DNA of 64,000 nt, taken from contig CBDASK010000003.1 of NCBI GenBank assembly GCA_965199495.1, positions 2,880,001 to 2,944,000 of the forward strand. Reading direction: 5' to 3'. Shown one piece after another: positions 1 to 64,000 of the stretch (position 1 is its first letter; each line of letters starts with the position of its first letter). Source of the stretch: Abditibacterium sp. (GTDB lineage Bacteria; Armatimonadota; Abditibacteriia; Abditibacteriales; Abditibacteriaceae). The notes beneath the pieces were generated by a model that made no database searches, had not been told where the DNA came from, and saw only the letters and a list, made by a program, of their open reading frames with translations. The position numbers and the translations under genes were made by a program.

Positions 1-283
1 TCACTTCGGCAGTCGCCGTGAGCGCGCCGATTTTCACGTTGGCAAAATTCGCGACGCCGCCCGTCGTGGCACGCCGTTGCCCGTCAACGGTAACGATGCC
101 ATCCACGACTGCGCCCGCCGAATCGCGCAGTTGAACCGTCACGTTGGCTTTGGTCACGACAACCGGCGTCGGCGTGGGAACCAAACTGCCTGGGCCAGAC
201 GATGAGCCACCGCCACAGCCCGCCAGCGCAAGCGCGCCGATGAATGCAGCCACGGCGAGGAGATGAGGAGTTGATATTTTCAT
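1..283 (-). CDS. Lipoprotein, 5' part only (runs off window)
   Basis: ATG at 283 gives MKISTPHLLAVAAFIGALALAGCGGGSS..., with lipobox LAGC and a PTPTP linker; frame open to window edge. Confidence 0.8.
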   Translation of the reverse strand, partial: MKISTPHLLAVAAFIGALALAGCGGGSSSGPGSLVPTPTPVVVTKANVTVQLRDSAGAVVDGIVTVDGQRRATTGGVANFANVKIGALTATAEV

Positions 284-333
284 GATTTGAAGTTTTAGAT
301 TTAATTCAAGCGGAAAAGCGGGGCTGACGCACA

Positions 334-559
334 GGGCGAAAGCATTATAAATTGAGCGTGAAAAGTTGAGTTGTCACTCCGAGAGTAAGGAGCTTGCGAC
401 TGGAACCGAGGAATCTGTCGCTCTCGCGGCAGCGAAAGTAAGAACCTCTTCCGATTTCCGCTGGCGCGGGGCCGTAAGATTCCTCGGTTCCAGTCGCAAG
501 CTCCTTACTCTCGGAATGACAACTCAACTTTTCACGCTCAATTTATAATGCTTTCGCCC
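334..559. repeat. Long palindromic element, family A (83-bp arms, 60-bp spacer)
   Basis: 334-416 is the reverse complement of 477-559 with 1 mismatch; core GTCA(C/T)TCCGAG...CGAGGAATC / GATTCCTCG...CTCGGAATGAC. Confidence 0.9.
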
Positions 560-608
560 CGCTTGCCTAATGCGTTGTCAGAACGAACTATCTGCGTCGA
601 ACATGAAC

Positions 609-3600
609 TTACGAATTGCCCGCCGAGGGCGCCTTCGTCAAAGCGCTCGCCGCGCTACTCGGCGTCACCGAGATCGCGATAGTCGCGGGCGCCGACGGAC
701 GGCCCTGCGCGTCAATGGCGACATAGCGCACGTTTTCCACGCCCGTCCAACCGGCGCGACTGCGATAGAACATTTTCCAGGCGCCGTCGGAATCAAGGCG
801 CAGTTCGCCGGTTCCGTTGGTCGGGCCGCCGACGCGCTTGAAAGTCAACTCGTCGCCATCGGCGTCGGAGCCGCTCACGGGAACAGCGATTTCGACGCCC
901 GAAGCGGCAGTGGCGCTGACATCGCCCGCGACGGGCGGACGATTACGCACGTAAATCGTGATCGTCGCGATGTTCGATTGCGCGCCCTGCGCGTCAATCG
1001 CCACGAACTGCACGCTGTCGGCGCCGCCGTCGGGTTGTCGCAAGTTTTGCACGCGCAGTTTCCATTGCCCATCGGCGGCATCAAGCGCGATTTCGCTGGA
1101 GCCAAACTTCGCGGGCGTCACCATGCGAAACGAGAGCGCGTCGCCATCGGCATCGCTGGCCATCAAAGTTTTGCTGACAATTTCGCCGCGCACGCTCGCG
1201 ACCGAACTGCTGATCGCGACCGGCGCGCGGTTGCCGGGTTTGTCGGCGCCGACGCTGATTTTAATTTTCGCCGTCTGCGAGCGTCCGCCGAAACTATCGA
1301 ACGCGAGTACGTCCACTTCATCGTCGCCGGTCGCGCCTTTGTAAGGGGTGTAAAACAGTTTCCAAACGCCGTCTTCGCGGCGCACATCGGCCAAGCCGCG
1401 TTGGGGGCTGTTGGAACGATTGATGCGCAATTCGTCGCCATCGGCGTCGCTGGCAAACAGCGCGACCGAGGCGGTTTGCCCGCTCTGCACGCGCAAATTG
1501 CCGTCGGCCACCAATGGGGCGCTATTGGCGATGACGGTCGAGGCCGTGCCGCTGGCGATGTTTCCGGCCTCATCGCTCGCGGTCACTTCGACCGAAATCG
1601 TATCGCCCCGGTCGCCGTTGCCCGGCTGGCTCAAATCGAGCGTCGCGCCGTCGTTATCCAAAATGCGGCGCCCGTTGCGCCAGACATACGAATAAGTCAG
1701 CGCCGCATCGGGCGCGAAACCACTGGCGTTGGGCGTCACGGTCAGCGCATCGCGGGTGCGCGCTGGATCGGGCGTAAGTGTCGGCTCGACTTTGCCCAAA
1801 CCGGCGCTTTCGAGTGCCACAATCGTCAGGCGGCGCGGCGTGCCATCGGAAACGAATTGATATTGCCCGCCGCTTTTCATCGCGGTCGAGGCGCCGGTGA
1901 CGGTATCGAGCAAGCTCAAGCGCAAGTTGCGCATCGAAGCGTCGAATTTGTCCCATTGCAGCGTGACTGTTTCGCCGGGCGCCGTGCCATCCACAATCGC
2001 CGACCAACTGGCGGTTTTGGTTTGCGTCAACTGCGCTTGCGTCGCATAAGATTCGGCCAATCCACTACCCGCCGCGCTCGCGCCGTTGGCGTCGGCGCCC
2101 TCGAATCGCAGCGAAACCACGCGCGCCGCCGCCGGAGGCTTGGCGATATTGGGCGCGTCCGAAACGCCGAAACGCCCAGCGATGTCGCGAGTATTCTTGC
2201 CGCTCGCGGTCAAATTCAGGCTCCAACCGCTCGTTTTGGTCAGCGCACTGGTGCGCGCGTTCGCCGTGGCTGCTGTTGTCGGGTCGAAGACCAGAGCCAC
2301 GCCGCGCTCTGGCCCGGCGAAAATGAAATAGCCCTCAAACGGATTCAATTTTCCATCGCCAACATCGGCGCGCACATAACCGCCTTCGGGCAGCCAGCGC
2401 CAGAGGCCGGGCGCGACCCAACCGCGACTTTGCGCCGTCGCCAGCGAAACCGGCGCGAACCCGCCGTTGCGCACCTGAATCGCCGAAGCCGCCATCGTGC
2501 GGTTAAACGGCACGCCGATCTGGTTCCAGCCACCAATGAGCGGCACTTCGGTGGCTTTGTCGGCGGGCGGCGGGCTGGCCTGCACTTGCGTCGAGTAACC
2601 GCTCGCATCCACGCCCAACCAGTAGCCACGCCCCGGCGCAAGGGGCGCCGAAATGTTGGGATAAATCTCGTAACTGCCCGCGCCGATGCCAAACACCAGC
2701 GAACCGTTTTGCAAAGTCGCGGGCGATAAATTGGGCCGGTAGCGCGCCAGTTTCAACGCGTCGGGCGCCAAATTGAGCGCCGCCGCTTCGTCGGTTTTAA
2801 TCGGGAAACCGGGTAAGGAAACCATGCGAAGCTGGCTTTGCCCGGCGGGCGCCGTGAAGTTCAGCGTCTGCAAACTCGACGGCACCTGCAACAAAAACCC
2901 AACCGAGCGCGCCGAATTGCCGGGCGCCAGAAACGCCGTATTGCGACGCAAAGTTACGCCACCAAAAGTAAACGCGGTTTGCACGCGCGGCCCCGACGAA
3001 TAGGGCGCCGAAGCCTCCCAGACGCCGCGCGTCACCGGCACATTTTGGGTCGCGCTACCGCTCAGTTGCAAAAGCCCGTTTTGCCCGCCCAACGTGCCGC
3101 CATAAAAACTCGAAGTCGAGTTGACGTTGCCGACGACGCCCGCCGGAAAATAGCTCGTCGCCTCGGCCTGTCCGTAGCGGGCCTTGACAGTCAAAAGCGC
3201 GCGGTCGGGCGTGCCGAGCGAGCTAAAGCCCGCGCCAAAACGCGCCTCGCCGGGAAACTGCGGGTCGGCGCCGAAATTCAACACGTTATTTTGCAACAAC
3301 TCCACCGACAAATTGGAAACGTCGCGCCCGGTTTCATCGAAAACCGCCACGCTGCCCAAGCCGCCCGATGCGGTCTCGCTGCCCGCGTTATCGGTCGCAA
3401 ACGCTTGCGCGAAACCGCTAAAACCCGGACGCGTATCGCCGGTTGCGGGCGCGGGCGAAGGCAAAAGCGCCAAATACAATTTCTGGCCGCTCGTCACGTT
3501 GGAATCGAGCGCGTATTGCGCGCGCACCCAATCGCTGAACGAACGTCCCTCGACAGTCGGGACAACGCCCGCAGCCAAACCCTGCAACTCGGACACGGAA

Positions 3601-4481
3601 ATCGCCGTGCCCGCCGCGCCGCGCCCGTAGAGCGCGGCGTTGAACTGCGCCAAAAAGTTGGGGTTTTCGACCGACATTTTCAAGAACGCGGCCTGCGCCA
3701 TCGCCAGTCGAAACGCCGAAATCGCCAGATCGGAACCGCTACGCGGATAGATATAGGCGTTGCTGAGTTCGGGCCGATTGAGAAAATCGTAGACCGGCAA
3801 AACGTAGCCGCCCAGCGCCGACGGATTGAAATTAGCGGGCGAACCCTGCGCCTGATAAGCGACCAAAATCGCGCCCGCATCGGCCATGCCGTAGAGCCAC
3901 GGCTCGACGTAGTCGCCCGCCAAAAAGTTAAAGGCGGGTACGCGCGGCCCCTGAAAAGCGATCAGCGCCAGCCGCGTGAAATTGTAGGTATTGACATCGT
4001 TGTTGCGACCACCATCGAAGCCAAAAATAATGGTGCCGCCCGTCGCTCCCCCGACTTTGGGCGGAATATAAGCCGAGGTGCCCGCCTCGAATTGCACCGT
4101 TACAGTTTTGCCCGCCTGTTCGGGCGCCGGAGCGCCATAAACCGCCACCATGCGACTGTAATTGGCGTTGAGAAAACTCTGCAAAACGGTCTGCTGCGCC
4201 GCCGTATAGCCGGTGAACGAAAATTTGAGTGGCCCGGTCAAATTCTGCGTAGAAGACGACAACGCGCCCGCCGCCACACGATTCAAACTCGCTTGCGGCG
4301 GCTTGACGACGACTTTGGTCAAAGACGCGCCGGGGCCGAGCAAGCCCATGCTGCGAAACAGCGAAGACGAGCGGTTTTGCTGGCTCGTGATCTGGTTTTG
4401 CGCGCGCGCGGACAAAGTTCCCGTGGCGGTGGCTCCTGAGAGCGCGAGCAGCAGACAAAGCGAGGTGAGGCGAGAGTTCAT
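609..4481 (-). CDS. Large secreted protein with C-terminal tandem Ig-like (Big_9/cadherin-like) repeats
   Basis: 1290 aa; signal peptide; three N(S/R)(A/P)PxA...SDADGDxL repeats at the C-terminus. Confidence 0.8.
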   Translation of the reverse strand: MNSRLTSLCLLLALSGATATGTLSARAQNQITSQQNRSSSLFRSMGLLGPGASLTKVVVKPPQASLNRVAAGALSSSTQNLTGPLKFSFTGYTAAQQTVLQSFLNANYSRMVAVYGAPAPEQAGKTVTVQFEAGTSAYIPPKVGGATGGTIIFGFDGGRNNDVNTYNFTRLALIAFQGPRVPAFNFLAGDYVEPWLYGMADAGAILVAYQAQGSPANFNPSALGGYVLPVYDFLNRPELSNAYIYPRSGSDLAISAFRLAMAQAAFLKMSVENPNFLAQFNAALYGRGAAGTAISVSELQGLAAGVVPTVEGRSFSDWVRAQYALDSNVTSGQKLYLALLPSPAPATGDTRPGFSGFAQAFATDNAGSETASGGLGSVAVFDETGRDVSNLSVELLQNNVLNFGADPQFPGEARFGAGFSSLGTPDRALLTVKARYGQAEATSYFPAGVVGNVNSTSSFYGGTLGGQNGLLQLSGSATQNVPVTRGVWEASAPYSSGPRVQTAFTFGGVTLRRNTAFLAPGNSARSVGFLLQVPSSLQTLNFTAPAGQSQLRMVSLPGFPIKTDEAAALNLAPDALKLARYRPNLSPATLQNGSLVFGIGAGSYEIYPNISAPLAPGRGYWLGVDASGYSTQVQASPPPADKATEVPLIGGWNQIGVPFNRTMAASAIQVRNGGFAPVSLATAQSRGWVAPGLWRWLPEGGYVRADVGDGKLNPFEGYFIFAGPERGVALVFDPTTAATANARTSALTKTSGWSLNLTASGKNTRDIAGRFGVSDAPNIAKPPAAARVVSLRFEGADANGASAAGSGLAESYATQAQLTQTKTASWSAIVDGTAPGETVTLQWDKFDASMRNLRLSLLDTVTGASTAMKSGGQYQFVSDGTPRRLTIVALESAGLGKVEPTLTPDPARTRDALTVTPNASGFAPDAALTYSYVWRNGRRILDNDGATLDLSQPGNGDRGDTISVEVTASDEAGNIASGTASTVIANSAPLVADGNLRVQSGQTASVALFASDADGDELRINRSNSPQRGLADVRREDGVWKLFYTPYKGATGDDEVDVLAFDSFGGRSQTAKIKISVGADKPGNRAPVAISSSVASVRGEIVSKTLMASDADGDALSFRMVTPAKFGSSEIALDAADGQWKLRVQNLRQPDGGADSVQFVAIDAQGAQSNIATITIYVRNRPPVAGDVSATAASGVEIAVPVSGSDADGDELTFKRVGGPTNGTGELRLDSDGAWKMFYRSRAGWTGVENVRYVAIDAQGRPSAPATIAISVTPSSAASALTKAPSAGNS

Positions 4482-4547
4482 AAAGAAAAGTGCGCAATTT
4501 CGACTGCGCGCGGCGAGAAAAGTTACAGCAAAGGCGCCGTTAATTTT

Positions 4548-5048
4548 TCAGTTAAAGACCAACATTTTGGGCGGACGCACGGCCCAACGCACCAGCCACA
4601 GCGCGGGCCAAATCGCGAGGGCGTGCAGCAACATCGAGGCGGGCGTGTGCGCGCTCCAGTATTCCAAATTCCACTCGCTCGGAGAAAAGAGCAGATAGAG
4701 TCCGTCGGCCAAAAGCGCCGATAGCGCGGCCAAAACCGGCGGCACGAACGGATTGGAGCGGCCCCAACGCGGCGCGATCCAACCGGCCACAACGCACGGC
4801 ACCAAACGCGAAACCAACAGCGAACCGGGATGCAGCATCGCCGCCAGCCCCGCCAGATAGCCCGCGCCCGCCCCGGCCAAAGCGCCGCGCGCGGCGCCGC
4901 CTTCGATGGCGACGCACAGCGCTACCAGAAACGCCGCGTCCAATTGGGCGCCGCCCAGATGAACCGACAACAATCTGCTCGTTTGCAGTGCGTAGGCCAG
5001 AATGAGGAGCGGCGCGGCGCGCCAGAAGCGGCCTTCTTGGGTCAACAC
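4548..5048 (-). CDS. mreD: Rod shape-determining protein MreD
   Basis: 166-aa multi-TM hydrophobic protein, co-oriented downstream of mreB-mreC. Confidence 0.7.
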   Translation of the reverse strand: MLTQEGRFWRAAPLLILAYALQTSRLLSVHLGGAQLDAAFLVALCVAIEGGAARGALAGAGAGYLAGLAAMLHPGSLLVSRLVPCVVAGWIAPRWGRSNPFVPPVLAALSALLADGLYLLFSPSEWNLEYWSAHTPASMLLHALAIWPALWLVRWAVRPPKMLVFN

Positions 5049-5087
5049 AAGGGGAAAGGATAAAGGATGAGGGATGAAGGATAAAGG
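5049..5087. repeat. Heptamer tandem repeat (GGATAAA/GGATGAG/GGATGAA), single arm
   Basis: aaggggaaaggataaaggatgagggatgaaggataaagg abutting the mreD start. Confidence 0.7.
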
Positions 5088-5109
5088 CCGAAACTGTAAA
5101 ATAATGGGG

Positions 5110-5604
5110 ATGAACCGTTGTTATTTTGCCGCGCTCGGACTTTTAATCGCTGGATGCGCGCGACCTCAAGCGCCCGCCGTGGCTGTTGCGCCGACGGCAA
5201 AGCCAGTTCCAACCGCGACGCCGATGACGGTTGCGGTGCCCGCGATGCCAATTCAGGTCACGCCGACACCCGATTCCGCAGAGGCCGCAAGACAAGCCGT
5301 TGTATTGCGCGAATTGGCGCGCTTGCGCACGGCCTCACCCGACCAAGATTTCGCGACCGCGTGGGCAAACAAAGATACGCGATTTATCGGCGTAAATGGT
5401 TTTTCCTTGAATTTGCCCGGCGTGCCAAAAGAAAGAATCCGCGCGGCAATCATGCGCGGCCAAGTCAATCCCGTCGAAGGCACAGGCGATGCTATGGACT
5501 CAGCAGGAGTGGAATTATATGAGGTCGCCACCAAATATGCGACGCGTTACAATCAGCTTTTGCTACAAAAATTGGACGAGCAGAAAAACATTAAAGTGGA
5601 TTAA
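5110..5604 (+). CDS. Hypothetical lipoprotein
   Basis: MNRCYFAALGLLIAGC lipobox and Pro/Thr linker; the upstream ORF extension is translated repeat. Confidence 0.7.
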   Translation: MNRCYFAALGLLIAGCARPQAPAVAVAPTAKPVPTATPMTVAVPAMPIQVTPTPDSAEAARQAVVLRELARLRTASPDQDFATAWANKDTRFIGVNGFSLNLPGVPKERIRAAIMRGQVNPVEGTGDAMDSAGVELYEVATKYATRYNQLLLQKLDEQKNIKVD

Positions 5605-5633
5605 TACAAACTTGAAGCGGGCGCTTCGCTTCG

Positions 5634-5709
5634 AGCGGGGCTGACGCACCCTTCCAATCGGCGGAGTTCGTCGAAAGCACAGAGATTGGAAGGGTGCGTC
5701 AGCCCCGCT
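5634..5709. repeat. REP-like hairpin, family C (26-bp arms, 24-bp spacer)
   Basis: AGCGGGGCTGACGCACCCTTCCAATC...GATTGGAAGGGTGCGTCAGCCCCGCT; recurs at 9221, 34556, 61563. Confidence 0.9.
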
Positions 5710-5730
5710 GTTGAAATTGCCACAAATCTA

Positions 5731-6552
5731 TCAACTTTTGCCGCGCAAACGCACTTTCACGACCGACAGTGACTCGAACGGCACCGCCGGTTCGATTGTC
5801 GCCGATTGTTGCGAGGTGACGCGATTTTTCTCGACCGAGCGCACGCGGCCAATCACCAAGCCGGGCGGAAAAACCGCGCCGTTATCGCGCGCTAAGCCGC
5901 TCGATAAAACCGTGTCGCCCGCGCGCACATCGGCGTCGTAGGCGAGATAATCGAGGCGCGCGATGCGACTGCCATCGCCCACGACAACGCCCTGCGCGCC
6001 CGAACGTCCGACGCGCGCGCCCAACGCGCCCTCGCGGTCAATGATGAGCGTCACGACGCACGTCAGTTCGCCGACCTGCGTGACCTGCCCGACGACGCCC
6101 TGCGCGCTATAAGCCACGTCGCGCGTCTGCACGCCCTGCTGCGTGCCAACACCCAGTGTCAGGCGGCGCGAAAGCGGCGAAGTTTCGGACGAAACGACCG
6201 GCGCGAGGATTGAAACTCCGCCGGATAAATTGGGCATTTTCAGCAACGCGCGCAATTCTTCGTTTTCGCGGCTCAAACTCAAAAGCCGCGCGGTTTGCGC
6301 GCGCGTCTCGTCGAGTTCGGTTTGGAGCCGCGCGTTTTCTGAGGCCAGATCGTCGCGCCGCACGATGACGTGCCCGACATCGGTCAGATAGTTGCCGCCC
6401 GCGCGCAAACCGATTTGTAAGGGCGAAAGCGCCGTCGTCGCCACGCTATCGGGCAACGCCATCGCGCCGCGCCCGGCGGCGACGGTTTGCCAGCCGACCA
6501 AACCGAGCAGACAGGCGGCGCCCAAAGTCCAAGTCCAAGAAGAAATTCGCAT
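5731..6552 (-). CDS. mreC: Rod shape-determining protein MreC
   Basis: Coiled coil ENARL..ENEELRALL; GVVGQV and VRAGDTVLSSG..FPPGLVIGRV motifs; follows mreB. Confidence 0.92.
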   Translation of the reverse strand: MRISSWTWTLGAACLLGLVGWQTVAAGRGAMALPDSVATTALSPLQIGLRAGGNYLTDVGHVIVRRDDLASENARLQTELDETRAQTARLLSLSRENEELRALLKMPNLSGGVSILAPVVSSETSPLSRRLTLGVGTQQGVQTRDVAYSAQGVVGQVTQVGELTCVVTLIIDREGALGARVGRSGAQGVVVGDGSRIARLDYLAYDADVRAGDTVLSSGLARDNGAVFPPGLVIGRVRSVEKNRVTSQQSATIEPAVPFESLSVVKVRLRGKS

Positions 6553-6575
6553 AAATATCGCTGTTACTCTTGTAG

Positions 6576-6796
6576 AAAACTCAAGTTACCCGCTTCTACC
6601 TACGCTTGTCATTCTGAGCGCGGGCGCCCTCTGGGCAGCAGGCACGAACGCAGTCGAAGAATCCATAACTATGGATGAGGACGAAGCGAAGTCAACGCGC
6701 AATCTTTGGATTCTTCGACTGCGTTCGTGCCTGCTGCCCAGAGGGCGCCCGCGCTCAGAATGACAAGCGTAGGTAGAAGCGGGCAACTTGAGTTTT
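6576..6796. repeat. Long palindromic element, family A (90-bp arms)
   Basis: 6576-6665 is the reverse complement of 6707-6796 with 1 mismatch; core GTCATTCTGAGCG...CGAAGAATCC. Confidence 0.9.
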
Positions 6797-6823
6797 TGTC
6801 GCGAGAAAAATTGCGCTCTTTTC

Positions 6824-7825
6824 TCAATCTTTCCAGCGTTCGAGCGCGCGGCCCGTTCCCAACGCCACGCACCACAACGGATTGGCGGCGATATGAACTG
6901 GCGTTTGCACCGCTTCGGAAATCGCCGTATCTAACCCGCGCAATAGCGCGCCGCCGCCCGCCAGCGTGATGCCGCGTTCGATGACATCCGATGTCAGTTC
7001 GGGCGGCGCGTTTTCCAAGGCGCTGCGCACCAATTCGATGATTTCGCGCACCGGGTCGGCGATGGCTTCGCGCAGTTCGCCCGTCGAAAGCGGCAGGGCC
7101 GTCGGTAAGCCGCTAATCAAGTGGCGACCGCGCACCGTGACCTGCGAATCGGGAATCACTTTGTGCGCGGAAGCCGCTTCCATTTTCAAGCGTTCGGCGG
7201 TGTTTTCGCCGACCAACAGATTATGTTGGTGGCGCAGATAAAAAGTGATAGCGTCGGTAATTTCGTCGCCCGCCGTGCGCGACGAAGCGCTGGCCACGAT
7301 GCCGCCCAGCGAAACCAGAGCGACTTCGGTCGTGCCACCGCCAATGTCCACGATCATCGAACCGACCGGTTCGTCAACCGGCAAATCGGCGCCAAAAGCG
7401 GCGGCCATCGGCTCTTCGATGATGCGCGCCGCGCGCGCGCCCGTGCGCGAAGCCGCGCCCATCACGGCACGCTTTTCGACTTCGGTGATGCCCGATGGAA
7501 CGCCGATCATAATGCGCGGCGAAGTGAAAGAGCGCCCGCGATGGACGCGCGTGATGAAATGTTTGAGCATTTCGCGCGCGACTTCAAAGTCGGCGATGAC
7601 GCCATTTTTGAGCGGGCGAATGGTAACGATATGCGACGGCGTGCGCCCGATCATGGCGCGCGCGTCTTCGCCGACGGCCACGATTTCGTTGCGCGTCTTG
7701 TCAATCGCCACGACCGATGGCTCCGACAAAACAACGCCGCGCTTTTGCACCCACACCAAAGTATTGGCGGTGCCCAGATCAATGCCGAGGTCTTGCGCGA
7801 AGCGTCCAAAAAAAGAAGGTAACAC
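6824..7825 (-). CDS. mreB: Actin-like rod shape-determining protein MreB
   Basis: GIDLGTANT, IRPLKNGVIADF, DIGGGTTEVA, GGGALLRGL. Confidence 0.97.
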   Translation of the reverse strand: MLPSFFGRFAQDLGIDLGTANTLVWVQKRGVVLSEPSVVAIDKTRNEIVAVGEDARAMIGRTPSHIVTIRPLKNGVIADFEVAREMLKHFITRVHRGRSFTSPRIMIGVPSGITEVEKRAVMGAASRTGARAARIIEEPMAAAFGADLPVDEPVGSMIVDIGGGTTEVALVSLGGIVASASSRTAGDEITDAITFYLRHQHNLLVGENTAERLKMEAASAHKVIPDSQVTVRGRHLISGLPTALPLSTGELREAIADPVREIIELVRSALENAPPELTSDVIERGITLAGGGALLRGLDTAISEAVQTPVHIAANPLWCVALGTGRALERWKD

Positions 7826-7915
7826 GGATAAAAGCCGAAAATTGGCGCGCCTTTAGTTATGCTTGATTTTCAACTTCTTCGCGTGAAATTCGCTCAAAGA
7901 AACGCGGTTGCGCTC

Positions 7916-8308
7916 TTAATCCGCCGGAGAATCGCGATGGCGCGCGACAATTTTTTCTTCGTAATTCAAAATCGCTTCGAGGTTGGCCAAACGCTCGTCC
8001 ATTTCTCGGATTGTTTTCGTTTCCGAAACCGAAGCAGCGCCCCGAATTTCGCCTTCGGAACCGCTATTCCACGCCCAGAACAACGCGCCAGCCACGCCGA
8101 CGCCCATCGCGACCAACGCGGATATCGGATTGACAAGCGCCAAAAAGTAGGTGATGGCGCACAGCGCGCCGATGCCCAAAATTCGCCACGTAGATTTGGC
8201 GCGTTGACGTTGACGCGCCGCCGAACGCTCGATCACTTCCAATTGCTGTGCGGGCGTCAGGTGCAGATGATTCCGCAATAAATTTAACGTGTGTTCGTGT
8301 TGGTTCAT
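7916..8308 (-). CDS. Small membrane protein with a C-terminal coiled coil (weakly PspB-like)
   Basis: ATG 8308 with GGAG upstream; two TM helices then EMDERLANLEAIL; the longer ORF call overlaps maf. Confidence 0.65.
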   Translation of the reverse strand: MNQHEHTLNLLRNHLHLTPAQQLEVIERSAARQRQRAKSTWRILGIGALCAITYFLALVNPISALVAMGVGVAGALFWAWNSGSEGEIRGAASVSETKTIREMDERLANLEAILNYEEKIVARHRDSPAD

Positions 8309-8363
8309 GGCCACTCCCTGATTTAGGATGAGCGGCCTTCGGGCCGCTTCATTCGCGAGTTTA

Positions 8364-8948
8364 TCAATTCCAACTTGCTTCGATAGGGACTCCAAACTCG
8401 CGCAGCATCGCCGCCAATCGAAAGAGTGGCAAACCCACGACATTCCAGTAATCGCCCTCAATTTTGGTGACGAGCAACGCGCCTTTGCCCTGCGCGCCAT
8501 AGGAGCCAGCTTTATCCAACGGCTCGCCGGTTTTGACATAAGCCGCGATGAATTCATCGGAGAAATCGCCGAAAGTTACGCGAGTCATTTCATGCGCGCT
8601 TTCGATGCGCGCGCCCTGTTGTAGGCAAACACCCGAATAAACCCGATGAGTTTTACCGCGCAAACGCCGCAGCATCGCGGCGGCGTGGCTGCTATCGGCG
8701 GGCTTGCCCAAAATTTCGTTGTCAATTACTACAACCGTGTCGGCGGCGATAATCAAATCGTCGCTTTTAACTTTAATGGCGCCCGCTTTCAGGCGCGCCA
8801 ATCGTTCCACAAAGGCGCCGGGATTGCGGCCATCTTCGAGTGTCGGCGCGGGTTCATCGGCGGGCGAAGGACAAACGGTGAAATCTAAACCGAGCGCGCT
8901 CAAAAGTTGCGAGCGGCGCGGTGAAGCCGAGGCGAGGATAATTTTCAT
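8364..8948 (-). CDS. maf: Maf-family nucleoside triphosphate pyrophosphatase
   Basis: IILASASPRR, ADTVV, ILGKP, EPLDKAGSYG, NVVGLP. Confidence 0.96.
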   Translation of the reverse strand: MKIILASASPRRSQLLSALGLDFTVCPSPADEPAPTLEDGRNPGAFVERLARLKAGAIKVKSDDLIIAADTVVVIDNEILGKPADSSHAAAMLRRLRGKTHRVYSGVCLQQGARIESAHEMTRVTFGDFSDEFIAAYVKTGEPLDKAGSYGAQGKGALLVTKIEGDYWNVVGLPLFRLAAMLREFGVPIEASWN

Positions 8949-8955
8949 ACAAAAA

Positions 8956-9029
8956 AAGGCTGAAGCACAAAGTTAAAATGCGGGCGAAACCCGATTTTTC
9001 CTTTATCCTTCAGCCTTAACCCCTTCCTT
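8956..9029. repeat. Degenerate heptamer-armed hairpin between tRNA-Leu and maf
   Basis: aaggctgaag...ctttatccttcagccttaacccctt; same GGATAAA/GGCTGAA unit type as 5049. Confidence 0.5.
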
Positions 9030-9112
<83 letters not shown>

Positions 9113-9220
9113 GTCGCACCAATTGGGTGCCATCAAGGTATAAAGCGAATCGCGCCAATCGTCAAGCGGAAAAGCGGGGAATTTAAAATTTTGGGGGTTA
9201 GACCGAGGCGCTTCGCTTCG

Positions 9221-9296
9221 AGCGGGGCTAACGCACCCTTCCAATCAGTAGAGTTCTTCGAGAAAATATCGATTGGAAGGGTGCGTCAGCCCCGCT
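9221..9296. repeat. REP-like hairpin, family C
   Basis: 76 bp; same arms as 5634 and the same GGCGCTTCGCTTCG 5' flank. Confidence 0.9.
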
Positions 9297-9326
9297 ATTT
9301 AAGTTGCCAGCGACAGACAAAAGGCA

Positions 9327-10433
9327 TCACTCGTCTTCCAACAACTGTTTGAGTTGGGCCAGCGAGCGGCGCATCAAACGCGAGATGTGCATTTGCGAAA
9401 CGTTCATCTGGCGCGCGATTTCGGATTGGGAATGGCCATCGAAAAAGCTCAACTCCAAAACGCGACGCTCCTGCGCTTGCAATTTTTCGAGGGCGGCTTG
9501 CAACGCGGCGTGTTCTTCGTAGGCGTGCAAGTTCGGATCGGGCGCGCCGACCGATTCGGCGATGGTGGCGCTCTCTTCGCCATAAAAACGGTCGTCAATC
9601 GAAATCGGATCAATGGCGCTGCCCAGTTCCATTGCTTCGACGACCTGCTCGACCTCGATTTTTAGGCTGAACGCGATTTCGGCGTAGGTTGGCGAGCGGT
9701 CGAGTTGTTGGGTGAGTTCTTCGATGCGAATTTGCAGCGCGGTGTGCAACTCCTGCAAACCGCGCGGCACGCGCATGCCGGAAACTTTGTCGCGAAAATA
9801 ACGCCGAATTTCGCCCGAAATCGTGGGAATCGCGAACGTCGAAAACTTGACGCCACGCGCCGGATCGTAGCCATCCAACGCGTAAATCAGGCCGAGCATA
9901 CCGACTTGCATTACATCTTCAAACAGCTCACCTCGATCCATGAAACGGCGCGCCAAAAACATCACCATGCTGCGATTCATCAGAATCAAGCGCTCGCGCA
10001 AACGCGGATCGTTGGTCGCTTTCCACCGCACGAAAATCCGCTCGAACTCGGCGTAATCTTCCTCTTTGGCATCGCTCTTGACCGGCTGTTCCGCGCTCAC
10101 CGACGGCTCATCTTCCGCATCTATATCTTCGGTTTCCTCGGTTTCTTCTTCCTCTTCGGTCAGTCCCAAATAGTTTGTCGTGACCGGTTCGGTTTCAGCA
10201 GCCACGGCGTCCGTTTCGTCCGGCGCCATCGTTAAATCTAAAACCTTTTCGCTCTCGATAATTTCTTCGTTTGCTTCGAGTTCTTGCGCGTCTTGCAAAT
10301 CGTAATTTTCCGCTTGCAGAGCCGATTCCTGTTCTCTGCGTTCGCGCAGGGCGTCTTCGTGTGCGCGTGCCGAAGCCGACAATTTCGCATCGAAATCGCT
10401 GCTGTGAATGGGGCGCGGAAGGGGAATATTCAC
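9327..10433 (-). CDS. RNA polymerase sigma factor, SigB/SigF family, with long acidic N-terminus (start uncertain)
   Basis: FEDVMQVGMLGLIYA, FSTFAIPTISGEIRRYFRDK, SQSEIARQMNVSQMHISRL. Confidence 0.93.
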   Translation of the reverse strand: MNIPLPRPIHSSDFDAKLSASARAHEDALRERREQESALQAENYDLQDAQELEANEEIIESEKVLDLTMAPDETDAVAAETEPVTTNYLGLTEEEEETEETEDIDAEDEPSVSAEQPVKSDAKEEDYAEFERIFVRWKATNDPRLRERLILMNRSMVMFLARRFMDRGELFEDVMQVGMLGLIYALDGYDPARGVKFSTFAIPTISGEIRRYFRDKVSGMRVPRGLQELHTALQIRIEELTQQLDRSPTYAEIAFSLKIEVEQVVEAMELGSAIDPISIDDRFYGEESATIAESVGAPDPNLHAYEEHAALQAALEKLQAQERRVLELSFFDGHSQSEIARQMNVSQMHISRLMRRSLAQLKQLLEDE

Positions 10434-10457
10434 GGAAATAAATCTAAAATTTGAAAT

Positions 10458-10973
10458 CTAACGATTAACGGATGGGCGGCGCGCGCCAATCGGGCCGCCG
10501 TGGCTGTTGGGCACGCGCTTGAACATGCGAACCACGGTATCGCGGGTCGGGCCGCTTTGATGATCCACTTCGTCCATCAAAGAACGAATCAACAGCAGGC
10601 CCAAACCGCCTTCGGGCAGTTCGTCGGCCCAGTTGGCGCTGATCACGGGCAACGCGTCCTGCAAGTGGCCTTGATCCACGATTTCAATCCAAAGTCCCTG
10701 CGAGGAAGTTTTGATGACAATCGAAATCGTCGGCTGCTCGCCCGGCGCGGGCCGCAATGGCGCGTGTTGAATCGCGTTATTAATCGCTTCGGTGACGGCG
10801 AGTTTGATGTCTTCGACGGCGTCAACGGGAAACGGCAGACGCGACGCGACGCCCGCCACGGTGAGGCGCGCAACGCGCACCCATTCGCTGCTGGAAGGAA
10901 TGGTCAGCTCGATACGCGAAATTTCGCCCTGCTCATCGGCGGCGGAAATGGAATCGGAAGTGGAGTCGCTCAT
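10458..10973 (-). CDS. rsbW: Anti-sigma factor Ser kinase (RsbW/SpoIIAB family)
   Basis: DIKLAVTEAINNAIQH, DQG, EGGLGLLLIRSLMDEV. Confidence 0.9.
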   Translation of the reverse strand: MSDSTSDSISAADEQGEISRIELTIPSSSEWVRVARLTVAGVASRLPFPVDAVEDIKLAVTEAINNAIQHAPLRPAPGEQPTISIVIKTSSQGLWIEIVDQGHLQDALPVISANWADELPEGGLGLLLIRSLMDEVDHQSGPTRDTVVRMFKRVPNSHGGPIGARRPSVNR

Positions 10974-11398
10974 GAGGATTCTCGTGAAGTTAGAGCCGCG
11001 TCCACCAGGGATTGTGGCGCCGGAGCGGAGTTTTCGCTGGTTTCAAACGCCGCGAGCGCTTCTTCGCGCGTCTTGAAAAGCGGCAACGCGCCGATCAATC
11101 CGGTGATTTCAAAGACGCGACAAACGCGCGCTTGCGGACTGCAAAATTGCAGCGCTCCCCCGGCTTCGCGCGCGCGTTTGAGCGCGCCAACCAGCACGCC
11201 CACGCCCGTCGAATCGAGAAAGGTTACGCCGTTTAAATCAATAACAATGCGCGGCGGCGCCTGACTTTCGATGGCGCGGATAGCTTCGGCGCGCAGTTGC
11301 GGCGCGCTGTGTAAATCGAGTTCTCCCGCGACCTCGATGATCGTCGCGCCCTCGCCAGAATGGGCCACCGGAGGGCGGGTTCGCAGCCGTAAATCCAT
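10970..11398 (-). CDS. rsbV: Anti-anti-sigma factor, STAS domain (RsbV/SpoIIAA)
   Basis: GELDLHSAPQLR, FLDSTGVGVL, VFEITGL; ATGA overlap with rsbW. Confidence 0.92.
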   Translation of the reverse strand: MDLRLRTRPPVAHSGEGATIIEVAGELDLHSAPQLRAEAIRAIESQAPPRIVIDLNGVTFLDSTGVGVLVGALKRAREAGGALQFCSPQARVCRVFEITGLIGALPLFKTREEALAAFETSENSAPAPQSLVDAALTSRESS

Positions 11399-11480
11399 GC
11401 GTCACAGTGTAGTCAAACCAAAAATTTTTGCCACAAAAGCGCTTAACAATTTCGGATAGGTTTGGAGGAAAGCGCTGGGT

Positions 11481-12806
11481 TTATTCCCTCTCCGAATCTC
11501 GCCGCTCGCGCATGCGGCGCGCGATTTTGGCTTCGACTCCGTTTTCGGTCGGCTCATAAAATGGGGGATGCTCGAACTCGGCGGGCAGATACTCCTGCGC
11601 GACGTAGTTTTGCGCGTAATCGTGCGGATACAAATAGCCTTTTCCGGCGCCGGTTTCTTTGGCGCCTTTGAGCGCAGTCGAGCGCAAATGCGGCGGCACG
11701 CGAATCGGCGCGCCCTGCGCGACGGCGGCTTTGGCGCGTTGCATCCCAAGATAAGCCGCGTTCGATTTGGGCGCGCACGCCAGATACGTCGTCGCGTGCG
11801 CGAGCGGAATCGCGGCTTCGGGCATTCCGATTTTCTCCACCGCGTTCAATGCAGCCACGGCGACGACCAAGCCCTGCGGATCGGCGTTGCCTACGTCTTC
11901 GCTGGCCGCGATAACCAAGCGTCGCGCCACGAACATCGGGTCTTCGCCGCCTTCGAGCATCCGCATCATCCAATATAAGGCCGCGTCGGGGTCGCTGCCT
12001 CGGATGGATTTGATATACGCCGAAATCGTGTCGTAATGCGCGTCACCGCGCAAGTCGTAATTCAAGGCGCGTTTGCCCAACGCCGACTGCGCGTTTTCCA
12101 AAGTTAAGCGTCCATCGCGCGCCAAATCCGCCGCCATCTCCAAAGCGCCCAGCGCCAGACGCGCATCGCCTGCCGCGCCCCACGCGATATAATCGAGCGC
12201 CTCGTCATCGGCGCGCAAATTCAACGATTGCAAACCGCGTTCGTCGGATAACGCGCGTTTCAATAATTCCAACAAATCGCTGTCTTGGAGCGGTTCAAAA
12301 GCGAACATTCGACAGCGCGACAAGAGCGGCCCGTTCAATGCGGCGAGCGGATTTTCGGTTGTGGCGCCCAAAAGCGTCAACGTGCCATCTTCGACGTGCG
12401 GCAAAAACGCATCTTGTTGCGCGCGATTGAAGCGGTGAATTTCGTCCACGAACAACAGCGTACGCTGCGGGATTTTGCGCCGCGTGCGGGCGGCTTCGAC
12501 GATCTTGCGCACATCAGCCACGCCGCCGGTGATGGCCGAAAATTCCTCGAAATGCGATTGAGTTAAGGTCGCCAGCAAACGCGCGAGCGTGGTTTTGCCG
12601 ACACCGGCGGGGCCATAAAATATCGCCGACGGCACGCGATCCGACTGCGCGGCGCGCCGTAATGGCGCATCGGGGCCGATCAAATGCCCTTGCCCGACGA
12701 ATTCATCGAAGTTTCGCGGGCGAAGTCGCGCGGCGAGCGGCGCGTTATCGGGCGGCGTGGCTGGTGTTGCGCTCAGGTTGATTTCGGCGTCATCGAATAA
12801 GTTCAT
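11481..12806 (-). CDS. rarA: Replication-associated recombination protein A
   Basis: PLAARLRP, GPAGVGKTT, DEIHRFNRAQQD, ISAYIKSIRGSDPDA, YLYPHDY. Confidence 0.96.
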   Translation of the reverse strand: MNLFDDAEINLSATPATPPDNAPLAARLRPRNFDEFVGQGHLIGPDAPLRRAAQSDRVPSAIFYGPAGVGKTTLARLLATLTQSHFEEFSAITGGVADVRKIVEAARTRRKIPQRTLLFVDEIHRFNRAQQDAFLPHVEDGTLTLLGATTENPLAALNGPLLSRCRMFAFEPLQDSDLLELLKRALSDERGLQSLNLRADDEALDYIAWGAAGDARLALGALEMAADLARDGRLTLENAQSALGKRALNYDLRGDAHYDTISAYIKSIRGSDPDAALYWMMRMLEGGEDPMFVARRLVIAASEDVGNADPQGLVVAVAALNAVEKIGMPEAAIPLAHATTYLACAPKSNAAYLGMQRAKAAVAQGAPIRVPPHLRSTALKGAKETGAGKGYLYPHDYAQNYVAQEYLPAEFEHPPFYEPTENGVEAKIARRMRERRDSERE

Positions 12807-12818
12807 CGAGATGAAAAT

Positions 12819-12916
12819 CGTAGAGACGCCGATTTATCGCGTCTGAGACGTGAAGGAACCCGTCAAATTTTGCGGGAGTTTCAACGTTTGAGACGCGATA
12901 AATCGGCGTCTCTACG
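12819..12916. repeat. GTAG-tagged REP doublet (REPIN), family B
   Basis: CGTAGAGACGCCGATTTATCGCGTCT...AGACGCGATAAATCGGCGTCTCTACG; recurs at 22205, 23090, 60190. Confidence 0.9.
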
Positions 12917-12918
12917 GG

Positions 12919-14118
12919 TTATTTCGAGCCAGCTTTCCAATTGAAGCCGAAACCAAAGCGTTGGTCGGCCTCCATGTGGCCCTTGAAATATTGTTCTTCC
13001 TTGGTAATTTCGATATGTCCGCCGACGCTGCGAACCGTCGCGACGGCGCAAAAGCCCAGACCGCGTTCGGGCGCGCCCAGACGAATTGTAATTTCGTTGC
13101 CGCTCTGGTCTTTGAGCGTGACACGTCCGCCCACCGAAGTGAAATCGGGCGCGCCCTCGTAAATCAGCGCGAAAATCATGACCAATTCGATTTCGTCGGG
13201 CCGAAAAATCGTCAGGTTCTCGCCGTCCTGCGCGGCGCCGGAACGGTCGTCTTTGTCGAGATAGATGAACGGCTCGCTATTTTGCGAACCGAAATAATTG
13301 CCCAACGGTTGAATCACGCCGCTACGCCCGTTTTTGAGGCGAAACATACAACCCAAATCCAAATCGGGCGCGCTGCCGGTGAGCGAGGCCAGAAATCCTT
13401 TTTTTGCGGGCGCTTCCCAATTCAAATTGACGTAAACCGGCTGCACGCCGCCGCCTTTTTGCAGGCTAATCGCCGCTTTTTCGCCCTTCTTATCGAGCGT
13501 GACTTTGCCCAGATTTACCTTCGACGGCGCCGCCGTGGCTGCTGGCGGCGGCGCAACTGGCGTTGGCGGCGCAACTGGCGCGCTCGGCGCCGTGCCCAAT
13601 TCTTCGCCACCGAAATTCTTCAACAGCGCCGATAATCCGCCCGCGAAACCTTGGCCGACGGCAGCTAATCGCCACACGTCTTTCTTATAAATTTCGGCGA
13701 CAATGACGGCTTTTTCCGCGCCAAAATCGGATCCAGCGAACGGAAAACGCGCGATCTCTTGGCCGCCTGCTTCCAACCGAAAATAGCCGCTTTGCAGCGA
13801 TTTCATTTCGCCCGTGCCGTCAACGGTCAAGGCGAAAACCAATTTTTGAATTGACGCGGGCAGTTTGGTTAAATCGATCTCAAAAGTCTCGGCGTCACCG
13901 CTGTGCGAGCCGACCATGCGCAACGCGCCTTCGGGCGAAGTGCGCTGATTATAAAAAACGAAATAGCGGTCGTCGGAGAGTTGGCCCTGATCGTCCACGC
14001 CAAAACACGAAATATCGAACGATAACGCCGCCGATTGCGCGCCAATTCCGGCGCACAGTTGCAACGATTGAGTGAGATCAGCCAATTTAATTTTCTGGCC
14101 GCGCATCAATTGGGGCAT
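12919..14118 (-). CDS. TerD-domain protein with Pro-rich linker and C-terminal TerA/TerD-like domain
   Basis: [26 protein letters not shown]; second domain DLDLGCMF..LDKDDRSG; start set at MPQLMRGQK. Confidence 0.88.
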   Translation of the reverse strand: MPQLMRGQKIKLADLTQSLQLCAGIGAQSAALSFDISCFGVDDQGQLSDDRYFVFYNQRTSPEGALRMVGSHSGDAETFEIDLTKLPASIQKLVFALTVDGTGEMKSLQSGYFRLEAGGQEIARFPFAGSDFGAEKAVIVAEIYKKDVWRLAAVGQGFAGGLSALLKNFGGEELGTAPSAPVAPPTPVAPPPAATAAPSKVNLGKVTLDKKGEKAAISLQKGGGVQPVYVNLNWEAPAKKGFLASLTGSAPDLDLGCMFRLKNGRSGVIQPLGNYFGSQNSEPFIYLDKDDRSGAAQDGENLTIFRPDEIELVMIFALIYEGAPDFTSVGGRVTLKDQSGNEITIRLGAPERGLGFCAVATVRSVGGHIEITKEEQYFKGHMEADQRFGFGFNWKAGSK

Positions 14119-14128
14119 GATGTTTTTG

Positions 14129-14250
14129 GGTGACAAGTGTCAGGTGGCAAGTGACAAAGCGAATCTGGCGAACGCGCGTAGGCTTGCTTTTACAATTTCG
14201 TGTGCTATATGCTTCGCGTGATTGTTACTTGCCACCTGACACTTGTCACC
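14129..14250. repeat. Heptamer-armed hairpin element, GTGGCAA type, no ORF
   Basis: 29-bp arms (28/29 complementary); internal core homologous to 26288-26330. Confidence 0.88.
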
Positions 14251-14826
14251 TTAAATATGGACGCCAAAGTTTTGGGCGAGCGGGCCTAAGCCACCGGCAA
14301 AGCCTTGACCGACGGCGCGGAATTTCCATTCGCCCGCGTTGCGATAAACCTCGCCGAAAATCATCGCGGTTTCGGTTGAGGCGTCCTCGCTCAAATCGTA
14401 GCGCACGATTTCGTTGTTGGTTTCGACATTGACCACGCGAATAAACGCTTCGGCGACCTGACCGAAATTTTGTCCGCGCGCTTGCGCCTCGTGAATCGTG
14501 ACCGTAAAAGCCAACTTGAAAATATCCGCCGAAATGTTGGCCAGATCAACGATGATGGATTCGTCGTCGCCTTCGCCTTCGCCGGTCAAGTTATCGCCGG
14601 TATGTTGGACGGTGCCATCGGGCGTTTGCAGTTGGTTATAAAAAATGAAATCGGCATCCGAACGGACTTTGCCGGTTTCGCCCGTCAAAAAACACGAAGC
14701 GTCCAAGTCGAAATCGGCGCCTTCGGTCTGGCGCACGTCCCAGCCCAGACCGACGCTAATCTTCTTCAAACCCGGATCGGATTTGGTGAGCGACAAATTG
14801 CCGCCTTTGTTAAGTGAAATAGCCAT
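14251..14826 (-). CDS. terD: TerD/TerE family protein
   Basis: [46 protein letters not shown]. Confidence 0.93.
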
Positions 14827-14833
14827 TATCTTG

Positions 14834-14935
14834 AGGAACAAGGGACAAGGGACAGGGAACAAGAAGGGAACTCGCAATTGATCTGCGCAGGTCTTAATTT
14901 CTGACCTTGTCCCTTGTTCCCTGTCCCTTGCTCCT
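14834..14935. repeat. Heptamer-armed hairpin element, GGGACAA type
   Basis: aggaacaagggacaagggacagggaacaag...ccttgtcccttgttccctgtcccttgctcct fills the terD-terD gap. Confidence 0.85.
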
Positions 14936-14940
14936 TTAAA

Positions 14941-15516
14941 TTAAATCGAAACTCCGAAGTTGCGCGCGAGCGGGCCTAAGCCACCGGCGAAACCTTGTCC
15001 AATCGCTTTGAACTTCCATTCGCCCGAATTGCGATAAATTTCGCCGAAAATCATCGCGGTTTCGGTCGAGGCGTCTTCGCTCAAATCGTAGCGCGCGATT
15101 TCGGCGCCGGTGTCGTCGTTGACCACGCGCATGAACGCGTTGGAAACCATGCCGAAGTTCTGATTGCGCGCATCGGCTTCATGAATCGTGACAGCGACCG
15201 ACAACTTCGCCACATCGGCGGGCACGCTGTCGAGCATGACTTTGACTTGCTCATCGTCGCCATCGCCCGCGCCAGTCAGATTGTCGCCCTGATGCTCGAC
15301 CGAATGGGCGGCGTCGGTTTTGTTGTTGTAGAAAATAAAATCGGCGTCGGAGCGGACTTTACTGGCTTCGGTCAGCAAAAAGACCGAAGCGTCCAAATCG
15401 AAATCGGTGCCATCGGTGGCGCGCGTGTCCCAACCCAGACCAATCGCGATTTTTTTGAGGCCCGGCGCCTCTTTGGACAATGAGACGTTGCCGCCTTTGG
15501 AAAGTGAAACTGCCAT
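14941..15516 (-). CDS. terD: TerD/TerE family protein
   Basis: [26 protein letters not shown]; close paralog of the adjacent gene. Confidence 0.93.
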
Positions 15517-15635
15517 AATTTTGTTTTGTTAACTCCTGTGAAATTTTCTCCGCTCCCTTGTCGGCGGGAAGTCGCGCCGGATAAGTGCGATTTACGCGCC
15601 GCCAGTTTCGATAATTGATTAAGCCTTATCAACAA

Positions 15636-16391
15636 TTACGCTTTTCGTCGCGCGTGACGCAACTTCTCCAATTCGGCTTTGATCGGTTGCCAGTATTGGC
15701 GGTCACGCTCGCGCTCGTGCGCTTCTTCCTCGTGCAGAGCAGTTTCTAACTCCGCTTCAGAACTCGATAATTTGCCCAGAAGTGCGCGTTGCGAAACCAA
15801 TTTTTGGCGTTGATTGGGAAACAGTTCGCCAGCTTCGCGCAGCAACGTGGGCGTGCGCAGTTCGCGTAGCCAAAACTCGATGCGGGGCGGCGTGGCTGCA
15901 TCGCGATGTTCGAGATAATGCACTTCGAGCAAGCGCCGAATCATCGGCCAATCTTTGTCGCGTTGCGTTTTTTTCGCTTTAACTAAATCGGGGAGAGACA
16001 GCAGGTCGAAACTCTGATTTTCCAATTCAATCGTAGTGCGGCGCTCCCAGAGTTGCTCGAAATCGTCAACTCCGCGCATGACGGCCATTACATCAACGCG
16101 CATTTCGCGCGCTTGCGGATGGAAGCAGCGAAAGTGGACGGCGTGACCGCGCCGCAGATAATCGGCGTCGAAAGCAGGCACCGCAATGGTTTTTGCCTGT
16201 AATTCATCCAGCGCGTTGTGCAGGGCCAACAAATTCGCGGCATCGGGCACAATGGCGAAATCGGCGTCGCGGCTAAACTCCGCCGCGCCGTACAATACGC
16301 ACGCCTGACCGCCCATCAAAAGCGCGCGGCACCGGTGTTTCTGGATCGTAGAAAGGACTTTGCGTATCGGGTTCGGGATCAAGATTGCCAC
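15636..16391 (-). CDS. Pol-beta-superfamily nucleotidyltransferase (AbiEii/DUF6036-like); start uncertain
   Basis: LLMGGQACVLYG...SRDADF (GG + DxD), VDVM, LVKAKKTQRDKD. Confidence 0.75.
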   Translation of the reverse strand: MAILIPNPIRKVLSTIQKHRCRALLMGGQACVLYGAAEFSRDADFAIVPDAANLLALHNALDELQAKTIAVPAFDADYLRRGHAVHFRCFHPQAREMRVDVMAVMRGVDDFEQLWERRTTIELENQSFDLLSLPDLVKAKKTQRDKDWPMIRRLLEVHYLEHRDAATPPRIEFWLRELRTPTLLREAGELFPNQRQKLVSQRALLGKLSSSEAELETALHEEEAHERERDRQYWQPIKAELEKLRHARRKA

Positions 16392-16524
16392 CCAGCGTTA
16401 GAAAAATTTGCCATAACTTACCCGTTTCGGCCCAGCGCTCTGCGGGCGTTAGATAAAACCATTCGACCCATTCATCAGGCCACAAATCTTCCGGTTGAAC
16501 GAGGTGGCGCGAGGAATCGGACAT
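16273..16524 (-). CDS. Small protein overlapping the nucleotidyltransferase start (possible antitoxin/partner)
   Basis: 83 aa MSDSS...EWFYLTPAERWAETGKLWQ; acidic/aromatic and overlaps the downstream gene. Confidence 0.55.
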   Translation of the reverse strand: MSDSSRHLVQPEDLWPDEWVEWFYLTPAERWAETGKLWQIFLTLGGNLDPEPDTQSPFYDPETPVPRAFDGRSGVRIVRRGGV

Positions 16525-16606
16525 AACATTTGAAGCGGTGCGAGTTGCGCGCCGTCTACCCTTACAATTGATGGGCTTGGTGGCGCTGGCAATAGTGCCC
16601 ATAAAA

Positions 16607-16927
16607 TTAGACTACCGCGCGCCCGCCAACAATAATGTGGCCCTGCCAGATACCTGAAAACCACCAGTATGTGATGGTGCAATCCTGTTCATCTAACCGG
16701 CAAGAGTAGTGGACGAATTGTAAAAACAACGTATAAAAAACTTTGCGAAACACTTCTTTGTCGTCAACCCAAACGATGAAAGTTGTTTTGAATAAACCGC
16801 CGATCAATTCAACTTTAATTTCGTGGGAAGCGATAAGATTAAAATCAACTTTTGTGAACTGATGAGATAAAGTCCGATGTTTAGTCACTTTAAGGTTGGT
16901 GAAAACGGGATCGTTGTGCTGTTTCAT
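16607..16927 (-). CDS. Small hypothetical protein, AT-rich
   Basis: 106-aa ORF co-oriented with the cluster in a visibly low-GC patch. Confidence 0.5.
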   Translation of the reverse strand: MKQHNDPVFTNLKVTKHRTLSHQFTKVDFNLIASHEIKVELIGGLFKTTFIVWVDDKEVFRKVFYTLFLQFVHYSCRLDEQDCTITYWWFSGIWQGHIIVGGRAVV

Positions 16928-16978
16928 TATGCTATTCTCACGCGATCCGCTCGATGAACTTAACGCAATAAGTGCGAT

Positions 16979-18277
16979 TTACGCGCCGCCAACGCGTTTG
17001 CTTTGCGCCGCCGCCGCGTTCGCGTCGGCGCGCGCGGTGCGGCCCGAAAGCGGAATCGGGCGCACCAAACCCGCGTGCCGCACTTCGATTTGGCCCGCCA
17101 AAAACGTGTCCGGCCCAATGCCGTTGGCCACGATTTCGATTTCGTGCGCGCCCGTGCCCAATTGCGTTGGCTTAATTTGCAAACCGCTCACGCTGGTTTG
17201 AAGTTGGCAATCCGTGGGCACTTTCACCGAAAAACGCCACGAATTGAGCGCGCGCGGCGCGAACTCGCCCAAGTCGAGCGCGACCGGCAATTGCCAATCG
17301 TCCGCCGTTTCGCTGTTCATGCCGACGACGCGCCCGCGCACTTCAACGCGCTCTAACGTCGGAACCGCGCCCTCGACTTGAAGCGCGACATCGTTTTCGC
17401 CGCCATCGGTCACTTCGATTTGCAGACCACACAACGTTACGCCCGCGCTCGCAACCCCAACAACTGGCCCATTCCCCGCCCAAATTACGGCACCTTCGCC
17501 TTTAATTGTCAACGCGCGCTGTATGCGAATCGGCCCGCGATACTCGCCGCGCGGCAACCGAATCGTCGCGCCGGTTGTGGCTTGGTCAACTATTTTTTGT
17601 AATTCGCCCAACGCCACAACAGCAGCCACGGCGGGCGTGGCTCGCTGGTTCGCTGGCGCCGACAAACTTGCCGGATCGGAAAGCGGCGCGCTCGGCGGCG
17701 TGGAAACCGAAGTCGAAACCGGGCTTTGAACGGGCGCGCGCGCATCATCTTTGACGACTTCGCCGCCGAAATGCGCCAGCAACGCGCCCAAATCTCCGGC
17801 GAATCCCTGACCCGACGCCCACACGCGCCAGACACCTTCTTTCCGATAAATTTCGGCCAACATCAGCGCTCCTTCTTTATCGAAATCGGCGCCGCTAAAT
17901 GGATAACGCATCAACGTTTGGCCGCCCGATTTAAGCGTCAATTCGCTGGCGCCCAATTCGCGCATCGTGCCCGCGCCATCAACGGAAAGGGTGAAAACCA
18001 AACGCGCAACTGAAGCGGGTAATTTGTCCAAATCGAACGCGAAAGTCGCGATTTTGTCGGCGAGTTCGCTTAATTGAATCGCATCGTCGGGCGCGGCTTT
18101 TTGGTTGAAGAAAACCATGAAACGGTCGTCGGAGAGTTGACCATTTGAGTCAATGCCAAAACAGACGAAATCGAAAACCGGCAACGCGCTGCGCGCGCGC
18201 ACTTCGAGCGTGAAGCGCGTCGCGTTGGGCGCGAGTTGCGATAGTTTGGCGCGTTGACCGCGAATAAAATTTTGCAT
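16979..18277 (-). CDS. TerD domain fused to a short right-handed beta-helix-like region and a beta-rich C-terminus
   Basis: LSDDRFMVFFNQ..WASGQGF; LQKIVDQATTGATIRLPRGEYRGPIRIQRALTIKG resembles a pectate-lyase/NosD-type start. Confidence 0.8.
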   Translation of the reverse strand: MQNFIRGQRAKLSQLAPNATRFTLEVRARSALPVFDFVCFGIDSNGQLSDDRFMVFFNQKAAPDDAIQLSELADKIATFAFDLDKLPASVARLVFTLSVDGAGTMRELGASELTLKSGGQTLMRYPFSGADFDKEGALMLAEIYRKEGVWRVWASGQGFAGDLGALLAHFGGEVVKDDARAPVQSPVSTSVSTPPSAPLSDPASLSAPANQRATPAVAAVVALGELQKIVDQATTGATIRLPRGEYRGPIRIQRALTIKGEGAVIWAGNGPVVGVASAGVTLCGLQIEVTDGGENDVALQVEGAVPTLERVEVRGRVVGMNSETADDWQLPVALDLGEFAPRALNSWRFSVKVPTDCQLQTSVSGLQIKPTQLGTGAHEIEIVANGIGPDTFLAGQIEVRHAGLVRPIPLSGRTARADANAAAAQSKRVGGA

Positions 18278-18347
18278 TTGGGAAGGATGGAGAAGTTTAA
18301 ACGCTCGAACTCACCCAGTTGCCTCTGCAAGCGTTAAGCGCGTCGTC

Positions 18348-19340
18348 TCACATGATCGAGTTCCAATCGACGCGTGGCGCTTCGCCTTGCATTAGCTCGG
18401 CAATTTGAGCGCCTTCGCCAACGCCGTGGAGCCATTCGCATAACGCGACGTGAGCCTCCACTTGCTCGTGCGCGTTTGGCTCATTTGCCACGATTTCGAT
18501 GCGCCCCTCGGACGCGTTTTGCAAGCACAAAAATTCATTGTCTCGCGGCGACGGAGCCAAATGCCGCAAAATCAGCTCGCGCCACTTTTTGATGCGCGCG
18601 GGCATCCGCAAACCCAATGGCCCAGCGCTACTCAATTGCAAAAATTCCCACGGTCTGGCCTCGCTTTCGCGATAGGAAAATCCCAGATGGTAACGCTCCC
18701 CAGAGTAAGGCTCGCTTGGCGAAGGCTCCGTCCATAACGCCCGGTTCGCGTGCAAAATTTGGGTCATCAGGCGCTGGATATGCTCGATTTCTGGCGCCGA
18801 AATTCCGAAAATGCAGCTTTGCCGTTGCGCCGCGTCGAAGTGGAGCCAATCGAACGCCACGCGCGCCTCACAATGCGAATGTTTCAACCAGTCGCGCACC
18901 AGATGTTCGGCTCGATTCGCGCTCAAATCGAAAAATTCTTGCGGCCTCCAATCGGGCGCTCGAAAGCGCGCGTGTTGGCCGTTCCATGACCAATGGCCTT
19001 CGCGCAAACCGAGCCGCAAAAAGTGCCATCCGCGCCGACCATAAAGCGCGCCATCAAGGTTAAAATGGCGCTCGAAATCTGGGTTTGGCTCGCGGCGTAG
19101 ATAATCTTCCACATCGAACTGCGGTTGCCACGTATATTGCGGAATCAACCAGTTGCCGACCTCGTCGCTGCTGGCCTCGCGCGCATAGGCGAAACGTCCG
19201 CGTGGCGTTTCAATTGTGCGCACCAAAAGTTCGGCATCGCGCCACGCGCCGTGCACGACATAATCCGCCGGAGCCACGCGCGCAACTTCGGCATCGAGCG
19301 GCACCTCCCACGGGGCGAGCGGAAAATTAGGCAATTTCAT
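18348..19340 (-). CDS. Hypothetical protein
   Basis: 330-aa ORF starting 3 bp after the kinase stop; no motif recognised. Confidence 0.65.
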   Translation of the reverse strand: MKLPNFPLAPWEVPLDAEVARVAPADYVVHGAWRDAELLVRTIETPRGRFAYAREASSDEVGNWLIPQYTWQPQFDVEDYLRREPNPDFERHFNLDGALYGRRGWHFLRLGLREGHWSWNGQHARFRAPDWRPQEFFDLSANRAEHLVRDWLKHSHCEARVAFDWLHFDAAQRQSCIFGISAPEIEHIQRLMTQILHANRALWTEPSPSEPYSGERYHLGFSYRESEARPWEFLQLSSAGPLGLRMPARIKKWRELILRHLAPSPRDNEFLCLQNASEGRIEIVANEPNAHEQVEAHVALCEWLHGVGEGAQIAELMQGEAPRVDWNSIM

Positions 19341-19343
19341 AAT

Positions 19344-20786
19344 CTACGCCATCTGCACAACTGCCAACCGTCCGTTGCCAGCGCGCGATAAACGAATTTG
19401 CAGGCCGTCGCGCAAGATTTCGCCTTCGTTTGTCGCGATTAATTTGTTGGGCACGCTCGCACCAGCCACGACAACCATCGCTTCGCGCGCTTGATTAATC
19501 AGCCACCACTCGTCGTTTTGCAGCGCGAAGTAGGCTTGTGGCGTGCGGTCGGCGCGCTCGCCCGCGTATTGATTGTCGTAAATGTGCCACGGAAATAATC
19601 GCTGATGATGCCAGACGACCAACCGATGATTGTCGCTTTTGAATTGGCCTTTGCTGCCTTCGCGATAAAAGTTGAGGATTGGCACTGGCCCGCGAATCCG
19701 AGTGTTACACCACGGGCAACTTTTATCAGTCCCATCGAAGACAAACCATTTTTGCGGACAATTTGGGTTGGCGCACGGATGCAATAAATCCGTCGTTTTG
19801 ACGAGAGCTTGTTCCCACGAACCGGCGTCGGGCCGTGCGTTTGGTTGGTGCAAACCTTCGCCAAACGCGCGCTCGAATAATGGCGACAAATACGGGCCGA
19901 GTTTGGAATACGGAACTTTCAAAAACGCGGCGTCGGGCCGATTGGAGCGGTCACGCGCATCTTCGATCCACAACGCGCGCGCGCCCATTGATAAAAGTTC
20001 ATCGTCTTCGCCCGAAACTGTCGAATTGACTTTCGGGCCGCGTAGCGGATGGCGCCCCAACAGATATTCGTAAATCAAAACCGCGAGCGCATAGCGGTCG
20101 GTTGGGATGCCCGGCAAATTGCGCTTGGGATTGGTGAGTTCTAATTTTTGCGTCGCCAAAACTTCGGGCGCGATGTAGCCGGGCGTGCCCAAAACGTCGG
20201 GCGGATAAATCTGCGGCACGACCAAAGAATCGCAGTCAATAATCACGGCGCCGCCGGTTTTTGGATCTATTAAAACGTTCTTGTTGCTCAAATCCGAATG
20301 CGCCAGCCCCGCCGAGTGCATCCGGCGCACGGCGCGCGCCAATCGCGTCGAAATATGGACGTATTTGAGCCAGTCGCCTAACTCTTCTTTCGGCAAATAA
20401 CCGCGTAGTTTGGGCGAAGTAAACCATTTCGCCTGTTTCTCTTTGCCCTTGAAATTGCCGGTCGCGAAAAAGAAATTGGCCGGATACGTCGGCGCCACGA
20501 CGCCGATTTCGGGTTGCGCGACGACGCCCGATGGCCAGCAAAACAATTGGCTCCAATAGGCGCCAACTTCGGGGTCGGTTGTGGGATTGAACGGGCCGAC
20601 GATGGATTGCAAGCGCGCGCGGCGTTGCGGGTCGGCGCCGACGGTTTTGTCTTTGAAGAAGCACACGACCGACGATTTATCGGGCGTGAAATGAACGGTT
20701 TTCATGCCGCCCTCGCCGATAACTTCGGCGTTATATTCGATGATACGCCCATTAGCGAGCGTCGCCGAACGCGTATTAGCAGCCAT
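19344..20786 (-). CDS. Ser/Thr kinase of the TerY-P triad (YegI-like) with Zn ribbon and FHA-like C-terminus
   Basis: IGEGGMK, HSDLSNKNVL, DCD, GTPGYIAPE, C-x4-C...CPWC. Confidence 0.88.
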   Translation of the reverse strand: MAANTRSATLANGRIIEYNAEVIGEGGMKTVHFTPDKSSVVCFFKDKTVGADPQRRARLQSIVGPFNPTTDPEVGAYWSQLFCWPSGVVAQPEIGVVAPTYPANFFFATGNFKGKEKQAKWFTSPKLRGYLPKEELGDWLKYVHISTRLARAVRRMHSAGLAHSDLSNKNVLIDPKTGGAVIIDCDSLVVPQIYPPDVLGTPGYIAPEVLATQKLELTNPKRNLPGIPTDRYALAVLIYEYLLGRHPLRGPKVNSTVSGEDDELLSMGARALWIEDARDRSNRPDAAFLKVPYSKLGPYLSPLFERAFGEGLHQPNARPDAGSWEQALVKTTDLLHPCANPNCPQKWFVFDGTDKSCPWCNTRIRGPVPILNFYREGSKGQFKSDNHRLVVWHHQRLFPWHIYDNQYAGERADRTPQAYFALQNDEWWLINQAREAMVVVAGASVPNKLIATNEGEILRDGLQIRLSRAGNGRLAVVQMA

Positions 20787-22170
20787 CGCGCGTCTCCGTT
20801 TCGCTCGATGCGGGCGCCGTGGCTGCATCGTCGGAGTTCGCATCCAATCGGGAGTTTTCCTTCGCACCAAGATTGGAAGGGTGCGCCAGCCCCGCCGCGC
20901 CTAATTCCGCTTCCAGCGCGACAATTGCACTGATTTGTTCGGGCCAACTCAACACAATCGTGCGGTCGTCGGACGAGCCTTTTTTCTCATAACCCAGCCA
21001 ATTCAAAAGCGTGGCGCCCGCATCGTCGGCGTCTTTGGCGAGCGGATTTACTTCCTCGAAAACTTCGCCTAATCGTTTGTCTTCGGGGAAATAATCGTCG
21101 CTCACGCCATCGGAAACAAGCATCGTCGCGCGCAAATCGGCGGGCATCGAGAATTTGACGCGATTGGTGAAATCGTCTTCCATGTTACCCGTCGTCAGAA
21201 AACGCGTTTCGCTCGAATGCTGGCCGTGATCGGCGGCGCCCAAAAGTTTCAGGCCATCGGCGCAATCGAGCGCGATGGCACCATCGCCGACCTGCAACGC
21301 CGCGCACAATTGCTTTTCGCCGACAGCGCGGCGCACCAAAATCAACAACGTCGCGGCGAAGGCTCCCAACGGTTGCTCGCGCGCGTCGGCTTCGTCGCGT
21401 AACGCTTGCAGCGCCGCCTTGGCCGCGCCAATGAGGGCGGCTTTGATGCGCGGCAAATCAGCGTTGATGTCGTCGCTTAGCGTTTCGATGTCGCCCAGAC
21501 TGCCCATCAAATCACCGAGGGCGACTTGGCACGCGACGGTCGAGCCGACGCGCGAAAGCGGCGCTGAGCCAGCGCCATCGGAAACAATACTAATGCTCCA
21601 CGAACCCACCGCGTTTTCGGCGAATCCCAGCGCGAACGCGTCTTCGCGCCACAGGCCGCGATGCGCGTGCAATTTGCCGCGCACGCTGGCCGCCGCGACC
21701 TGCCAACCATCGGGTGCGGTTAAATTCCCGCTCTCTTTATGCGGCGTCGGATCTGTTGGGTCGGCGGGTTCGTTTTCCTGCCACAGCGGTTTGCTAACGA
21801 TGTAATTGGCGCTACAAAGCGGCCCGCGCTCGCCAGCAGCCACGGCGCGCGCATGGAGTGTTGCGCTTTGGGTTAACAATATCTTTTCGGGCGAGTAGGG
21901 CGTCGAGTTTTCGTTGGGTTCGCTGCCGTCGAGCGTGTAGAAAATGCGCGCATTGGGCGCGTCGCAGTAAATGCCGACCGTCACCGACGATTGAAACGGC
22001 GCATCGGGCGCGGGCGCAAAGGTTAGTTGAAGCGCCGGGTTTTCGGCGGTCATATCGAATGAAATCGTCGGTTGCGTCATCTCGATTTCGATGTTTTGTG
22101 GCTCGCTTTCGTCTTTGGTTTCGGGCGGCGTGGCTGCATCGGTCGCGTTGGTGGGTAAATCGGGTGTCAT
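20776..22170 (-). CDS. PP2C-like phosphatase of the TerY-P triad with N-terminal CHB_HEX_C/Fn3-associated domain
   Basis: SVRGKLH..REDA, VSDGAGSA, VGDG, SDGVSD, DDRT; N-terminal IFYTLDGSEP. Confidence 0.88.
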   Translation of the reverse strand: MTPDLPTNATDAATPPETKDESEPQNIEIEMTQPTISFDMTAENPALQLTFAPAPDAPFQSSVTVGIYCDAPNARIFYTLDGSEPNENSTPYSPEKILLTQSATLHARAVAAGERGPLCSANYIVSKPLWQENEPADPTDPTPHKESGNLTAPDGWQVAAASVRGKLHAHRGLWREDAFALGFAENAVGSWSISIVSDGAGSAPLSRVGSTVACQVALGDLMGSLGDIETLSDDINADLPRIKAALIGAAKAALQALRDEADAREQPLGAFAATLLILVRRAVGEKQLCAALQVGDGAIALDCADGLKLLGAADHGQHSSETRFLTTGNMEDDFTNRVKFSMPADLRATMLVSDGVSDDYFPEDKRLGEVFEEVNPLAKDADDAGATLLNWLGYEKKGSSDDRTIVLSWPEQISAIVALEAELGAAGLAHPSNLGAKENSRLDANSDDAATAPASSETETRDGC

Positions 22171-22204
22171 GAAGATTTTGAATAAATTTGTGGCGGGCGC
22201 GCCG

Positions 22205-22325
22205 TTTTGATAGCCCCGTAGAGACGCCGATTTATTGCGTCTAAAACGTAAATGCGCTCGCGAAGTTTGCGGCAACTCGGACGTTTTAGACGCAATAAAT
22301 CGGCGTCTCTACGGGGCTATCAAAA
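22205..22325. repeat. GTAG-tagged REP doublet, family B (45-bp arms)
   Basis: 22205-22249 is the reverse complement of 22281-22325. Confidence 0.9.
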
Positions 22326-22353
22326 ATTATTTCACGCCAGAAACGCTAAAATT

Positions 22354-23034
22354 TTATGGCACGATCACGATTTCCGGTGGCGGCGGCGGCAACTTAATTT
22401 CCGCTTCGCCGCGATTGGAAACGCCTGTCGAAGTCGTGGCGACGCTGGCCGAAACCCACTGGAAAAATTGTTTCAACGCTTCGGGCTGCAAGTCGCTGAG
22501 TTTCACCACGATGTTGGTGATGCGTTTCAAAACCGATTCGTCGGCTCCGGCGCCCGCCGCGCACGCGATGAAGTTGCCCGGCTTTTTGGCTTTGATGGCG
22601 TCGGCGGCGTCTTCCCATTTATCGGTCGGTTCGCCGTCGGTCATCAGGAAAATCAGCGGCTTCCAATCGCCCTTCTGGTCGGCGGTCGTCTGGCGCACTT
22701 CGCGGTCAATGCAATCGGATAAAAGTTTCAAAGCCGCGCCCAACGCCGTCGTGCCGGTCGCCTGAAAATCGGGTTCTTTGACCAACATCAACTCGGTGAG
22801 CGGATTGACTTGGCGCGCCGTCGAATCGAAAGTAATGACGCTCAAAAACACCGTTTCGAGCGCTTGCGGATCGCTTTTGAGTTCGTTCAAAAGCGTCTTC
22901 ATGCCCTGACGCACCGCTTCGATGGGCGCGCCGGTCATCGAGCCGGAACAATCGAGAACGAGATAAACCGGTAGACGACGAATCGAGGCGTCGGCGAAGG
23001 GAGATTGGGAACGAGGAATGGGATCGGTAAGCAT
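22354..23034 (-). CDS. terY: TerY vWA-domain protein
   Basis: RRLPVYLVLDCSGSM, GTTALGAAL, KGDWKPLIFLMTDGEPTD, FFQWVSAS. Confidence 0.92.
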   Translation of the reverse strand: MLTDPIPRSQSPFADASIRRLPVYLVLDCSGSMTGAPIEAVRQGMKTLLNELKSDPQALETVFLSVITFDSTARQVNPLTELMLVKEPDFQATGTTALGAALKLLSDCIDREVRQTTADQKGDWKPLIFLMTDGEPTDKWEDAADAIKAKKPGNFIACAAGAGADESVLKRITNIVVKLSDLQPEALKQFFQWVSASVATTSTGVSNRGEAEIKLPPPPPEIVIVP

Positions 23035-23089
23035 AAATTGTGTGAGAGAGTTAGCAGTTAGTGGGCCATGCAGTTTTTGACTTTGGGGT

Positions 23090-23176
23090 GACGCAGATTA
23101 TCGCGTCTAAAATGTAAATTATCCGCAAAGTTGAAGCAAATTCGACCTTTTAGACGCGATAAATCTGCGTCTCTAC
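23090..23176. repeat. GTAG-tagged REP doublet, family B, left arm decayed
   Basis: gacgcagattatcgcgtctaaaa...ttttagacgcgataaatctgcgtctctac. Confidence 0.8.
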
Positions 23177-23182
23177 AGAAAC

Positions 23183-24232
23183 TTATCCCACGCGCCCCGA
23201 TAATGAAATTGGCCCGCCCGGCCCGCCGCTACTCAAAACGACGCCGCAGTGCGGGCACTGCAAATCGGAGCCGTCTTCGGGCGCGCAAAACAGATTTTTG
23301 CAATCGGGACACTGGCCCGCCGCGCGATTGTCGCAGTAGGGGCACGGCAAAACGCCCAACACGTTTTCACTCGAAATGCCCATCAGCGCGTCTTCGGCGG
23401 GGCGCGGCCCAGCGAAATAATCTTCGTCCACGATATGAGTGCGCACGGCGGCATAAACGCCGTGGCTGGTGTCGAAACCAAAGCGCGTTAAAAATGGTTG
23501 GCGCGTGTTGCAACAGCGCAGCGACAGGAACAGCCACGCCGGGCGCCGCGTCTGCTCCAGAGTCGCGCCGATGGGAATCGAAGGCGCGCTGAAAGTTTCG
23601 GCGGGGATTTTGGCGAGCGAAATCGCTTCGACGCCGGGCGCGCCAATCGCCTGACTGGTCACGCTCAGAGAACTCGAAATCCACTGGAACAAGCTGCGAA
23701 AATCCAACTCGCTTTCGCCCATCATCAAAACCGAATCGGCGATTTCGTTCAAGACGAGCGGGTTCGCGTCTTCGCCGCAACCGATGCCGATGATATTCAT
23801 TTTCTTGCCGCCAGTTTTTGAGGGCGCTTTGAGTTGGCGCGCTTCGTCGCGCCAATCGTCGGTCGGGTCGCCGTCGGTGAGCAGGAAAACGAGAGGTTTG
23901 TAATCGCCTTTTTGCGTCGCCGAATGCGTGCGCACTTCGCGCTCGATGCACTCGCGAAGCAAACGCAACGCGGCGCCCAAACCGGTGCCGGGCTGAACTT
24001 TCAATCGCGGCGCTTTGATGCCGATCATTTCGGTCAAAGGCAAAATTTGCTGCGCGTTTCCGGCAAAGGTGATGATCGAAATCCACACGGTTTCGAGGGC
24101 GTGCGGGTCGGAGTGCAAATCCAGTAAGAGCTGGCGCATTCCGGCGTTGACGCCGTTGATGCCGTCGCCGATCATGGATTCGGAGCAATCCAAAAGCAGA
24201 TAAACCGGCAAACGCCGTTCGGTAAATTCCAT
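23183..24232 (-). CDS. TerY vWA protein with C-terminal Cys-rich metal-binding (TerY-C) domain
   Basis: RRLPVYLLLDCSESM; CPYC..CPDCKNLFC..CPHC. Confidence 0.88.
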   Translation of the reverse strand: MEFTERRLPVYLLLDCSESMIGDGINGVNAGMRQLLLDLHSDPHALETVWISIITFAGNAQQILPLTEMIGIKAPRLKVQPGTGLGAALRLLRECIEREVRTHSATQKGDYKPLVFLLTDGDPTDDWRDEARQLKAPSKTGGKKMNIIGIGCGEDANPLVLNEIADSVLMMGESELDFRSLFQWISSSLSVTSQAIGAPGVEAISLAKIPAETFSAPSIPIGATLEQTRRPAWLFLSLRCCNTRQPFLTRFGFDTSHGVYAAVRTHIVDEDYFAGPRPAEDALMGISSENVLGVLPCPYCDNRAAGQCPDCKNLFCAPEDGSDLQCPHCGVVLSSGGPGGPISLSGRVG

Positions 24233-24274
24233 CGAAATAGGTTTAGCTTAAATTTCTGGCGCACGCCGCGAGAA

Positions 24275-25006
24275 TTATCGCGAACTCAACCGCTGGGCAA
24301 TGTTCGATTGCAACTGTTGCAAATCGTTTTGATGCAGACCGCCTAACTGCGCGATAATCGCTTGCAAATTCGAGCGGCCCAACAGAGCTTCTTCACTCGA
24401 TTGCACCAAAATTGTGCCTTCGCCGATGAATTCCAATTGTTCTTCTTCGTCGCTACGACGCACGCCCAACAAACTACCCGCCGCCTGTAAAGCGTTGCGC
24501 ACATACGCGTGATCATAGCGAATCGCCGGGCACGGCAAATCGGCCCAGCCCAACAACGCTTGCTCATCAACGCGTGCCGGTGGCTCCATGAAATGCACCG
24601 GCCCATTGGAAGACGCCAGAAATTTGCCCGTCCCCGTCAGCGTTAAATAATTCGGCACGACCGATTGCTGACATTTCAACTCTTTGGTAAATCCCAAAAC
24701 GTGATCGGCTTTGACGGTGAGATTGCCGTCGTCCAAATCAAACGAGTTCACATCGTTGCCTCGGTCGCCTAAAATCAATTGGCCCTGACCAGAAACGACG
24801 ACGAAATCGTTGATGAAAAGCGGTGAGTTGAACGCGTTTTGCACCAACACATCGAGCGGCCCCGCGCCCAGCGATTCAAAACGCAAGTTGCCGTAATAAG
24901 CGATCATTTTGCCCTTCTGAATGAACATTTGGTCGCGCACTTCGACGCAAAACGCGTAACGGTTGATGTTATCATTTTTGGGCAGATTTTCGGGATTGAG
25001 TTTCAT
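24275..25006 (-). CDS. AIM24 family protein
   Basis: KGKMIAYYGNLRF, GQGQLILG, GTGKFLASSNG, GEGTILVQSSE. Confidence 0.85.
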   Translation of the reverse strand: MKLNPENLPKNDNINRYAFCVEVRDQMFIQKGKMIAYYGNLRFESLGAGPLDVLVQNAFNSPLFINDFVVVSGQGQLILGDRGNDVNSFDLDDGNLTVKADHVLGFTKELKCQQSVVPNYLTLTGTGKFLASSNGPVHFMEPPARVDEQALLGWADLPCPAIRYDHAYVRNALQAAGSLLGVRRSDEEEQLEFIGEGTILVQSSEEALLGRSNLQAIIAQLGGLHQNDLQQLQSNIAQRLSSR

Positions 25007-25014
25007 GCTTTTAG

Positions 25015-25123
25015 TAATAAGGTGGCAGGTGGCAGGTGACAAGTGGCAGGCACAAGCAGCAAACTCACGCGTGTTCGCAGACTTCACCTTGCCACCTGAT
25101 ACTTGACACCTGTCACCTTATTA
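25015..25123. repeat. Heptamer-armed hairpin element, GTGGCAG type, no ORF
   Basis: taataaggtggcaggtggcaggtgacaagtggcagg...cttgccacctgatacttgacacctgtcaccttatta; core similar to 26315-26345. Confidence 0.85.
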
Positions 25124-25762
25124 TCGTTCGCTTGGCTGCACGTAAACCGTGCCTTGTCCGCTAAATTTGAGTTGAAAACTTTCACCCGACCCTTGGCCGA
25201 CCAGAGTTTTCCATCCGACATCGGTATGAATCGCGCTTTGAACATTGCTTTTGTGACCGATGTAAGCGTTGGGATCAACAAAGATCGGCTTATCAGCAGC
25301 CACGTCGAGGGCGAGCATTTCGCCCTCGCTCAAAATCGCGGCTTCGCCCTGACCTTGCAGCGTCGTCGTCCACAAACCTTGACCTGTCGCGGCGCCGCGC
25401 ACCAAACCGCCGACTCCGCCACTGTTGCCCTGAAACTGCGTGCCGCTGCGCAAATTGCCATCGTAGGCCAACACGCTTTCGCTTTCGATATAAAGCGTTT
25501 CGCCGTTAAGTCGCACGATTTGAACGTGCAGTCCGTGCCGCGCGTAAAGTACGGTTCCGCTTCCCTGCGCGCGCATCAGGTGCATCTGCTCGTCAGTCAC
25601 CATGCGTTCCATGCCGCTCTGAATACCGCCTCCGCCCAACGCGGCGGGCGAAAATCGCACCTCGCCCGTTGTGGCGATCATGGCGCCGCTCTTGGCGTAA
25701 CACTCCTCATTTTGGAGCGTCACTTCGAGCAGCTTTTCGTTGAGCATCTGGTATTTTGGCAT
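25121..25762 (-). CDS. AIM24 family protein
   Basis: AKSGAMIA, GATGQGLWTT, FVDPNAY, GSGESFQLKFSGQGTVYVQPSE. Confidence 0.88.
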   Translation of the reverse strand: MPKYQMLNEKLLEVTLQNEECYAKSGAMIATTGEVRFSPAALGGGGIQSGMERMVTDEQMHLMRAQGSGTVLYARHGLHVQIVRLNGETLYIESESVLAYDGNLRSGTQFQGNSGGVGGLVRGAATGQGLWTTTLQGQGEAAILSEGEMLALDVAADKPIFVDPNAYIGHKSNVQSAIHTDVGWKTLVGQGSGESFQLKFSGQGTVYVQPSER

Positions 25763-25769
25763 GGTTAAT

Positions 25770-26374
25770 GTGGCAAGTGGCAAGTGGCAAGTGGCAAGCG
25801 TTGTGGGCGAGACAGTGTTAATCCTTGCGGGTTGGTTGCGCGGCCAGTTTGTTCTCTTGTTGGCGGATAAACCCGTAAAGCAAACGACTGATGGTGCTGA
25901 CACGTTCGTAAAGCGGCAGAAATTGAGCCTCGGTCAAAAAGCCAACATCTAACGCGACGTAAAGCTGGGCGCGCACCTCGCCCGCAGAACCTTTGGCTAT
26001 GCGTAGATAACGACAAAGTTCGCGCGCAGAATCCTTTTCAAAACCTTCGGCAATGTTGTTGAGGATCGAAACAGCAGCGCGGCGAATTTGGTCTTTTAAT
26101 CCATAATCGCGCTCGAAGCCACCCCGATTTGTGACATCATAAATTTCGCTGGCTAAAACACGAGCTTCCTTCCAAGATTCAATGTCTTCAAATCGTTTGA
26201 TTAGCATGGTTTTTTCAGGTGGCAAGTAGCAAGTGGCAGGTGGCAAGTAGCAAGTGGCAGGTGGCAAGTAGCAAGTGGTAGGCATAAATGAGCAAATAGC
26301 ATACGAAATTGTAAAGCAAACCCGCGCGCGCTGGCTTGCTTCACCATGCCACTTGCCACCTGCCACTTGTCACC
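25770..26374 (-). mobile_element. Heptamer-repeat-flanked cassette carrying a four-helix-bundle gene
   Basis: (GTGGCAA)4 at 25770-25797; 21-bp x3 array at 26216-26278; inverted arm 26346-26374; separates two paralogous AIM24 genes. Confidence 0.7.
25818..26207 (-). CDS. Four-helix-bundle protein (23S rRNA IVP / bAvd-like family)
   Basis: FEDIESWKEAR, DYGLKDQIRRAAVSILNNIAEG, YLRIAKGSAGEVRAQLYVA; the upstream ORF extension is translated repeat. Confidence 0.93.
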   Translation of the reverse strand: MLIKRFEDIESWKEARVLASEIYDVTNRGGFERDYGLKDQIRRAAVSILNNIAEGFEKDSARELCRYLRIAKGSAGEVRAQLYVALDVGFLTEAQFLPLYERVSTISRLLYGFIRQQENKLAAQPTRKD

Positions 26375-26994
26375 TACTTTCGTTCGTTGGGCTGAATATA
26401 AACCGTGCCCTGTCCGGTGAATCGGAGCTGGAAACTTTCGCCCGAACCCTGTCCGACAAAGCTCTTCCAATTCACATCGAAAATAAATTCCTGTTGCAAA
26501 TTTCCCGTGTAACCCAAAAACGCGTCGGGATCGACATGGAGCGGAAAATTCGCGCCGACTTCCAATTGAATCGGCGTGCCGTGCGACATAATGGCGACGT
26601 TGCCGGTTCCTTCGACGGTCGTAGTGAAAAGCCCCTGACCCGTCGTGGCTCCTCGGAGGCCCGCGAAGGCAGTATTGGTTTTGAGGCCACCATCCAATGC
26701 CAATAAAACGCTGCTTTCGACGAAGATTTTCTCGTTTTGCAGCGGAATTATCATCACCTCGGCGGCATCAACGGCGAAATAAACCGTGCCTTTGCCGCTG
26801 GTCGTCATTAGAGCCACGCCCTCGCCCGTCGCGCGGCGTTTGAGCGCGCCGAACACGCCTTCGCCGCCCAAGATCGCTTTGTCGAATTTGATTTGCCCTT
26901 CGTACGCGACCATCGCACCTGCGCGCGCCAGAATGTTTTGACCGCTCAATTCGACCTGCAACATTCGAGGATTGGGAAGCGAGAAAGGTGTCAT
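26374..26994 (-). CDS. AIM24 family protein
   Basis: ARAGAMVAYEG, GQGLFTT, VDPDAFL, GSGESFQLRFTGQGTVYIQP. Confidence 0.88.
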   Translation of the reverse strand: MTPFSLPNPRMLQVELSGQNILARAGAMVAYEGQIKFDKAILGGEGVFGALKRRATGEGVALMTTSGKGTVYFAVDAAEVMIIPLQNEKIFVESSVLLALDGGLKTNTAFAGLRGATTGQGLFTTTVEGTGNVAIMSHGTPIQLEVGANFPLHVDPDAFLGYTGNLQQEFIFDVNWKSFVGQGSGESFQLRFTGQGTVYIQPNERK

Positions 26995-27045
26995 AAATAA
27001 GAATTGTCGGCCAGTTTACTCAATGATTTCGCGATGCAACGAAGG

Positions 27046-28272
27046 TTATTTCTCGCCGTAAACGAAACCACCGCGCGCGTTGGCCTGTTGCTTGAACGTG
27101 TCGAGCATCTTTTGATCAAAGCCGTCTTTGCCACCGTTTTTCTCTAACTCGGCTTTGAGAAACGCGTTGCGTTGCGTTTCCAATTCGGTGAGTTGAGCTT
27201 TAAGTTTCTTGCGTTCGGCGATCTGCGTTTCCAGCATTTGGCGCTTTTCGTCGAGCGATTTTTTCTCCCACTCGGTCGGCCATTCGTCGGCTTTAATCTC
27301 TTCGATTGCGCGCCCGTTGATCACTTCGGTGACTAAATCGAAGGCCGCGTAAATCTGGCCGGATTTATAATTGAACGATTGGCGGGCGATCATATTGCTG
27401 ACACCAGTTTTCTCGCGGAACAGGCCACCGATCGTCGGAATATCGCCCAGAATTGGCGCGCCATTGACATATTTAGCGCCGTCAATTCCAGCCGCCGCCA
27501 ACGACAAACTGCGCTCGTTTTCTCGTCCACGCCGTGCGACAGTTGTCAGTTCCAGACCGGCGCCCAACTTGACCATTTTCTCGTCGAAAGGCGTCGGCAC
27601 GTTCACCACGCCGCCGGTTTGGGCGAGCGTGAAATAATTGCCCAGGCCGCGTTTGGCGATGTCGAGCCACACGGTTTCGGTCTCCGCGTTAGTGCCACAG
27701 CGAATCGCATTGACGAAAATTCCGCGCGCGGCGGCTTTGTCGGCTTCGGCTTTATAATCGAATCCATCGTTATAATCGGTGTGCGGCGGGCAATCGCCGA
27801 CCAGAAATATCACCTGATAAAGCGCGCTATCGGTTGAGCCGCCCGCCTTCCACTCGATGCCCGAAACTGCTTCGTGCAAACCGGCGCTGACGTGTTCGGG
27901 TAAGTCGCCGCCGCCCTGCGCCTTGAAGGTTTGCAGCGTCGCAAACGCCGCGTCCAAATCGTCGGTCAGCGGGTGAACCTGCGTGACGTAAGCGTCGCCT
28001 TTATCGCGGTAAGCCACGAAGCCGATGCGAATTTCGGGTTGCGGTTTGGCGGTCACGATTTCGTTGACAATAGACCAAATCTTCGACTTGGCACCTTCAA
28101 TTAAACCGCCCATCGAGCCAGTCGTATCAACGACGAAAACCAGTTCCATGCGCGGTTTGTCGGGCACGCGAAAGGTTTGTTTGACGGGCAGTTCTCCCGT
28201 CGGTTGAAGTTCTTGCGCTTGGGCGAGCGCACTTGCAGCCACGAGGGCAGCAAGAAGAAGTAGAGGTTTCAT
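27046..28272 (-). CDS. Secreted vWA-domain protein
   Basis: Signal peptide MKPLLLLAALVAASALAQA; MIDAS motif DTTGSM, GGGDLPE, VGDCPPH. Confidence 0.85.
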   Translation of the reverse strand: MKPLLLLAALVAASALAQAQELQPTGELPVKQTFRVPDKPRMELVFVVDTTGSMGGLIEGAKSKIWSIVNEIVTAKPQPEIRIGFVAYRDKGDAYVTQVHPLTDDLDAAFATLQTFKAQGGGDLPEHVSAGLHEAVSGIEWKAGGSTDSALYQVIFLVGDCPPHTDYNDGFDYKAEADKAAARGIFVNAIRCGTNAETETVWLDIAKRGLGNYFTLAQTGGVVNVPTPFDEKMVKLGAGLELTTVARRGRENERSLSLAAAGIDGAKYVNGAPILGDIPTIGGLFREKTGVSNMIARQSFNYKSGQIYAAFDLVTEVINGRAIEEIKADEWPTEWEKKSLDEKRQMLETQIAERKKLKAQLTELETQRNAFLKAELEKNGGKDGFDQKMLDTFKQQANARGGFVYGEK

Positions 28273-28375
28273 TGCGGCGTTTGGACAGCGCGCGCACAAC
28301 AAATGTTCCCTGCCAATGTTTTCGGCGGACGGTGACGGAGTGGCACGCGGTTTTCGTCTGTTGCAAACTGCGCCC

Positions 28376-29389
28376 ATGAACGATTTGGCCGAGAAATGGC
28401 GCCAGCGTTTGCCGATTTTAGAAGCGCAATTGCGAAGCGCGCCGCGCGATATGAGCGCTTGGCATTGGCGCGCCGAAATTCGCGTTTTGCATTTTCTATT
28501 GAATCGTTATGCCAAACCGGAAAACGCGATGGAACCGAACGAATTATTACTGGACGAAATCGCATCCGTCCCGATGTCGCCGCTCGAACGTTCGCTGTTG
28601 AAGATGGCGCTTTTGATTCCCAACATTCACACCAAACGCACGCGTCCTTCGGAGAATGAGCGCGCAAATATTCTGGAGCGCATCAAAGTCGTGGGCGACG
28701 AGGCGCGCATAATTGACGAAGCCGAACAGGAACGCTGGGGCAAATTGCGCCTCGATAGTAAAATTCAGCTCGAAGCCAGCGCTTATCAAGATTTGCTGAC
28801 GCGGCAATCCAAGATACAACGGCGCGAAATCAAGCAACGTTCTCGCAAAGCCCCGCACCAAAAGCCACTGAAAATGCCGATACACCCCAAACGCGACATC
28901 ACCGCTTTCGGCCCGCGATTTCCCGTCGTCTGCCCGCGCTGTTCGAGGTGCGCCGATTTAGAACAAGAGAACTCCGCTAAGATTACGCTCGATTGTCTGA
29001 GTTGCGGTTACGCGCGCCAATGGCAATCGTCGCAAATTCAACTGGCGAGCGGTTGGCGGTGGCTGGGGAAAATGGCGCACCCGGTGCCAGCGGGATTTGG
29101 CGGCACGCCCGCCGAATTATGGATCGAAACTTCGTCCGATGCGACGCAGCAATCGCAGGGTTTGACGTTGCGGCTGTGGCTGCAAACGCCCTGCGACGAA
29201 GAAAATTTGTGGTTTCTTAATCGCGAACATTTGAATTTCGTCGAGCATTATTTGCGCGATTCCGCGAATGTCGAAGACCAAAGAACGCAAATTCAGTGGG
29301 TAGAGCCGTGGATTTGGGAAGCCGATGAAAAATGTGTTGCGCGCTGTCTGGCGGAGCTTCGTCTCAAAATGGATGCGGGCAACGAATAA
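28376..29389 (+). CDS. Hypothetical protein with C-terminal Zn-ribbon domain
   Basis: CPRC...CLSC followed by LWLQTPC..LWFLNREHL. Confidence 0.65.
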   Translation: MNDLAEKWRQRLPILEAQLRSAPRDMSAWHWRAEIRVLHFLLNRYAKPENAMEPNELLLDEIASVPMSPLERSLLKMALLIPNIHTKRTRPSENERANILERIKVVGDEARIIDEAEQERWGKLRLDSKIQLEASAYQDLLTRQSKIQRREIKQRSRKAPHQKPLKMPIHPKRDITAFGPRFPVVCPRCSRCADLEQENSAKITLDCLSCGYARQWQSSQIQLASGWRWLGKMAHPVPAGFGGTPAELWIETSSDATQQSQGLTLRLWLQTPCDEENLWFLNREHLNFVEHYLRDSANVEDQRTQIQWVEPWIWEADEKCVARCLAELRLKMDAGNE

Positions 29390-29580
29390 ATTCGCGACGC
29401 GGTATTCTGCTGAAAACTTTATTTTGTAACGCCGACGCGTTCGTATTAATTTCAATTTTTATGGATTGGATGCGACCGCAATCAACGATAAAATCGCGCC
29501 CGCAAATTTTGCTTCCTATTTAAATTTGAACGCATTACACTGCGTCCCGTCCCAAAAAAATCACAAGCATCCGTAATTCT

Positions 29581-30539
29581 ATGGCTAAAAACTTCAAAAA
29601 TGTCCAGTTGCTGTTCGCGCTGGCTTTGTGCGCCCCAATTTGCGCGAGCGTGCAAGCGCAGGACGCGGCGCCCTCCGTCCCGGCAACTCCCGCCGCCGTG
29701 ACACCAGCCACGCCGCAGGCGGCTTCTAATCCTCACCGCCGATTGTCTTTGGTAACAGAACAGGGTTCGTTCAAAAACGTATTCAACTCGCTTGGCGAGG
29801 CGCGCACGGCGGCGCAGGGCAATAGCTACAATCAAACGCTGAAAAGGGCAGCGAAATTATCGTAATGAACGCGCGCGAGGCCAATCCTTCCTTTACGAAC
29901 CCGATAACTTACTCGCTGTTTTCAATGACAAAAACAGATGTTGAACCGCTTGTCAAATCCTATCTCGATTATCGCGCGGCCAACCGAGAGGCGGACGGAA
30001 CGTCAGAAATTAGGCAACACGAGCGCGCGATGGTTGACGGGGTCATGAAAGCTCTGACCGTCAGTTTTCCGCGCACAGCCCCCAGCGATGCGGTGCCCGT
30101 CGAGTTAGCTTTGCCGAATATTTCCGTGCGACTCGAAACCGATGATACGCAAAATCCGCTGATCGGAGCAAAAATTGGTGATGGCTACATGTATGAGTCG
30201 GTGATGAATAACGAACGATTGAAGGGTTCTACGGCGCTCAAAACTCTGGCGGGCCGTGAAAAATACGGCTACAATCGCTATTCCACTTTGCAGGACGCGG
30301 GCGACGTGGCTACAATCGTTCCCGGAACCAAAATCATCGTTTTCAACGGAAATAGTTTTTCGCTTTACCGCCTGGGCGATTTCAAATCTGATTACAAAGG
30401 GGGCGATGAACAGTTCGATGTTTTCAAAACGACGCCGATGCGCAAAGGCTGGATTGTCGTGGCGATAGTCGCCGGAAGCAAATTCATCCCAATTTACCAA
30501 CCGAAAGCCAAACCCGCCGCCGCCGCTCCTACTCGATGA
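29581..30539 (+). pseudogene. Secreted protein split into two ORFs (29581-29865 and 29865-30539), possible frameshift
   Basis: ORF1 has a signal peptide and linker; the ORF2 frame is open from 29826; one added A at CAAAC (29833-29837) would fuse them. Confidence 0.45.
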
Positions 30540-30551
30540 ACGACAAAAGGC

Positions 30552-30599
30552 CAAACCGCAAAAAGCCGCGCTGAAAACAGCGCGGCTTTTTGCGGTTTG
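30552..30599. terminator. Bidirectional intrinsic terminator
   Basis: Perfect 22-bp stem caaaccgcaaaaagccgcgctg-aaaa-cagcgcggctttttgcggtttg between convergent genes. Confidence 0.8.
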
Positions 30600-30651
30600 A
30601 GTTTCGGGCGATGAACTCGAAAGCCATTGGAAAGAACTTTCTTATTTGCTC

Positions 30652-31743
30652 TCAGTCGCGGATGACGTTGCCGGTTGGCAGAATCACTTCGTCGTTGCCC
30701 TCTTCGGTATATTCTTCGGGGAAGCGTTTTTTATGGCGCACCGAAGCCCAGAACGCGGCGCCGATGAACGCCGCGCCGACCAAACCGGTGATGACTTCCG
30801 GCGTTTCGATGCCGACGGTCGAAATCAACATGATGGTGGCGAGGGCGATGATGGCGTAAAAGGCGCCCGGCTCCAGATAACGGTAATTGCTGAGCGTGCC
30901 GCCGTGAACCAGAGCCACCGTCATCGAGCGCACGAACATGGCGCCGATGCCCAGACCCAGAGCGATCTGTATGATGTCGTTGGTGATGGCGAACGCGCCG
31001 ATGACGCCGTCGAACGAAAACGAGGCGTCGAGGAATTCCAGATAGACGAACGAAGCCGCGCCCGTCCGCACGATTTTGCCGGTCACGTCTTCGCTGGCGC
31101 CCATTTTGTCGCCCAGCATTTCGACCGCAAAGAAGGTGGCCATACCTGCCGCCGCCGCGATGAGAAACGGTTGCTGAGCGCCGTGTTCCACGAAAAAGGA
31201 CAAGGCCACCACGATGATGAAGGTGGCGATGTATTGGGCGTGCGGAATGCGGGCGAGCGCCGCGAGCGGCTTCTCGATAAAGGGGAGCCATAGATGCTCG
31301 CGGTCTTCATCGAAAAAGAAGGACAGCCCGACGAGCGCCAGAAACGCGCCGCCAAAACCGGAAATTCCGATGTGGGCGCCAGTCACGATTTCTTCGTAGC
31401 GCTTATGATCGGACAGCGCGATGCGCACGGCTTCCCACGGCGTCACCTTGGCCGCAATCGCCACGATGATGAGCGGAAACACGACGCGCATTCCGAACAC
31501 GGCGATGGCAATGCCCCACGTCAGAAAGCGCTTCACCCACTTCTCTTCCATGTCGCGCAGCACGGTCGCATTGACGACGGCGTTATCCAAGCTGAGCGAT
31601 GTCTCCATGACGCCCAAAACCGCCGCGATAAAAACCGACGAAGCGACGGCTGCCAGCGCGCCATTCTGTAAATATCCGTCTAAGCCAGCCAGCGCGAGCG
31701 CCACGACCGTAAACGCGATTGAACCTTTGAAATGTTGCAACAT
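30652..31743 (-). CDS. DUF475 / TerC-family integral membrane protein
   Basis: ETSLSLDNAVVNA, FLTWGIAIAVFGMR, YLEFLDASFSFDGVIGAFA, YLEPGA. Confidence 0.9.
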   Translation of the reverse strand: MLQHFKGSIAFTVVALALAGLDGYLQNGALAAVASSVFIAAVLGVMETSLSLDNAVVNATVLRDMEEKWVKRFLTWGIAIAVFGMRVVFPLIIVAIAAKVTPWEAVRIALSDHKRYEEIVTGAHIGISGFGGAFLALVGLSFFFDEDREHLWLPFIEKPLAALARIPHAQYIATFIIVVALSFFVEHGAQQPFLIAAAAGMATFFAVEMLGDKMGASEDVTGKIVRTGAASFVYLEFLDASFSFDGVIGAFAITNDIIQIALGLGIGAMFVRSMTVALVHGGTLSNYRYLEPGAFYAIIALATIMLISTVGIETPEVITGLVGAAFIGAAFWASVRHKKRFPEEYTEEGNDEVILPTGNVIRD

Positions 31744-31962
31744 TGTATTTTTCCTTTTGCGGCGTCAGTCTACTGACGCCGTTTTGCGCGCGCTTGCTCG
31801 AATTGTTGGGATGTTAAACCGCGTTGGATCATAATTCTTGAGAAGATTGGGGCCGGTTACACGGCAAGTGTCGCGCCCAAGTTGAGAAAGAGCTTAACAA
31901 GTTAGCAGAAGTCGCAAAAGATAACAGCGAATGCGTTTGGCGCCGATGTTTAAACTAACATC

Positions 31963-34290
31963 GTGCTCCGTTACGCCGTATTATTGGGGCGCGTGCTTTC
32001 CTCGCGCGCCGTGAAAGTGTTGCTTTATCTGTGGATATTGGCGTGGGGTTTCGACCGCGCGATTTTCTGGGCGACCGAAGCCGCGTGGTTTGGTAGCGTC
32101 GGGCAGGGCGCGTGGTTTGGCGCGCGATTTTGGACGCAGTTCGCGTTGTTCTGGGGCGCTTTTGCTTTCGCCCTCGTCACCGCCGCCTTAACGATGCGCA
32201 TCGCCGCGCGGCCCGCGCCGGGCGCCGAATTGCGCACGTTGACCGGCGTTTTGGAAGGTCTCGAACCGTTGCGGCGCAACGCGACTCGGTTGGCGTGGCT
32301 GGCGTTAATCGTGGGCGCGTGGATTTTGGCGCGCACGATGGCGGGCGGTTGGGCCACTGTGATGTTAGCGCGCGCGGGCGATGTAGCCGATCCGATTTAT
32401 GGTTTGCCTTTGGCGCGTCTTATCGTCAACGGTTTGTGGGAGTGGAGTCTGTTTTTGTTGGGCGCGTTGGCCTTCGCGGGCGGACTACGCGCCCTCCCGA
32501 TTTTGGCGCAACGCGAACCGGCGCCGCCACTGCGGTTGTGGCACGCGTTGGGCGCGCTGGGAGCCTTGGTTTTATTGATTCGCGCGGCGCTTTATGCGGT
32601 TTCGGCGAGCGAGAATATTTGGAGCGATGGGACAACCGGAGCTGAACTGTTTGTCGGTTTGCCGGTCGCAATAATCAGCGTCGCTTTGTGTTTGATGGCG
32701 GCGTTTTGGTGCCTGAAACGGCCCGGCTATCGCAAGCTCGGCCTCGCCGTGGCTGCTGCTTTGTTCGCACCGCATTTGCTGCGCGTTGTGCTGGCGCCGT
32801 TGGGTTTAATTGTGCCAACGCCCGCCGCAGTTCAAGTGCGCAATCGAGCCAATACCATCGCGGCGTGGGATTTGGATGCGCCCGCGCTTGCCGCCAACGC
32901 GCCGCCACTCGCGGTGCATTGGCCGATCTGGAACGAAGAGGCGTTGCTTGGGTTGACGCGCGGCGAAGTGCCGCGTAAAGCGGGCCAGATTATTGACTGG
33001 CGACGCGCAACGATTGGGCCGCGCGGGGCGATTGTCGCGGGCGTTCCGGCGGGCATCGATAACTTGGGTTCACCGCACGACGCCGACGCGCCAAATGGCC
33101 TCGAATGGCTGGCCTATGATGTTACTCAAAATGTGGAAGGGCGCGCGCCGGTTGTGCCCGATGCCGAGCTGCCTCTCAGTTCGTTTTACGGTTTGGGCGG
33201 GCGTCCACTTTTGGGCAACGCGGCTTTGGATGCGGGCGTGCCGTTCGAGTTTTGGGGCTGGAAATTCGCGTGGGCGTGGCGTCTGCGCGATCCGTTCCTG
33301 ATGCTCGAAGGCGCGCGCGCCAACCGGTTATTGGTATTTCGCGGCGCGCTCGAAAGCGCGCAGATGTTGGCGCCATTTTTGACGTGGGACGAAGCGCAAC
33401 TGCGCATGACGCCGCAAGGCCCGCGCTGGGAAATGATCGGTTATGCCGCAACGCCGTTCTATCGCGGCGCCTTAGCGGCGAGCGAAGGCGAATTCGCGGG
33501 CGATAACGCCGCGCAAGCTGTCACGCTACTGCAAATGAATCCGCGCGATGGCCGCGTCGAATTCGCCGCGTTACCGGGCGCGCGTTGGAGCGCGCCGTGG
33601 AGCCGAATTCTCGGCGGGAGCGCGGTGGAAAACGCGGTGATGCCAAGACCGCAAACTCCCTTATTGGAAAGCGCGCGCGCCGTTGTCGCGCGGCGTCTGG
33701 GGCGCAAAAACGTGTTGAACGAAATGGCTTGGACGTGGACAAACGGTCGTGCCGCGCGCGTGCAATACGCGTCCGATTTGCCCGTTGGCGTGAGCGAACG
33801 TTTGGCCGCTCTTGATGCTGCCGCCGTGCGCGATTGGCCCGCAAAAGAGAGCGCAAAACTGCAAAATGGCGACGCCGTTTTGTGGCCCGACACGCGCGCG
33901 CCGGGCGGTTTTTGGGTGGGCCGCGCCTACTACTCCGCAACAGCCACGGCGGGCGTGGCCAGCGAGGGCGGCATCGCGCACGACGACAAACTGTGGCACG
34001 TTAGCCTGACCGGTCTGGCGCCTTCGCCTCTCGCCAGCGCCGACAATGCCAGCGCCGCCCTCGTCGCCTTTGATTTGCTTAATGTGCCAACACTACTCGC
34101 GCCCACGCAAAACGCCATTCCCGGCGCGCCCATTGATGCCAGCGCGTTGGCGTTATGGGCTTTGCAAGCGCACGACGCCGCGCAAAAAGCGTTGGCGGCT
34201 TCTAAGTGGGACGAATGGGCTAAACAGTCGAAGTTGGAGCGCAAGTTATTGGAACAAGTCGCGGCAGAGTTGGCGGCGCGGCGCGGATAA
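31963..34290 (+). CDS. UPF0182-like membrane protein, divergent
   Basis: N-terminal TM block with TEAAWFGSVG; later AWAWRLRD..LLVFR..LAPFLTWD. Confidence 0.65.
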   Translation: MLRYAVLLGRVLSSRAVKVLLYLWILAWGFDRAIFWATEAAWFGSVGQGAWFGARFWTQFALFWGAFAFALVTAALTMRIAARPAPGAELRTLTGVLEGLEPLRRNATRLAWLALIVGAWILARTMAGGWATVMLARAGDVADPIYGLPLARLIVNGLWEWSLFLLGALAFAGGLRALPILAQREPAPPLRLWHALGALGALVLLIRAALYAVSASENIWSDGTTGAELFVGLPVAIISVALCLMAAFWCLKRPGYRKLGLAVAAALFAPHLLRVVLAPLGLIVPTPAAVQVRNRANTIAAWDLDAPALAANAPPLAVHWPIWNEEALLGLTRGEVPRKAGQIIDWRRATIGPRGAIVAGVPAGIDNLGSPHDADAPNGLEWLAYDVTQNVEGRAPVVPDAELPLSSFYGLGGRPLLGNAALDAGVPFEFWGWKFAWAWRLRDPFLMLEGARANRLLVFRGALESAQMLAPFLTWDEAQLRMTPQGPRWEMIGYAATPFYRGALAASEGEFAGDNAAQAVTLLQMNPRDGRVEFAALPGARWSAPWSRILGGSAVENAVMPRPQTPLLESARAVVARRLGRKNVLNEMAWTWTNGRAARVQYASDLPVGVSERLAALDAAAVRDWPAKESAKLQNGDAVLWPDTRAPGGFWVGRAYYSATATAGVASEGGIAHDDKLWHVSLTGLAPSPLASADNASAALVAFDLLNVPTLLAPTQNAIPGAPIDASALALWALQAHDAAQKALAASKWDEWAKQSKLERKLLEQVAAELAARRG

Positions 34291-34295
34291 ATTGT

Positions 34296-34499
34296 AGAGG
34301 AGTCACGCCGTTCGCTTTTTGTGTCCGCGAAGGCGGACAGTTGCGCACGGAGTGCGCTTCAAGGCCCACATTTTAATGTGGGCCTTGAAGAAAAGCGCGT
34401 ATCCCTTTTGTCCCCCGATTGAAATCGGGGTCTTTGATCTCGCTTCGCGCGCAACTGTCCGCCTTCGCGGACACAAAAAGCGAACGGCGTGACTCCTCT
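34296..34499. repeat. MITE-like palindrome, family D (51-bp arms with nested hairpins)
   Basis: 34296-34346 is the reverse complement of 34449-34499; internal hairpins at 34357-34390 and 34413-34430. Confidence 0.88.
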
Positions 34500-34555
34500 T
34501 GTATTGGCTGTTAAATTTAATTGTTTGATTCGTAATTCGGAGGAAATCTAACATC

Positions 34556-34631
34556 AGTGGAGCTGACGCACCCTTCCAATCTGTGCGCTTTCGATGAACT
34601 CCGCCGAATGGAAAGGTGCGTTCGCCCCACT
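34556..34631. repeat. REP-like hairpin, family C, diverged
   Basis: 76 bp; spacer is the reverse complement of a near match to the 5660-5683 spacer. Confidence 0.8.
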
Positions 34632-34710
34632 GATATTGTGTGAGTGGATGCAACGGAACAAAACGCGTCCAAACCCGCGCGCTAAAACCTTTTATCCTGT
34701 ATGGCCAGTT

Positions 34711-35004
34711 ATGCGATTAACCAATTCCGAAGTCGAGCATATCGCGACGCTTTCGCGCCTCGAACTCAACGACGCCGAACGCGAGCGCGCCGCCAATGAA
34801 CTCAGCCAGATCATCGGCTATTTCGAGGCGCTGAGCGAACTCGATACCGAAAACGTCGAACCGACGATGCACGCTTTACCCATCGAAAACGTGCTGCGCG
34901 CCGACGAAGTGCGCCCCGGTTTATCGCGCGAAGCCGCGCTGCAAAATGCGCCCGAAAGCGCTGACGGAATGTTTCAGGTGCCGCGCGTCGTCGAAGCCGA
35001 GTGA
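34711..35004 (+). CDS. gatC: Asp/Glu-tRNA amidotransferase subunit C
   Basis: [36 protein letters not shown]. Confidence 0.95.
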
Positions 35005-35119
35005 CAGAATACAGGAGACGGGAGACGAGGGAGACAGGAAATTGCGCGTGTATAAACTTCAGAATCACGCATGAACTCCTGTCTCCCTCGTCTCCCGTCT
35101 CCCGTCTCCCGTCTCCTGT
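35005..35119. repeat. Heptamer-armed hairpin element, GGAGACG type
   Basis: acaggagacgggagacgagggagacagga...tcctgtctccctcgtctcccgtctcccgtctcccgtctcctgt fills the gatC-gatA gap. Confidence 0.85.
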
Positions 35120-35129
35120 TCCCTTAAAA

Positions 35130-36590
35130 ATGATTACCGATCTTTCCGCCGCGCAAATCGCGGCTCAAATTCAATCCAAAGAACTCTCGTGTCGCGAAGT
35201 GACCGCCGCATTTTTGGCGCGCACCGAAGCGCTCGAACCCCAAGTCGGCGCTTTTGTCAGCGTATTGTCCGAAGACGCGCTGAAACGCGCCGTCGCGCTC
35301 GATATGCGTTTGGCGGCGGGCGAAGACATCGGGCCATTGGGCGGTGTGCCAATCGCGCTCAAAGATAATATGTGTGCCAACGGCACGCGCACGACCTGTT
35401 CTTCCAAGATGCTGGAAAACTTCGTGGCGCCTTACGATGCGCACGTCGTGGAAAAACTGCGCGACGCGGGCGCCGTCGTGCTGGCCAAAGCCAACATGGA
35501 CGAGTTCGCGATGGGCAGTTCGACCGAAAACTCGGCGTTTTTCCCGACGAAAAACCCGTGGGATTTGAGTCGCGTGCCCGGCGGCAGTTCGGGCGGTTCG
35601 ACGGCCAGCGTCGCCGCGCGCGAAGTGCCGATTTCGTTGGGCAGCGATACCGGTGGCTCGATTCGCCAGCCCGCCAGCTTTTGCGGTTGCGTCGGCATGA
35701 AACCGACTTACGGCTTGGTTTCGCGCTATGGCTTGGTTGCTTTTGCCAGTTCCCTCGATCAAATCGGCCCAATTTCTAACACGGTCGAGGACGCCGCGCT
35801 GTTGTTGCAAGCTATCGCCGGACACGATGCGCGCGATTCGACTTCGATTGACCGCGTCGTGCCCGATTATCGCGCCGCCCTGAGCGGAGATATTCGCGGA
35901 CTTCGCGTCGGCGTGCCCTCGGAATACTTCGGTCAGGGCGTGCAGCCGTATGTCGCCAATGCCGTTCACAAAGCAATTGACAAATTGAAAGAGTTGGGCG
36001 CCGAAATCGTCGAAGTTTCGATGCCGACGACCGAATACGGGTTGGCCTGTTATTACATCATCGCGCCCTGCGAAGCCTCGTCAAACTTGGCGCGCTACGA
36101 TGGCGTGAAATACGGTTTGCGCGTGGCTGAGGCGGGCGACGATGTCATCGCGATGACCAGCAAAAGTCGCGCTGCGGGTTTTGGCCACGAAGTCCAGCAT
36201 CGCATCATGATCGGCGCGCACGCTTTGTCGAGCGGGTTTTACGATGCCTATTATTCCAAAGCGCAAAAAGTGCGCACCCTGATTCGTCAAGATTTCGACG
36301 CGGCTTTTTCCAAATGCGACGTGTTAGCCACGCCCACGGCGCCCTCGGTCGCGTTCCCGTTGGGTGACAAAACCGACAATCCGATTGCGATGAAGTTGGC
36401 CGACGTTTGCACGATTCCCGTCAACATGGCCGGAATCCCGGCGCTGTCGTTGCCGTGCGGTTTTGAGAACGGCTTGCCCATCGGTTTGCAACTCATTGGC
36501 AAATTATTGGACGAAAGCACGCTATTGCGAACTGCGCACGCCTATGAACAGGCGACGGATTGGCACAAACAACGGCCTGTTTTGGATTAA
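35130..36590 (+). CDS. gatA: Asp/Glu-tRNA amidotransferase subunit A
   Basis: [44 protein letters not shown]. Confidence 0.97.
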
Positions 36591-36610
36591 TTCATCAATA
36601 ATTCACGCTC

Positions 36611-36943
36611 ATGCTTCCATCCTTTCCACTTCTCAGTGGCGCCGTGGCTGCTTTGTGCGTGGTCGCGATAATACCGTGGATTTTGGGCGTGCCCGGCGAT
36701 CCCGGCCCGCCGGGCCACGAAAGTAATTACGCGCGCGGCTGGAAAATGGGGCTGGGCGTTATCATTGTTTATCCGCTCGTGTGGGCGCTCGACTTCTTAC
36801 CCTATTTTATCTTTCGCGGCCTCGTCAGCCCGTCGGCGCAAGCGAGTTGGCAAAACATCAGTCAATGGATCGGCGCCATCGCGTTGGTTGCGGCGATACT
36901 TCGTTTGAGCTGGGCGTTTCGGGTTTTGAGCAAAGGCGCATGA
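36611..36943 (+). CDS. Small membrane protein
   Basis: 110 aa with about 3 hydrophobic segments; lies between gatA and gatB. Confidence 0.6.
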   Translation: MLPSFPLLSGAVAALCVVAIIPWILGVPGDPGPPGHESNYARGWKMGLGVIIVYPLVWALDFLPYFIFRGLVSPSAQASWQNISQWIGAIALVAAILRLSWAFRVLSKGA

Positions 36944-36987
36944 GAGTTGGCGGCGCCAAGCGTAAAATTAACCAGCTTTGTTAAAAT

Positions 36988-37022
36988 AAAAAGGCGTCTC
37001 CCGTTTTGGAAGACGCCTTTTT
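36988..37022. terminator. Terminator-like hairpin immediately before gatB
   Basis: aaaaaggcgtct-cccgttttgga-agacgccttttt. Confidence 0.55.
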
Positions 37023-37029
37023 GCGCGCT

Positions 37030-38487
37030 ATGTCCCACCCCCAAACCAAATATGAAGTCGTCATCGGCATGGAAGTCCACGCCGAACTTTTGACGCAGTC
37101 CAAACAGTTCGTCGCCTCGCCTAACTTAGCTTTGGCGCCGCCCAATACTTTAGTTGATCCGGTCACTCTCGGCTTGCCGGGCGCGTTGCCCGTTCTCAAC
37201 CGCGCGGGCGTTGATTTATCTCTGCGCGCGACGTTGGCGCTCAACTGTGATATTTCGCGGCACTGCTTTTTCGAGCGCAAACACTATTTTTATCCCGATT
37301 TGCCCAAAGGTTATCAAATCACGCAAATGGCAAAACCACTGGGCGTCGGCGGCTATCTCGAAATCGAACTTCCCGACGGCACGCGCAAAAAAGTCGGCAT
37401 GCACGACGTTCACATCGAAGAAGACACCGGCAAATCGTCGCACGGCGAAAGCATCGGCGACCCCGATTCGTCGTTAATTGATTTGAATCGCGCCGGAATT
37501 CCCTTGCTTGAAATCGTCTCCGACCCCGATATGCGTTCGATTGAGGAAGCCGACGCTTACATGACGGCATTGCGCGAAATTTTGCTGTTCGCCGAAATTT
37601 CCGATTGCAAAATGGAGCAGGGCCGTTTGCGCTTCGAGGCCAGCGTCAGTCTGCGCGAATGGGGCGCCGAGCAATATGGCACGCGCGTCGAAGTCAAAAA
37701 CCTCAACTCGATGAAAGCCGTGCGCGACAGCTTGCGCGCCGAAATCGTGCGCCAGACCAAAGAGTTGGATAGGGGCAACGAAATCAAGCAGGAAACCATG
37801 TTGTGGGATGAAGCCACCGGCACCACGCAGTCCATGCGCAGCAAGGAACACGCGCACGATTATCGTTATATGCCCGAACCCGATTTGGCGCCGCTTCATA
37901 TTGACGACGCGTGGCTGGAGCGCGTCAAATCCGAAATGCCCGAACTGCCGCGCGAAAAACGCGCGCGCTTCACCGGCGATTTGGGACTTTCGGCTTACGA
38001 CGCCGAAGTTTTGACCGCCGCGCCCAATATCGCTCGTTATTATGAAGCGGTCTGCGAAGGCGCGTCTAATCCCAAGCAAATCGCCAACTGGGTTGCCAAC
38101 GAATTATTGGGACGTTTGAACGCGAGCGGAACTTCCCTTGACGAAGCGAAGGTTTCGCCCGCGCAATTGCGCGGCTTGGTCGCACTCATCGAAGACGGCA
38201 CGATTTCCGGCAAAATCGCCAAAGACGTGTTCGACGAAATGCTCGAATCCGGCGTAGACGCCGGTGCCATCGTCGAAGAAAAAGGCTTGAAACAGATGAG
38301 CGATAGCGGCGAACTTGAAGCGATTTGCCGGAGCGTCATCGAGAAATTGCCGAAAATCGTCGAGGATTATCGCGGTGGAAAACAGAAAGCGTTTGGCGCT
38401 CTGGTCGGCGGCGTGATGAAAGAAACGCGCGGCAAAGCCAACCCGGCGCTGGTCAACGAAATTTTGCTGAAAGTGCTGGGAGCGTAA
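37030..38487 (+). CDS. gatB: Asp/Glu-tRNA amidotransferase subunit B
   Basis: VIGMEVHAEL, YFYPDLPKGYQITQ, HIEEDTGK, DYRYMPEPDL, GKANP. Confidence 0.97.
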   Translation: MSHPQTKYEVVIGMEVHAELLTQSKQFVASPNLALAPPNTLVDPVTLGLPGALPVLNRAGVDLSLRATLALNCDISRHCFFERKHYFYPDLPKGYQITQMAKPLGVGGYLEIELPDGTRKKVGMHDVHIEEDTGKSSHGESIGDPDSSLIDLNRAGIPLLEIVSDPDMRSIEEADAYMTALREILLFAEISDCKMEQGRLRFEASVSLREWGAEQYGTRVEVKNLNSMKAVRDSLRAEIVRQTKELDRGNEIKQETMLWDEATGTTQSMRSKEHAHDYRYMPEPDLAPLHIDDAWLERVKSEMPELPREKRARFTGDLGLSAYDAEVLTAAPNIARYYEAVCEGASNPKQIANWVANELLGRLNASGTSLDEAKVSPAQLRGLVALIEDGTISGKIAKDVFDEMLESGVDAGAIVEEKGLKQMSDSGELEAICRSVIEKLPKIVEDYRGGKQKAFGALVGGVMKETRGKANPALVNEILLKVLGA

Positions 38488-38590
38488 GTGACAGGAAACA
38501 AGGAGCAAGGGGACAAGGTCGCAAAGTCAGAGTCTACCGATAGTTTACGGATGCCTACTCTTGCCACTTGTCACTTGTCACTTGCTACTT
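38486..38590. repeat. Heptamer-armed element with hybrid arms (GGGACAA-like / CTTGTCA)
   Basis: aagtgacaggaaacaaggagcaaggggacaagg...cttgccacttgtcacttgtcacttgctactt fills the gatB-ACT gap. Confidence 0.75.
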
Positions 38591-38595
38591 AAACC

Positions 38596-39108
38596 ATGTT
38601 TATCATCACCGCCGTTGGCCCCGATCAACCCGGCATGGCGCACGCCCTCGCGCAGCGATTGTTCGATGCGCAGTGCAATCTCGAAGACACCACGATGACG
38701 CGCTTGTCCGGCCAGTTCGCCATGATTTTGGTCGTCGCACCGCCCGACGATTTGGAGTTGGAGGCGCTCGAAGACCAATTGCAATCGCTCCATGAATCGC
38801 ACGGCCTACTCATCGAAATCGCACCCGCCGATAGCGTGCCCTCAACCGAGGGGCCGCGCCATATTTTGACGGCTTATGGCCCAGAAACCAGCGGATTATT
38901 GGCGCGCGTGACGCAGGTTTTGGCCGAGCGCAACGTCAACGTGACCGATGTGCAAACGCGCATCGCTTCGGCGGGCATGGCTTATGTCATGCTGCTCGAA
39001 CTCGAACTGTCGCCCGAATTGCGCGCCGACGCGCTCGAAGATGAACTGCGCCATCGCGCGCCCGACTTGCAGATTTCGCTGCGCGAAATGGAATCGGAAA
39101 CAATGTGA
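38596..39108 (+). CDS. Double ACT-domain protein (GcvR-like)
   Basis: ITAVGPDQPG..CNLEDTTMTRL; second ACT unit TAYGPETSGL..NVTDV. Confidence 0.85.
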   Translation: MFIITAVGPDQPGMAHALAQRLFDAQCNLEDTTMTRLSGQFAMILVVAPPDDLELEALEDQLQSLHESHGLLIEIAPADSVPSTEGPRHILTAYGPETSGLLARVTQVLAERNVNVTDVQTRIASAGMAYVMLLELELSPELRADALEDELRHRAPDLQISLREMESETM

Positions 39109-39113
39109 AAAAG

Positions 39114-39212
39114 GGGACAGGAGACGAGGGAGACAGAAAACCCTACGATTTCAGTATTTCATTCTCGCCCACGCATTCTCTGTCTCCTGTTTCCCTCGTC
39201 TCCTGTATTCTG
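39114..39212. repeat. Heptamer-armed element, GGAGACG type, opposite orientation to the 35005 copy
   Basis: 39197-39212 cgtctcctgtattctg is the reverse complement of 35005-35020. Confidence 0.8.
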
Positions 39213-39216
39213 ACAA

Positions 39217-39717
39217 ATGATTCGCCCGGTAATTCTCGTCCCCGACGCGCGGCTTTCGACGCCGTGCGACAGCGTGACGCGCTTCGATAGCGCGTTGCGC
39301 GCGCTGGCGCGCGACTTGGAAGACACCATGCGCGATGGGCCGGGCAGCGTCGGCGTGGCTGCTTGCCAGATCGGCGCAATGACGCGCGTTTGTGTGGTAG
39401 ATACGTCGGGCCATCGCAAGTTCGGCGCGCAAAGTCAGGGTTTTTTCGTCTTGGTCAATCCCGTAATTATCCAGCGCCAAGGCGAACGCGTCGGGCGCGA
39501 AGGTTGTATGTCGCTCCCCGATTTTACCGCCAACGTGCGCCGCGCCGAAATGGTCGTGGTGACTTATCACGATTTAGACGGCAACGCGCGCGAGATTACC
39601 TGTTATGATTTCGAGGCCGTCGCCATGCAACACGAAATCGATCATCTTGATGGCATCCTATTTTTGGATCGAGTGACGAATCTGCAAACCGACGTTTTTC
39701 CGCGCAAAAGCAAGTGA
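39217..39717 (+). CDS. def: Peptide deformylase
   Basis: VGVAACQIG, EGCMS, QHEIDHLDG. Confidence 0.95.
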   Translation: MIRPVILVPDARLSTPCDSVTRFDSALRALARDLEDTMRDGPGSVGVAACQIGAMTRVCVVDTSGHRKFGAQSQGFFVLVNPVIIQRQGERVGREGCMSLPDFTANVRRAEMVVVTYHDLDGNAREITCYDFEAVAMQHEIDHLDGILFLDRVTNLQTDVFPRKSK

Positions 39718-39778
39718 CGACAAGAGAATCGTTAATTTTGCGTGACACCTTGTCAACTTTAGTGCGTCTCACTTTGCG

Positions 39779-41008
39779 ATGAAATCCACTCGCTTTTTGC
39801 TGGCGACACTCGCGCTTTCGGGCGCCCCGTTGTTGGCCCCCTCTTCCGTTCTGGCCGCGCCCGCCGCGCCCGTCGCCGCACCAGCCACGCCTGCCGCAAT
39901 GCCGATGGATGCGGGCGCCGTCGCGTTGCTCGATAAATCGGTCAAAGCCTACGCCGCGCTCGACAAATTGTCGCAAAAGTTTGTTATCACCGATAATATG
40001 GGCGGTGCCGCTCAACCCAAAAGTTCGGGCACTGGCCTGATACAAATTCAAAAGCCCGGCAACGCGCGCTTGGAAGTCAAAGTCGGAGACGACCAAATGG
40101 TTTTCGTGAGTGATGGCGCCACGATGATTACGCAGATGGCTCCGACTTCGTATCAAAAAGAGGAGATGACCGAAGATAATATCGTGAGCGTTATTAGCGG
40201 CATTCCCTCGGCGGCCAGTCTGCCTTTGGGCGCGATGTTGAGCGGCGAAAATCCGCTGAGTTCTCAAGGTGGCCCGCAGTGGGAAAATGTCAAGCAAGTT
40301 TCGCTCGAAGGTATGCCCGGCGTTTCGATGCAACTGCCGACGCAGACGGGCCGCAATCCCGTCGTTTTTCAAGTTTTTCTCGATCCGAAAACCAATTTGA
40401 TCGCGCGCGTCGAAGCATCTACGTCCATCGCCACGAAGCCGGGCGAAGCCGCCGTTCCGTATTCCAACGTCACCACGTTTACGACCGATAACAGCGCCAT
40501 CACGCCCGCGACGTTCCAATATACGCCGCCCGCCGGAGCCAAACTCCTCACCGAAGCCGACCTCCCCAAATCCTATGATCCAGCCTTGGTCGTGGGCGCC
40601 AAACCGTTCGCTTTAAACGGCAAAACGTTGGAAGGCAAACCGTTGTCGCTCGATAGTTACAAAGGCAAAGTCGTGTTGCTCGATTTCTGGGCGACGTGGT
40701 GCGGCCCCTGCGTCGGCGAACTGCCCAACGTGCAGACCAACTACAAAACCTATCATCCCCAAGGCTTCGACATCGTCGCGGTTTCTCTGGACGAAGACAA
40801 AGACGCGTTGACCAGTTTTATCAAAGCCAAAGCGATGCCGTGGCCGCAAATTTTTGATGGCAAAGGCTGGGAAGCGGGCGACGCCAAAGCCTACGGCGTG
40901 CAGGCGATTCCGTTCTCGCTGCTCATCGGCAAAGACGGCAAAATCGCGGCAGTCAACCCGCGCGGCCCGGCGCTCGAACCCGCCATCAAAGCCGCGTTAG
41001 CTAAATAA
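39779..41008 (+). CDS. Exported LolA-like (DUF2092-like) domain plus TlpA redoxin
   Basis: Signal peptide; IQKPGNARLE..VSDG; DFWATWCGPC. Confidence 0.85.
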   Translation: MKSTRFLLATLALSGAPLLAPSSVLAAPAAPVAAPATPAAMPMDAGAVALLDKSVKAYAALDKLSQKFVITDNMGGAAQPKSSGTGLIQIQKPGNARLEVKVGDDQMVFVSDGATMITQMAPTSYQKEEMTEDNIVSVISGIPSAASLPLGAMLSGENPLSSQGGPQWENVKQVSLEGMPGVSMQLPTQTGRNPVVFQVFLDPKTNLIARVEASTSIATKPGEAAVPYSNVTTFTTDNSAITPATFQYTPPAGAKLLTEADLPKSYDPALVVGAKPFALNGKTLEGKPLSLDSYKGKVVLLDFWATWCGPCVGELPNVQTNYKTYHPQGFDIVAVSLDEDKDALTSFIKAKAMPWPQIFDGKGWEAGDAKAYGVQAIPFSLLIGKDGKIAAVNPRGPALEPAIKAALAK

Positions 41009-41024
41009 ATTACGCCGACAAACC

Positions 41025-41068
41025 AACGCCCGCGCCCGATGATTTTCGGCGCGGGCGTTTTTATTTTT
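41025..41068 (+). terminator. Intrinsic terminator
   Basis: aacgcccgcgcc...ggcgcgggcgtt followed by a T-rich run. Confidence 0.75.
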
Positions 41069-41103
41069 AGCGGTCTGAGTTAAAATTAAAACGAGTTCTC
41101 ATC

Positions 41104-41646
41104 ATGAAAATTTCCCTCTTCAAGCCCGTCGCTCTGACTTTGCTGTTGTGCGCCGGCACTTCCGTGTGCGCGCCCGTTCTTGCCCCTCCGGCCCACGCCG
41201 CCGATGCCGCCGATATTTACTGGGACGCGAGCTTGGTCGCTGGCGTCAAGCCGCCCGCCTTGAGCGAGCAGACGCTCGAAGGCAAAGCGCTTTCGTTGGA
41301 TGATTACAAAGGCAAAGTCGTGTTGCTCGATTTCTGGGCGACATGGTGTCCGCCGTGTCGCGCCGCGATTCCCAACGTAAAAGCTAATTACGCCAAGTAT
41401 CACGGCCAAGGTTTTGAAGTCGTCGGCGTGTCGCTCGACCGGGGCGATGCCGAACTGCGCAAATATATCGCGGATAACCAAATGCCGTGGCCGCAGTTGT
41501 TCGACGCCAAACATCCCGACGCCAAAACCTATGGCGTGCAGGCGATTCCGTTCTCGTTGCTCATCGGCAAAGATGGCACAATCGCGGCGGTCAACCCCGA
41601 AGGCGCAGAATTGGAACCCGCCATCAAAGCCGCGCTGGCTAAGTAG
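41104..41646 (+). CDS. Exported TlpA-family disulfide reductase
   Basis: Signal peptide; DFWATWCPPC; YGVQAIP. Confidence 0.9.
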   Translation: MKISLFKPVALTLLLCAGTSVCAPVLAPPAHAADAADIYWDASLVAGVKPPALSEQTLEGKALSLDDYKGKVVLLDFWATWCPPCRAAIPNVKANYAKYHGQGFEVVGVSLDRGDAELRKYIADNQMPWPQLFDAKHPDAKTYGVQAIPFSLLIGKDGTIAAVNPEGAELEPAIKAALAK

Positions 41647-41693
41647 TTTTGTTGGCTAATCGCCAAGGCGTCCTCACTCACTTTTAATTTTTA

Positions 41694-42950
41694 ATGAAAA
41701 CTACTCGCTCTCTGCTGGCCGCTCTGGCGGTCGCTCCCTTTCTCTGCGCGCCGCTTTGGGCGGCGCCCATCCCCACTACACCAATAGCAGCCACGGCGTC
41801 TGCCACCGAAGTTGAGGCGCCCAAATCAGCCGACGAACTGGCGGCACTCGCGATTTTCGACGAATCCATCAAAGCCTACGCGGCGTTGCCGAATTTATCG
41901 CAGAGCTTTACGTTTTCCACTTCGAGTAGTCGCACGCCCGACGCGCCTCAAAGTGGCAACGGCACTTTCGCTTTTATGCGACCCGACAAAGCGCGCGTCG
42001 CTTACAAATGGGGCGACCGCGACCGGCTCACCATCAGCGATGGAACGACGCTGATTAATCAGCGCGCGGCGGATAAGTTTGAAAGCGACGAAGCGGGCGC
42101 CAAAATCATTCCGCGCGTGGCTCTGATGTTGCCCGCCAGCACAGGGCTGCCGCTCCTTTTTCTTCTGGACGGTGTTAATCCGCTCCAAGGCGCTGGTCTC
42201 ACTTTCCAAAATCTCGTGCCCGTGGACGAAAAAGGGCGACAGACGATCACACTCGTTTCGCTTGCTGACAGCGCCAAAGTTCCGCAGACTACGATTCGTG
42301 TTACTCTCGATACTCGGACGCACTTAATCGCGCGAACCGAATACGAACTCAACATGGCTGCTCAACCCGGTGTTGATGGAAAGCCCGACGTAAAAGCGCT
42401 CAAAATCGTCAACACCATCCAATTTGCGCCCGCGCCTGCCGTTCAAGCGAGCGATTTTACTTTCGTCACGCCCGCTGGGGCGACGCTGACTAAAGTCGCC
42501 GACCAGTCCAAACCTTACGATGCGCGCTTGGTTGTTGGGGCCCAACCGTTCGCGTTGAGTGACAAAACGCTCGATGGTAAAGCGATTTCGCTGGACGATT
42601 ACAAAAGTAAAGTCGTGCTGCTCGACTTCTGGGCGACGTGGTGTGGCCCGTGCGTGGGTGAACTGCCCAACGTCAAAGCCAACTACGACAAATATCACGC
42701 GCAAGGTTTTGACATCGTCGGCATTTCGCTCGATGAGGATGAAGACGCATTGCGCAACTTTATCAAAGCCAAAGCGATGCCGTGGCCGCAAATTTTCGAT
42801 GGCAAAGGCTGGGAGGCGGGCGACGCCAAAACTTATGGCGTGCAAGCGATTCCATTTTCACTGCTCATCGGCAAAGACGGCACAATCGCGGCGGTCAACC
42901 CGCGCGGCGAAGAACTCGAACCGGCGCTTCAAGCGGCGCTGGCCAAATAA
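41694..42950 (+). CDS. Exported LolA-like domain plus TlpA redoxin
   Basis: FMRPDKARV..ISDG; DFWATWCGPC; C-terminal domain nearly identical to that of the 39779 gene. Confidence 0.85.
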   Translation: MKTTRSLLAALAVAPFLCAPLWAAPIPTTPIAATASATEVEAPKSADELAALAIFDESIKAYAALPNLSQSFTFSTSSSRTPDAPQSGNGTFAFMRPDKARVAYKWGDRDRLTISDGTTLINQRAADKFESDEAGAKIIPRVALMLPASTGLPLLFLLDGVNPLQGAGLTFQNLVPVDEKGRQTITLVSLADSAKVPQTTIRVTLDTRTHLIARTEYELNMAAQPGVDGKPDVKALKIVNTIQFAPAPAVQASDFTFVTPAGATLTKVADQSKPYDARLVVGAQPFALSDKTLDGKAISLDDYKSKVVLLDFWATWCGPCVGELPNVKANYDKYHAQGFDIVGISLDEDEDALRNFIKAKAMPWPQIFDGKGWEAGDAKTYGVQAIPFSLLIGKDGTIAAVNPRGEELEPALQAALAK

Positions 42951-42955
42951 TTAAA

Positions 42956-43999
42956 TTGTTGAAAAACCGCGCCGTCAAACCGCGCCGCTTCTGGCGCAAT
43001 CGCCGGTTGTGGGCGGGTTTGGCGGCGCTGTTTTTGTGCGCGATATTCGCGCACTGGCGCTGGCAACCCGGTTTGACAATTCGCGATGGCCGCGACGATT
43101 TGAATCGCAACGCGCTGTGGCTTGGTCACGGCTGGCTGGGCGCCGATAGTTGGTTTGCGGGCGATAAAACCGCCGAAAAAGCGCGTTTTCGCGATGCGAA
43201 AAACATCGGTAAATTGGCGCAACTCTGCCGCGAAAACGGCGTGCGCGATTTGTATCCGCACCTCACGCCAACACAAGCCACCGGCGCCGTGGCTGCCCAC
43301 GACGACGATCAAATCGAACGGTTTTTGGATAATACCAATGGTTTGCGCGTGTTGCCGTGGATCGGCGGGCGCATGAATACGCATATTGAACCGCAGAACG
43401 CGGCGAAAACCGCGCGTTTCGTCGCGTCGGTCGGCGAATTGATGCGTAAACATCCGCGATTGGCGGGCGTGCATCTCAACGTCGAGCCGTGGAAATCGGA
43501 CGACGCGGCGATGCTCCAATTGCTCGACGATTTGAAAACCGCGATTGGGCCGGACAAAATTTTGTCGGTTTCGACTTATCCGCCGCGCGTTGGGCTTCAA
43601 CCGTTTAAATTGACGTGGAGCCGCGATTATTATCGTGATGTGACAGCGCGCTGTGACCAAATCGCACCGATGTTTTATGATACTTCGATTCACGACGCCA
43701 AACTCTATCAGTGGACTTACGCGCGCTGGACGAAAACGCTGCTCGATTGGACGCGCGATGGCGATGTCCAAATCGTGTTTGGTGTGCCGACTTATGGCGC
43801 CGCCGGGCCGACGCTTGGGCCAATTTATCACGATCCGCGCGTCGAAACTTTGCCCAACGCTCTCGCCGGATTGCATCGCGGTTTGAGTGCATATGAAAGA
43901 TTGCCGCGCAATTATCAGGGCGCGGCGATTTATTGCGAATGGGAAACTGATGCGGCGGAATGGAAATTATGGCGTCGAGATTTCCTCGATTCTCCATGA
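42956..43999 (+). CDS. Membrane-anchored GH18-like TIM-barrel hydrolase (start approximate)
   Basis: N-terminal TM; LAGVHLNVEP, DQIAPMFYD, VFGVPTY. Confidence 0.65.
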   Translation: MLKNRAVKPRRFWRNRRLWAGLAALFLCAIFAHWRWQPGLTIRDGRDDLNRNALWLGHGWLGADSWFAGDKTAEKARFRDAKNIGKLAQLCRENGVRDLYPHLTPTQATGAVAAHDDDQIERFLDNTNGLRVLPWIGGRMNTHIEPQNAAKTARFVASVGELMRKHPRLAGVHLNVEPWKSDDAAMLQLLDDLKTAIGPDKILSVSTYPPRVGLQPFKLTWSRDYYRDVTARCDQIAPMFYDTSIHDAKLYQWTYARWTKTLLDWTRDGDVQIVFGVPTYGAAGPTLGPIYHDPRVETLPNALAGLHRGLSAYERLPRNYQGAAIYCEWETDAAEWKLWRRDFLDSP

Positions 44000-44760
44000 A
44001 AATTTTATTGACCAACGACGATGGCATCGGCGCGCCCGGCGTTCATGCGGCGTGGAATGCTTTGAACGCGGCGGGCCACGAAGTCACCGTTTGCGTGCCC
44101 GACCGACCGCGTAGCGCAATTGGCCACGCCATCACGATGCACAAACCGCTCCGCGTCAAAACCGTCGAAACGCGCGACGGTTTGGCGCATACCACCAACG
44201 GCACGCCCGCCGATTGCGTGACGATGGCGCTGTTGCATCTGTGCCCCCGCCCGCCCGAATTGTGTATTTCGGGCATCAATCTGGGGCCGAACTTGGGCGA
44301 CGACGTGCATTATTCGGGCACTGTCGGCGGCGCGATGGAAGCGATGCTCAATGGCGTGGTTGCGATGGCAATTTCCCTCGTCACGCACACCGATCCGAAC
44401 TGGGCCGCAGCCGCCCGGTTTTGCGCCGATTTCGCGCCGATTATCCCGACGTTGGAACTGCCACGCGATACGTTTTTGAACGTCAATGTGCCGAATCTGG
44501 CGCCCTCTAAAATCGCGGGTGCGCGCGTGACGAGCCAAGGTTCGCGCCGCTACAAAGGCGATCTGGTGCGCCACGAAGCGCCCAATATCGGCGAGTATTT
44601 CTGGCGCGGCGGCGAAGTCATTGACCGCGCCGAAAGCGACGACGCCGATGTCGCGGTCATCAAGCGTAATTATATTTCGGTCACGCCAATTCATGTGGAT
44701 TTGACCAATCGCGTCGCGATGCCGATTGTCGCGGCAGCTCTGGAACAGATGAACAGTTAA
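43996..44760 (+). CDS. surE: 5'/3'-nucleotidase SurE
   Basis: MKILLTNDDG, GTPADCV, SGINLGPNLG..YSGTV, NVNVP. Confidence 0.96.
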   Translation: MKILLTNDDGIGAPGVHAAWNALNAAGHEVTVCVPDRPRSAIGHAITMHKPLRVKTVETRDGLAHTTNGTPADCVTMALLHLCPRPPELCISGINLGPNLGDDVHYSGTVGGAMEAMLNGVVAMAISLVTHTDPNWAAAARFCADFAPIIPTLELPRDTFLNVNVPNLAPSKIAGARVTSQGSRRYKGDLVRHEAPNIGEYFWRGGEVIDRAESDDADVAVIKRNYISVTPIHVDLTNRVAMPIVAAALEQMNS

Positions 44761-44793
44761 ATTCGATTTTATACTTATTGAGAATTGTGAAAC

Positions 44794-44866
44794 TGCGGGG
44801 CTTGCGCCCTCTTCCAAACGGGAAATCTTCTTCGCAACCCGTTTGGAAGAGGGCGCAAGCCCCGCA
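44794..44866. repeat. REP-like hairpin, family C variant
   Basis: tgcggggcttgcgccctcttccaaacggg...cccgtttggaagagggcgcaagccccgca between convergent genes. Confidence 0.85.
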
Positions 44867-44891
44867 AATTAACGTCAACATTCGCAATTTC

Positions 44892-46049
44892 TCACGACTC
44901 CCGATAAACCCGCGCCTCGCGTCCGCCTTGCTCGCGATAACGCGCGCAAAGTTCTTCGATTGTGCCCTCCAAATCGGCGTTGATGCGCCTGTCGCACAGC
45001 AGCGCGATGCAGCCACCGGCACCGCGTCCGGTGATTTTCGCACCATAAATTCCGCGTTTTGGCCCGATGGCGCGCGCCAGTTCGACCAAGGAATCGGTCG
45101 CCGAGCTGTTCAAATTGCAGCGATGATCGTAAGAAAAATGGCTTTGAACCATGAGTTCGCCCGCCGCGCGGCCCAGTTCGGCGCGCGCGGCGGGATTGTC
45201 GCCCATCGCGCGCAGCAAATGCGCGAAACGGGCGGCGCGGTCGGCTTCGTAAATCGGATGTTCGGTCGCCAATCGCACGTTGTAAATGCGGTCGGTTTCC
45301 AAATTGAGCAGCGTTTCGTGATGCTCCAAAAACTGCGTGCCGCTCATCTTTTCGGGGATTTTGAGGCGCAGCGCGCGCCAAACATCGGTGCCGATATTAG
45401 CCAGATACAGTTCTCCATCCGGCCCGCGCATCGCGGCGGGCACGATTTCGCTGAGCAACGCCGCGCCCATCTTGGTGGCGCAAAACGCGATGTCGTAAGC
45501 GCTTTGTCCCGCGCTTTGCGGGACGCCCGAATCCACGGCCCACAATTCCAAGCCGTCTGGCAACGCGATAGAATCCTCGACCAATGCGGGCTGATATTTG
45601 ACGAGAGACAGATAATTTGCGCGCGCTAAACTTGTGGCCAACGCCGCCGTGGCTGTAGGCGTCGTCGAACCCAAACCGAGCGCGCGATGAATCGCCGATA
45701 AAACCGCGACTTCGAGCGCGCTTTCCTCGCTTAATCCTGCGTCGCGCGGAATATCGGAAACGATCTCGATTTCCAATCCCGGCAAGATTAAATCGTTGGG
45801 TAATTTATCAATTGTATTCGCCACAATTTGCGCCCAATATGGAACATTTACGCGCGAGATTTCGAGTGGCGCGCTTCCGTTGAAACGCGTGAAAACGCCG
45901 GGCGAATTGCGCGGCACAATACGGCAAGTTGTGGCGATTGCGAGCGGGTAATTCAGGCACAATCCGCCCGAATAGTCGCTGATGCCGCCCATGACATCGA
46001 GCATCGCGGGCGCGCTGGCGAAGGCCGAAATTGGGAAATTCGCGGACAT
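44892..46049 (-). CDS. GHMP kinase (galactokinase/arabinokinase-like), divergent
   Basis: APAMLDVMGGISDYSGG, SDIPRDAGLS, GAKITGRGAGG. Confidence 0.75.
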   Translation of the reverse strand: MSANFPISAFASAPAMLDVMGGISDYSGGLCLNYPLAIATTCRIVPRNSPGVFTRFNGSAPLEISRVNVPYWAQIVANTIDKLPNDLILPGLEIEIVSDIPRDAGLSEESALEVAVLSAIHRALGLGSTTPTATAALATSLARANYLSLVKYQPALVEDSIALPDGLELWAVDSGVPQSAGQSAYDIAFCATKMGAALLSEIVPAAMRGPDGELYLANIGTDVWRALRLKIPEKMSGTQFLEHHETLLNLETDRIYNVRLATEHPIYEADRAARFAHLLRAMGDNPAARAELGRAAGELMVQSHFSYDHRCNLNSSATDSLVELARAIGPKRGIYGAKITGRGAGGCIALLCDRRINADLEGTIEELCARYREQGGREARVYRES

Positions 46050-46125
46050 AATTTAGGTTGTAGTTTGACCCAAATTAGGCCGCGTAAATCGGAGCTTTTT
46101 CGCGTTGCCAAACGTCTGTTTTCGC

Positions 46126-49068
46126 ATGAATTGGAACGGCGAAAACACGCCTGAATCTGCACTGTTGGAGGCCGCATCCGCCGCGAAACTACGCGATTTA
46201 AACGCGCCGCTCGACTGGCCCGCAATCGAGCGACGCGCGCGCATTTTGGCGTCGAATTCGTATGCTCGTTCCGTCGAATTGGCGGCGGCAGCGCGTGCAT
46301 TAGATGCGGTCGCGCAGGGCGCGCCCGGCGGCGGCTCCATCGCGCGCGAGCGCGGCGTGTGGGCGGCGGCGGCTTTCGCGGCGGACGGCAATTTTCCCTC
46401 GGCTCACGTCGTGACTTTGCGCACCTTCCCGCGCGCCCGCGCCGCCGATGCAGCCACGGCGACGCTGCTCTGCGTTTTGGCGCCTTCGCTGCGCTTCGGT
46501 TTGCGCGCCCAAACGCCGCTGGCGGGCGCGCTTGACGCGTTGTTCGCGGGCGAAAATTGCGATGCTTTGGCGGTTTGGGACGCCATCGAAAACACGGTTT
46601 TCGCGCCCGAACTATGGCAACTGGCGCGGCGTGGCTTGTGTGCAATGAGCGAAGCGGCGACGATCAAAACACTGCGCGGCGCGGTTTTGCCGGACGGATT
46701 TACGTCGAATTTGAGCGCGCAGATTCCCACGCTGTTGCCGCCGCAATTACAAGCCGTTCGGGGCGGATTGTTGGACGGTGAAAACGCTCTCGTCGCCTTG
46801 CCTCCGGGGACGGGCAAAACTTTGCTGGGTGAACTGTTTCTGGCGAGCGCGCTGGGAAATGGAGCGGGATTGGCGGTTTTTTTAGTGCCCTATGTTTCGC
46901 TGGGGCGCGGCGTCATTGAGGCGTTGCGCGCGCATTTGCCCGCCGCAATTCCGGTTCATCGCTGGCTGGGCGGGCAGGGCGATGGCGGCGAGAAATGTCG
47001 CGCGGACGAGCGGCCCGAATTTGCGGTCGCCACGCCCGAACGTTTCGACGCGATGCTGCGCGCGCGGCCCGAATTGTGGGCGCAGTTGCGCGGCGTTGTC
47101 GTGGACGAAGCGCACACGCTGGGCGAAGGCGCGCGTGGCGCGCGCGTGGAAGGTCTGATCGCGCGGTTGCGCGCGCAGCAAAATCGCGGGGCGCAAACGC
47201 GTTTGCTCTTGCTTTCGGCGGCGTTGGACGAGCGCGAAAAGTTGGAGCAATGGGCGGGCGTCACGCGCGTTTTTGCGTCGAATTGGACACCGACGGCGCG
47301 GCGTCTGGCGTTCTGGCGGCAAGACGGAAAAATGGAATGGCACGCCGAATTGGCCGATGGACAAACGTGCGCGCTGGGCGAGTTGGAGCAGCGTTGGCCG
47401 CACCATATCAACAATGGTAGCGACAATTGGGCGCGCGTGCGGCGCTTCGAACCTTTGGCGTGGGAGAATGTGGCCGCCTTGGCGAAGCAACTCAACGAAG
47501 AGCGCGGCGGCGCGATTTTGTGTTTGTGTTCGACGCGGCGCGCCACGCGCGAAATCGCGGGCGCGCTGGGACGATTGTTTCCCGAAACGCTCGAAATTGG
47601 CGGCGCCCTCGCGCGTTGCATCGAAAGCATCGAAGCGCGCCATCGCACGCTGTTGCCGCTTGCGAAATTGTTGCGCAAACGCGTGGCGTGGCACAACAGT
47701 TCGCTGCCCGCCGAAGTGCGCAATGCTCTGGAAGAAGCGATTGCCGATGGACAGATCGCTGCCGTGGCTGCGACTTCGACGCTGGCCGAAGGCGTGGATT
47801 TGCCGTTCGCCCAGACCATCGTCGCCGATTGGCTCAAATGGAGCGACAACGGCCAAATCCCGCTTTCGAGCGCGCTTTTTCGCAACATCGCCGGACGTTG
47901 CGGACGCGCCGGACGCTTCACCGAGGGCGACACTCTGGTTTTCGATAATCCGCTTGGCCCGGCGCGATTCACCGCGCCGACTGTGCGCCGCGATGTTCAA
48001 AATCGCGCGTTCGTCGGCGCGGTTTTGGACGAGCCGCGCAGCGCGTTTGCGACCGGCGAAACCGAGGGCACCGCGCGCACGCAAACGCGGGCCGCGCTCG
48101 AATCGCAGTTGCTCGCGCTGTGGAGCGGACATCCGCAACTCGATGATGAAGCCACAGCGCGCCTGTTTTACGCGGCGCGTTTCGATGACGATTTCGCGAA
48201 TCGCATCGCGCAAATTCGCGCGAATTTCGAGCGCGACGATCTGATTCAAGACGGCGTTTTGAGCGCGCGCGGCGCGGCCATCGCGCGCACCGATTGGTCG
48301 CCCGCCAGCGCGCTACGTTTGCTGGGCGCGCTCGAAGCCTTACCGTCGCAAAACTTCGACGGCGCACGCGGCGCGGCGCGTTTGAACGCGTATTTGTGGC
48401 GCGCGTTGGGCGCATTGCCCGAAGCGGGCGGCGAAATCGAGCGGTTTTTTCGCTCGCGCTCGCGCTTGTTTGTGCGGCCCGAATTATTGGAAGAAACCGG
48501 GCGCGCGTGGCTAAGTGGAACGGCGCCCGAAGCGATTTTTGCGAGTTTGCCGCGCGCGCAAAGTTTGGCGGGCATCGGCGCGTGGCTCGAACGCGACGAA
48601 GCGCCCGCCAATGCCGAAACCGTCGCGCCCGATTGGAGCGGCGAGTTTGATCGTTATTTGGACTTCCAACGCGCCGGAATGGAAACATGGACGCCCTATT
48701 TATGGCGCGCGGCCCATGCCCTCGCGCCGCTCGCCGGGCCAAACGCGTCGCGTGTGAAATGGAGTGTTTGGGCGCGCCGATGGGAACTGGGCGTGGACAG
48801 CGCGTGGGCCGCGCGCGCTTTAGCGTTGGGCGCGCCCGGCACGCGCACGACGTGCGCTTTGGTCGGTCGTCATTGGCCTTTTCAGTCGGCACAACCCGCG
48901 CACGACGCATTGGCTCTGTCGCCGCTCCGCGACGAAAGCGGACGCGAAAAAGCGCGCTTGGCGTTGGACGACGCTCTGCGCGAAGCGGGCGGCGCCTATT
49001 GTTTCGCCGGACGCAACGTGCTGGCGCTACGCGATTGGGTGTGGGCGCGCGCGGGTTTGACGAAGTAA
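46126..49068 (+). CDS. Ski2/Hel308-like DEAH-box helicase
   Basis: PPGTGKT, ATPERFD, DEAH, LSA, ATSTLAEGVDLP, NIAGRCGRAG. Confidence 0.88.
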   Translation: MNWNGENTPESALLEAASAAKLRDLNAPLDWPAIERRARILASNSYARSVELAAAARALDAVAQGAPGGGSIARERGVWAAAAFAADGNFPSAHVVTLRTFPRARAADAATATLLCVLAPSLRFGLRAQTPLAGALDALFAGENCDALAVWDAIENTVFAPELWQLARRGLCAMSEAATIKTLRGAVLPDGFTSNLSAQIPTLLPPQLQAVRGGLLDGENALVALPPGTGKTLLGELFLASALGNGAGLAVFLVPYVSLGRGVIEALRAHLPAAIPVHRWLGGQGDGGEKCRADERPEFAVATPERFDAMLRARPELWAQLRGVVVDEAHTLGEGARGARVEGLIARLRAQQNRGAQTRLLLLSAALDEREKLEQWAGVTRVFASNWTPTARRLAFWRQDGKMEWHAELADGQTCALGELEQRWPHHINNGSDNWARVRRFEPLAWENVAALAKQLNEERGGAILCLCSTRRATREIAGALGRLFPETLEIGGALARCIESIEARHRTLLPLAKLLRKRVAWHNSSLPAEVRNALEEAIADGQIAAVAATSTLAEGVDLPFAQTIVADWLKWSDNGQIPLSSALFRNIAGRCGRAGRFTEGDTLVFDNPLGPARFTAPTVRRDVQNRAFVGAVLDEPRSAFATGETEGTARTQTRAALESQLLALWSGHPQLDDEATARLFYAARFDDDFANRIAQIRANFERDDLIQDGVLSARGAAIARTDWSPASALRLLGALEALPSQNFDGARGAARLNAYLWRALGALPEAGGEIERFFRSRSRLFVRPELLEETGRAWLSGTAPEAIFASLPRAQSLAGIGAWLERDEAPANAETVAPDWSGEFDRYLDFQRAGMETWTPYLWRAAHALAPLAGPNASRVKWSVWARRWELGVDSAWAARALALGAPGTRTTCALVGRHWPFQSAQPAHDALALSPLRDESGREKARLALDDALREAGGAYCFAGRNVLALRDWVWARAGLTK

Positions 49069-49133
49069 ATGGGTTTGCGTCTTTTACAATAAGCGCCTGA
49101 CAAAAATGGGTTTAACTCTTAGCGAATTAGCCA

Positions 49134-49224
49134 ATTAACTGTGGCGGGGCTTGCGCCGCCTTCCAATCGGGAATTGAAGAGAAATCCATGATTGGAAGGA
49201 GGCGCAAGCCCCGCCACAGTTAAT
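49134..49224. repeat. REP-like hairpin, family C variant (35-bp arms)
   Basis: attaactgtggcggggcttgcgccgccttccaatc...gattggaaggaggcgcaagccccgccacagttaat. Confidence 0.85.
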
Positions 49225-49287
49225 CAGCCCTCACGAGAATGGTTTGACCTCAATATCTGCGGCCACTCAAGAAGTTACCGCGAAACC

Positions 49288-49983
49288 ATGAAATACGCCG
49301 CCGTCTTTCTCACCCTCGCTCTGGCGTGCGCGTTCTATGCAGCCACGGCGTCGCCGTGGCTGCTACGCGTTGCGTTCGCTTCGGGATTTTTGGCGTTCGG
49401 CGGCGTCGGTCTGGCCTACGCGTTTATCGGCCCGCGCGCGTTTTTCAAGCGCAAAAACGGCACTTTGCTCGCCCTAAGTTATTTGATTTATGCGCCTTAT
49501 TATCTGCTTAACGCGCTGAGTTTGTGGAGTTTTCGGCGGGGCGCCCGCGAAAACGCGTTCGACGAAATCGCGCTCGGCGTTTATCTGGGTTGCCGTTTGA
49601 GCGCACGCGGCCAAGCCGAAGTCACGCATTTGAAAATCGCGCGCGTTTTAGATTTGACCGGCGAATTTGCCGAAACGCCATTTCTGCGCGCGCTCGATTA
49701 TCTTTGCATCCCTCTGCTCGATACGCGCGCACCGACTTTAGAACAATTGCGCGAAGGCGCGGATTGGATCGCACAAAGCGATGTCCCAATTTACGTTCAT
49801 TGCGCGCTCGGTCACGGACGCAGCGCGACATTTGTCGCGGCGTATTTGCTGTTGACGAAGCGCGCCAAAAATGCCGATGACGCGGTTGCGCAAATTCAAA
49901 AACTGCGTCCGCGTGTTGGTTTGACTTGCGAGCAATCGGCGGTTACGCAACTTTACGCTAACAGTCTCCACAAAGAATCGTAA
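49288..49983 (+). CDS. Membrane-anchored dual-specificity/PTP-family phosphatase
   Basis: N-terminal TMs; VHCALGHGRSA (CX5R). Confidence 0.88.
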   Translation: MKYAAVFLTLALACAFYAATASPWLLRVAFASGFLAFGGVGLAYAFIGPRAFFKRKNGTLLALSYLIYAPYYLLNALSLWSFRRGARENAFDEIALGVYLGCRLSARGQAEVTHLKIARVLDLTGEFAETPFLRALDYLCIPLLDTRAPTLEQLREGADWIAQSDVPIYVHCALGHGRSATFVAAYLLLTKRAKNADDAVAQIQKLRPRVGLTCEQSAVTQLYANSLHKES

Positions 49984-50921
49984 ATCCCGTCCAAATTGGC
50001 GCCTGCCGCAACGAGCGTAATTTCCAGCAATAGCGCCAGATTAAAACCGACGAAGAACAGTTTGAGAAACGCTAACGGATAGGCGCGCTCACGCCAAATC
50101 GCAGCATCGAGCAAAAAGAATAGGGCGCCGCACGCCAACAGCGGAATTAGATAGGGCTTGAACGGCAGCCACGTCGCCAGCCAAACTTCCGTCGTCAACA
50201 GCGCGGCGATTAATAATTTGGCGCGCGTCGCACCCAGCCACGCCGCCGTTGTGAGGCGTCCAGCGCGCGAGTCTGGTTCGATGTCCATGATTTGACCGAA
50301 CAAATGCGAGTGCATCGCGAAGACGAAACCGAACGCGTAAATCGGCCAAAGCGAAAACGCGCCGCGCGTCCAATCGCTCAAGATGAAAACCGATAAATAG
50401 CCGCATTGAAACAGCAAATCGCAAATCGGGAAATCTTTGGCGCCGCCATTTTTGCGATTATAAAGTGCGCTGCCCAAAACCAAAACCGCGAACCAAAGCA
50501 ACGCTTTAACGCCCCAAATCGCGGTAAACAACGCGACGAACGGGATTTGAATCAGCCAGATTCGCCACGGCAACTCGAACAATTGGTCGGGCGTCGGGCG
50601 CGCGCCAAACAGAAACGAATCTTTGCGCGGATTGAGCCGGTCGGTCTCGGCGTCCGACAAATCGTTGCCCGCGTAAATCAGCATTCCGAGCGGGAGCGTA
50701 ACGTAAATCAATCCCAACCAGAACGCGCCGTTATGAACATCGAAGCGCCCGGCGTGCGGCATTAAGTAAAACCAGATCGTCGTGAGCCAGAAGCCGGGGC
50801 GCGACGCTTTGAGCGTAAAAACCAATTCGCTTGCCAAACTCGCGCGCGGCGTGGCTGCTATGCGCGGCAGTGTGTTGGTGCGCGTGGGAGCAAACTCGTG
50901 TTGAGCGGGAACTGTCGCCAT
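49953..50921 (-). CDS. UbiA-family prenyltransferase
   Basis: SRPGFW, NDLSDAETDRLNPRK, DIEPDSRAG..TTA; multi-TM. Confidence 0.85.
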   Translation of the reverse strand: MATVPAQHEFAPTRTNTLPRIAATPRASLASELVFTLKASRPGFWLTTIWFYLMPHAGRFDVHNGAFWLGLIYVTLPLGMLIYAGNDLSDAETDRLNPRKDSFLFGARPTPDQLFELPWRIWLIQIPFVALFTAIWGVKALLWFAVLVLGSALYNRKNGGAKDFPICDLLFQCGYLSVFILSDWTRGAFSLWPIYAFGFVFAMHSHLFGQIMDIEPDSRAGRLTTAAWLGATRAKLLIAALLTTEVWLATWLPFKPYLIPLLACGALFFLLDAAIWRERAYPLAFLKLFFVGFNLALLLEITLVAAGANLDGIYDSLWRLLA

Positions 50922-51046
50922 TTTGAACCCTTCCTTACATCAAGTTAATCTCGGCGCAAAGCGTGAAGAAAGCGCGATTTTGAGTTGGCTGTATCCAAAA
51001 AAGCGGGCCAGACGAAAATCGTCTGGCCCGCCGAAAACTAAACGTT

Positions 51047-52600
51047 TTAAAGCGAAGTGTGATTGCCCAAATTGCCCTGCACGGCGTTGGGCATCGCGCT
51101 ATTGTTGGGCGGCGCACCGTTTTCCGAGTAGAGGCCGTGTTCGGGCTTGGAATCGTGAGCCAGCGCGAAGTTCCAGGCTTCGCCCAGCGTCACGCCCCAT
51201 GTGTTGTCGAGGTCGGCATTGGGCGTGGAACTGCCATCAATTTTGGCGCCGTCGGGCGTATGACCGGCCAATGCCGAAAAATACGCGTAGGTAAACGCGC
51301 CATATTGGGCGTTGGAAGTGGCCCACGAAACTTCGTTTGGCCCGCACGACGACATCACCACGCGCTTAGATGCGCGTAGCGTATCGGCGAAACCGCCCGA
51401 AAAGCACTGCTTCATCTGAATCATCATCAGGCGATATTTTTTGATTTGAGCGAGCGATGTTTTGAACTCGCCATCGCTCATGCTATCGCCCCACAACACA
51501 ACGGTGCTGCGGATGTGAACGGAATCAGTTTTGGTGCCGTTGCCGTTGAGATCGAGGTCATACTGGGATTCCGAAATCGCGGGGCCAACCGAATTGGTCG
51601 TATCCAGAACGCCACCATAATTGCCAGGCGCATTATCGCCCGCTTTTTGCGCCAGAAAACCGCCGCCATGATCGTTAATCATCAGGTAAAGCGTATCGGA
51701 ATCGGTCATTTTCGCGTTCAGATTGGCGAAAACGGCGTTGATGTTGTCGCGAGTCGCCGAATAATTGACCGGCATCGAGCCGTCGCGTCCAACGCCGCCC
51801 GCATAAATCACGGTGATGTTTTTGGTGTCGTAGCCGTATTTCTGCAAAATCAGATACATCGTTTTCAGGTCGTTCCAGTAGCGCGGATGGTTGTTGGCGT
51901 TGTCGCCGCCGCCCACCAGCAGCACGGCATATTTGACCGTGGGAAGCGGCTTTTTTGGTTCGGGCGCTGGCGTTGTCGTCGAAGTGTTGCCGGTTGTTTT
52001 GCCGGGAATCGGCAAGTTTTCCAGAATCCCGCCCGTATTGATATTTGGCACCTGTCGCAAAATTTTGGGATCGAAATTCGCCAGCGCATCCGAGCGCGGT
52101 TGGAACTTTTGAACCGCCTGATTTGGCTCGCTTTCCAGCTTCAAAACGCTGGCTTCGTTCAGCAGTTCGAGGCCCGCCGCCGTCGGCGCGACCAGGCGTC
52201 CCGTCACGCCAACTTCGTCGCCGTTGCGCAGGTTGGGCAGGGGCGCCGCGAGGGGCACATACGATTGCGGCGGCATCATCATGTCGCATTGCACGCGCTC
52301 GATGCTGTCCACGATCATCGGGATTGAACCGTCGTAGTAAAAGCCGCGCACCGTGACGACCTGATTCAGTTTGTCGGTGCCCAAAGCGCCGCGCGCCGCC
52401 AAAATTGAGGGCGATTTGACCACCAGATTGGGGCTAAAACCCGCGCGCAGATTCAAATTGCGTTGCAATTCGGGCGTGATGAGCGTGCCACCGGCAGTTC
52501 CATCGGGCACCCGTTGCGCCTGAGCGCCAGCCAGCAATGTGAGCGTTGCGCCCACCACCCACAGGCTCCGTAAAGCCGGACGAAGAGTGAAGTTTTTCAT
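51047..52600 (-). CDS. Secreted clan CD cysteine peptidase (C13/legumain-like)
   Basis: Signal peptide; KYAVLLVGG..RYWND; DHGGG and QCFSGGF catalytic His/Cys. Confidence 0.78.
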   Translation of the reverse strand: MKNFTLRPALRSLWVVGATLTLLAGAQAQRVPDGTAGGTLITPELQRNLNLRAGFSPNLVVKSPSILAARGALGTDKLNQVVTVRGFYYDGSIPMIVDSIERVQCDMMMPPQSYVPLAAPLPNLRNGDEVGVTGRLVAPTAAGLELLNEASVLKLESEPNQAVQKFQPRSDALANFDPKILRQVPNINTGGILENLPIPGKTTGNTSTTTPAPEPKKPLPTVKYAVLLVGGGDNANNHPRYWNDLKTMYLILQKYGYDTKNITVIYAGGVGRDGSMPVNYSATRDNINAVFANLNAKMTDSDTLYLMINDHGGGFLAQKAGDNAPGNYGGVLDTTNSVGPAISESQYDLDLNGNGTKTDSVHIRSTVVLWGDSMSDGEFKTSLAQIKKYRLMMIQMKQCFSGGFADTLRASKRVVMSSCGPNEVSWATSNAQYGAFTYAYFSALAGHTPDGAKIDGSSTPNADLDNTWGVTLGEAWNFALAHDSKPEHGLYSENGAPPNNSAMPNAVQGNLGNHTSL

Positions 52601-52740
52601 GGAGTGTCGGCGCCCAGTTACAAGTGTTCGCGGCGCCTGACTTCTATCTTAAAACTTCCATTTTATACTTGCAACATGATTTTATGTCAACTTTCAAAAT
52701 AAACTCGCTTTGTTATTTATTTTGCTTTCTAACCTTTAAC

Positions 52741-52775
52741 AAAAAGGCCGCGCGACTTTTGCCGCGCGGCCCTTT
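52741..52775 (-). terminator. Intrinsic terminator of glgP
   Basis: aaaaaggccgcgcg-acttttgc-cgcgcggcc just past the glgP stop. Confidence 0.7.
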
Positions 52776-52778
52776 CAA

Positions 52779-54500
52779 CTATCGCAAATACGCCTGCGTG
52801 ACATATTGCCGCATCATGCGATGCGTATTGAAATAACAGGCGTTTTTGCCAATCGCGCCTTTCATCACTTCAATCCAACTCGCGTGATCGTCGTCGGCAT
52901 AATATCTGGGCAAAATTTTGTTACACAGTTTGTCGTATAAATCGTGAATATCGAGAGTTTCGTCCACGTTTTCCAGACTCGATTCGGTGGCGGCGGGGCC
53001 GATGCTCCAACCGGTCACGTCTTCGATCCAGCCTTCGATCCACCAGCCGTCCAAAACCGAAAAATTCGGCACGCCGTTGTGCGTGGCTTTCATGCCGCTC
53101 GTGCCGGACGCTTCGCGCGGACGCATCGGCGTGTTGAGCCAAATATCAGCGCCCGCGACGATTTTGAGCGCCAAATCCATATCGTAATTTTCCAGGAAAA
53201 CCAAAGGAATATCCGAATGGCCCAGCGCGCGCGCGGCTTCGATAATTTTGTGGATGTTCTCTTTGCCCGCGCCGTCGCGCGGATGCGCCTTGCCCGCGTA
53301 AACGATTTGCAATTTGCCATGAGCCATTTCGGCGAGCTTGTTGATGTCGCGAAACAACAAATCGGCGCGCTTGTAGGGCGTGGCGCGGCGCGCGAAACCA
53401 ATCGTCAAAATGTCTTCGGACATTTGGATGCCGGTGCGGTCGCGCACTTCTTCGATCAAATCGCGTTTGCAATGCTGGTGCGTCGCCCAGATTTCTTGAT
53501 CGGGCACGTTGTCCACGCGCACAAAAAGTTCCGGTTCAGCAGTCCAGCCGGGAATGTATTTGGAGTAAAGCGCCTGCCAGCGCGGGTGCGTCCAGGTGCG
53601 CGTATGCACGCCGTTGGTAATCGAGTGAATATCGTAGCCGGGGAACATGTGCCGCGAAATCTCGCCGTGCTTTTTGGCTACGCCGTTGGCATAACCGCTC
53701 AGGTTCAGCGCCAGCGTCGTCATGTTCAACATATCGTGCGCATCGCCAAACTTTTTGAACGCGTCCATCGGGAAATATTCGCCCAAAACTTTTTGCACGA
53801 GCGGCCACTCGAAGCGGTCGTGGCCAGCCTCGACCGGCGTGTGCGTGGTGAAAACCGTCCGATCTTGGACAGAAGCCACGTCCCACACGGCGTCTTCTTC
53901 CCACACATCCTCGATGTTGCGGCGCGTGCGGCGCAGCAGTTCCAAAACGAGCAGGGCGGCGTGCCCTTCGTTCATGTGGAATTTTTCGATGGGATAACCC
54001 AAATCTTGCAACAATCGGGTGCCACCGATGCCCAGAATCACTTCTTGTTTGAGGCGATATTCGTTGTCGCCGCCATACAAATGATAGGTCAAACCTTTGT
54101 CCCATTCGTGATTTTGTTCCAAATTGGAGTCGAGAAACAAAAGCGGCACGACGTGGCCGCTCTCGCCTTCCAAGTCGTAGCGCCACGCTTGCAAATGAAC
54201 GGCGCGGCCTTCGATGGAAACCTGCACGCGATTGGGCAAAAGCGTGAAACCTTTTTCGGCGGGATTCCAATCCACCGGCGATTCGGTTTGCCAGCCGTCG
54301 GCGTCGAGATGTTGGCGGAAGTAACCCTGATTATAAAGCAGCGAAACCGCGACTTCGGGCACGCCCAAATCGGCGGCGGATTTCAGGGTGTCTCCGGCCA
54401 AAACGCCGAGGCCGCCGGAGTAGGTCGGAATATCGGTGCGAAAACCGATTTCCATCGAAAAATAAGCGATGCGTGGATCGCGCTGTGATTGTGTGGACAT
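52779..54500 (-). CDS. glgP: Alpha-glucan phosphorylase, short form
   Basis: AYFSME, YSGGLGVLAGD, HMNEGH, FARRATPYKR, EASGTSGMK. Confidence 0.95.
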   Translation of the reverse strand: MSTQSQRDPRIAYFSMEIGFRTDIPTYSGGLGVLAGDTLKSAADLGVPEVAVSLLYNQGYFRQHLDADGWQTESPVDWNPAEKGFTLLPNRVQVSIEGRAVHLQAWRYDLEGESGHVVPLLFLDSNLEQNHEWDKGLTYHLYGGDNEYRLKQEVILGIGGTRLLQDLGYPIEKFHMNEGHAALLVLELLRRTRRNIEDVWEEDAVWDVASVQDRTVFTTHTPVEAGHDRFEWPLVQKVLGEYFPMDAFKKFGDAHDMLNMTTLALNLSGYANGVAKKHGEISRHMFPGYDIHSITNGVHTRTWTHPRWQALYSKYIPGWTAEPELFVRVDNVPDQEIWATHQHCKRDLIEEVRDRTGIQMSEDILTIGFARRATPYKRADLLFRDINKLAEMAHGKLQIVYAGKAHPRDGAGKENIHKIIEAARALGHSDIPLVFLENYDMDLALKIVAGADIWLNTPMRPREASGTSGMKATHNGVPNFSVLDGWWIEGWIEDVTGWSIGPAATESSLENVDETLDIHDLYDKLCNKILPRYYADDDHASWIEVMKGAIGKNACYFNTHRMMRQYVTQAYLR

Positions 54501-54653
54501 GAGAAACTAAACAGCAACGAGTTTATAATGATTTCGGCGTGCCAAAGCACGAAAGCGCATTTGCTAAACTGCGCGCGAAGATTTTCTGACCGCGCGAAAG
54601 ATGAAGACAATTGAGCGAATTCATTCGTTCTGACACGCCGATTCCATCCCCGC

Positions 54654-55037
54654 ATGAAACCAACTTTTTGTTGTCTGTCTTCTGTCTTGTTGACCGGCGT
54701 GGCTGTGGCGTTGCCCGCGCGTGCCGCGACGCCCCAATTTCAGCTCAGTGCCGTTGACGCCCAAACGTTTCATCTCGTCGTTTACCCGTCCGGCCAGCCT
54801 GCGCCGCCGCCGAGTCCGTTCGTCGTCGAAGACGCGAAGTGGCCGCAAGCGGTCACCGCAACTAACGCGATGGGTTCGTCGGTGCGCGTGGCGGGCGGCG
54901 CGCTCACTCTCGATGCGCGCGGCAACTGGCAACTCAAAGCGCCCAATAATTTGACGCTGAGCGGCGAAAACCGTGGTTTATGCGGGCAACGCGGTGAAGG
55001 TGAAGTTTTAAAAGCGGTTGAGAAATTGATGCGATAG
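54654..55037 (+). CDS. Short secreted protein, possibly a truncated remnant
   Basis: Signal peptide ending ARA-A; 127 aa. Confidence 0.45.
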   Translation: MKPTFCCLSSVLLTGVAVALPARAATPQFQLSAVDAQTFHLVVYPSGQPAPPPSPFVVEDAKWPQAVTATNAMGSSVRVAGGALTLDARGNWQLKAPNNLTLSGENRGLCGQRGEGEVLKAVEKLMR

Positions 55038-55078
55038 GGTCTTAATAAAATGCGCGGCGCGTTAAACTAAGGCTTCCC

Positions 55079-55654
55079 ATGAAAGCCCTTTCGTGGCGCG
55101 CGCTGTTCGCGCCCCGACAAACCGCCGACGCCGCCGAAACCGCGCCTGCGCGCCCGTTTTTGCGGCGCATCAATGCCGACCCGCGCGTTGGGCTACGCGT
55201 TTTCGATTGGAGCGCCGATGCCGAAATCGTCAGCGAATGGCAACGCGAAACTTACGCGCTGAACTTTCCTGATTTCGGTTACACGCCCGAATTCGCGGCG
55301 GCTTTTCGCCACGATTTGCGCCGCGCCGCTTTGGACGAAAATAACGGTTTATTCGTCTTGTCCGAACTCGATTCGCACAACGGCGAGCAGTTGTGCGGTT
55401 TCGTGTGGGTCGTTTTGTGTCACAACAATTGGACGAGCGAACGTTACGGCTATATCAACAATCTTTATATCGCGCCCTCACGGCGCGGCCACGGCCTGAG
55501 CGACGAGTTGATGAGCTACGCCGAAAGTTGGTTTCGCGAGCGTCGCGTTTCTAAATTGCGTCTGACGGTGACTTCGACCAACGTTAACGCGTGCCGGTTA
55601 TACGAACGTTTGGGTTATCAGACGCAGCGCTTCGAGATGGAAAAAGATATTTGA
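55079..55654 (+). CDS. GNAT N-acetyltransferase
   Basis: YINNLYIAPSRRGHGL, NVNACRLYERLGY. Confidence 0.88.
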   Translation: MKALSWRALFAPRQTADAAETAPARPFLRRINADPRVGLRVFDWSADAEIVSEWQRETYALNFPDFGYTPEFAAAFRHDLRRAALDENNGLFVLSELDSHNGEQLCGFVWVVLCHNNWTSERYGYINNLYIAPSRRGHGLSDELMSYAESWFRERRVSKLRLTVTSTNVNACRLYERLGYQTQRFEMEKDI

Positions 55655-55761
55655 GCTGTTGTATAAATGAGTTTCTGACAAGTTTTAAATTGGCGATTCG
55701 CATCAACTTAGAAGTTTCGCAATCGGAACCCTACGCGCGGCGCTGTTGTCTGAATTGTTCG

Positions 55762-58700
55762 ATGTTTCCCCGCTCCCGTTTCGCCCTCCGTTTCGCCGCC
55801 ATTTGTGGCGGCGCTTTGCTGGTTGCGCCCGTTTCTCATGCGGCGCCCACCAAAGCCACGCCCGCCGTGGCTGCTGTTCCAACCTTGAAGCTCGACGGTT
55901 GGAACTATGAAATGGCCGACGAGCCATTGGAACCACGTTGGAGTTGGCGCGCGACGGTGAAAAGCCAGAGCGATGGCGCCGGTCGCGTGGTGTTCGGCTG
56001 GAAAGATGCGCGCAACTTCGCTTTGTTGCAGGTCGGGCGCGCCGCGACCGAACTGTGGCAAATCAAAGATGGCGCCGCGCGCCGCGTTGCTTTTGGCGCG
56101 AGCGTTGCGCCAAACCAAAGCGTGACGCTGCAAGTCGAGGGCAAACGCGCGCGCGTTTTGCGCGATAATGCGATTGTCGCGCAGACCGAAATGGAATTGC
56201 CCGGTAGCGGATTCGGCACTGCGACGCAGGGCACAATAACGTGGGATGCGGGCGATGTGCAGCCGACGGCGCCGGTTGTTTTTCGCGATGATTTCATGCG
56301 TGCTGAGGGGCCAGACGATGCCGAGATTCCGTCGGAGTGGGCCGTGCAGGGCAATTGGAAAACGTCGGGTTCGCTGGGGCCGAAATCCGACGCGGCGCTC
56401 AACCCGAATCCGTTCGTGTTTCGCGCCAGTTATGCGGCCAATAACGCTAAAAATGACGAGGCCGTCGCGCGCGCCGGACATTGGTTTTGGAGCGATTACG
56501 CGTTGACGGCTTCGGTGCGCGCCAACGATTCTAATGGCAACGGCCCATTGACGGCGGCGTTGCAGGCGTTTGAAGGCACGAACCAAACCGGCGTCGTCGC
56601 CGAAATTGATTTTCGCGCCAATGTCGCGCGCATCAAGTTGGGCGACAAAGTTCTGGCCCAGAGCGCGCCCTTCGATACCGAACCCGGCCAGTGGCACCGG
56701 GTGAGATTTGAACCCGGCCCCGGCACGGCGCGCCTTTTGATTGACGGCATCGAGCGCGTCAGCGCCAAAGACGTGACGCTGGCGCAGGGCGAAATCGGGT
56801 TGCGCGCCAAAACAAACGGCGCCAATTCCGTTGATTTCGACGACGTGTGGGCCGCGCCCGTGGCCGATGATAAAGGCTGGGGCGAAGGGCAGTTGCCCGA
56901 ACGGTTTCAGAAAGACCGGCTGATGAAAAATTGGGCGAGCGCGGCGGCGGCGTGGAAGCGCGGCGCCGACGGGACGTGGTGGAATACCGGCGATTTCTTT
57001 GGCGATGCGCAGGTTTCGTTGCCCGTACCCGATTTGGCGGATGGCGCCGGAATGAAGATTTCGCTGGGCGCCAAAGACGACGCAGCCACGGCGACCACGC
57101 AGTTCATTGTGACGCGCGCAGGAGACAGTATTTTGCTCGGTTTCGAGGGCAATCCGCAACTCAAAATGCCCCTCGCGCAGGCGACGGGCAAACCGATTAT
57201 GGTGAAAAGCACGCCGCAAATGAATAAAGGGAAAAGCGAAGTCATCTCGGAAGCGTTTGTGGATGGCAACTCGTTTGGCCGCCACACTGATGCGCGCGTG
57301 ATGGGCGGCGTAAAGATCTGCGTGACTCCGCTCAAAAATGGCGTGCCCCTCGGAGCGGTTGCGCCCGAACCCATCTCGCTGACATCGGCGACGTTCGAGC
57401 GCGATGGCACCGCGATTATCGGCGTGAATATCACGCCGGTAACCGAGCAAATCGCGCGCGAAAACGGCTTGCCGCAGGCGGTTGGCGCCATCGTGGATAA
57501 CGTCGAGGGCGGCAGTCCGGCGCGCGCGGCGGGCGTGCAAAACGGCGATGTCGTCATCGGCGTCAACGGCCAGAAAGTCGTGGACGTGGATTCGATGAAA
57601 GCCGCCGTTGGCGCGGTCAAGCCGGGCGATAAAGTTACGATTGACTTATTGCGCGCGCGCCGCGACGGATCGGGTATTGATTGGGAAAACGCCCTCGCCA
57701 CGACCGATGCGGTTTTGGATTATAACTTCACCACGGCGCCGACCGATTGGCGCGCGGCGCGCGGGCGCTGGGAAGTCGCCGAGCGTTGGACGTGTTCGCC
57801 GCAGTGGAGCTTTTTTAGCGGCAGCAACGCCGATTCGCCGCTTCTGTGGAGCCGCTTTCAAACCAAGGGCGATTGGACGCTCGAAGCCTATCTCGCCACG
57901 CCGATGGATTTGACGCGCGGCGAGCGTTCGCCGACCGATTTGAACATCAGCGTCGGTGGCGACGGACGCGATTTGGCGAGCGGTTACTCGTTCGGTTTCG
58001 CGACCGACGCGCGCGCGCACAACACGATCTGGCGCGGCGATGGCGTCGCGCTGCAAAAAGATTTCGTGTTGCCGCCGGGCGTGGGTGAAACTCATCAGGA
58101 TTGGTTTTATGTGCGTCTGGAAAAACGGCAAATCGGCAAAAGCGTCCACTTCAAGTGGAGCGTCAACGGGCGCGAAATCGCCGATTATACCGACGATAAT
58201 CCATTGTCAGACGGCGGTCATCTGGCGTTTTGGAGCAAGAATGGCGCGATTTCGATGGCGCGCATGCGGCTGTGGAATTCGGGTTTGAGCGCGCCCAAAG
58301 CCGCGCCGTTTGCGCCCTTGCCCGGTGTGCGGCAAATCGCCAATCCGTTGGGAAATTGGGGCACGCGCGGCGCCGGTGATGACGCTTCGGCGGTTGTGTT
58401 GCCGATAGCAGCCACGGCGCCGGATAAGGGCGCGGTGAAAATCGTCAATCCGCAAAGCGGCGGCGACTGGACGACGTATATCACGCGCACGCCGTTCGCG
58501 GCGGCGGCGCATCCGACATTGGGTTGGGAATATAAAATGGATGCGAATGTAAAGCTCAATCTCTACGCCAAAATCGCGGGCGCGTGGCGCGAAATCACTT
58601 GGAGCGGTGGCAAAAGCGATGGTAACGACACGAAATCGCTGGGCCATTTCGACGCCGTGGCTGATGGGCAGTGGCACCGCGCCAGTTTCGATTTGTTGAG

Positions 58701-58863
58701 CGCAATGCGCGAGAACGGTTTGGAGGGACAAACCGTCGAATCATTGGCTTTTGCGGCGCCCGATGTGGATTATCTGCGCGCCGGATTGGGCGGCAATCAT
58801 GCGGGCGCGACGTTGGAACTGCGCGATTTTACGGCGCCGGTTCTGGTGGCGAAAGCGGATTAA
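55762..58863 (+). CDS. Large secreted protein with a PDZ domain between ConA/lectin-like beta domains
   Basis: Signal peptide; IGVNITPVT..GSPARAAGVQNGDVVIGVNG PDZ; GQWHR motifs. Confidence 0.78.
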   Translation: MFPRSRFALRFAAICGGALLVAPVSHAAPTKATPAVAAVPTLKLDGWNYEMADEPLEPRWSWRATVKSQSDGAGRVVFGWKDARNFALLQVGRAATELWQIKDGAARRVAFGASVAPNQSVTLQVEGKRARVLRDNAIVAQTEMELPGSGFGTATQGTITWDAGDVQPTAPVVFRDDFMRAEGPDDAEIPSEWAVQGNWKTSGSLGPKSDAALNPNPFVFRASYAANNAKNDEAVARAGHWFWSDYALTASVRANDSNGNGPLTAALQAFEGTNQTGVVAEIDFRANVARIKLGDKVLAQSAPFDTEPGQWHRVRFEPGPGTARLLIDGIERVSAKDVTLAQGEIGLRAKTNGANSVDFDDVWAAPVADDKGWGEGQLPERFQKDRLMKNWASAAAAWKRGADGTWWNTGDFFGDAQVSLPVPDLADGAGMKISLGAKDDAATATTQFIVTRAGDSILLGFEGNPQLKMPLAQATGKPIMVKSTPQMNKGKSEVISEAFVDGNSFGRHTDARVMGGVKICVTPLKNGVPLGAVAPEPISLTSATFERDGTAIIGVNITPVTEQIARENGLPQAVGAIVDNVEGGSPARAAGVQNGDVVIGVNGQKVVDVDSMKAAVGAVKPGDKVTIDLLRARRDGSGIDWENALATTDAVLDYNFTTAPTDWRAARGRWEVAERWTCSPQWSFFSGSNADSPLLWSRFQTKGDWTLEAYLATPMDLTRGERSPTDLNISVGGDGRDLASGYSFGFATDARAHNTIWRGDGVALQKDFVLPPGVGETHQDWFYVRLEKRQIGKSVHFKWSVNGREIADYTDDNPLSDGGHLAFWSKNGAISMARMRLWNSGLSAPKAAPFAPLPGVRQIANPLGNWGTRGAGDDASAVVLPIAATAPDKGAVKIVNPQSGGDWTTYITRTPFAAAAHPTLGWEYKMDANVKLNLYAKIAGAWREITWSGGKSDGNDTKSLGHFDAVADGQWHRASFDLLSAMRENGLEGQTVESLAFAAPDVDYLRAGLGGNHAGATLELRDFTAPVLVAKAD

Positions 58864-58866
58864 ATT

Positions 58867-59011
58867 AGCCACAGAAGACACGGAGAACACACAAAGGGGC
58901 ACAGAAAAGCACGAAGAAATTAAAACTACACAGCACAATTTGAGAGATTGAGTTTTAATTTCTTCGTGCTTTTCTGTGCCCCTTTGTGTGTTCTCCGTGT
59001 CTTCTGTGGCT
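58867..59011. repeat. Palindromic element, family E (61-bp perfect arms of CAC(A/G)-purine units)
   Basis: 58867-58927 is the reverse complement of 58951-59011. Confidence 0.9.
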
Positions 59012-59034
59012 TCAAAACCTTAAACTAAGCGGCA

Positions 59035-60183
59035 ATGTCTCAAACCCCCTTGAAAGTGATGCCGATTGTTGGCACTCGTCCCGAAGCGGTCAAAATGGCG
59101 CCGCTCATTAATCTGCTGCGCGCACGGCCCGACCAATTCGACGTGAAAGTCTGTGCCACCGCCCAGCATCGCGATATGCTCGACCAAGTGATGCAGGCGT
59201 TCGATGTCGGTTATGATTACGATCTCAACATCATGCAGCAGGGCCAGACTTTGACGCAAGTCACGACGCGCGCGCTCGAAGGTTTGGAAGGCGTTTTGAA
59301 AGAAGCCCGGCCCGATATCGTGTTGGCGCAGGGCGATACGACGACCGTGCTGGCGGCGAGTCTGGCTGCGGCTTATCAGCAAATCGCCTTTGGCCACGTC
59401 GAGGCGGGACTGCGCACCGATAACAAATTCGACCCGTTTCCCGAAGAACTCAATCGCCGTTTGACCACGCAAATCACCGATATGCACTTCGCGCCGACGG
59501 CTCAATCCAAAGCCAACTTGCTGCGCGAAGGCGTGCCGGAATCGAAAATTTATCTGACCGGCAATACGGTGATTGACGCGTTGTTGCAAGTCACGGACGG
59601 CGGGCAAAAAGCCATTGCGCAAAACGGAGAAAGTGGCGAAGGTCGCATGATTTTGGTGACGACGCACCGGCGCGAGAATTTGGGCGCGCCCTTAGAAAAC
59701 ATCGTCGGCGCGCTAAGCGATATTTTAGAGAAGTTTCCTGATGCCAACATCGTTTATCCGATGCACAAAAACCCGGCGGTGCGCGAAGTCGTGCGGCGCG
59801 TGCTGGGCGATAACTCGCGCGTGGATTTGATCGAGCCGCTCGATTATCTGCCGTTCGTTCGCGCGATGCAACGCGCGCACCTGATTTTGACCGATTCGGG
59901 CGGCGTGCAGGAAGAAGCGCCCGCGCTGGGCATTCCGGTTTTGGTGCTGCGCCGCACGACCGAGCGGCCCGAAGGCGTGAGCGCGGGCACGGCCAATTTG
60001 ATCGGCACCGAGCGCGCCGACATCGTCGAGGCCGCCAGCCAACTTTTGGGCGATGAGAACGCCTACGCTGCGATGAGCCACTCCGCCAACCCGTATGGCG
60101 ATGGCAAAGCGGGTGAGCGCATCGCGCAGGCGATGTTGCACTGGGCGGGCCGGGGCGAGCGGCCCGGCGATTTCGTGGTTTAG
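59035..60183 (+). CDS. wecB: UDP-GlcNAc 2-epimerase, non-hydrolysing
   Basis: GTRPEAVKMAP, QGDTTT, HVEAGLRT, TDSGGVQEEAP, NPYGDG. Confidence 0.96.
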   Translation: MSQTPLKVMPIVGTRPEAVKMAPLINLLRARPDQFDVKVCATAQHRDMLDQVMQAFDVGYDYDLNIMQQGQTLTQVTTRALEGLEGVLKEARPDIVLAQGDTTTVLAASLAAAYQQIAFGHVEAGLRTDNKFDPFPEELNRRLTTQITDMHFAPTAQSKANLLREGVPESKIYLTGNTVIDALLQVTDGGQKAIAQNGESGEGRMILVTTHRRENLGAPLENIVGALSDILEKFPDANIVYPMHKNPAVREVVRRVLGDNSRVDLIEPLDYLPFVRAMQRAHLILTDSGGVQEEAPALGIPVLVLRRTTERPEGVSAGTANLIGTERADIVEAASQLLGDENAYAAMSHSANPYGDGKAGERIAQAMLHWAGRGERPGDFVV

Positions 60184-60189
60184 CGAAGC

Positions 60190-60293
60190 CATCCGTAGAG
60201 ACGCCGATTTATCGCGTCTAAAACGTAAAGACTCCCGTGTAGCTCGCGGTAATTTTACGTTTTAGACGCGATAAATCGGCGTCTCTACGGATG
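60190..60293. repeat. GTAG-tagged REP doublet, family B (40-bp arms)
   Basis: 60190-60229 is the reverse complement of 60254-60293. Confidence 0.9.
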
Positions 60294-60316
60294 TCATTCA
60301 GCCTATTAATTAAAAA

Positions 60317-61534
60317 ATGTTTTTTTTATCTCCGCGCGAGCAACGCCATTGGAGCGACCGGCGCATTCTGATTTTAGTCGCGTTTTCGGCGCTTATCGTC
60401 ACTGTGATCTGGCATCTGCCGCAGGAAGCCGAATTTCTGTCGCACCGCACCGGCGAACTGTTTCTGGCGCTCACGCTCGCGATGGCGACGGTTTATATTT
60501 TGCGGCCCGTCGTGCGTTTTTTCGAGCGCTATTTTGGCTCGACGCACAAGGGCAAAATGTGGGCGACTTTAGCGACATTTGCCCTCGTTTGTGTGGCGCT
60601 TTACCTGATGTTTCTGGTCGGATTCAAGCCGGTGCAACGCGATGTCAGCGAACTGGTGAATGGGTTCTGGCCCCATGACCCCGCCGCGCGCAAGGCTCTC
60701 ATTGAACAGTGGCAACGTTCGATTAATCTGGCGCTCGAACCCTACCGCAGCTATTTGCCCGCCGACATGAGCGCCGATCCAGCCTACATTCGAGAACAGC
60801 TCAAGCCCATCACCCAAGGTTTGAGTCATTGGCTGTCCGGGCAAAAAGCGCATCTGGGCTTTATCGTCGAATTATTATTGATCCCCGTGCTGGCGTTCTA
60901 TTTTCTGGCCGAGGGGCCAGAAATTCGCCGCGAAGCGCGTCTGTTTGTGCCCGCCAGTTGGCGCGCGCCGATTTCGCGTATGGCGCACCATTTCGATTTC
61001 GTGTTGGACGGCTACGTGCGCGGCCAATTGTGGATGTGCATCATCGCGTGGGTTTTGGTGACGATTACCCTACTCATTCTGGGCGTGCCGCACGCCGTCA
61101 CGCTGGGATTAATCGCCGGAATCACGCGCGCCGTCCCGGTTATCGGGCCGCTACTTGGCGCGATTCCGCTTTTAATCGTCTGTTTGTTCTATACCAAAAG
61201 CATGCAAACAACCGGCATTTTGCTGGGCGCTTTTATGCTGATGCACTTGCTGGAATCGAAGATTTTGCTGCCCAAAATCGTCGGACATCACGTCGATTTA
61301 CATCCGGTTTCGGTCATCATCGCGCTCTTAATCGGACTCGAATTTTTCGGTTTCATCGGCGTGTTTCTGGCCGTCCCGATTGCGGCGGTCATCAAAATTA
61401 TGCTGGTCGAATATCAAACGTCGCAAGCGCAGAAGTTGGCTTTGTCTGGCGCCGTGGCTGTTGATGGGGGCGCACCAGAAGTTATCGAAATCGAGAAAGT
61501 CGGGGCGGACGATGAAAGAAATTCCGAGATTTAA
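60317..61534 (+). CDS. AI-2E family transporter
   Basis: GYVRGQL, VPVIGP, PKIVG..LHP, GVFLAVP. Confidence 0.9.
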   Translation: MFFLSPREQRHWSDRRILILVAFSALIVTVIWHLPQEAEFLSHRTGELFLALTLAMATVYILRPVVRFFERYFGSTHKGKMWATLATFALVCVALYLMFLVGFKPVQRDVSELVNGFWPHDPAARKALIEQWQRSINLALEPYRSYLPADMSADPAYIREQLKPITQGLSHWLSGQKAHLGFIVELLLIPVLAFYFLAEGPEIRREARLFVPASWRAPISRMAHHFDFVLDGYVRGQLWMCIIAWVLVTITLLILGVPHAVTLGLIAGITRAVPVIGPLLGAIPLLIVCLFYTKSMQTTGILLGAFMLMHLLESKILLPKIVGHHVDLHPVSVIIALLIGLEFFGFIGVFLAVPIAAVIKIMLVEYQTSQAQKLALSGAVAVDGGAPEVIEIEKVGADDERNSEI

Positions 61535-61562
61535 AAGCTATAGTTCGTTAATACGTTACGAC

Positions 61563-61638
61563 AGCGGGGCTAACGCATCCTTCCAATCCATATAACCTCG
61601 AAGAACCCCGCCGATTGGAAGGGTGCGTCAGCCCCGCT
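61563..61638. repeat. REP-like hairpin, family C
   Basis: 76 bp; arms match 5634 and 9221. Confidence 0.9.
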
Positions 61639-61786
61639 GCCTTGGCGCTGAAACATGAGATTTAGCTTAGAGTTTGCGCCCGATTCACGCCCATAGCGCG
61701 CAAACAATTGTAACCTCGTGTTGCCAGCGCGCTCCGTTGCGTCACACTGTTGGCTCGACTTTGCCTCGCTGTCTTTCATCGCATCC

Positions 61787-62737
61787 ATGAATTCCTCCGT
61801 TCTCTTGCGCGCCGCTCGCCGCTTGCTGCGTCCGCTCGCCCCGTTTTTTGCTTTTGTTGTCCCGCTCCTCACAGCAGCCACCGCCCACGCCCAGACCGCC
61901 GCACCTGCGGCGCCCGCCGTTCCACAACCGCATATCGAAGTCTGGCAATCCATCGTTTTGGGTTTGGTGCAGGGTTTGACCGAATTCATTCCGGTTTCGT
62001 CGTCGGCGCATCTCAACATTGCCCACAGGCTGATGGGGCAACCGCGCCAACTGACGCTCGATGTCTTTTTGAGCATCGGCACGACCGTGGCTTTGGTCTG
62101 GTATTTTCGCCACGATTGGAAGGAATTGCTGACGGTCAAAAAACTCGCCAAATTGCGCAATTTAGTGTTTATTTCGTGCGTTCCGGCGGCCATCGCGGGC
62201 GTTTTACTGCGCGGTCTGGAAGACAAATATCCGCTTTTTGCCGACATTCGTTTCAACGCGGCTATGCTCGCCATCGCGGGCGCGGTCTTGATGATTTCCG
62301 ATCAGGTCGGCACCAAAGAGCGTGGAATTGAAAAAATCACGCTGCAAGACGCGTTGATTATCGGCGCCTCGCAGGCGCTGGCGCTGATTCCGGGCGTTTC
62401 GCGTTCGGGTTCGACGCTGACGGCGGGCCTGTTTCTGGGCTTGCAGCGCGCCGATGCCGCGCGTTTTTCGTTCTTGATGTCGCTGCCGATTACCCTTGGC
62501 GCCATCGCGTTCGAGTTGCGCAAATTTATTAAAGATGGTAGTCCGATGGGCGATACGCCTTATTCCACGATTGCCATTGGCATTGTGGCGGCGGCGATTT
62601 CCGGGTTCTGGGCGATTGGCTTCTTGCTAAACTATCTCAAGACCAAAGATGTGACCCCGTTTTTCATCTGGCGTCTGGCGGTTGCCCTGCTGGTTTTCGG
62701 ATTGATTTTGAGCGGATTGGTGGACGCCACCGCTTGA
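61787..62737 (+). CDS. uppP: Undecaprenyl-diphosphatase
   Basis: GLVQGLTEFIPVSSSAHL, QALALIPGVSRSGST, ARFSFLMS; N-terminal signal-like extension. Confidence 0.95.
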   Translation: MNSSVLLRAARRLLRPLAPFFAFVVPLLTAATAHAQTAAPAAPAVPQPHIEVWQSIVLGLVQGLTEFIPVSSSAHLNIAHRLMGQPRQLTLDVFLSIGTTVALVWYFRHDWKELLTVKKLAKLRNLVFISCVPAAIAGVLLRGLEDKYPLFADIRFNAAMLAIAGAVLMISDQVGTKERGIEKITLQDALIIGASQALALIPGVSRSGSTLTAGLFLGLQRADAARFSFLMSLPITLGAIAFELRKFIKDGSPMGDTPYSTIAIGIVAAAISGFWAIGFLLNYLKTKDVTPFFIWRLAVALLVFGLILSGLVDATA

Positions 62738-62928
62738 TCCTTCGTATCCAAAAACGCCGGTTTTGTCCCGAAGTATTTGAAGTTAAAACGCACCGATTTT
62801 TCATTGATGTGGGCGTAGGCAAGAACCGTTCATTTCCCGTTTAGCGACTGGCGTTTTGGCGTCCATAGCAATTCATTTATGCTTTTCATGCTTCTTTCCG
62901 GTGAAATTTTCGATACGCGAGGTGCCAT

Positions 62929-64000
62929 TTGGCGCGTGTAATCTGTGGCCGTTGCGGTCACTATACCGTTGACGGCTCGACCTATTGTGCCATTGATCAT
63001 TGGGTTTTGCTCGATGAACTGCCCAGCACGCAGGAATCCAACGCCAAGCGCGTTGATTTCGTTTTGCCCGAACAACACGCGGGCCTGTTCGCGCGTCGCA
63101 ATCAGGAAAAACAGCGCGACAATTTGGAGCGTTCCTACAAGCAGAACTTGGAATCGCGTCTGGAAAAGTGGGAAAAACAGCTCGAAGACGATCCCGACAA
63201 CGCCTCCATTACGCGCCGTATGGGATTGTTGGCCCTCCTCGAAGGCCAAGTCGAGCGCGCCGGAGCGTTATTCGAGCGCGCCCGCTCGCTGGAACCGGGC
63301 GATTTCGAATCAATGGTCAACCACGCAGTTACTCTGGCGCGGCGTGGCCGCTTGCAACCCGCCATTGATTTGCTGCTCAAAGCCCGCGAGCAACGAAACG
63401 ATTCGCCGCTCGTGCTGTTCAATCTGGCTCTCGTCGGCTTGCAAGCGCGGCGTCCCAAGCAGGTTTATGAGGCGATTGATGCGCTGGAAAAATTGTGGCA
63501 AAACAACGGTCTCATCGCCAGAGATTATCACGACGACGGCGTGACGTTGCGCGGTTTGGCTTTGCTACTGGAAGACAAACCGCAAGAGGCGTTGGTGCAA
63601 CTCGAATCCGCCGCGCGGCATCGCGTTGACTTGGGCGTGACCGAGGCCGAGATGAACAATCGTCGCCACGCCGAGCGGCGCCAGCGCGACCGGCGCCAAC
63701 GCGATGTGCCCGTCGAAAACGACCGCCGCCAAGGGCCACGCCGCAAAGGAGACCGGCGCCAAGAAGTCGAACTCATCGAATTTCTGGAAAACGGCGGCTT
63801 CAACGAAGCCGGGCAAAGTCTGGGCGCGGCGCAGGTGGGCGGCGCGGGGGCCAACGCCGAAATGATGCTGCCGGGACAGAGCGCCGAGGCCGATTCGCTC
63901 AACAATTTGGCGCTGGCCGAAGCTGCGCTGGGCCAGACCGACCGCGCCGTGGCTCGTCTGCGCGCCGCGCTGCGATTGGAGCCGGGACATTTGCAAGCGC
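62929..64000 (+). CDS. TPR-repeat protein with N-terminal Zn ribbon, partial (absent from the ORF track because it has no stop)
   Basis: GAGGTG then TTG; MARVICGRCGHY..YC; TPR helices ALFERARSLEP, LFNLALV, LNNLALAEAALG; open to window end. Confidence 0.82.
   Translation, partial: MARVICGRCGHYTVDGSTYCAIDHWVLLDELPSTQESNAKRVDFVLPEQHAGLFARRNQEKQRDNLERSYKQNLESRLEKWEKQLEDDPDNASITRRMGLLALLEGQVERAGALFERARSLEPGDFESMVNHAVTLARRGRLQPAIDLLLKAREQRNDSPLVLFNLALVGLQARRPKQVYEAIDALEKLWQNNGLIARDYHDDGVTLRGLALLLEDKPQEALVQLESAARHRVDLGVTEAEMNNRRHAERRQRDRRQRDVPVENDRRQGPRRKGDRRQEVELIEFLENGGFNEAGQSLGAAQVGGAGANAEMMLPGQSAEADSLNNLALAEAALGQTDRAVARLRAALRLEPGHLQA

Follow-up and report, generated by a model that had tools for sequence, protein, structure and literature searches.

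The window analysed here, a 64,000-nucleotide stretch from a soil-dwelling member of the poorly known Abditibacterium group, raises the question of why one short word recurs on both strands and within unrelated genes. The exact 12-mer CGCCGTGGCTGC is present in 18 copies (8 on the plus strand and 10 on the minus strand; Table 1), one at each of the 18 places listed in the initial annotation, whereas 100 dinucleotide-preserving shuffles averaged 0.03 and never exceeded 1, the average being the value that the annotation had estimated. Its core, CGTGGCTG, had been put at about 46 copies and was counted at 46; the shuffles averaged 2.43 and gave no more than 8. The enrichment extends well beyond the window: the 4.8-Mb genome contains 690 copies of CGCCGTGGCTGC, divided 344/346 between the strands, making it the commonest 10-mer and 12-mer genome-wide. 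On the chromosome portion of this genome (G000; 4.72 Mb) the core occurs 3,083 times where an order-3 Markov model predicts 234, with the highest z-score among all 8-mers. Specificity is sharp, with one-off variants near absent (0–26 copies for each one-base variant at positions 1, 2 and 4–10 against 690 for the exact word), and the consensus is CG(C/G/A)CGTGGCTGC.

Table 1. Copies of the word and its core in the window, with reading frame and gene context.
Feature	Position	Strand	Frame and peptide	Context
exact 12-mer	246..257	-	sense, AVAA	ORF continues beyond window start
exact 12-mer	2262..2273	+	antisense, AATA	Big_9/cadherin-like gene 609-4481(-)
core 8-mer CGCCGTGGCTGT	5178..5185	+	sense, AVAV	ORF 5074-5604
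core 8-mer CGGCGTGGCTGG	8089..8096	-		outside called genes
core 8-mer CGGCGTGGCTGC	8684..8691	+	antisense, minor frame (SSHA)	ORF 8364-8948(-)
exact 12-mer	10198..10209	-	sense, AVAA	sigma-70 gene 9327-10433(-)
core 8-mer	10499..10506	+	antisense, minor frame	ORF 10458-10973(-)
exact 12-mer	11851..11862	-	sense, AVAA	MgsA AAA+ gene 11481-12806(-)
core 8-mer CGGCGTGGCTGA	12515..12522	-	sense, GVAD	MgsA gene
core 8-mer CGGCGTGGCTGG	12756..12763	+	antisense, PATP	MgsA gene
exact 12-mer	13531..13542	+	antisense, AATA	TerD gene 12919-14136(-)
core 8-mer CGGCGTGGCTGC	15891..15898	+	antisense, AATP	ORF 15636-16391(-)
exact 12-mer	17622..17633	-	sense, AVAA	TerD gene 16979-18277(-)
core 8-mer TGTCGTGGCTGG	19463..19470	-		protein-kinase ORF 19344-20870(-), dropped by gene call
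exact 12-mer	20815..20826	+	antisense, AATA	PP2C gene 20776-22275(-)
exact 12-mer	21836..21847	-	sense, AVAA	PP2C gene 20776-22275(-)
core 8-mer CGGCGTGGCTGC	22129..22136	+	antisense, AATP	PP2C gene 20776-22275(-)
core 8-mer CGCCGTGGCTGG	23461..23468	+	antisense, minor frame	VWA/TerY gene 23183-24232(-)
core 8-mer	23531..23538	-	sense, minor frame (PAWL)	VWA/TerY gene 23183-24232(-)
core 8-mer CGACGTGGCTGC	25297..25304	-	sense, DVAA	ORF 25121-25903(-)
core 8-mer CCTCGTGGCTGC	28236..28243	-	sense, LVAA	VWA gene 27046-28377(-)
core 8-mer CGGCGTGGCTGG	29705..29712	-		outside called genes
core 8-mer	32294..32301	+	sense, minor frame (AWL)	UPF0182 gene 31963-34290(+)
exact 12-mer	32745..32756	+	sense, AVAA	UPF0182 gene; relative L004 spells site non-motif
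core 8-mer CGCCGTGGCTGT	33941..33948	-	antisense, TATA	UPF0182 gene
core 8-mer GCGCGTGGCTGA	36122..36129	+	sense	amidase (GatA-type) gene 35001-36590
exact 12-mer	36640..36651	+	sense, AVAA	ORF 36611-36943; common to close relative L003
core 8-mer	37910..37917	+	sense, minor frame (AWL)	GatB gene 37006-38487
core 8-mer CGGCGTGGCTGC	39354..39361	+	sense, GVAA	ORF 39217-39717
core 8-mer	39882..39889	-	antisense, PATP	redoxin gene 39779-41008
exact 12-mer	41787..41798	-	antisense, AATA, near N-terminus	redoxin gene 41694-42950
exact 12-mer	43285..43296	+		GH18 ORF 42782-43999(+), dropped by gene call
core 8-mer CGCCGTGGCTGT	45648..45655	+	antisense, TATA	GHMP-kinase gene 44892-46049(-)
exact 12-mer	46450..46461	-	antisense, AATA	DEAD-helicase gene 46105-49068
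core 8-mer TGCCGTGGCTGC	47763..47770	+	sense, AVAA	DEAD-helicase gene 46105-49068
inverted pair, two exact 12-mers, 1-base gap	49339..49363	.		perfect 11-bp-stem hairpin
core 8-mer CGACGTGGCTGC	50166..50173	-	sense, minor frame	ORF 49953-50921(-)
core 8-mer	50235..50242	-	sense, minor frame	ORF 49953-50921(-)
core 8-mer CGGCGTGGCTGC	50850..50857	+	antisense, AATP	ORF 49953-50921(-)
core 8-mer	54698..54705	+	sense, GVAV	ORF 54654-55037
exact 12-mer	55863..55874	+	sense, AVAA	PDZ-protein gene 55591-58863
exact 12-mer	57082..57093	-	antisense, AATA	PDZ-protein gene 55591-58863
exact 12-mer	58408..58419	-	antisense, AATA	PDZ-protein gene 55591-58863
core 8-mer CGCCGTGGCTGA	58656..58663	+	sense, AVAD	PDZ-protein gene 55591-58863
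core 8-mer CGCCGTGGCTGT	61453..61460	+	sense, AVAV	AI-2E transporter gene 60317-61534

According to a crude in-house gene call that dropped some ORFs, 262 of the 690 12-mers read A-V-A-A in the sense direction and 282 read A-A-T-A in the antisense direction, the two peptides that had been noticed in the window, with 82 in other frames, 62 intergenic and 2 at a gene edge; of the 46 window cores, 24 are in the sense and 18 in the antisense direction, and 4 fall outside any called gene. As a partial check of the suggested preference for signal peptides, the first tenth of genes holds 98 of the 626 coding 12-mers. The clustering of copies in two frames that encode Ala-rich peptides is the one feature favouring a by-product of protein composition or of codon or dicodon bias, with no signal in the DNA itself, an explanation that retains practically no probability. 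The earlier remark on rare codons holds, since GCT and GCA account for only 10% and 6% of Ala codons; 630 of 1,550 AVA tripeptides are spelled GCC-GTG-GCT where codon usage predicts 1.2%, placing the GCT-bearing spelling at 33 times its expected rate. ATA tripeptides are written GCC-ACG-GCG in 523 of 1,255 cases (7.2% predicted), and 41% of AVA and ATA tripeptides overall carry the codons of the word. In 20 amino-acid-preserving synonymous shuffles, the challenge that the initial annotation had proposed, means of 3.5 and 4.4 were obtained against observed counts of 289 and 337, an excess of ∼80-fold that refutes the by-product explanation and rises to 300–400-fold over codon-order shuffles. 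The similar sense and antisense frequencies, the 236 intergenic core copies and the presence of the word at only control level in ten of 13 genomes of the genus also argue against it. These results support a genome-wide, non-polar signal at the DNA level.

The reported lack of strand polarity extends to the whole chromosome, where 1,593 of the 3,083 core copies (51.7%) are co-oriented with the replichores, whereas a KOPS-like control word, GGGCAGGG, is 91% polar in the same genome; polarity of the Chi/KOPS type is thus excluded. In evenness of spacing the word ranks first among 199 similarly frequent words. Copies in the same orientation have an observed/expected ratio of 0.08–0.44 below 600 bp, reaching 1.0 by 1.5 kb, whereas the ratio for opposite orientations stays near 1.0 throughout and control words are flat. 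This exclusion, with a range of ∼1 kb, holds regardless of gene, coding sense or length of shared identity, although it was not seen in a 400-kb sample of a second word-rich genome, G004, in which numbers are small. Exclusion between same-orientation but not opposite-orientation copies is a new observation. Since same-orientation neighbours appear to be redundant within ∼1 kb and opposite ones do not, the pattern points to a strand-specific reader of the word.

Comparison with relatives bears on how the word arose and persists. The core at 39354..39361 is common to only one of eight aligned Abditibacterium loci (L003), the other seven encoding a comparable G-V/I-A-A peptide through different codons; such alignments show that the word is written into the resident chromosome by point substitutions, most of which are silent changes at sites encoding Ala-Val-Ala or Ala-Thr-Ala. 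Over 204 kb aligned with G011, a word-rich relative (84.8% identity), 94 of 144 G000 sites are common to both genomes, whereas just 25–28% of flanking or random 10-mers are identical, and wobble identity is 0.83–0.89 inside the word and 0.69–0.78 in its flanks; judged by this conservation, the word is maintained over time. On the chromosome 1,153 of 2,805 AVA/ATA sites are written as the word, whereas the two small contigs, C1 and C2, have 33 such sites and none is written. In the tenth of genes whose codon usage is least typical, 27% of sites are written, against 41–45% in typical genes. The word behaves as a tag of resident DNA. Its range is narrow: among the 31 genomes of the class, the related-genome comparison called for in the initial annotation found three to be word-rich, of which G004 has a 'dialect' that combines this core with different flanks, and other hyper-abundant words were found in related genera. 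Hairpin pairs of the word exist, some between convergent genes. The pair at 49339..49363 has a predicted fold of −39 kcal/mol (z −3.97); it falls within a dual-specificity phosphatase gene, in the region for the hydrophobic N-terminus, and so is not a terminator.

The reading tentatively preferred, although at somewhat less than even probability, is that the word is a lineage-specific 'self' tag of one Abditibacterium subclade, kept through preferential uptake or survival in transformation. The high, even density of the tag would be upheld by some sequence-specific process linked to homologous recombination; most likely, tag-bearing conspecific DNA would be preferentially taken up, or would survive better, in natural transformation, and molecular drive would then propagate the tag, as it does DUS in Neisseriaceae and USS in Pasteurellaceae. 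The spacing suggests that reading of the tag would involve a single strand or a machine that moves unidirectionally. Uptake tags of a comparable kind are carried by bacteria that favour conspecific DNA. The competence genes that the initial annotation had recommended seeking are present (ComEC, ComEA-like, DprA, secretins, PilB/T/C/D and four pilin-like genes at the type IV pilus locus), but they are only permissive for uptake; all four pilin-like genes also occur in each of three motif-poor relatives tested, and a ComP_DUS search gave no match, its own control likewise matching in no genome. The lack of copies on plasmids and the graded amelioration would be accounted for just as well by any process inside the cell, for instance biased repair, that acts on DNA of long residence.

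The orientation-specific exclusion is also what a directional reader with diminishing returns would produce irrespective of gene, sense or shared identity, and would suit a Chi-like word read on one strand inside the cell by a DNA-end-processing helicase-nuclease, such that linear DNA, whether broken or newly entered, would be left intact and recombined if tagged and degraded if not. A candidate reader is a clade-specific protein of 1,421 residues that joins a PD-(D/E)XK nuclease at its N-terminus to an SF1 helicase of the Dna2/Upf1 type at its C-terminus; it occurs in all three motif-rich and none of ten motif-poor genomes of the genus; an AddB-like protein, whose gene adjoins an AddA-like helicase gene (seen in G009), has the converse distribution (none of three and all ten). 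This explanation is nevertheless unlikely. Both patterns come from one clade and thus represent a single evolutionary event, and since the AddB-like protein was not found in any of 14 genomes from other genera of the family, having this protein, rather than lacking it, is the derived condition. All that G011 retains of the nuclease-helicase is a remnant truncated at the N-terminus (residues 680–1421) and with a frame break, yet the word remains abundant there (510 copies). Three genomes bearing distant homologues were sampled: G016 (45%) has no hyper-abundant word, G017 (42%) has a different, palindromic word and G141 (split homologue) has no more than a weak, G-rich word, with 15 copies in 120 kb. 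RecC was found in none of the 13 genus genomes, and described Chi sites are polar, are 5–8 nt long and show a far smaller excess, unlike the non-polar word considered here.

Such a word could also be driven or maintained in the manner of HIP1 by a system that recognizes it and modifies and/or repairs DNA, such as a methyltransferase combined with biased correction of mismatches, with a secondary role in transformation being optional. Active correction predicts one-off variants at background level, as observed, and sister genera carry hyper-abundant AGTACT-based palindromes (TCGAGTACTCGA in G020 and G022, GCAAGTACTTGC in G014), with many copies inside genes, that resemble cyanobacterial HIP1, recognized by two methylases according to PMC13756078. 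G000 avoids GTAC (463 copies) and CTAG (94) in 4.72 Mb, which would fit restriction-modification pressure. However, the G000 word is non-palindromic and specifies 9–12 positions, more than methyltransferase sites are known to do; C5 methyltransferases occur in eight of 13 genus genomes, motif-poor ones included; Vsr exceeds its family cutoff only in G004, on a 4.7-kb contig (it is subthreshold in G000, at 24.5 bits against 27, and gives no hit in G011); and a repair bias does not predict exclusion over 1 kb in one orientation, leaving this origin rather improbable. Still more doubtful, at a very low probability, is descent from a mobile hairpin element of the REP/REPIN kind that a RAYT-type transposase dispersed. 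In G004 ∼35% of core copies belong to hairpin doublets: the 269 copies include 47 '-+' pairs, of which 21 have the modal spacing of 33 bp. Doublet members are mostly intergenic by gene call and their inner stems vary by paired changes in examples read by eye; 12 of the 13 genus genomes have Y1 transposase genes. However, no doublets flank the inspected Y1_Tnp loci (one in G004 and six in G000), 92% of G000 core copies are genic, with orthologues aligning in register and no insertions, and only 14 intergenic hairpins were found. For G000 such an origin is largely refuted. G000 also carries a separate GTAG-initiated palindromic element of ∼96 bp, which fits REPINs better.

The resemblance to known uptake sequences upholds the proposed uptake signal only in part. 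The orientation-specific exclusion is not expected of surface uptake that ignores orientation: according to PMC1939737, uptake by H. influenzae is independent of USS orientation, so that a simple surface-receptor model fails to predict it. The same source describes an excess of DUS/USS in non-coding DNA, whereas the Abditibacterium core is under-represented there (7.7% of copies in 14.4% of the DNA). In its other behaviours the word is DUS/USS-like, sharing traits of the kind listed in PMC12616744 and PMC1939737: abundance, equal and non-polar occupation of both strands, even spacing, a core-conserving dialect, hairpin pairs, a lack of copies on extrachromosomal DNA and a narrow distribution.

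The hyper-abundant, asymmetric word studied here, with the exact 12-mer CGCCGTGGCTGC and the 8-bp core CGTGGCTG, is a real, DNA-level, lineage-specific and actively maintained feature of this genome. The window contains 18 copies of the 12-mer (eight on the plus strand and ten on the minus strand) compared with 0.03 expected from 100 dinucleotide-preserving shuffles, and 46 copies of the core compared with 2.4. The initial annotation had counted and placed the 12-mers by hand, and all 18 lie exactly where it put them. The signal also extends beyond the window (C3:2880001-2944000): in the 4.81-Mb assembly, which consists of a 4.72-Mb chromosome and small contigs of 24.7 and 64.6 kb, the 12-mer occurs 690 times (344/346 on the two strands), and the word supplies the most frequent 10-mer and 12-mer of the genome. 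The chromosome holds 3083 copies of the core against 234 expected from an order-3 Markov model (O/E 13), with a z-score that tops those of all 8-mers. A single-substitution scan gives the consensus CG-V-CGTGGCT-G-C. Variants with one substitution at positions 1, 2 or 4–10 are near background (0–26 copies each, where the exact word has 690). At position 3, C (690), G (357), A (276) and T (27) occur, and positions 11–12 are looser. Among the listings returned by literature searches with the organism name, the motif strings, and uptake-sequence and HIP terms combined with phylum names, none describes this word or a word of this kind from the phylum.

According to our own crude gene call (3605 genes, 85.6% coding), 92% of the copies lie inside genes and intergenic DNA is under-used. 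Two frames account for 79% of the 690 12-mers, namely the sense reading GCC-GTG-GCT-GC, which encodes AVAA (262 copies), and the antisense reading, which encodes AATA (282 copies); the remainder are intergenic (62) or elsewhere (84). In 20 synonymous shuffles that kept each protein sequence and the per-gene codon usage, the two strands gave on average 3.5 and 4.4 copies of the 12-mer, compared with 289 and 337 observed (O/E about 80), and the excess of the core over these shuffles is 10–11-fold. A codon or protein artefact as the source of the word is thereby ruled out. The initial annotation had itself named the synonymous shuffle as a check on which its claim should stand or fall, and its remark that GCT and GCA codons look uncommon agrees with their shares of 10 and 6% among the alanine codons of the genome. 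The tripeptide AVA is spelt GCC-GTG-GCT at 630 of 1550 occurrences (1.2% expected) and ATA is spelt GCC-ACG-GCG at 523 of 1255 (7.2% expected).

Only two relatives are rich in the word. In a comparison of 41 relatives the 12-mer is abundant in the genome under study (690), G011 (510) and G004 (154) alone, and of the 31 genomes of the class, 28 have the core ACGTGGCTG at the level of a reversed-word control, the rich ones being G004 (2717), the genome under study (557) and G011 (506). Samples of 77–400 kb from 13 genomes were used for k-mer analysis of the relatives. The genome under study and G011 carry a common form, and no 8-mer ranks above the word in 400 kb sampled from the latter. In the 400-kb sample of G004 the core is retained while the flanks are different and longer (consensus TAGGACGTGGCTGGTGTC), and this form is therefore regarded as a dialect. 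Here the 269 copies include 47 hairpin doublets in '-+' arrangement, for which 33 bp is the modal spacing (21 doublets); by gene-call analysis the doublets are mostly intergenic, and the two frames favoured in the genome under study recur in those coding copies that stand singly. On the small contigs of G004 (L103–L111) a repeat with about 110 copies, which contains CCTAGGGTGCTATTCCGG, predominates; a CRISPR array or a tandem repeat may account for it. Samples of 120–140 kb from the motif-poor genus members G012, G006 and G002 showed no comparable word of their own (top z about 8, compared with 31 in a sample of equal size from the genome under study).

At the orthologous site of window position 39351, the word is present in this genome and its closest relative (L003), and seven other Abditibacterium loci spell a similar peptide, G-V/I-A-A, in other ways and at unchanged length, which indicates that the word arises by point substitution and not by insertion. 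In a 204-kb alignment with G011 (84.8% identity), 94 10-mer sites are common to both genomes, 50 are found only in the genome under study and 22 only in G011; the identity of control 10-mers is 28% (random) and 25% (flanking). Wobble positions are identical in 0.83–0.89 of cases within the word and 0.69–0.78 in the flanks. This excess conservation of sites and wobble positions indicates that a restoring force holds the word, yet the word turns over.

Along the chromosome the core is co-oriented with the replichores in 1593 of 3083 cases (51.7%, p = 0.07) and the 12-mer in 350 of 690, consistent with the absence of strand polarity claimed at the outset. The KOPS-like word GGGCAGGG of the same chromosome is co-oriented in 205 of 225 cases (91%) and switches near 1.98 and 4.335 Mb. 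Since the genome does have replichores by this positive control, the lack of polarity of the word is a meaningful negative, and polarity of the Chi/KOPS type is ruled out. As an observation in its own right, GGGCAGGG marks the replichores although the GC skew of the chromosome is very weak, and plays the KOPS role in this genome.

Among 199 7-mers of similar frequency, CGTGGCT is distributed most evenly, with a variance-to-mean ratio of 0.80 in 10-kb bins compared with a median of 1.26 and with all gaps at or below 10 kb. The small contigs are at background, with 0.08–0.09 copies per kb compared with 0.65 on the chromosome. The fraction of AVA/ATA sites written with the codons of the word provides a composition-independent measure, and by this measure 1153 of 2805 sites are written on the chromosome compared with 0 of 33 on the small contigs. 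Among chromosomal genes the written fraction is 27% in the tenth with the least typical codon usage and 41–45% elsewhere, and the poorest 20-kb windows group at 0.42–0.52, 1.14–1.26 and 4.22–4.26 Mb.

Neighbouring copies tend to alternate in orientation, with 117 inverted and nine direct pairs within 80 bp. Inverted pairs of DUS/USS serve as transcription terminators; here only 14 of the inverted pairs are intergenic, and the inverted pair of the window sits within a gene. In an orientation-resolved pair correlation, the observed/expected ratio for copies in the same orientation is 0.08 under 25 bp, about 0.3 at 100–400 bp, 0.44 at 500–600 bp, 0.65 at 600–800 bp and 0.8 at about 1 kb, reaching 1.0 at 1.5 kb and beyond. 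For opposite orientations it is 0.8–1.1 at all distances except for a 2.7-fold hairpin peak under 25 bp, and three control 8-mers are flat. The exclusion is seen for pairs within a single gene, for different genes on the same strand, for different genes on opposite strands (7 compared with 36 at 300–600 bp) and for pairs with an intergenic copy. The sample of G011 shows the same trend, which is not independent because many sites are common to the two genomes; in the sample of G004, with its small numbers, the trend was not seen beyond the doublets.

Deletion between direct repeats is not the main cause of this deficit, since the identity runs of close pairs almost equal those of random pairs in length (means of 9.18 and 9.47), similar proportions of the two (44 and 40%) have only the 8-bp core in common, and the control 8-mers are without exclusion. 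The pattern is what would be produced by a strand-specific or directional reader for which a nearby copy on the same strand is redundant and one on the other strand is not. A plain surface-receptor model does not predict it, because uptake by H. influenzae is independent of USS orientation according to the available text of PMC1939737. The exclusion zone is a new quantitative constraint for any mechanism.

Coordinates of loci and repeat elements discussed in the text or lying in or near the window (C3, chromosome of the genome under study)
Feature	Coordinates	Strand	Remarks
GTAGAGAC element, about 96 bp	window 12820-12915
GTAGAGAC element, about 96 bp	window 22218-22312
GTAGAGAC element, about 96 bp	window 60195-60288
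GTAGAGAC element, partial copy	window 23169-23176		from about 23095
Tellurite-resistance-type cluster	window 12919-31743	minus (all)	two TerD, TerC/DUF475, VWA/TerY-like genes, PP2C phosphatase, protein kinase
Long inverted repeat	window 49140-49225		arms of about 30 bp; downstream of a DEAD-box helicase gene and upstream of a phosphatase gene; unrelated to the word
CRISPR-like array	C3:2766481-2775004		131 repeats; about 105 kb upstream of the window
Type IV pilus locus (L176)	C3:861000-877000		complete; PilB, PilT, PilC, PilD, four pilin-like genes, 1366-residue protein
1421-residue nuclease-helicase	C3:4111368-4115630 (L189:5365-9630)	minus

The genome encodes competence machinery of the sort that accompanies DUS/USS, which is permissive only: ComEC, a ComEA-like protein and DprA, at least six secretins and eight T2SSE ATPases, and the complete pilus locus of the table. 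Its four pilin-like genes are all present in the motif-poor G012, G006 and G009 too, so that none discriminates and a receptor could not be assigned among them by presence or absence. One pilin-like protein of the locus, of 618 residues, evolves much faster than the others, with 57% identity to G011 where its neighbours have 78–86%. A search with ComP_DUS (PF16732) gave no match and its control likewise matched in no genome, making the search uninformative.

A lead in the search for a reader is a 1421-residue protein that, among the 13 genus genomes, is found only in the three motif-rich ones. It combines an N-terminal PD-(D/E)XK nuclease with a C-terminal SF1 helicase closest to Dna2/Upf1, and the copy in G011 is a truncated remnant. 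An AddB-like protein shows the opposite distribution when searched with one query, being present in ten of ten motif-poor and none of three motif-rich genomes; in G009 its gene adjoins that of an AddA-like helicase. The phyletic pattern of both proteins rests on one clade and hence represents one evolutionary event. The AddB-like protein is absent from all 14 genomes of other genera in the family. The nuclease-helicase also has distant homologues, which 22 of the phylum's 401 genomes encode and which are named at about 40% identity from Chloroflexota; two homologue-bearing genomes lack this kind of word. Assignment to a known defence protein was rejected, the matches being to helicase domains only, with NCBIfam scores far below the curated cut-offs and PADLOC hits covering parts of models. 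The adjoining topoisomerase IB was likewise rejected as a clade-specific gene, being present in five of five genomes tested.

Other members of the Abditibacteriaceae carry words of their own. The palindrome TCGAGTACTCGA is hyper-abundant in G020 (L205–L211) and G022 (L228–L232), with about half of its copies inside genes in the former and 82% in the latter, and G014 (L218–L222) has the hyper-abundant palindrome GCAAGTACTTGC. In G017 (L198–L204) a mostly intergenic, terminator-like palindrome of 24 bp with A and T runs on its flanks occurs at about 0.5 per kb, and samples of G013 and G016 showed no such hyper-abundant word. Word-writing is thus recurrent in the family, with the word changing between lineages. 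In its 4.72 Mb the chromosome under study avoids CTAG (94), GTAC (463) and AGTACT (19) to an extreme degree, and the sister genera are hyper-rich in AGTACT-centred palindromes.

The word may represent an uptake- or retention-type self tag, a tentative reading of its sequence traits to which we give somewhat less than an even chance. A more elaborate proposal, which we consider improbable, is that a machine working directionally inside the cell, of which the Dna2-like nuclease-helicase is a candidate, reads the word as a 'self' mark on one strand, and that the word belongs to a family-wide series of fast-evolving words comprising the AGTACT-based palindromes, the 24-bp terminator palindrome and the CGTGGCTG words. 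Such a machine would decide the keeping of incoming or broken DNA, and the word would be a non-polar, hyper-abundant functional analogue of Chi acting as an uptake or retention tag. If this were true, the word series would suggest a DNA self-recognition system, evolvable and hitherto unrecognised, outside Proteobacteria and Cyanobacteria. In the available text of PMC12616744, sequence-specific preference for the DNA of the own species is established only in two proteobacterial families, and that of PMC13756078 makes HIP1 of cyanobacteria a recent candidate. Should a third or fourth case prove to have arisen independently in this phylum, which has cultured members but has hardly been studied, tagging of self DNA would be shown to be a strategy general to bacteria. 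The two dialects on one core, the close relatives without the word and the sister genera with other words together provide a natural experiment in which comparative genomics could find the reader, and the word could raise transformation efficiency for Abditibacteriota genetics.

An intracellular, Chi-like reading of the word is unlikely. The word resembles Chi in being over-represented, asymmetric and lineage-specific, and a directional reader would explain the orientation-specific spacing. However, it lacks replichore polarity, its excess is much larger and it specifies 10–12 positions, whereas Chi sites are 5–8 positions long. As to a cognate RecBCD or AddAB enzyme, the RecC family was found in none of the 13 genus genomes and the AddB-like protein, with the query used, in none of the three motif-rich ones. 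The word differs from KOPS and other architecture-imparting words in having no polarity switch at the origin and terminus. The probability left by the self-tag and Chi-like readings lies with repair- or modification-driven and other causes. VSP-type repair was rejected: G004 is the sole genome in which Vsr exceeded the family cut-off, and C5 methylases, present in eight of 13 genus genomes, are neither clade-specific nor distributed like the word. In G004 the hairpin doublets, most often 33 bp apart, recall REP/REPIN elements, which are extragenic doublets of this kind that spread as units and flank a RAYT gene, but the copies in the genome under study are single, lie in genes and arose by substitution. 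A REPIN/RAYT origin was rejected, as Y1 transposases are not clade-specific, being encoded by 12 of 13 genus genomes, and have no flanking doublets at the seven loci read. The genome also has an intergenic palindromic element that is REPIN/MITE-like, starts with the GTAG typical of REPs and is not the CGTGGCTG word; its arms begin with GTAGAGAC, of which there are 294 copies genome-wide (O/E 11.9).

Two further systems are comparable. Like HIP1 (GCGATCGC), which has lately been proposed as an uptake signal in cyanobacteria (PMC13756078; 10.1101/2024.09.10.611283, as far as the available text goes), the word is hyper-abundant, conserved and written through coding DNA, and the sister genera carry palindromic words; it differs from HIP1, a palindrome that methyltransferases recognise, in being asymmetric, and no clade-specific Vsr or C5 methyltransferase was found. 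The available text of PMC12616744 and PMC1939737 describes the DUS of Neisseriaceae as a 12-mer with eight dialects and a minor pilin, ComP, as receptor, and the USS of Pasteurellaceae as a 9-mer core with flanks; inverted pairs form hairpins, dialects are built on an inner core by subclade, spacing is more even than chance and foreign DNA lacks the sequences. The word belongs to another phylum (Abditibacteriota/Armatimonadota), its sequence is unrelated and the ComP_DUS search, uninformative as it was, provided no link. It departs from DUS/USS in three ways: its one-off variants are at background, it under-uses the intergenic DNA that DUS/USS over-use (PMC1939737, available text), and it shows same-orientation exclusion over about 1 kb, nothing like which is reported in the available text of PMC1939737 and PMC12616744. 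Nevertheless, judged by sequence-level traits, most of which match, the closest known kind of word is the DUS/USS uptake sequence: the word is short and non-palindromic, is present in hundreds to thousands of copies on both strands without orientation bias round the chromosome, is more evenly spaced than chance, has many copies inside genes in favoured frames, forms inverted hairpin pairs, is absent from foreign DNA, and has a dialect that follows the subclade and keeps the inner core ACGTGGCTG.
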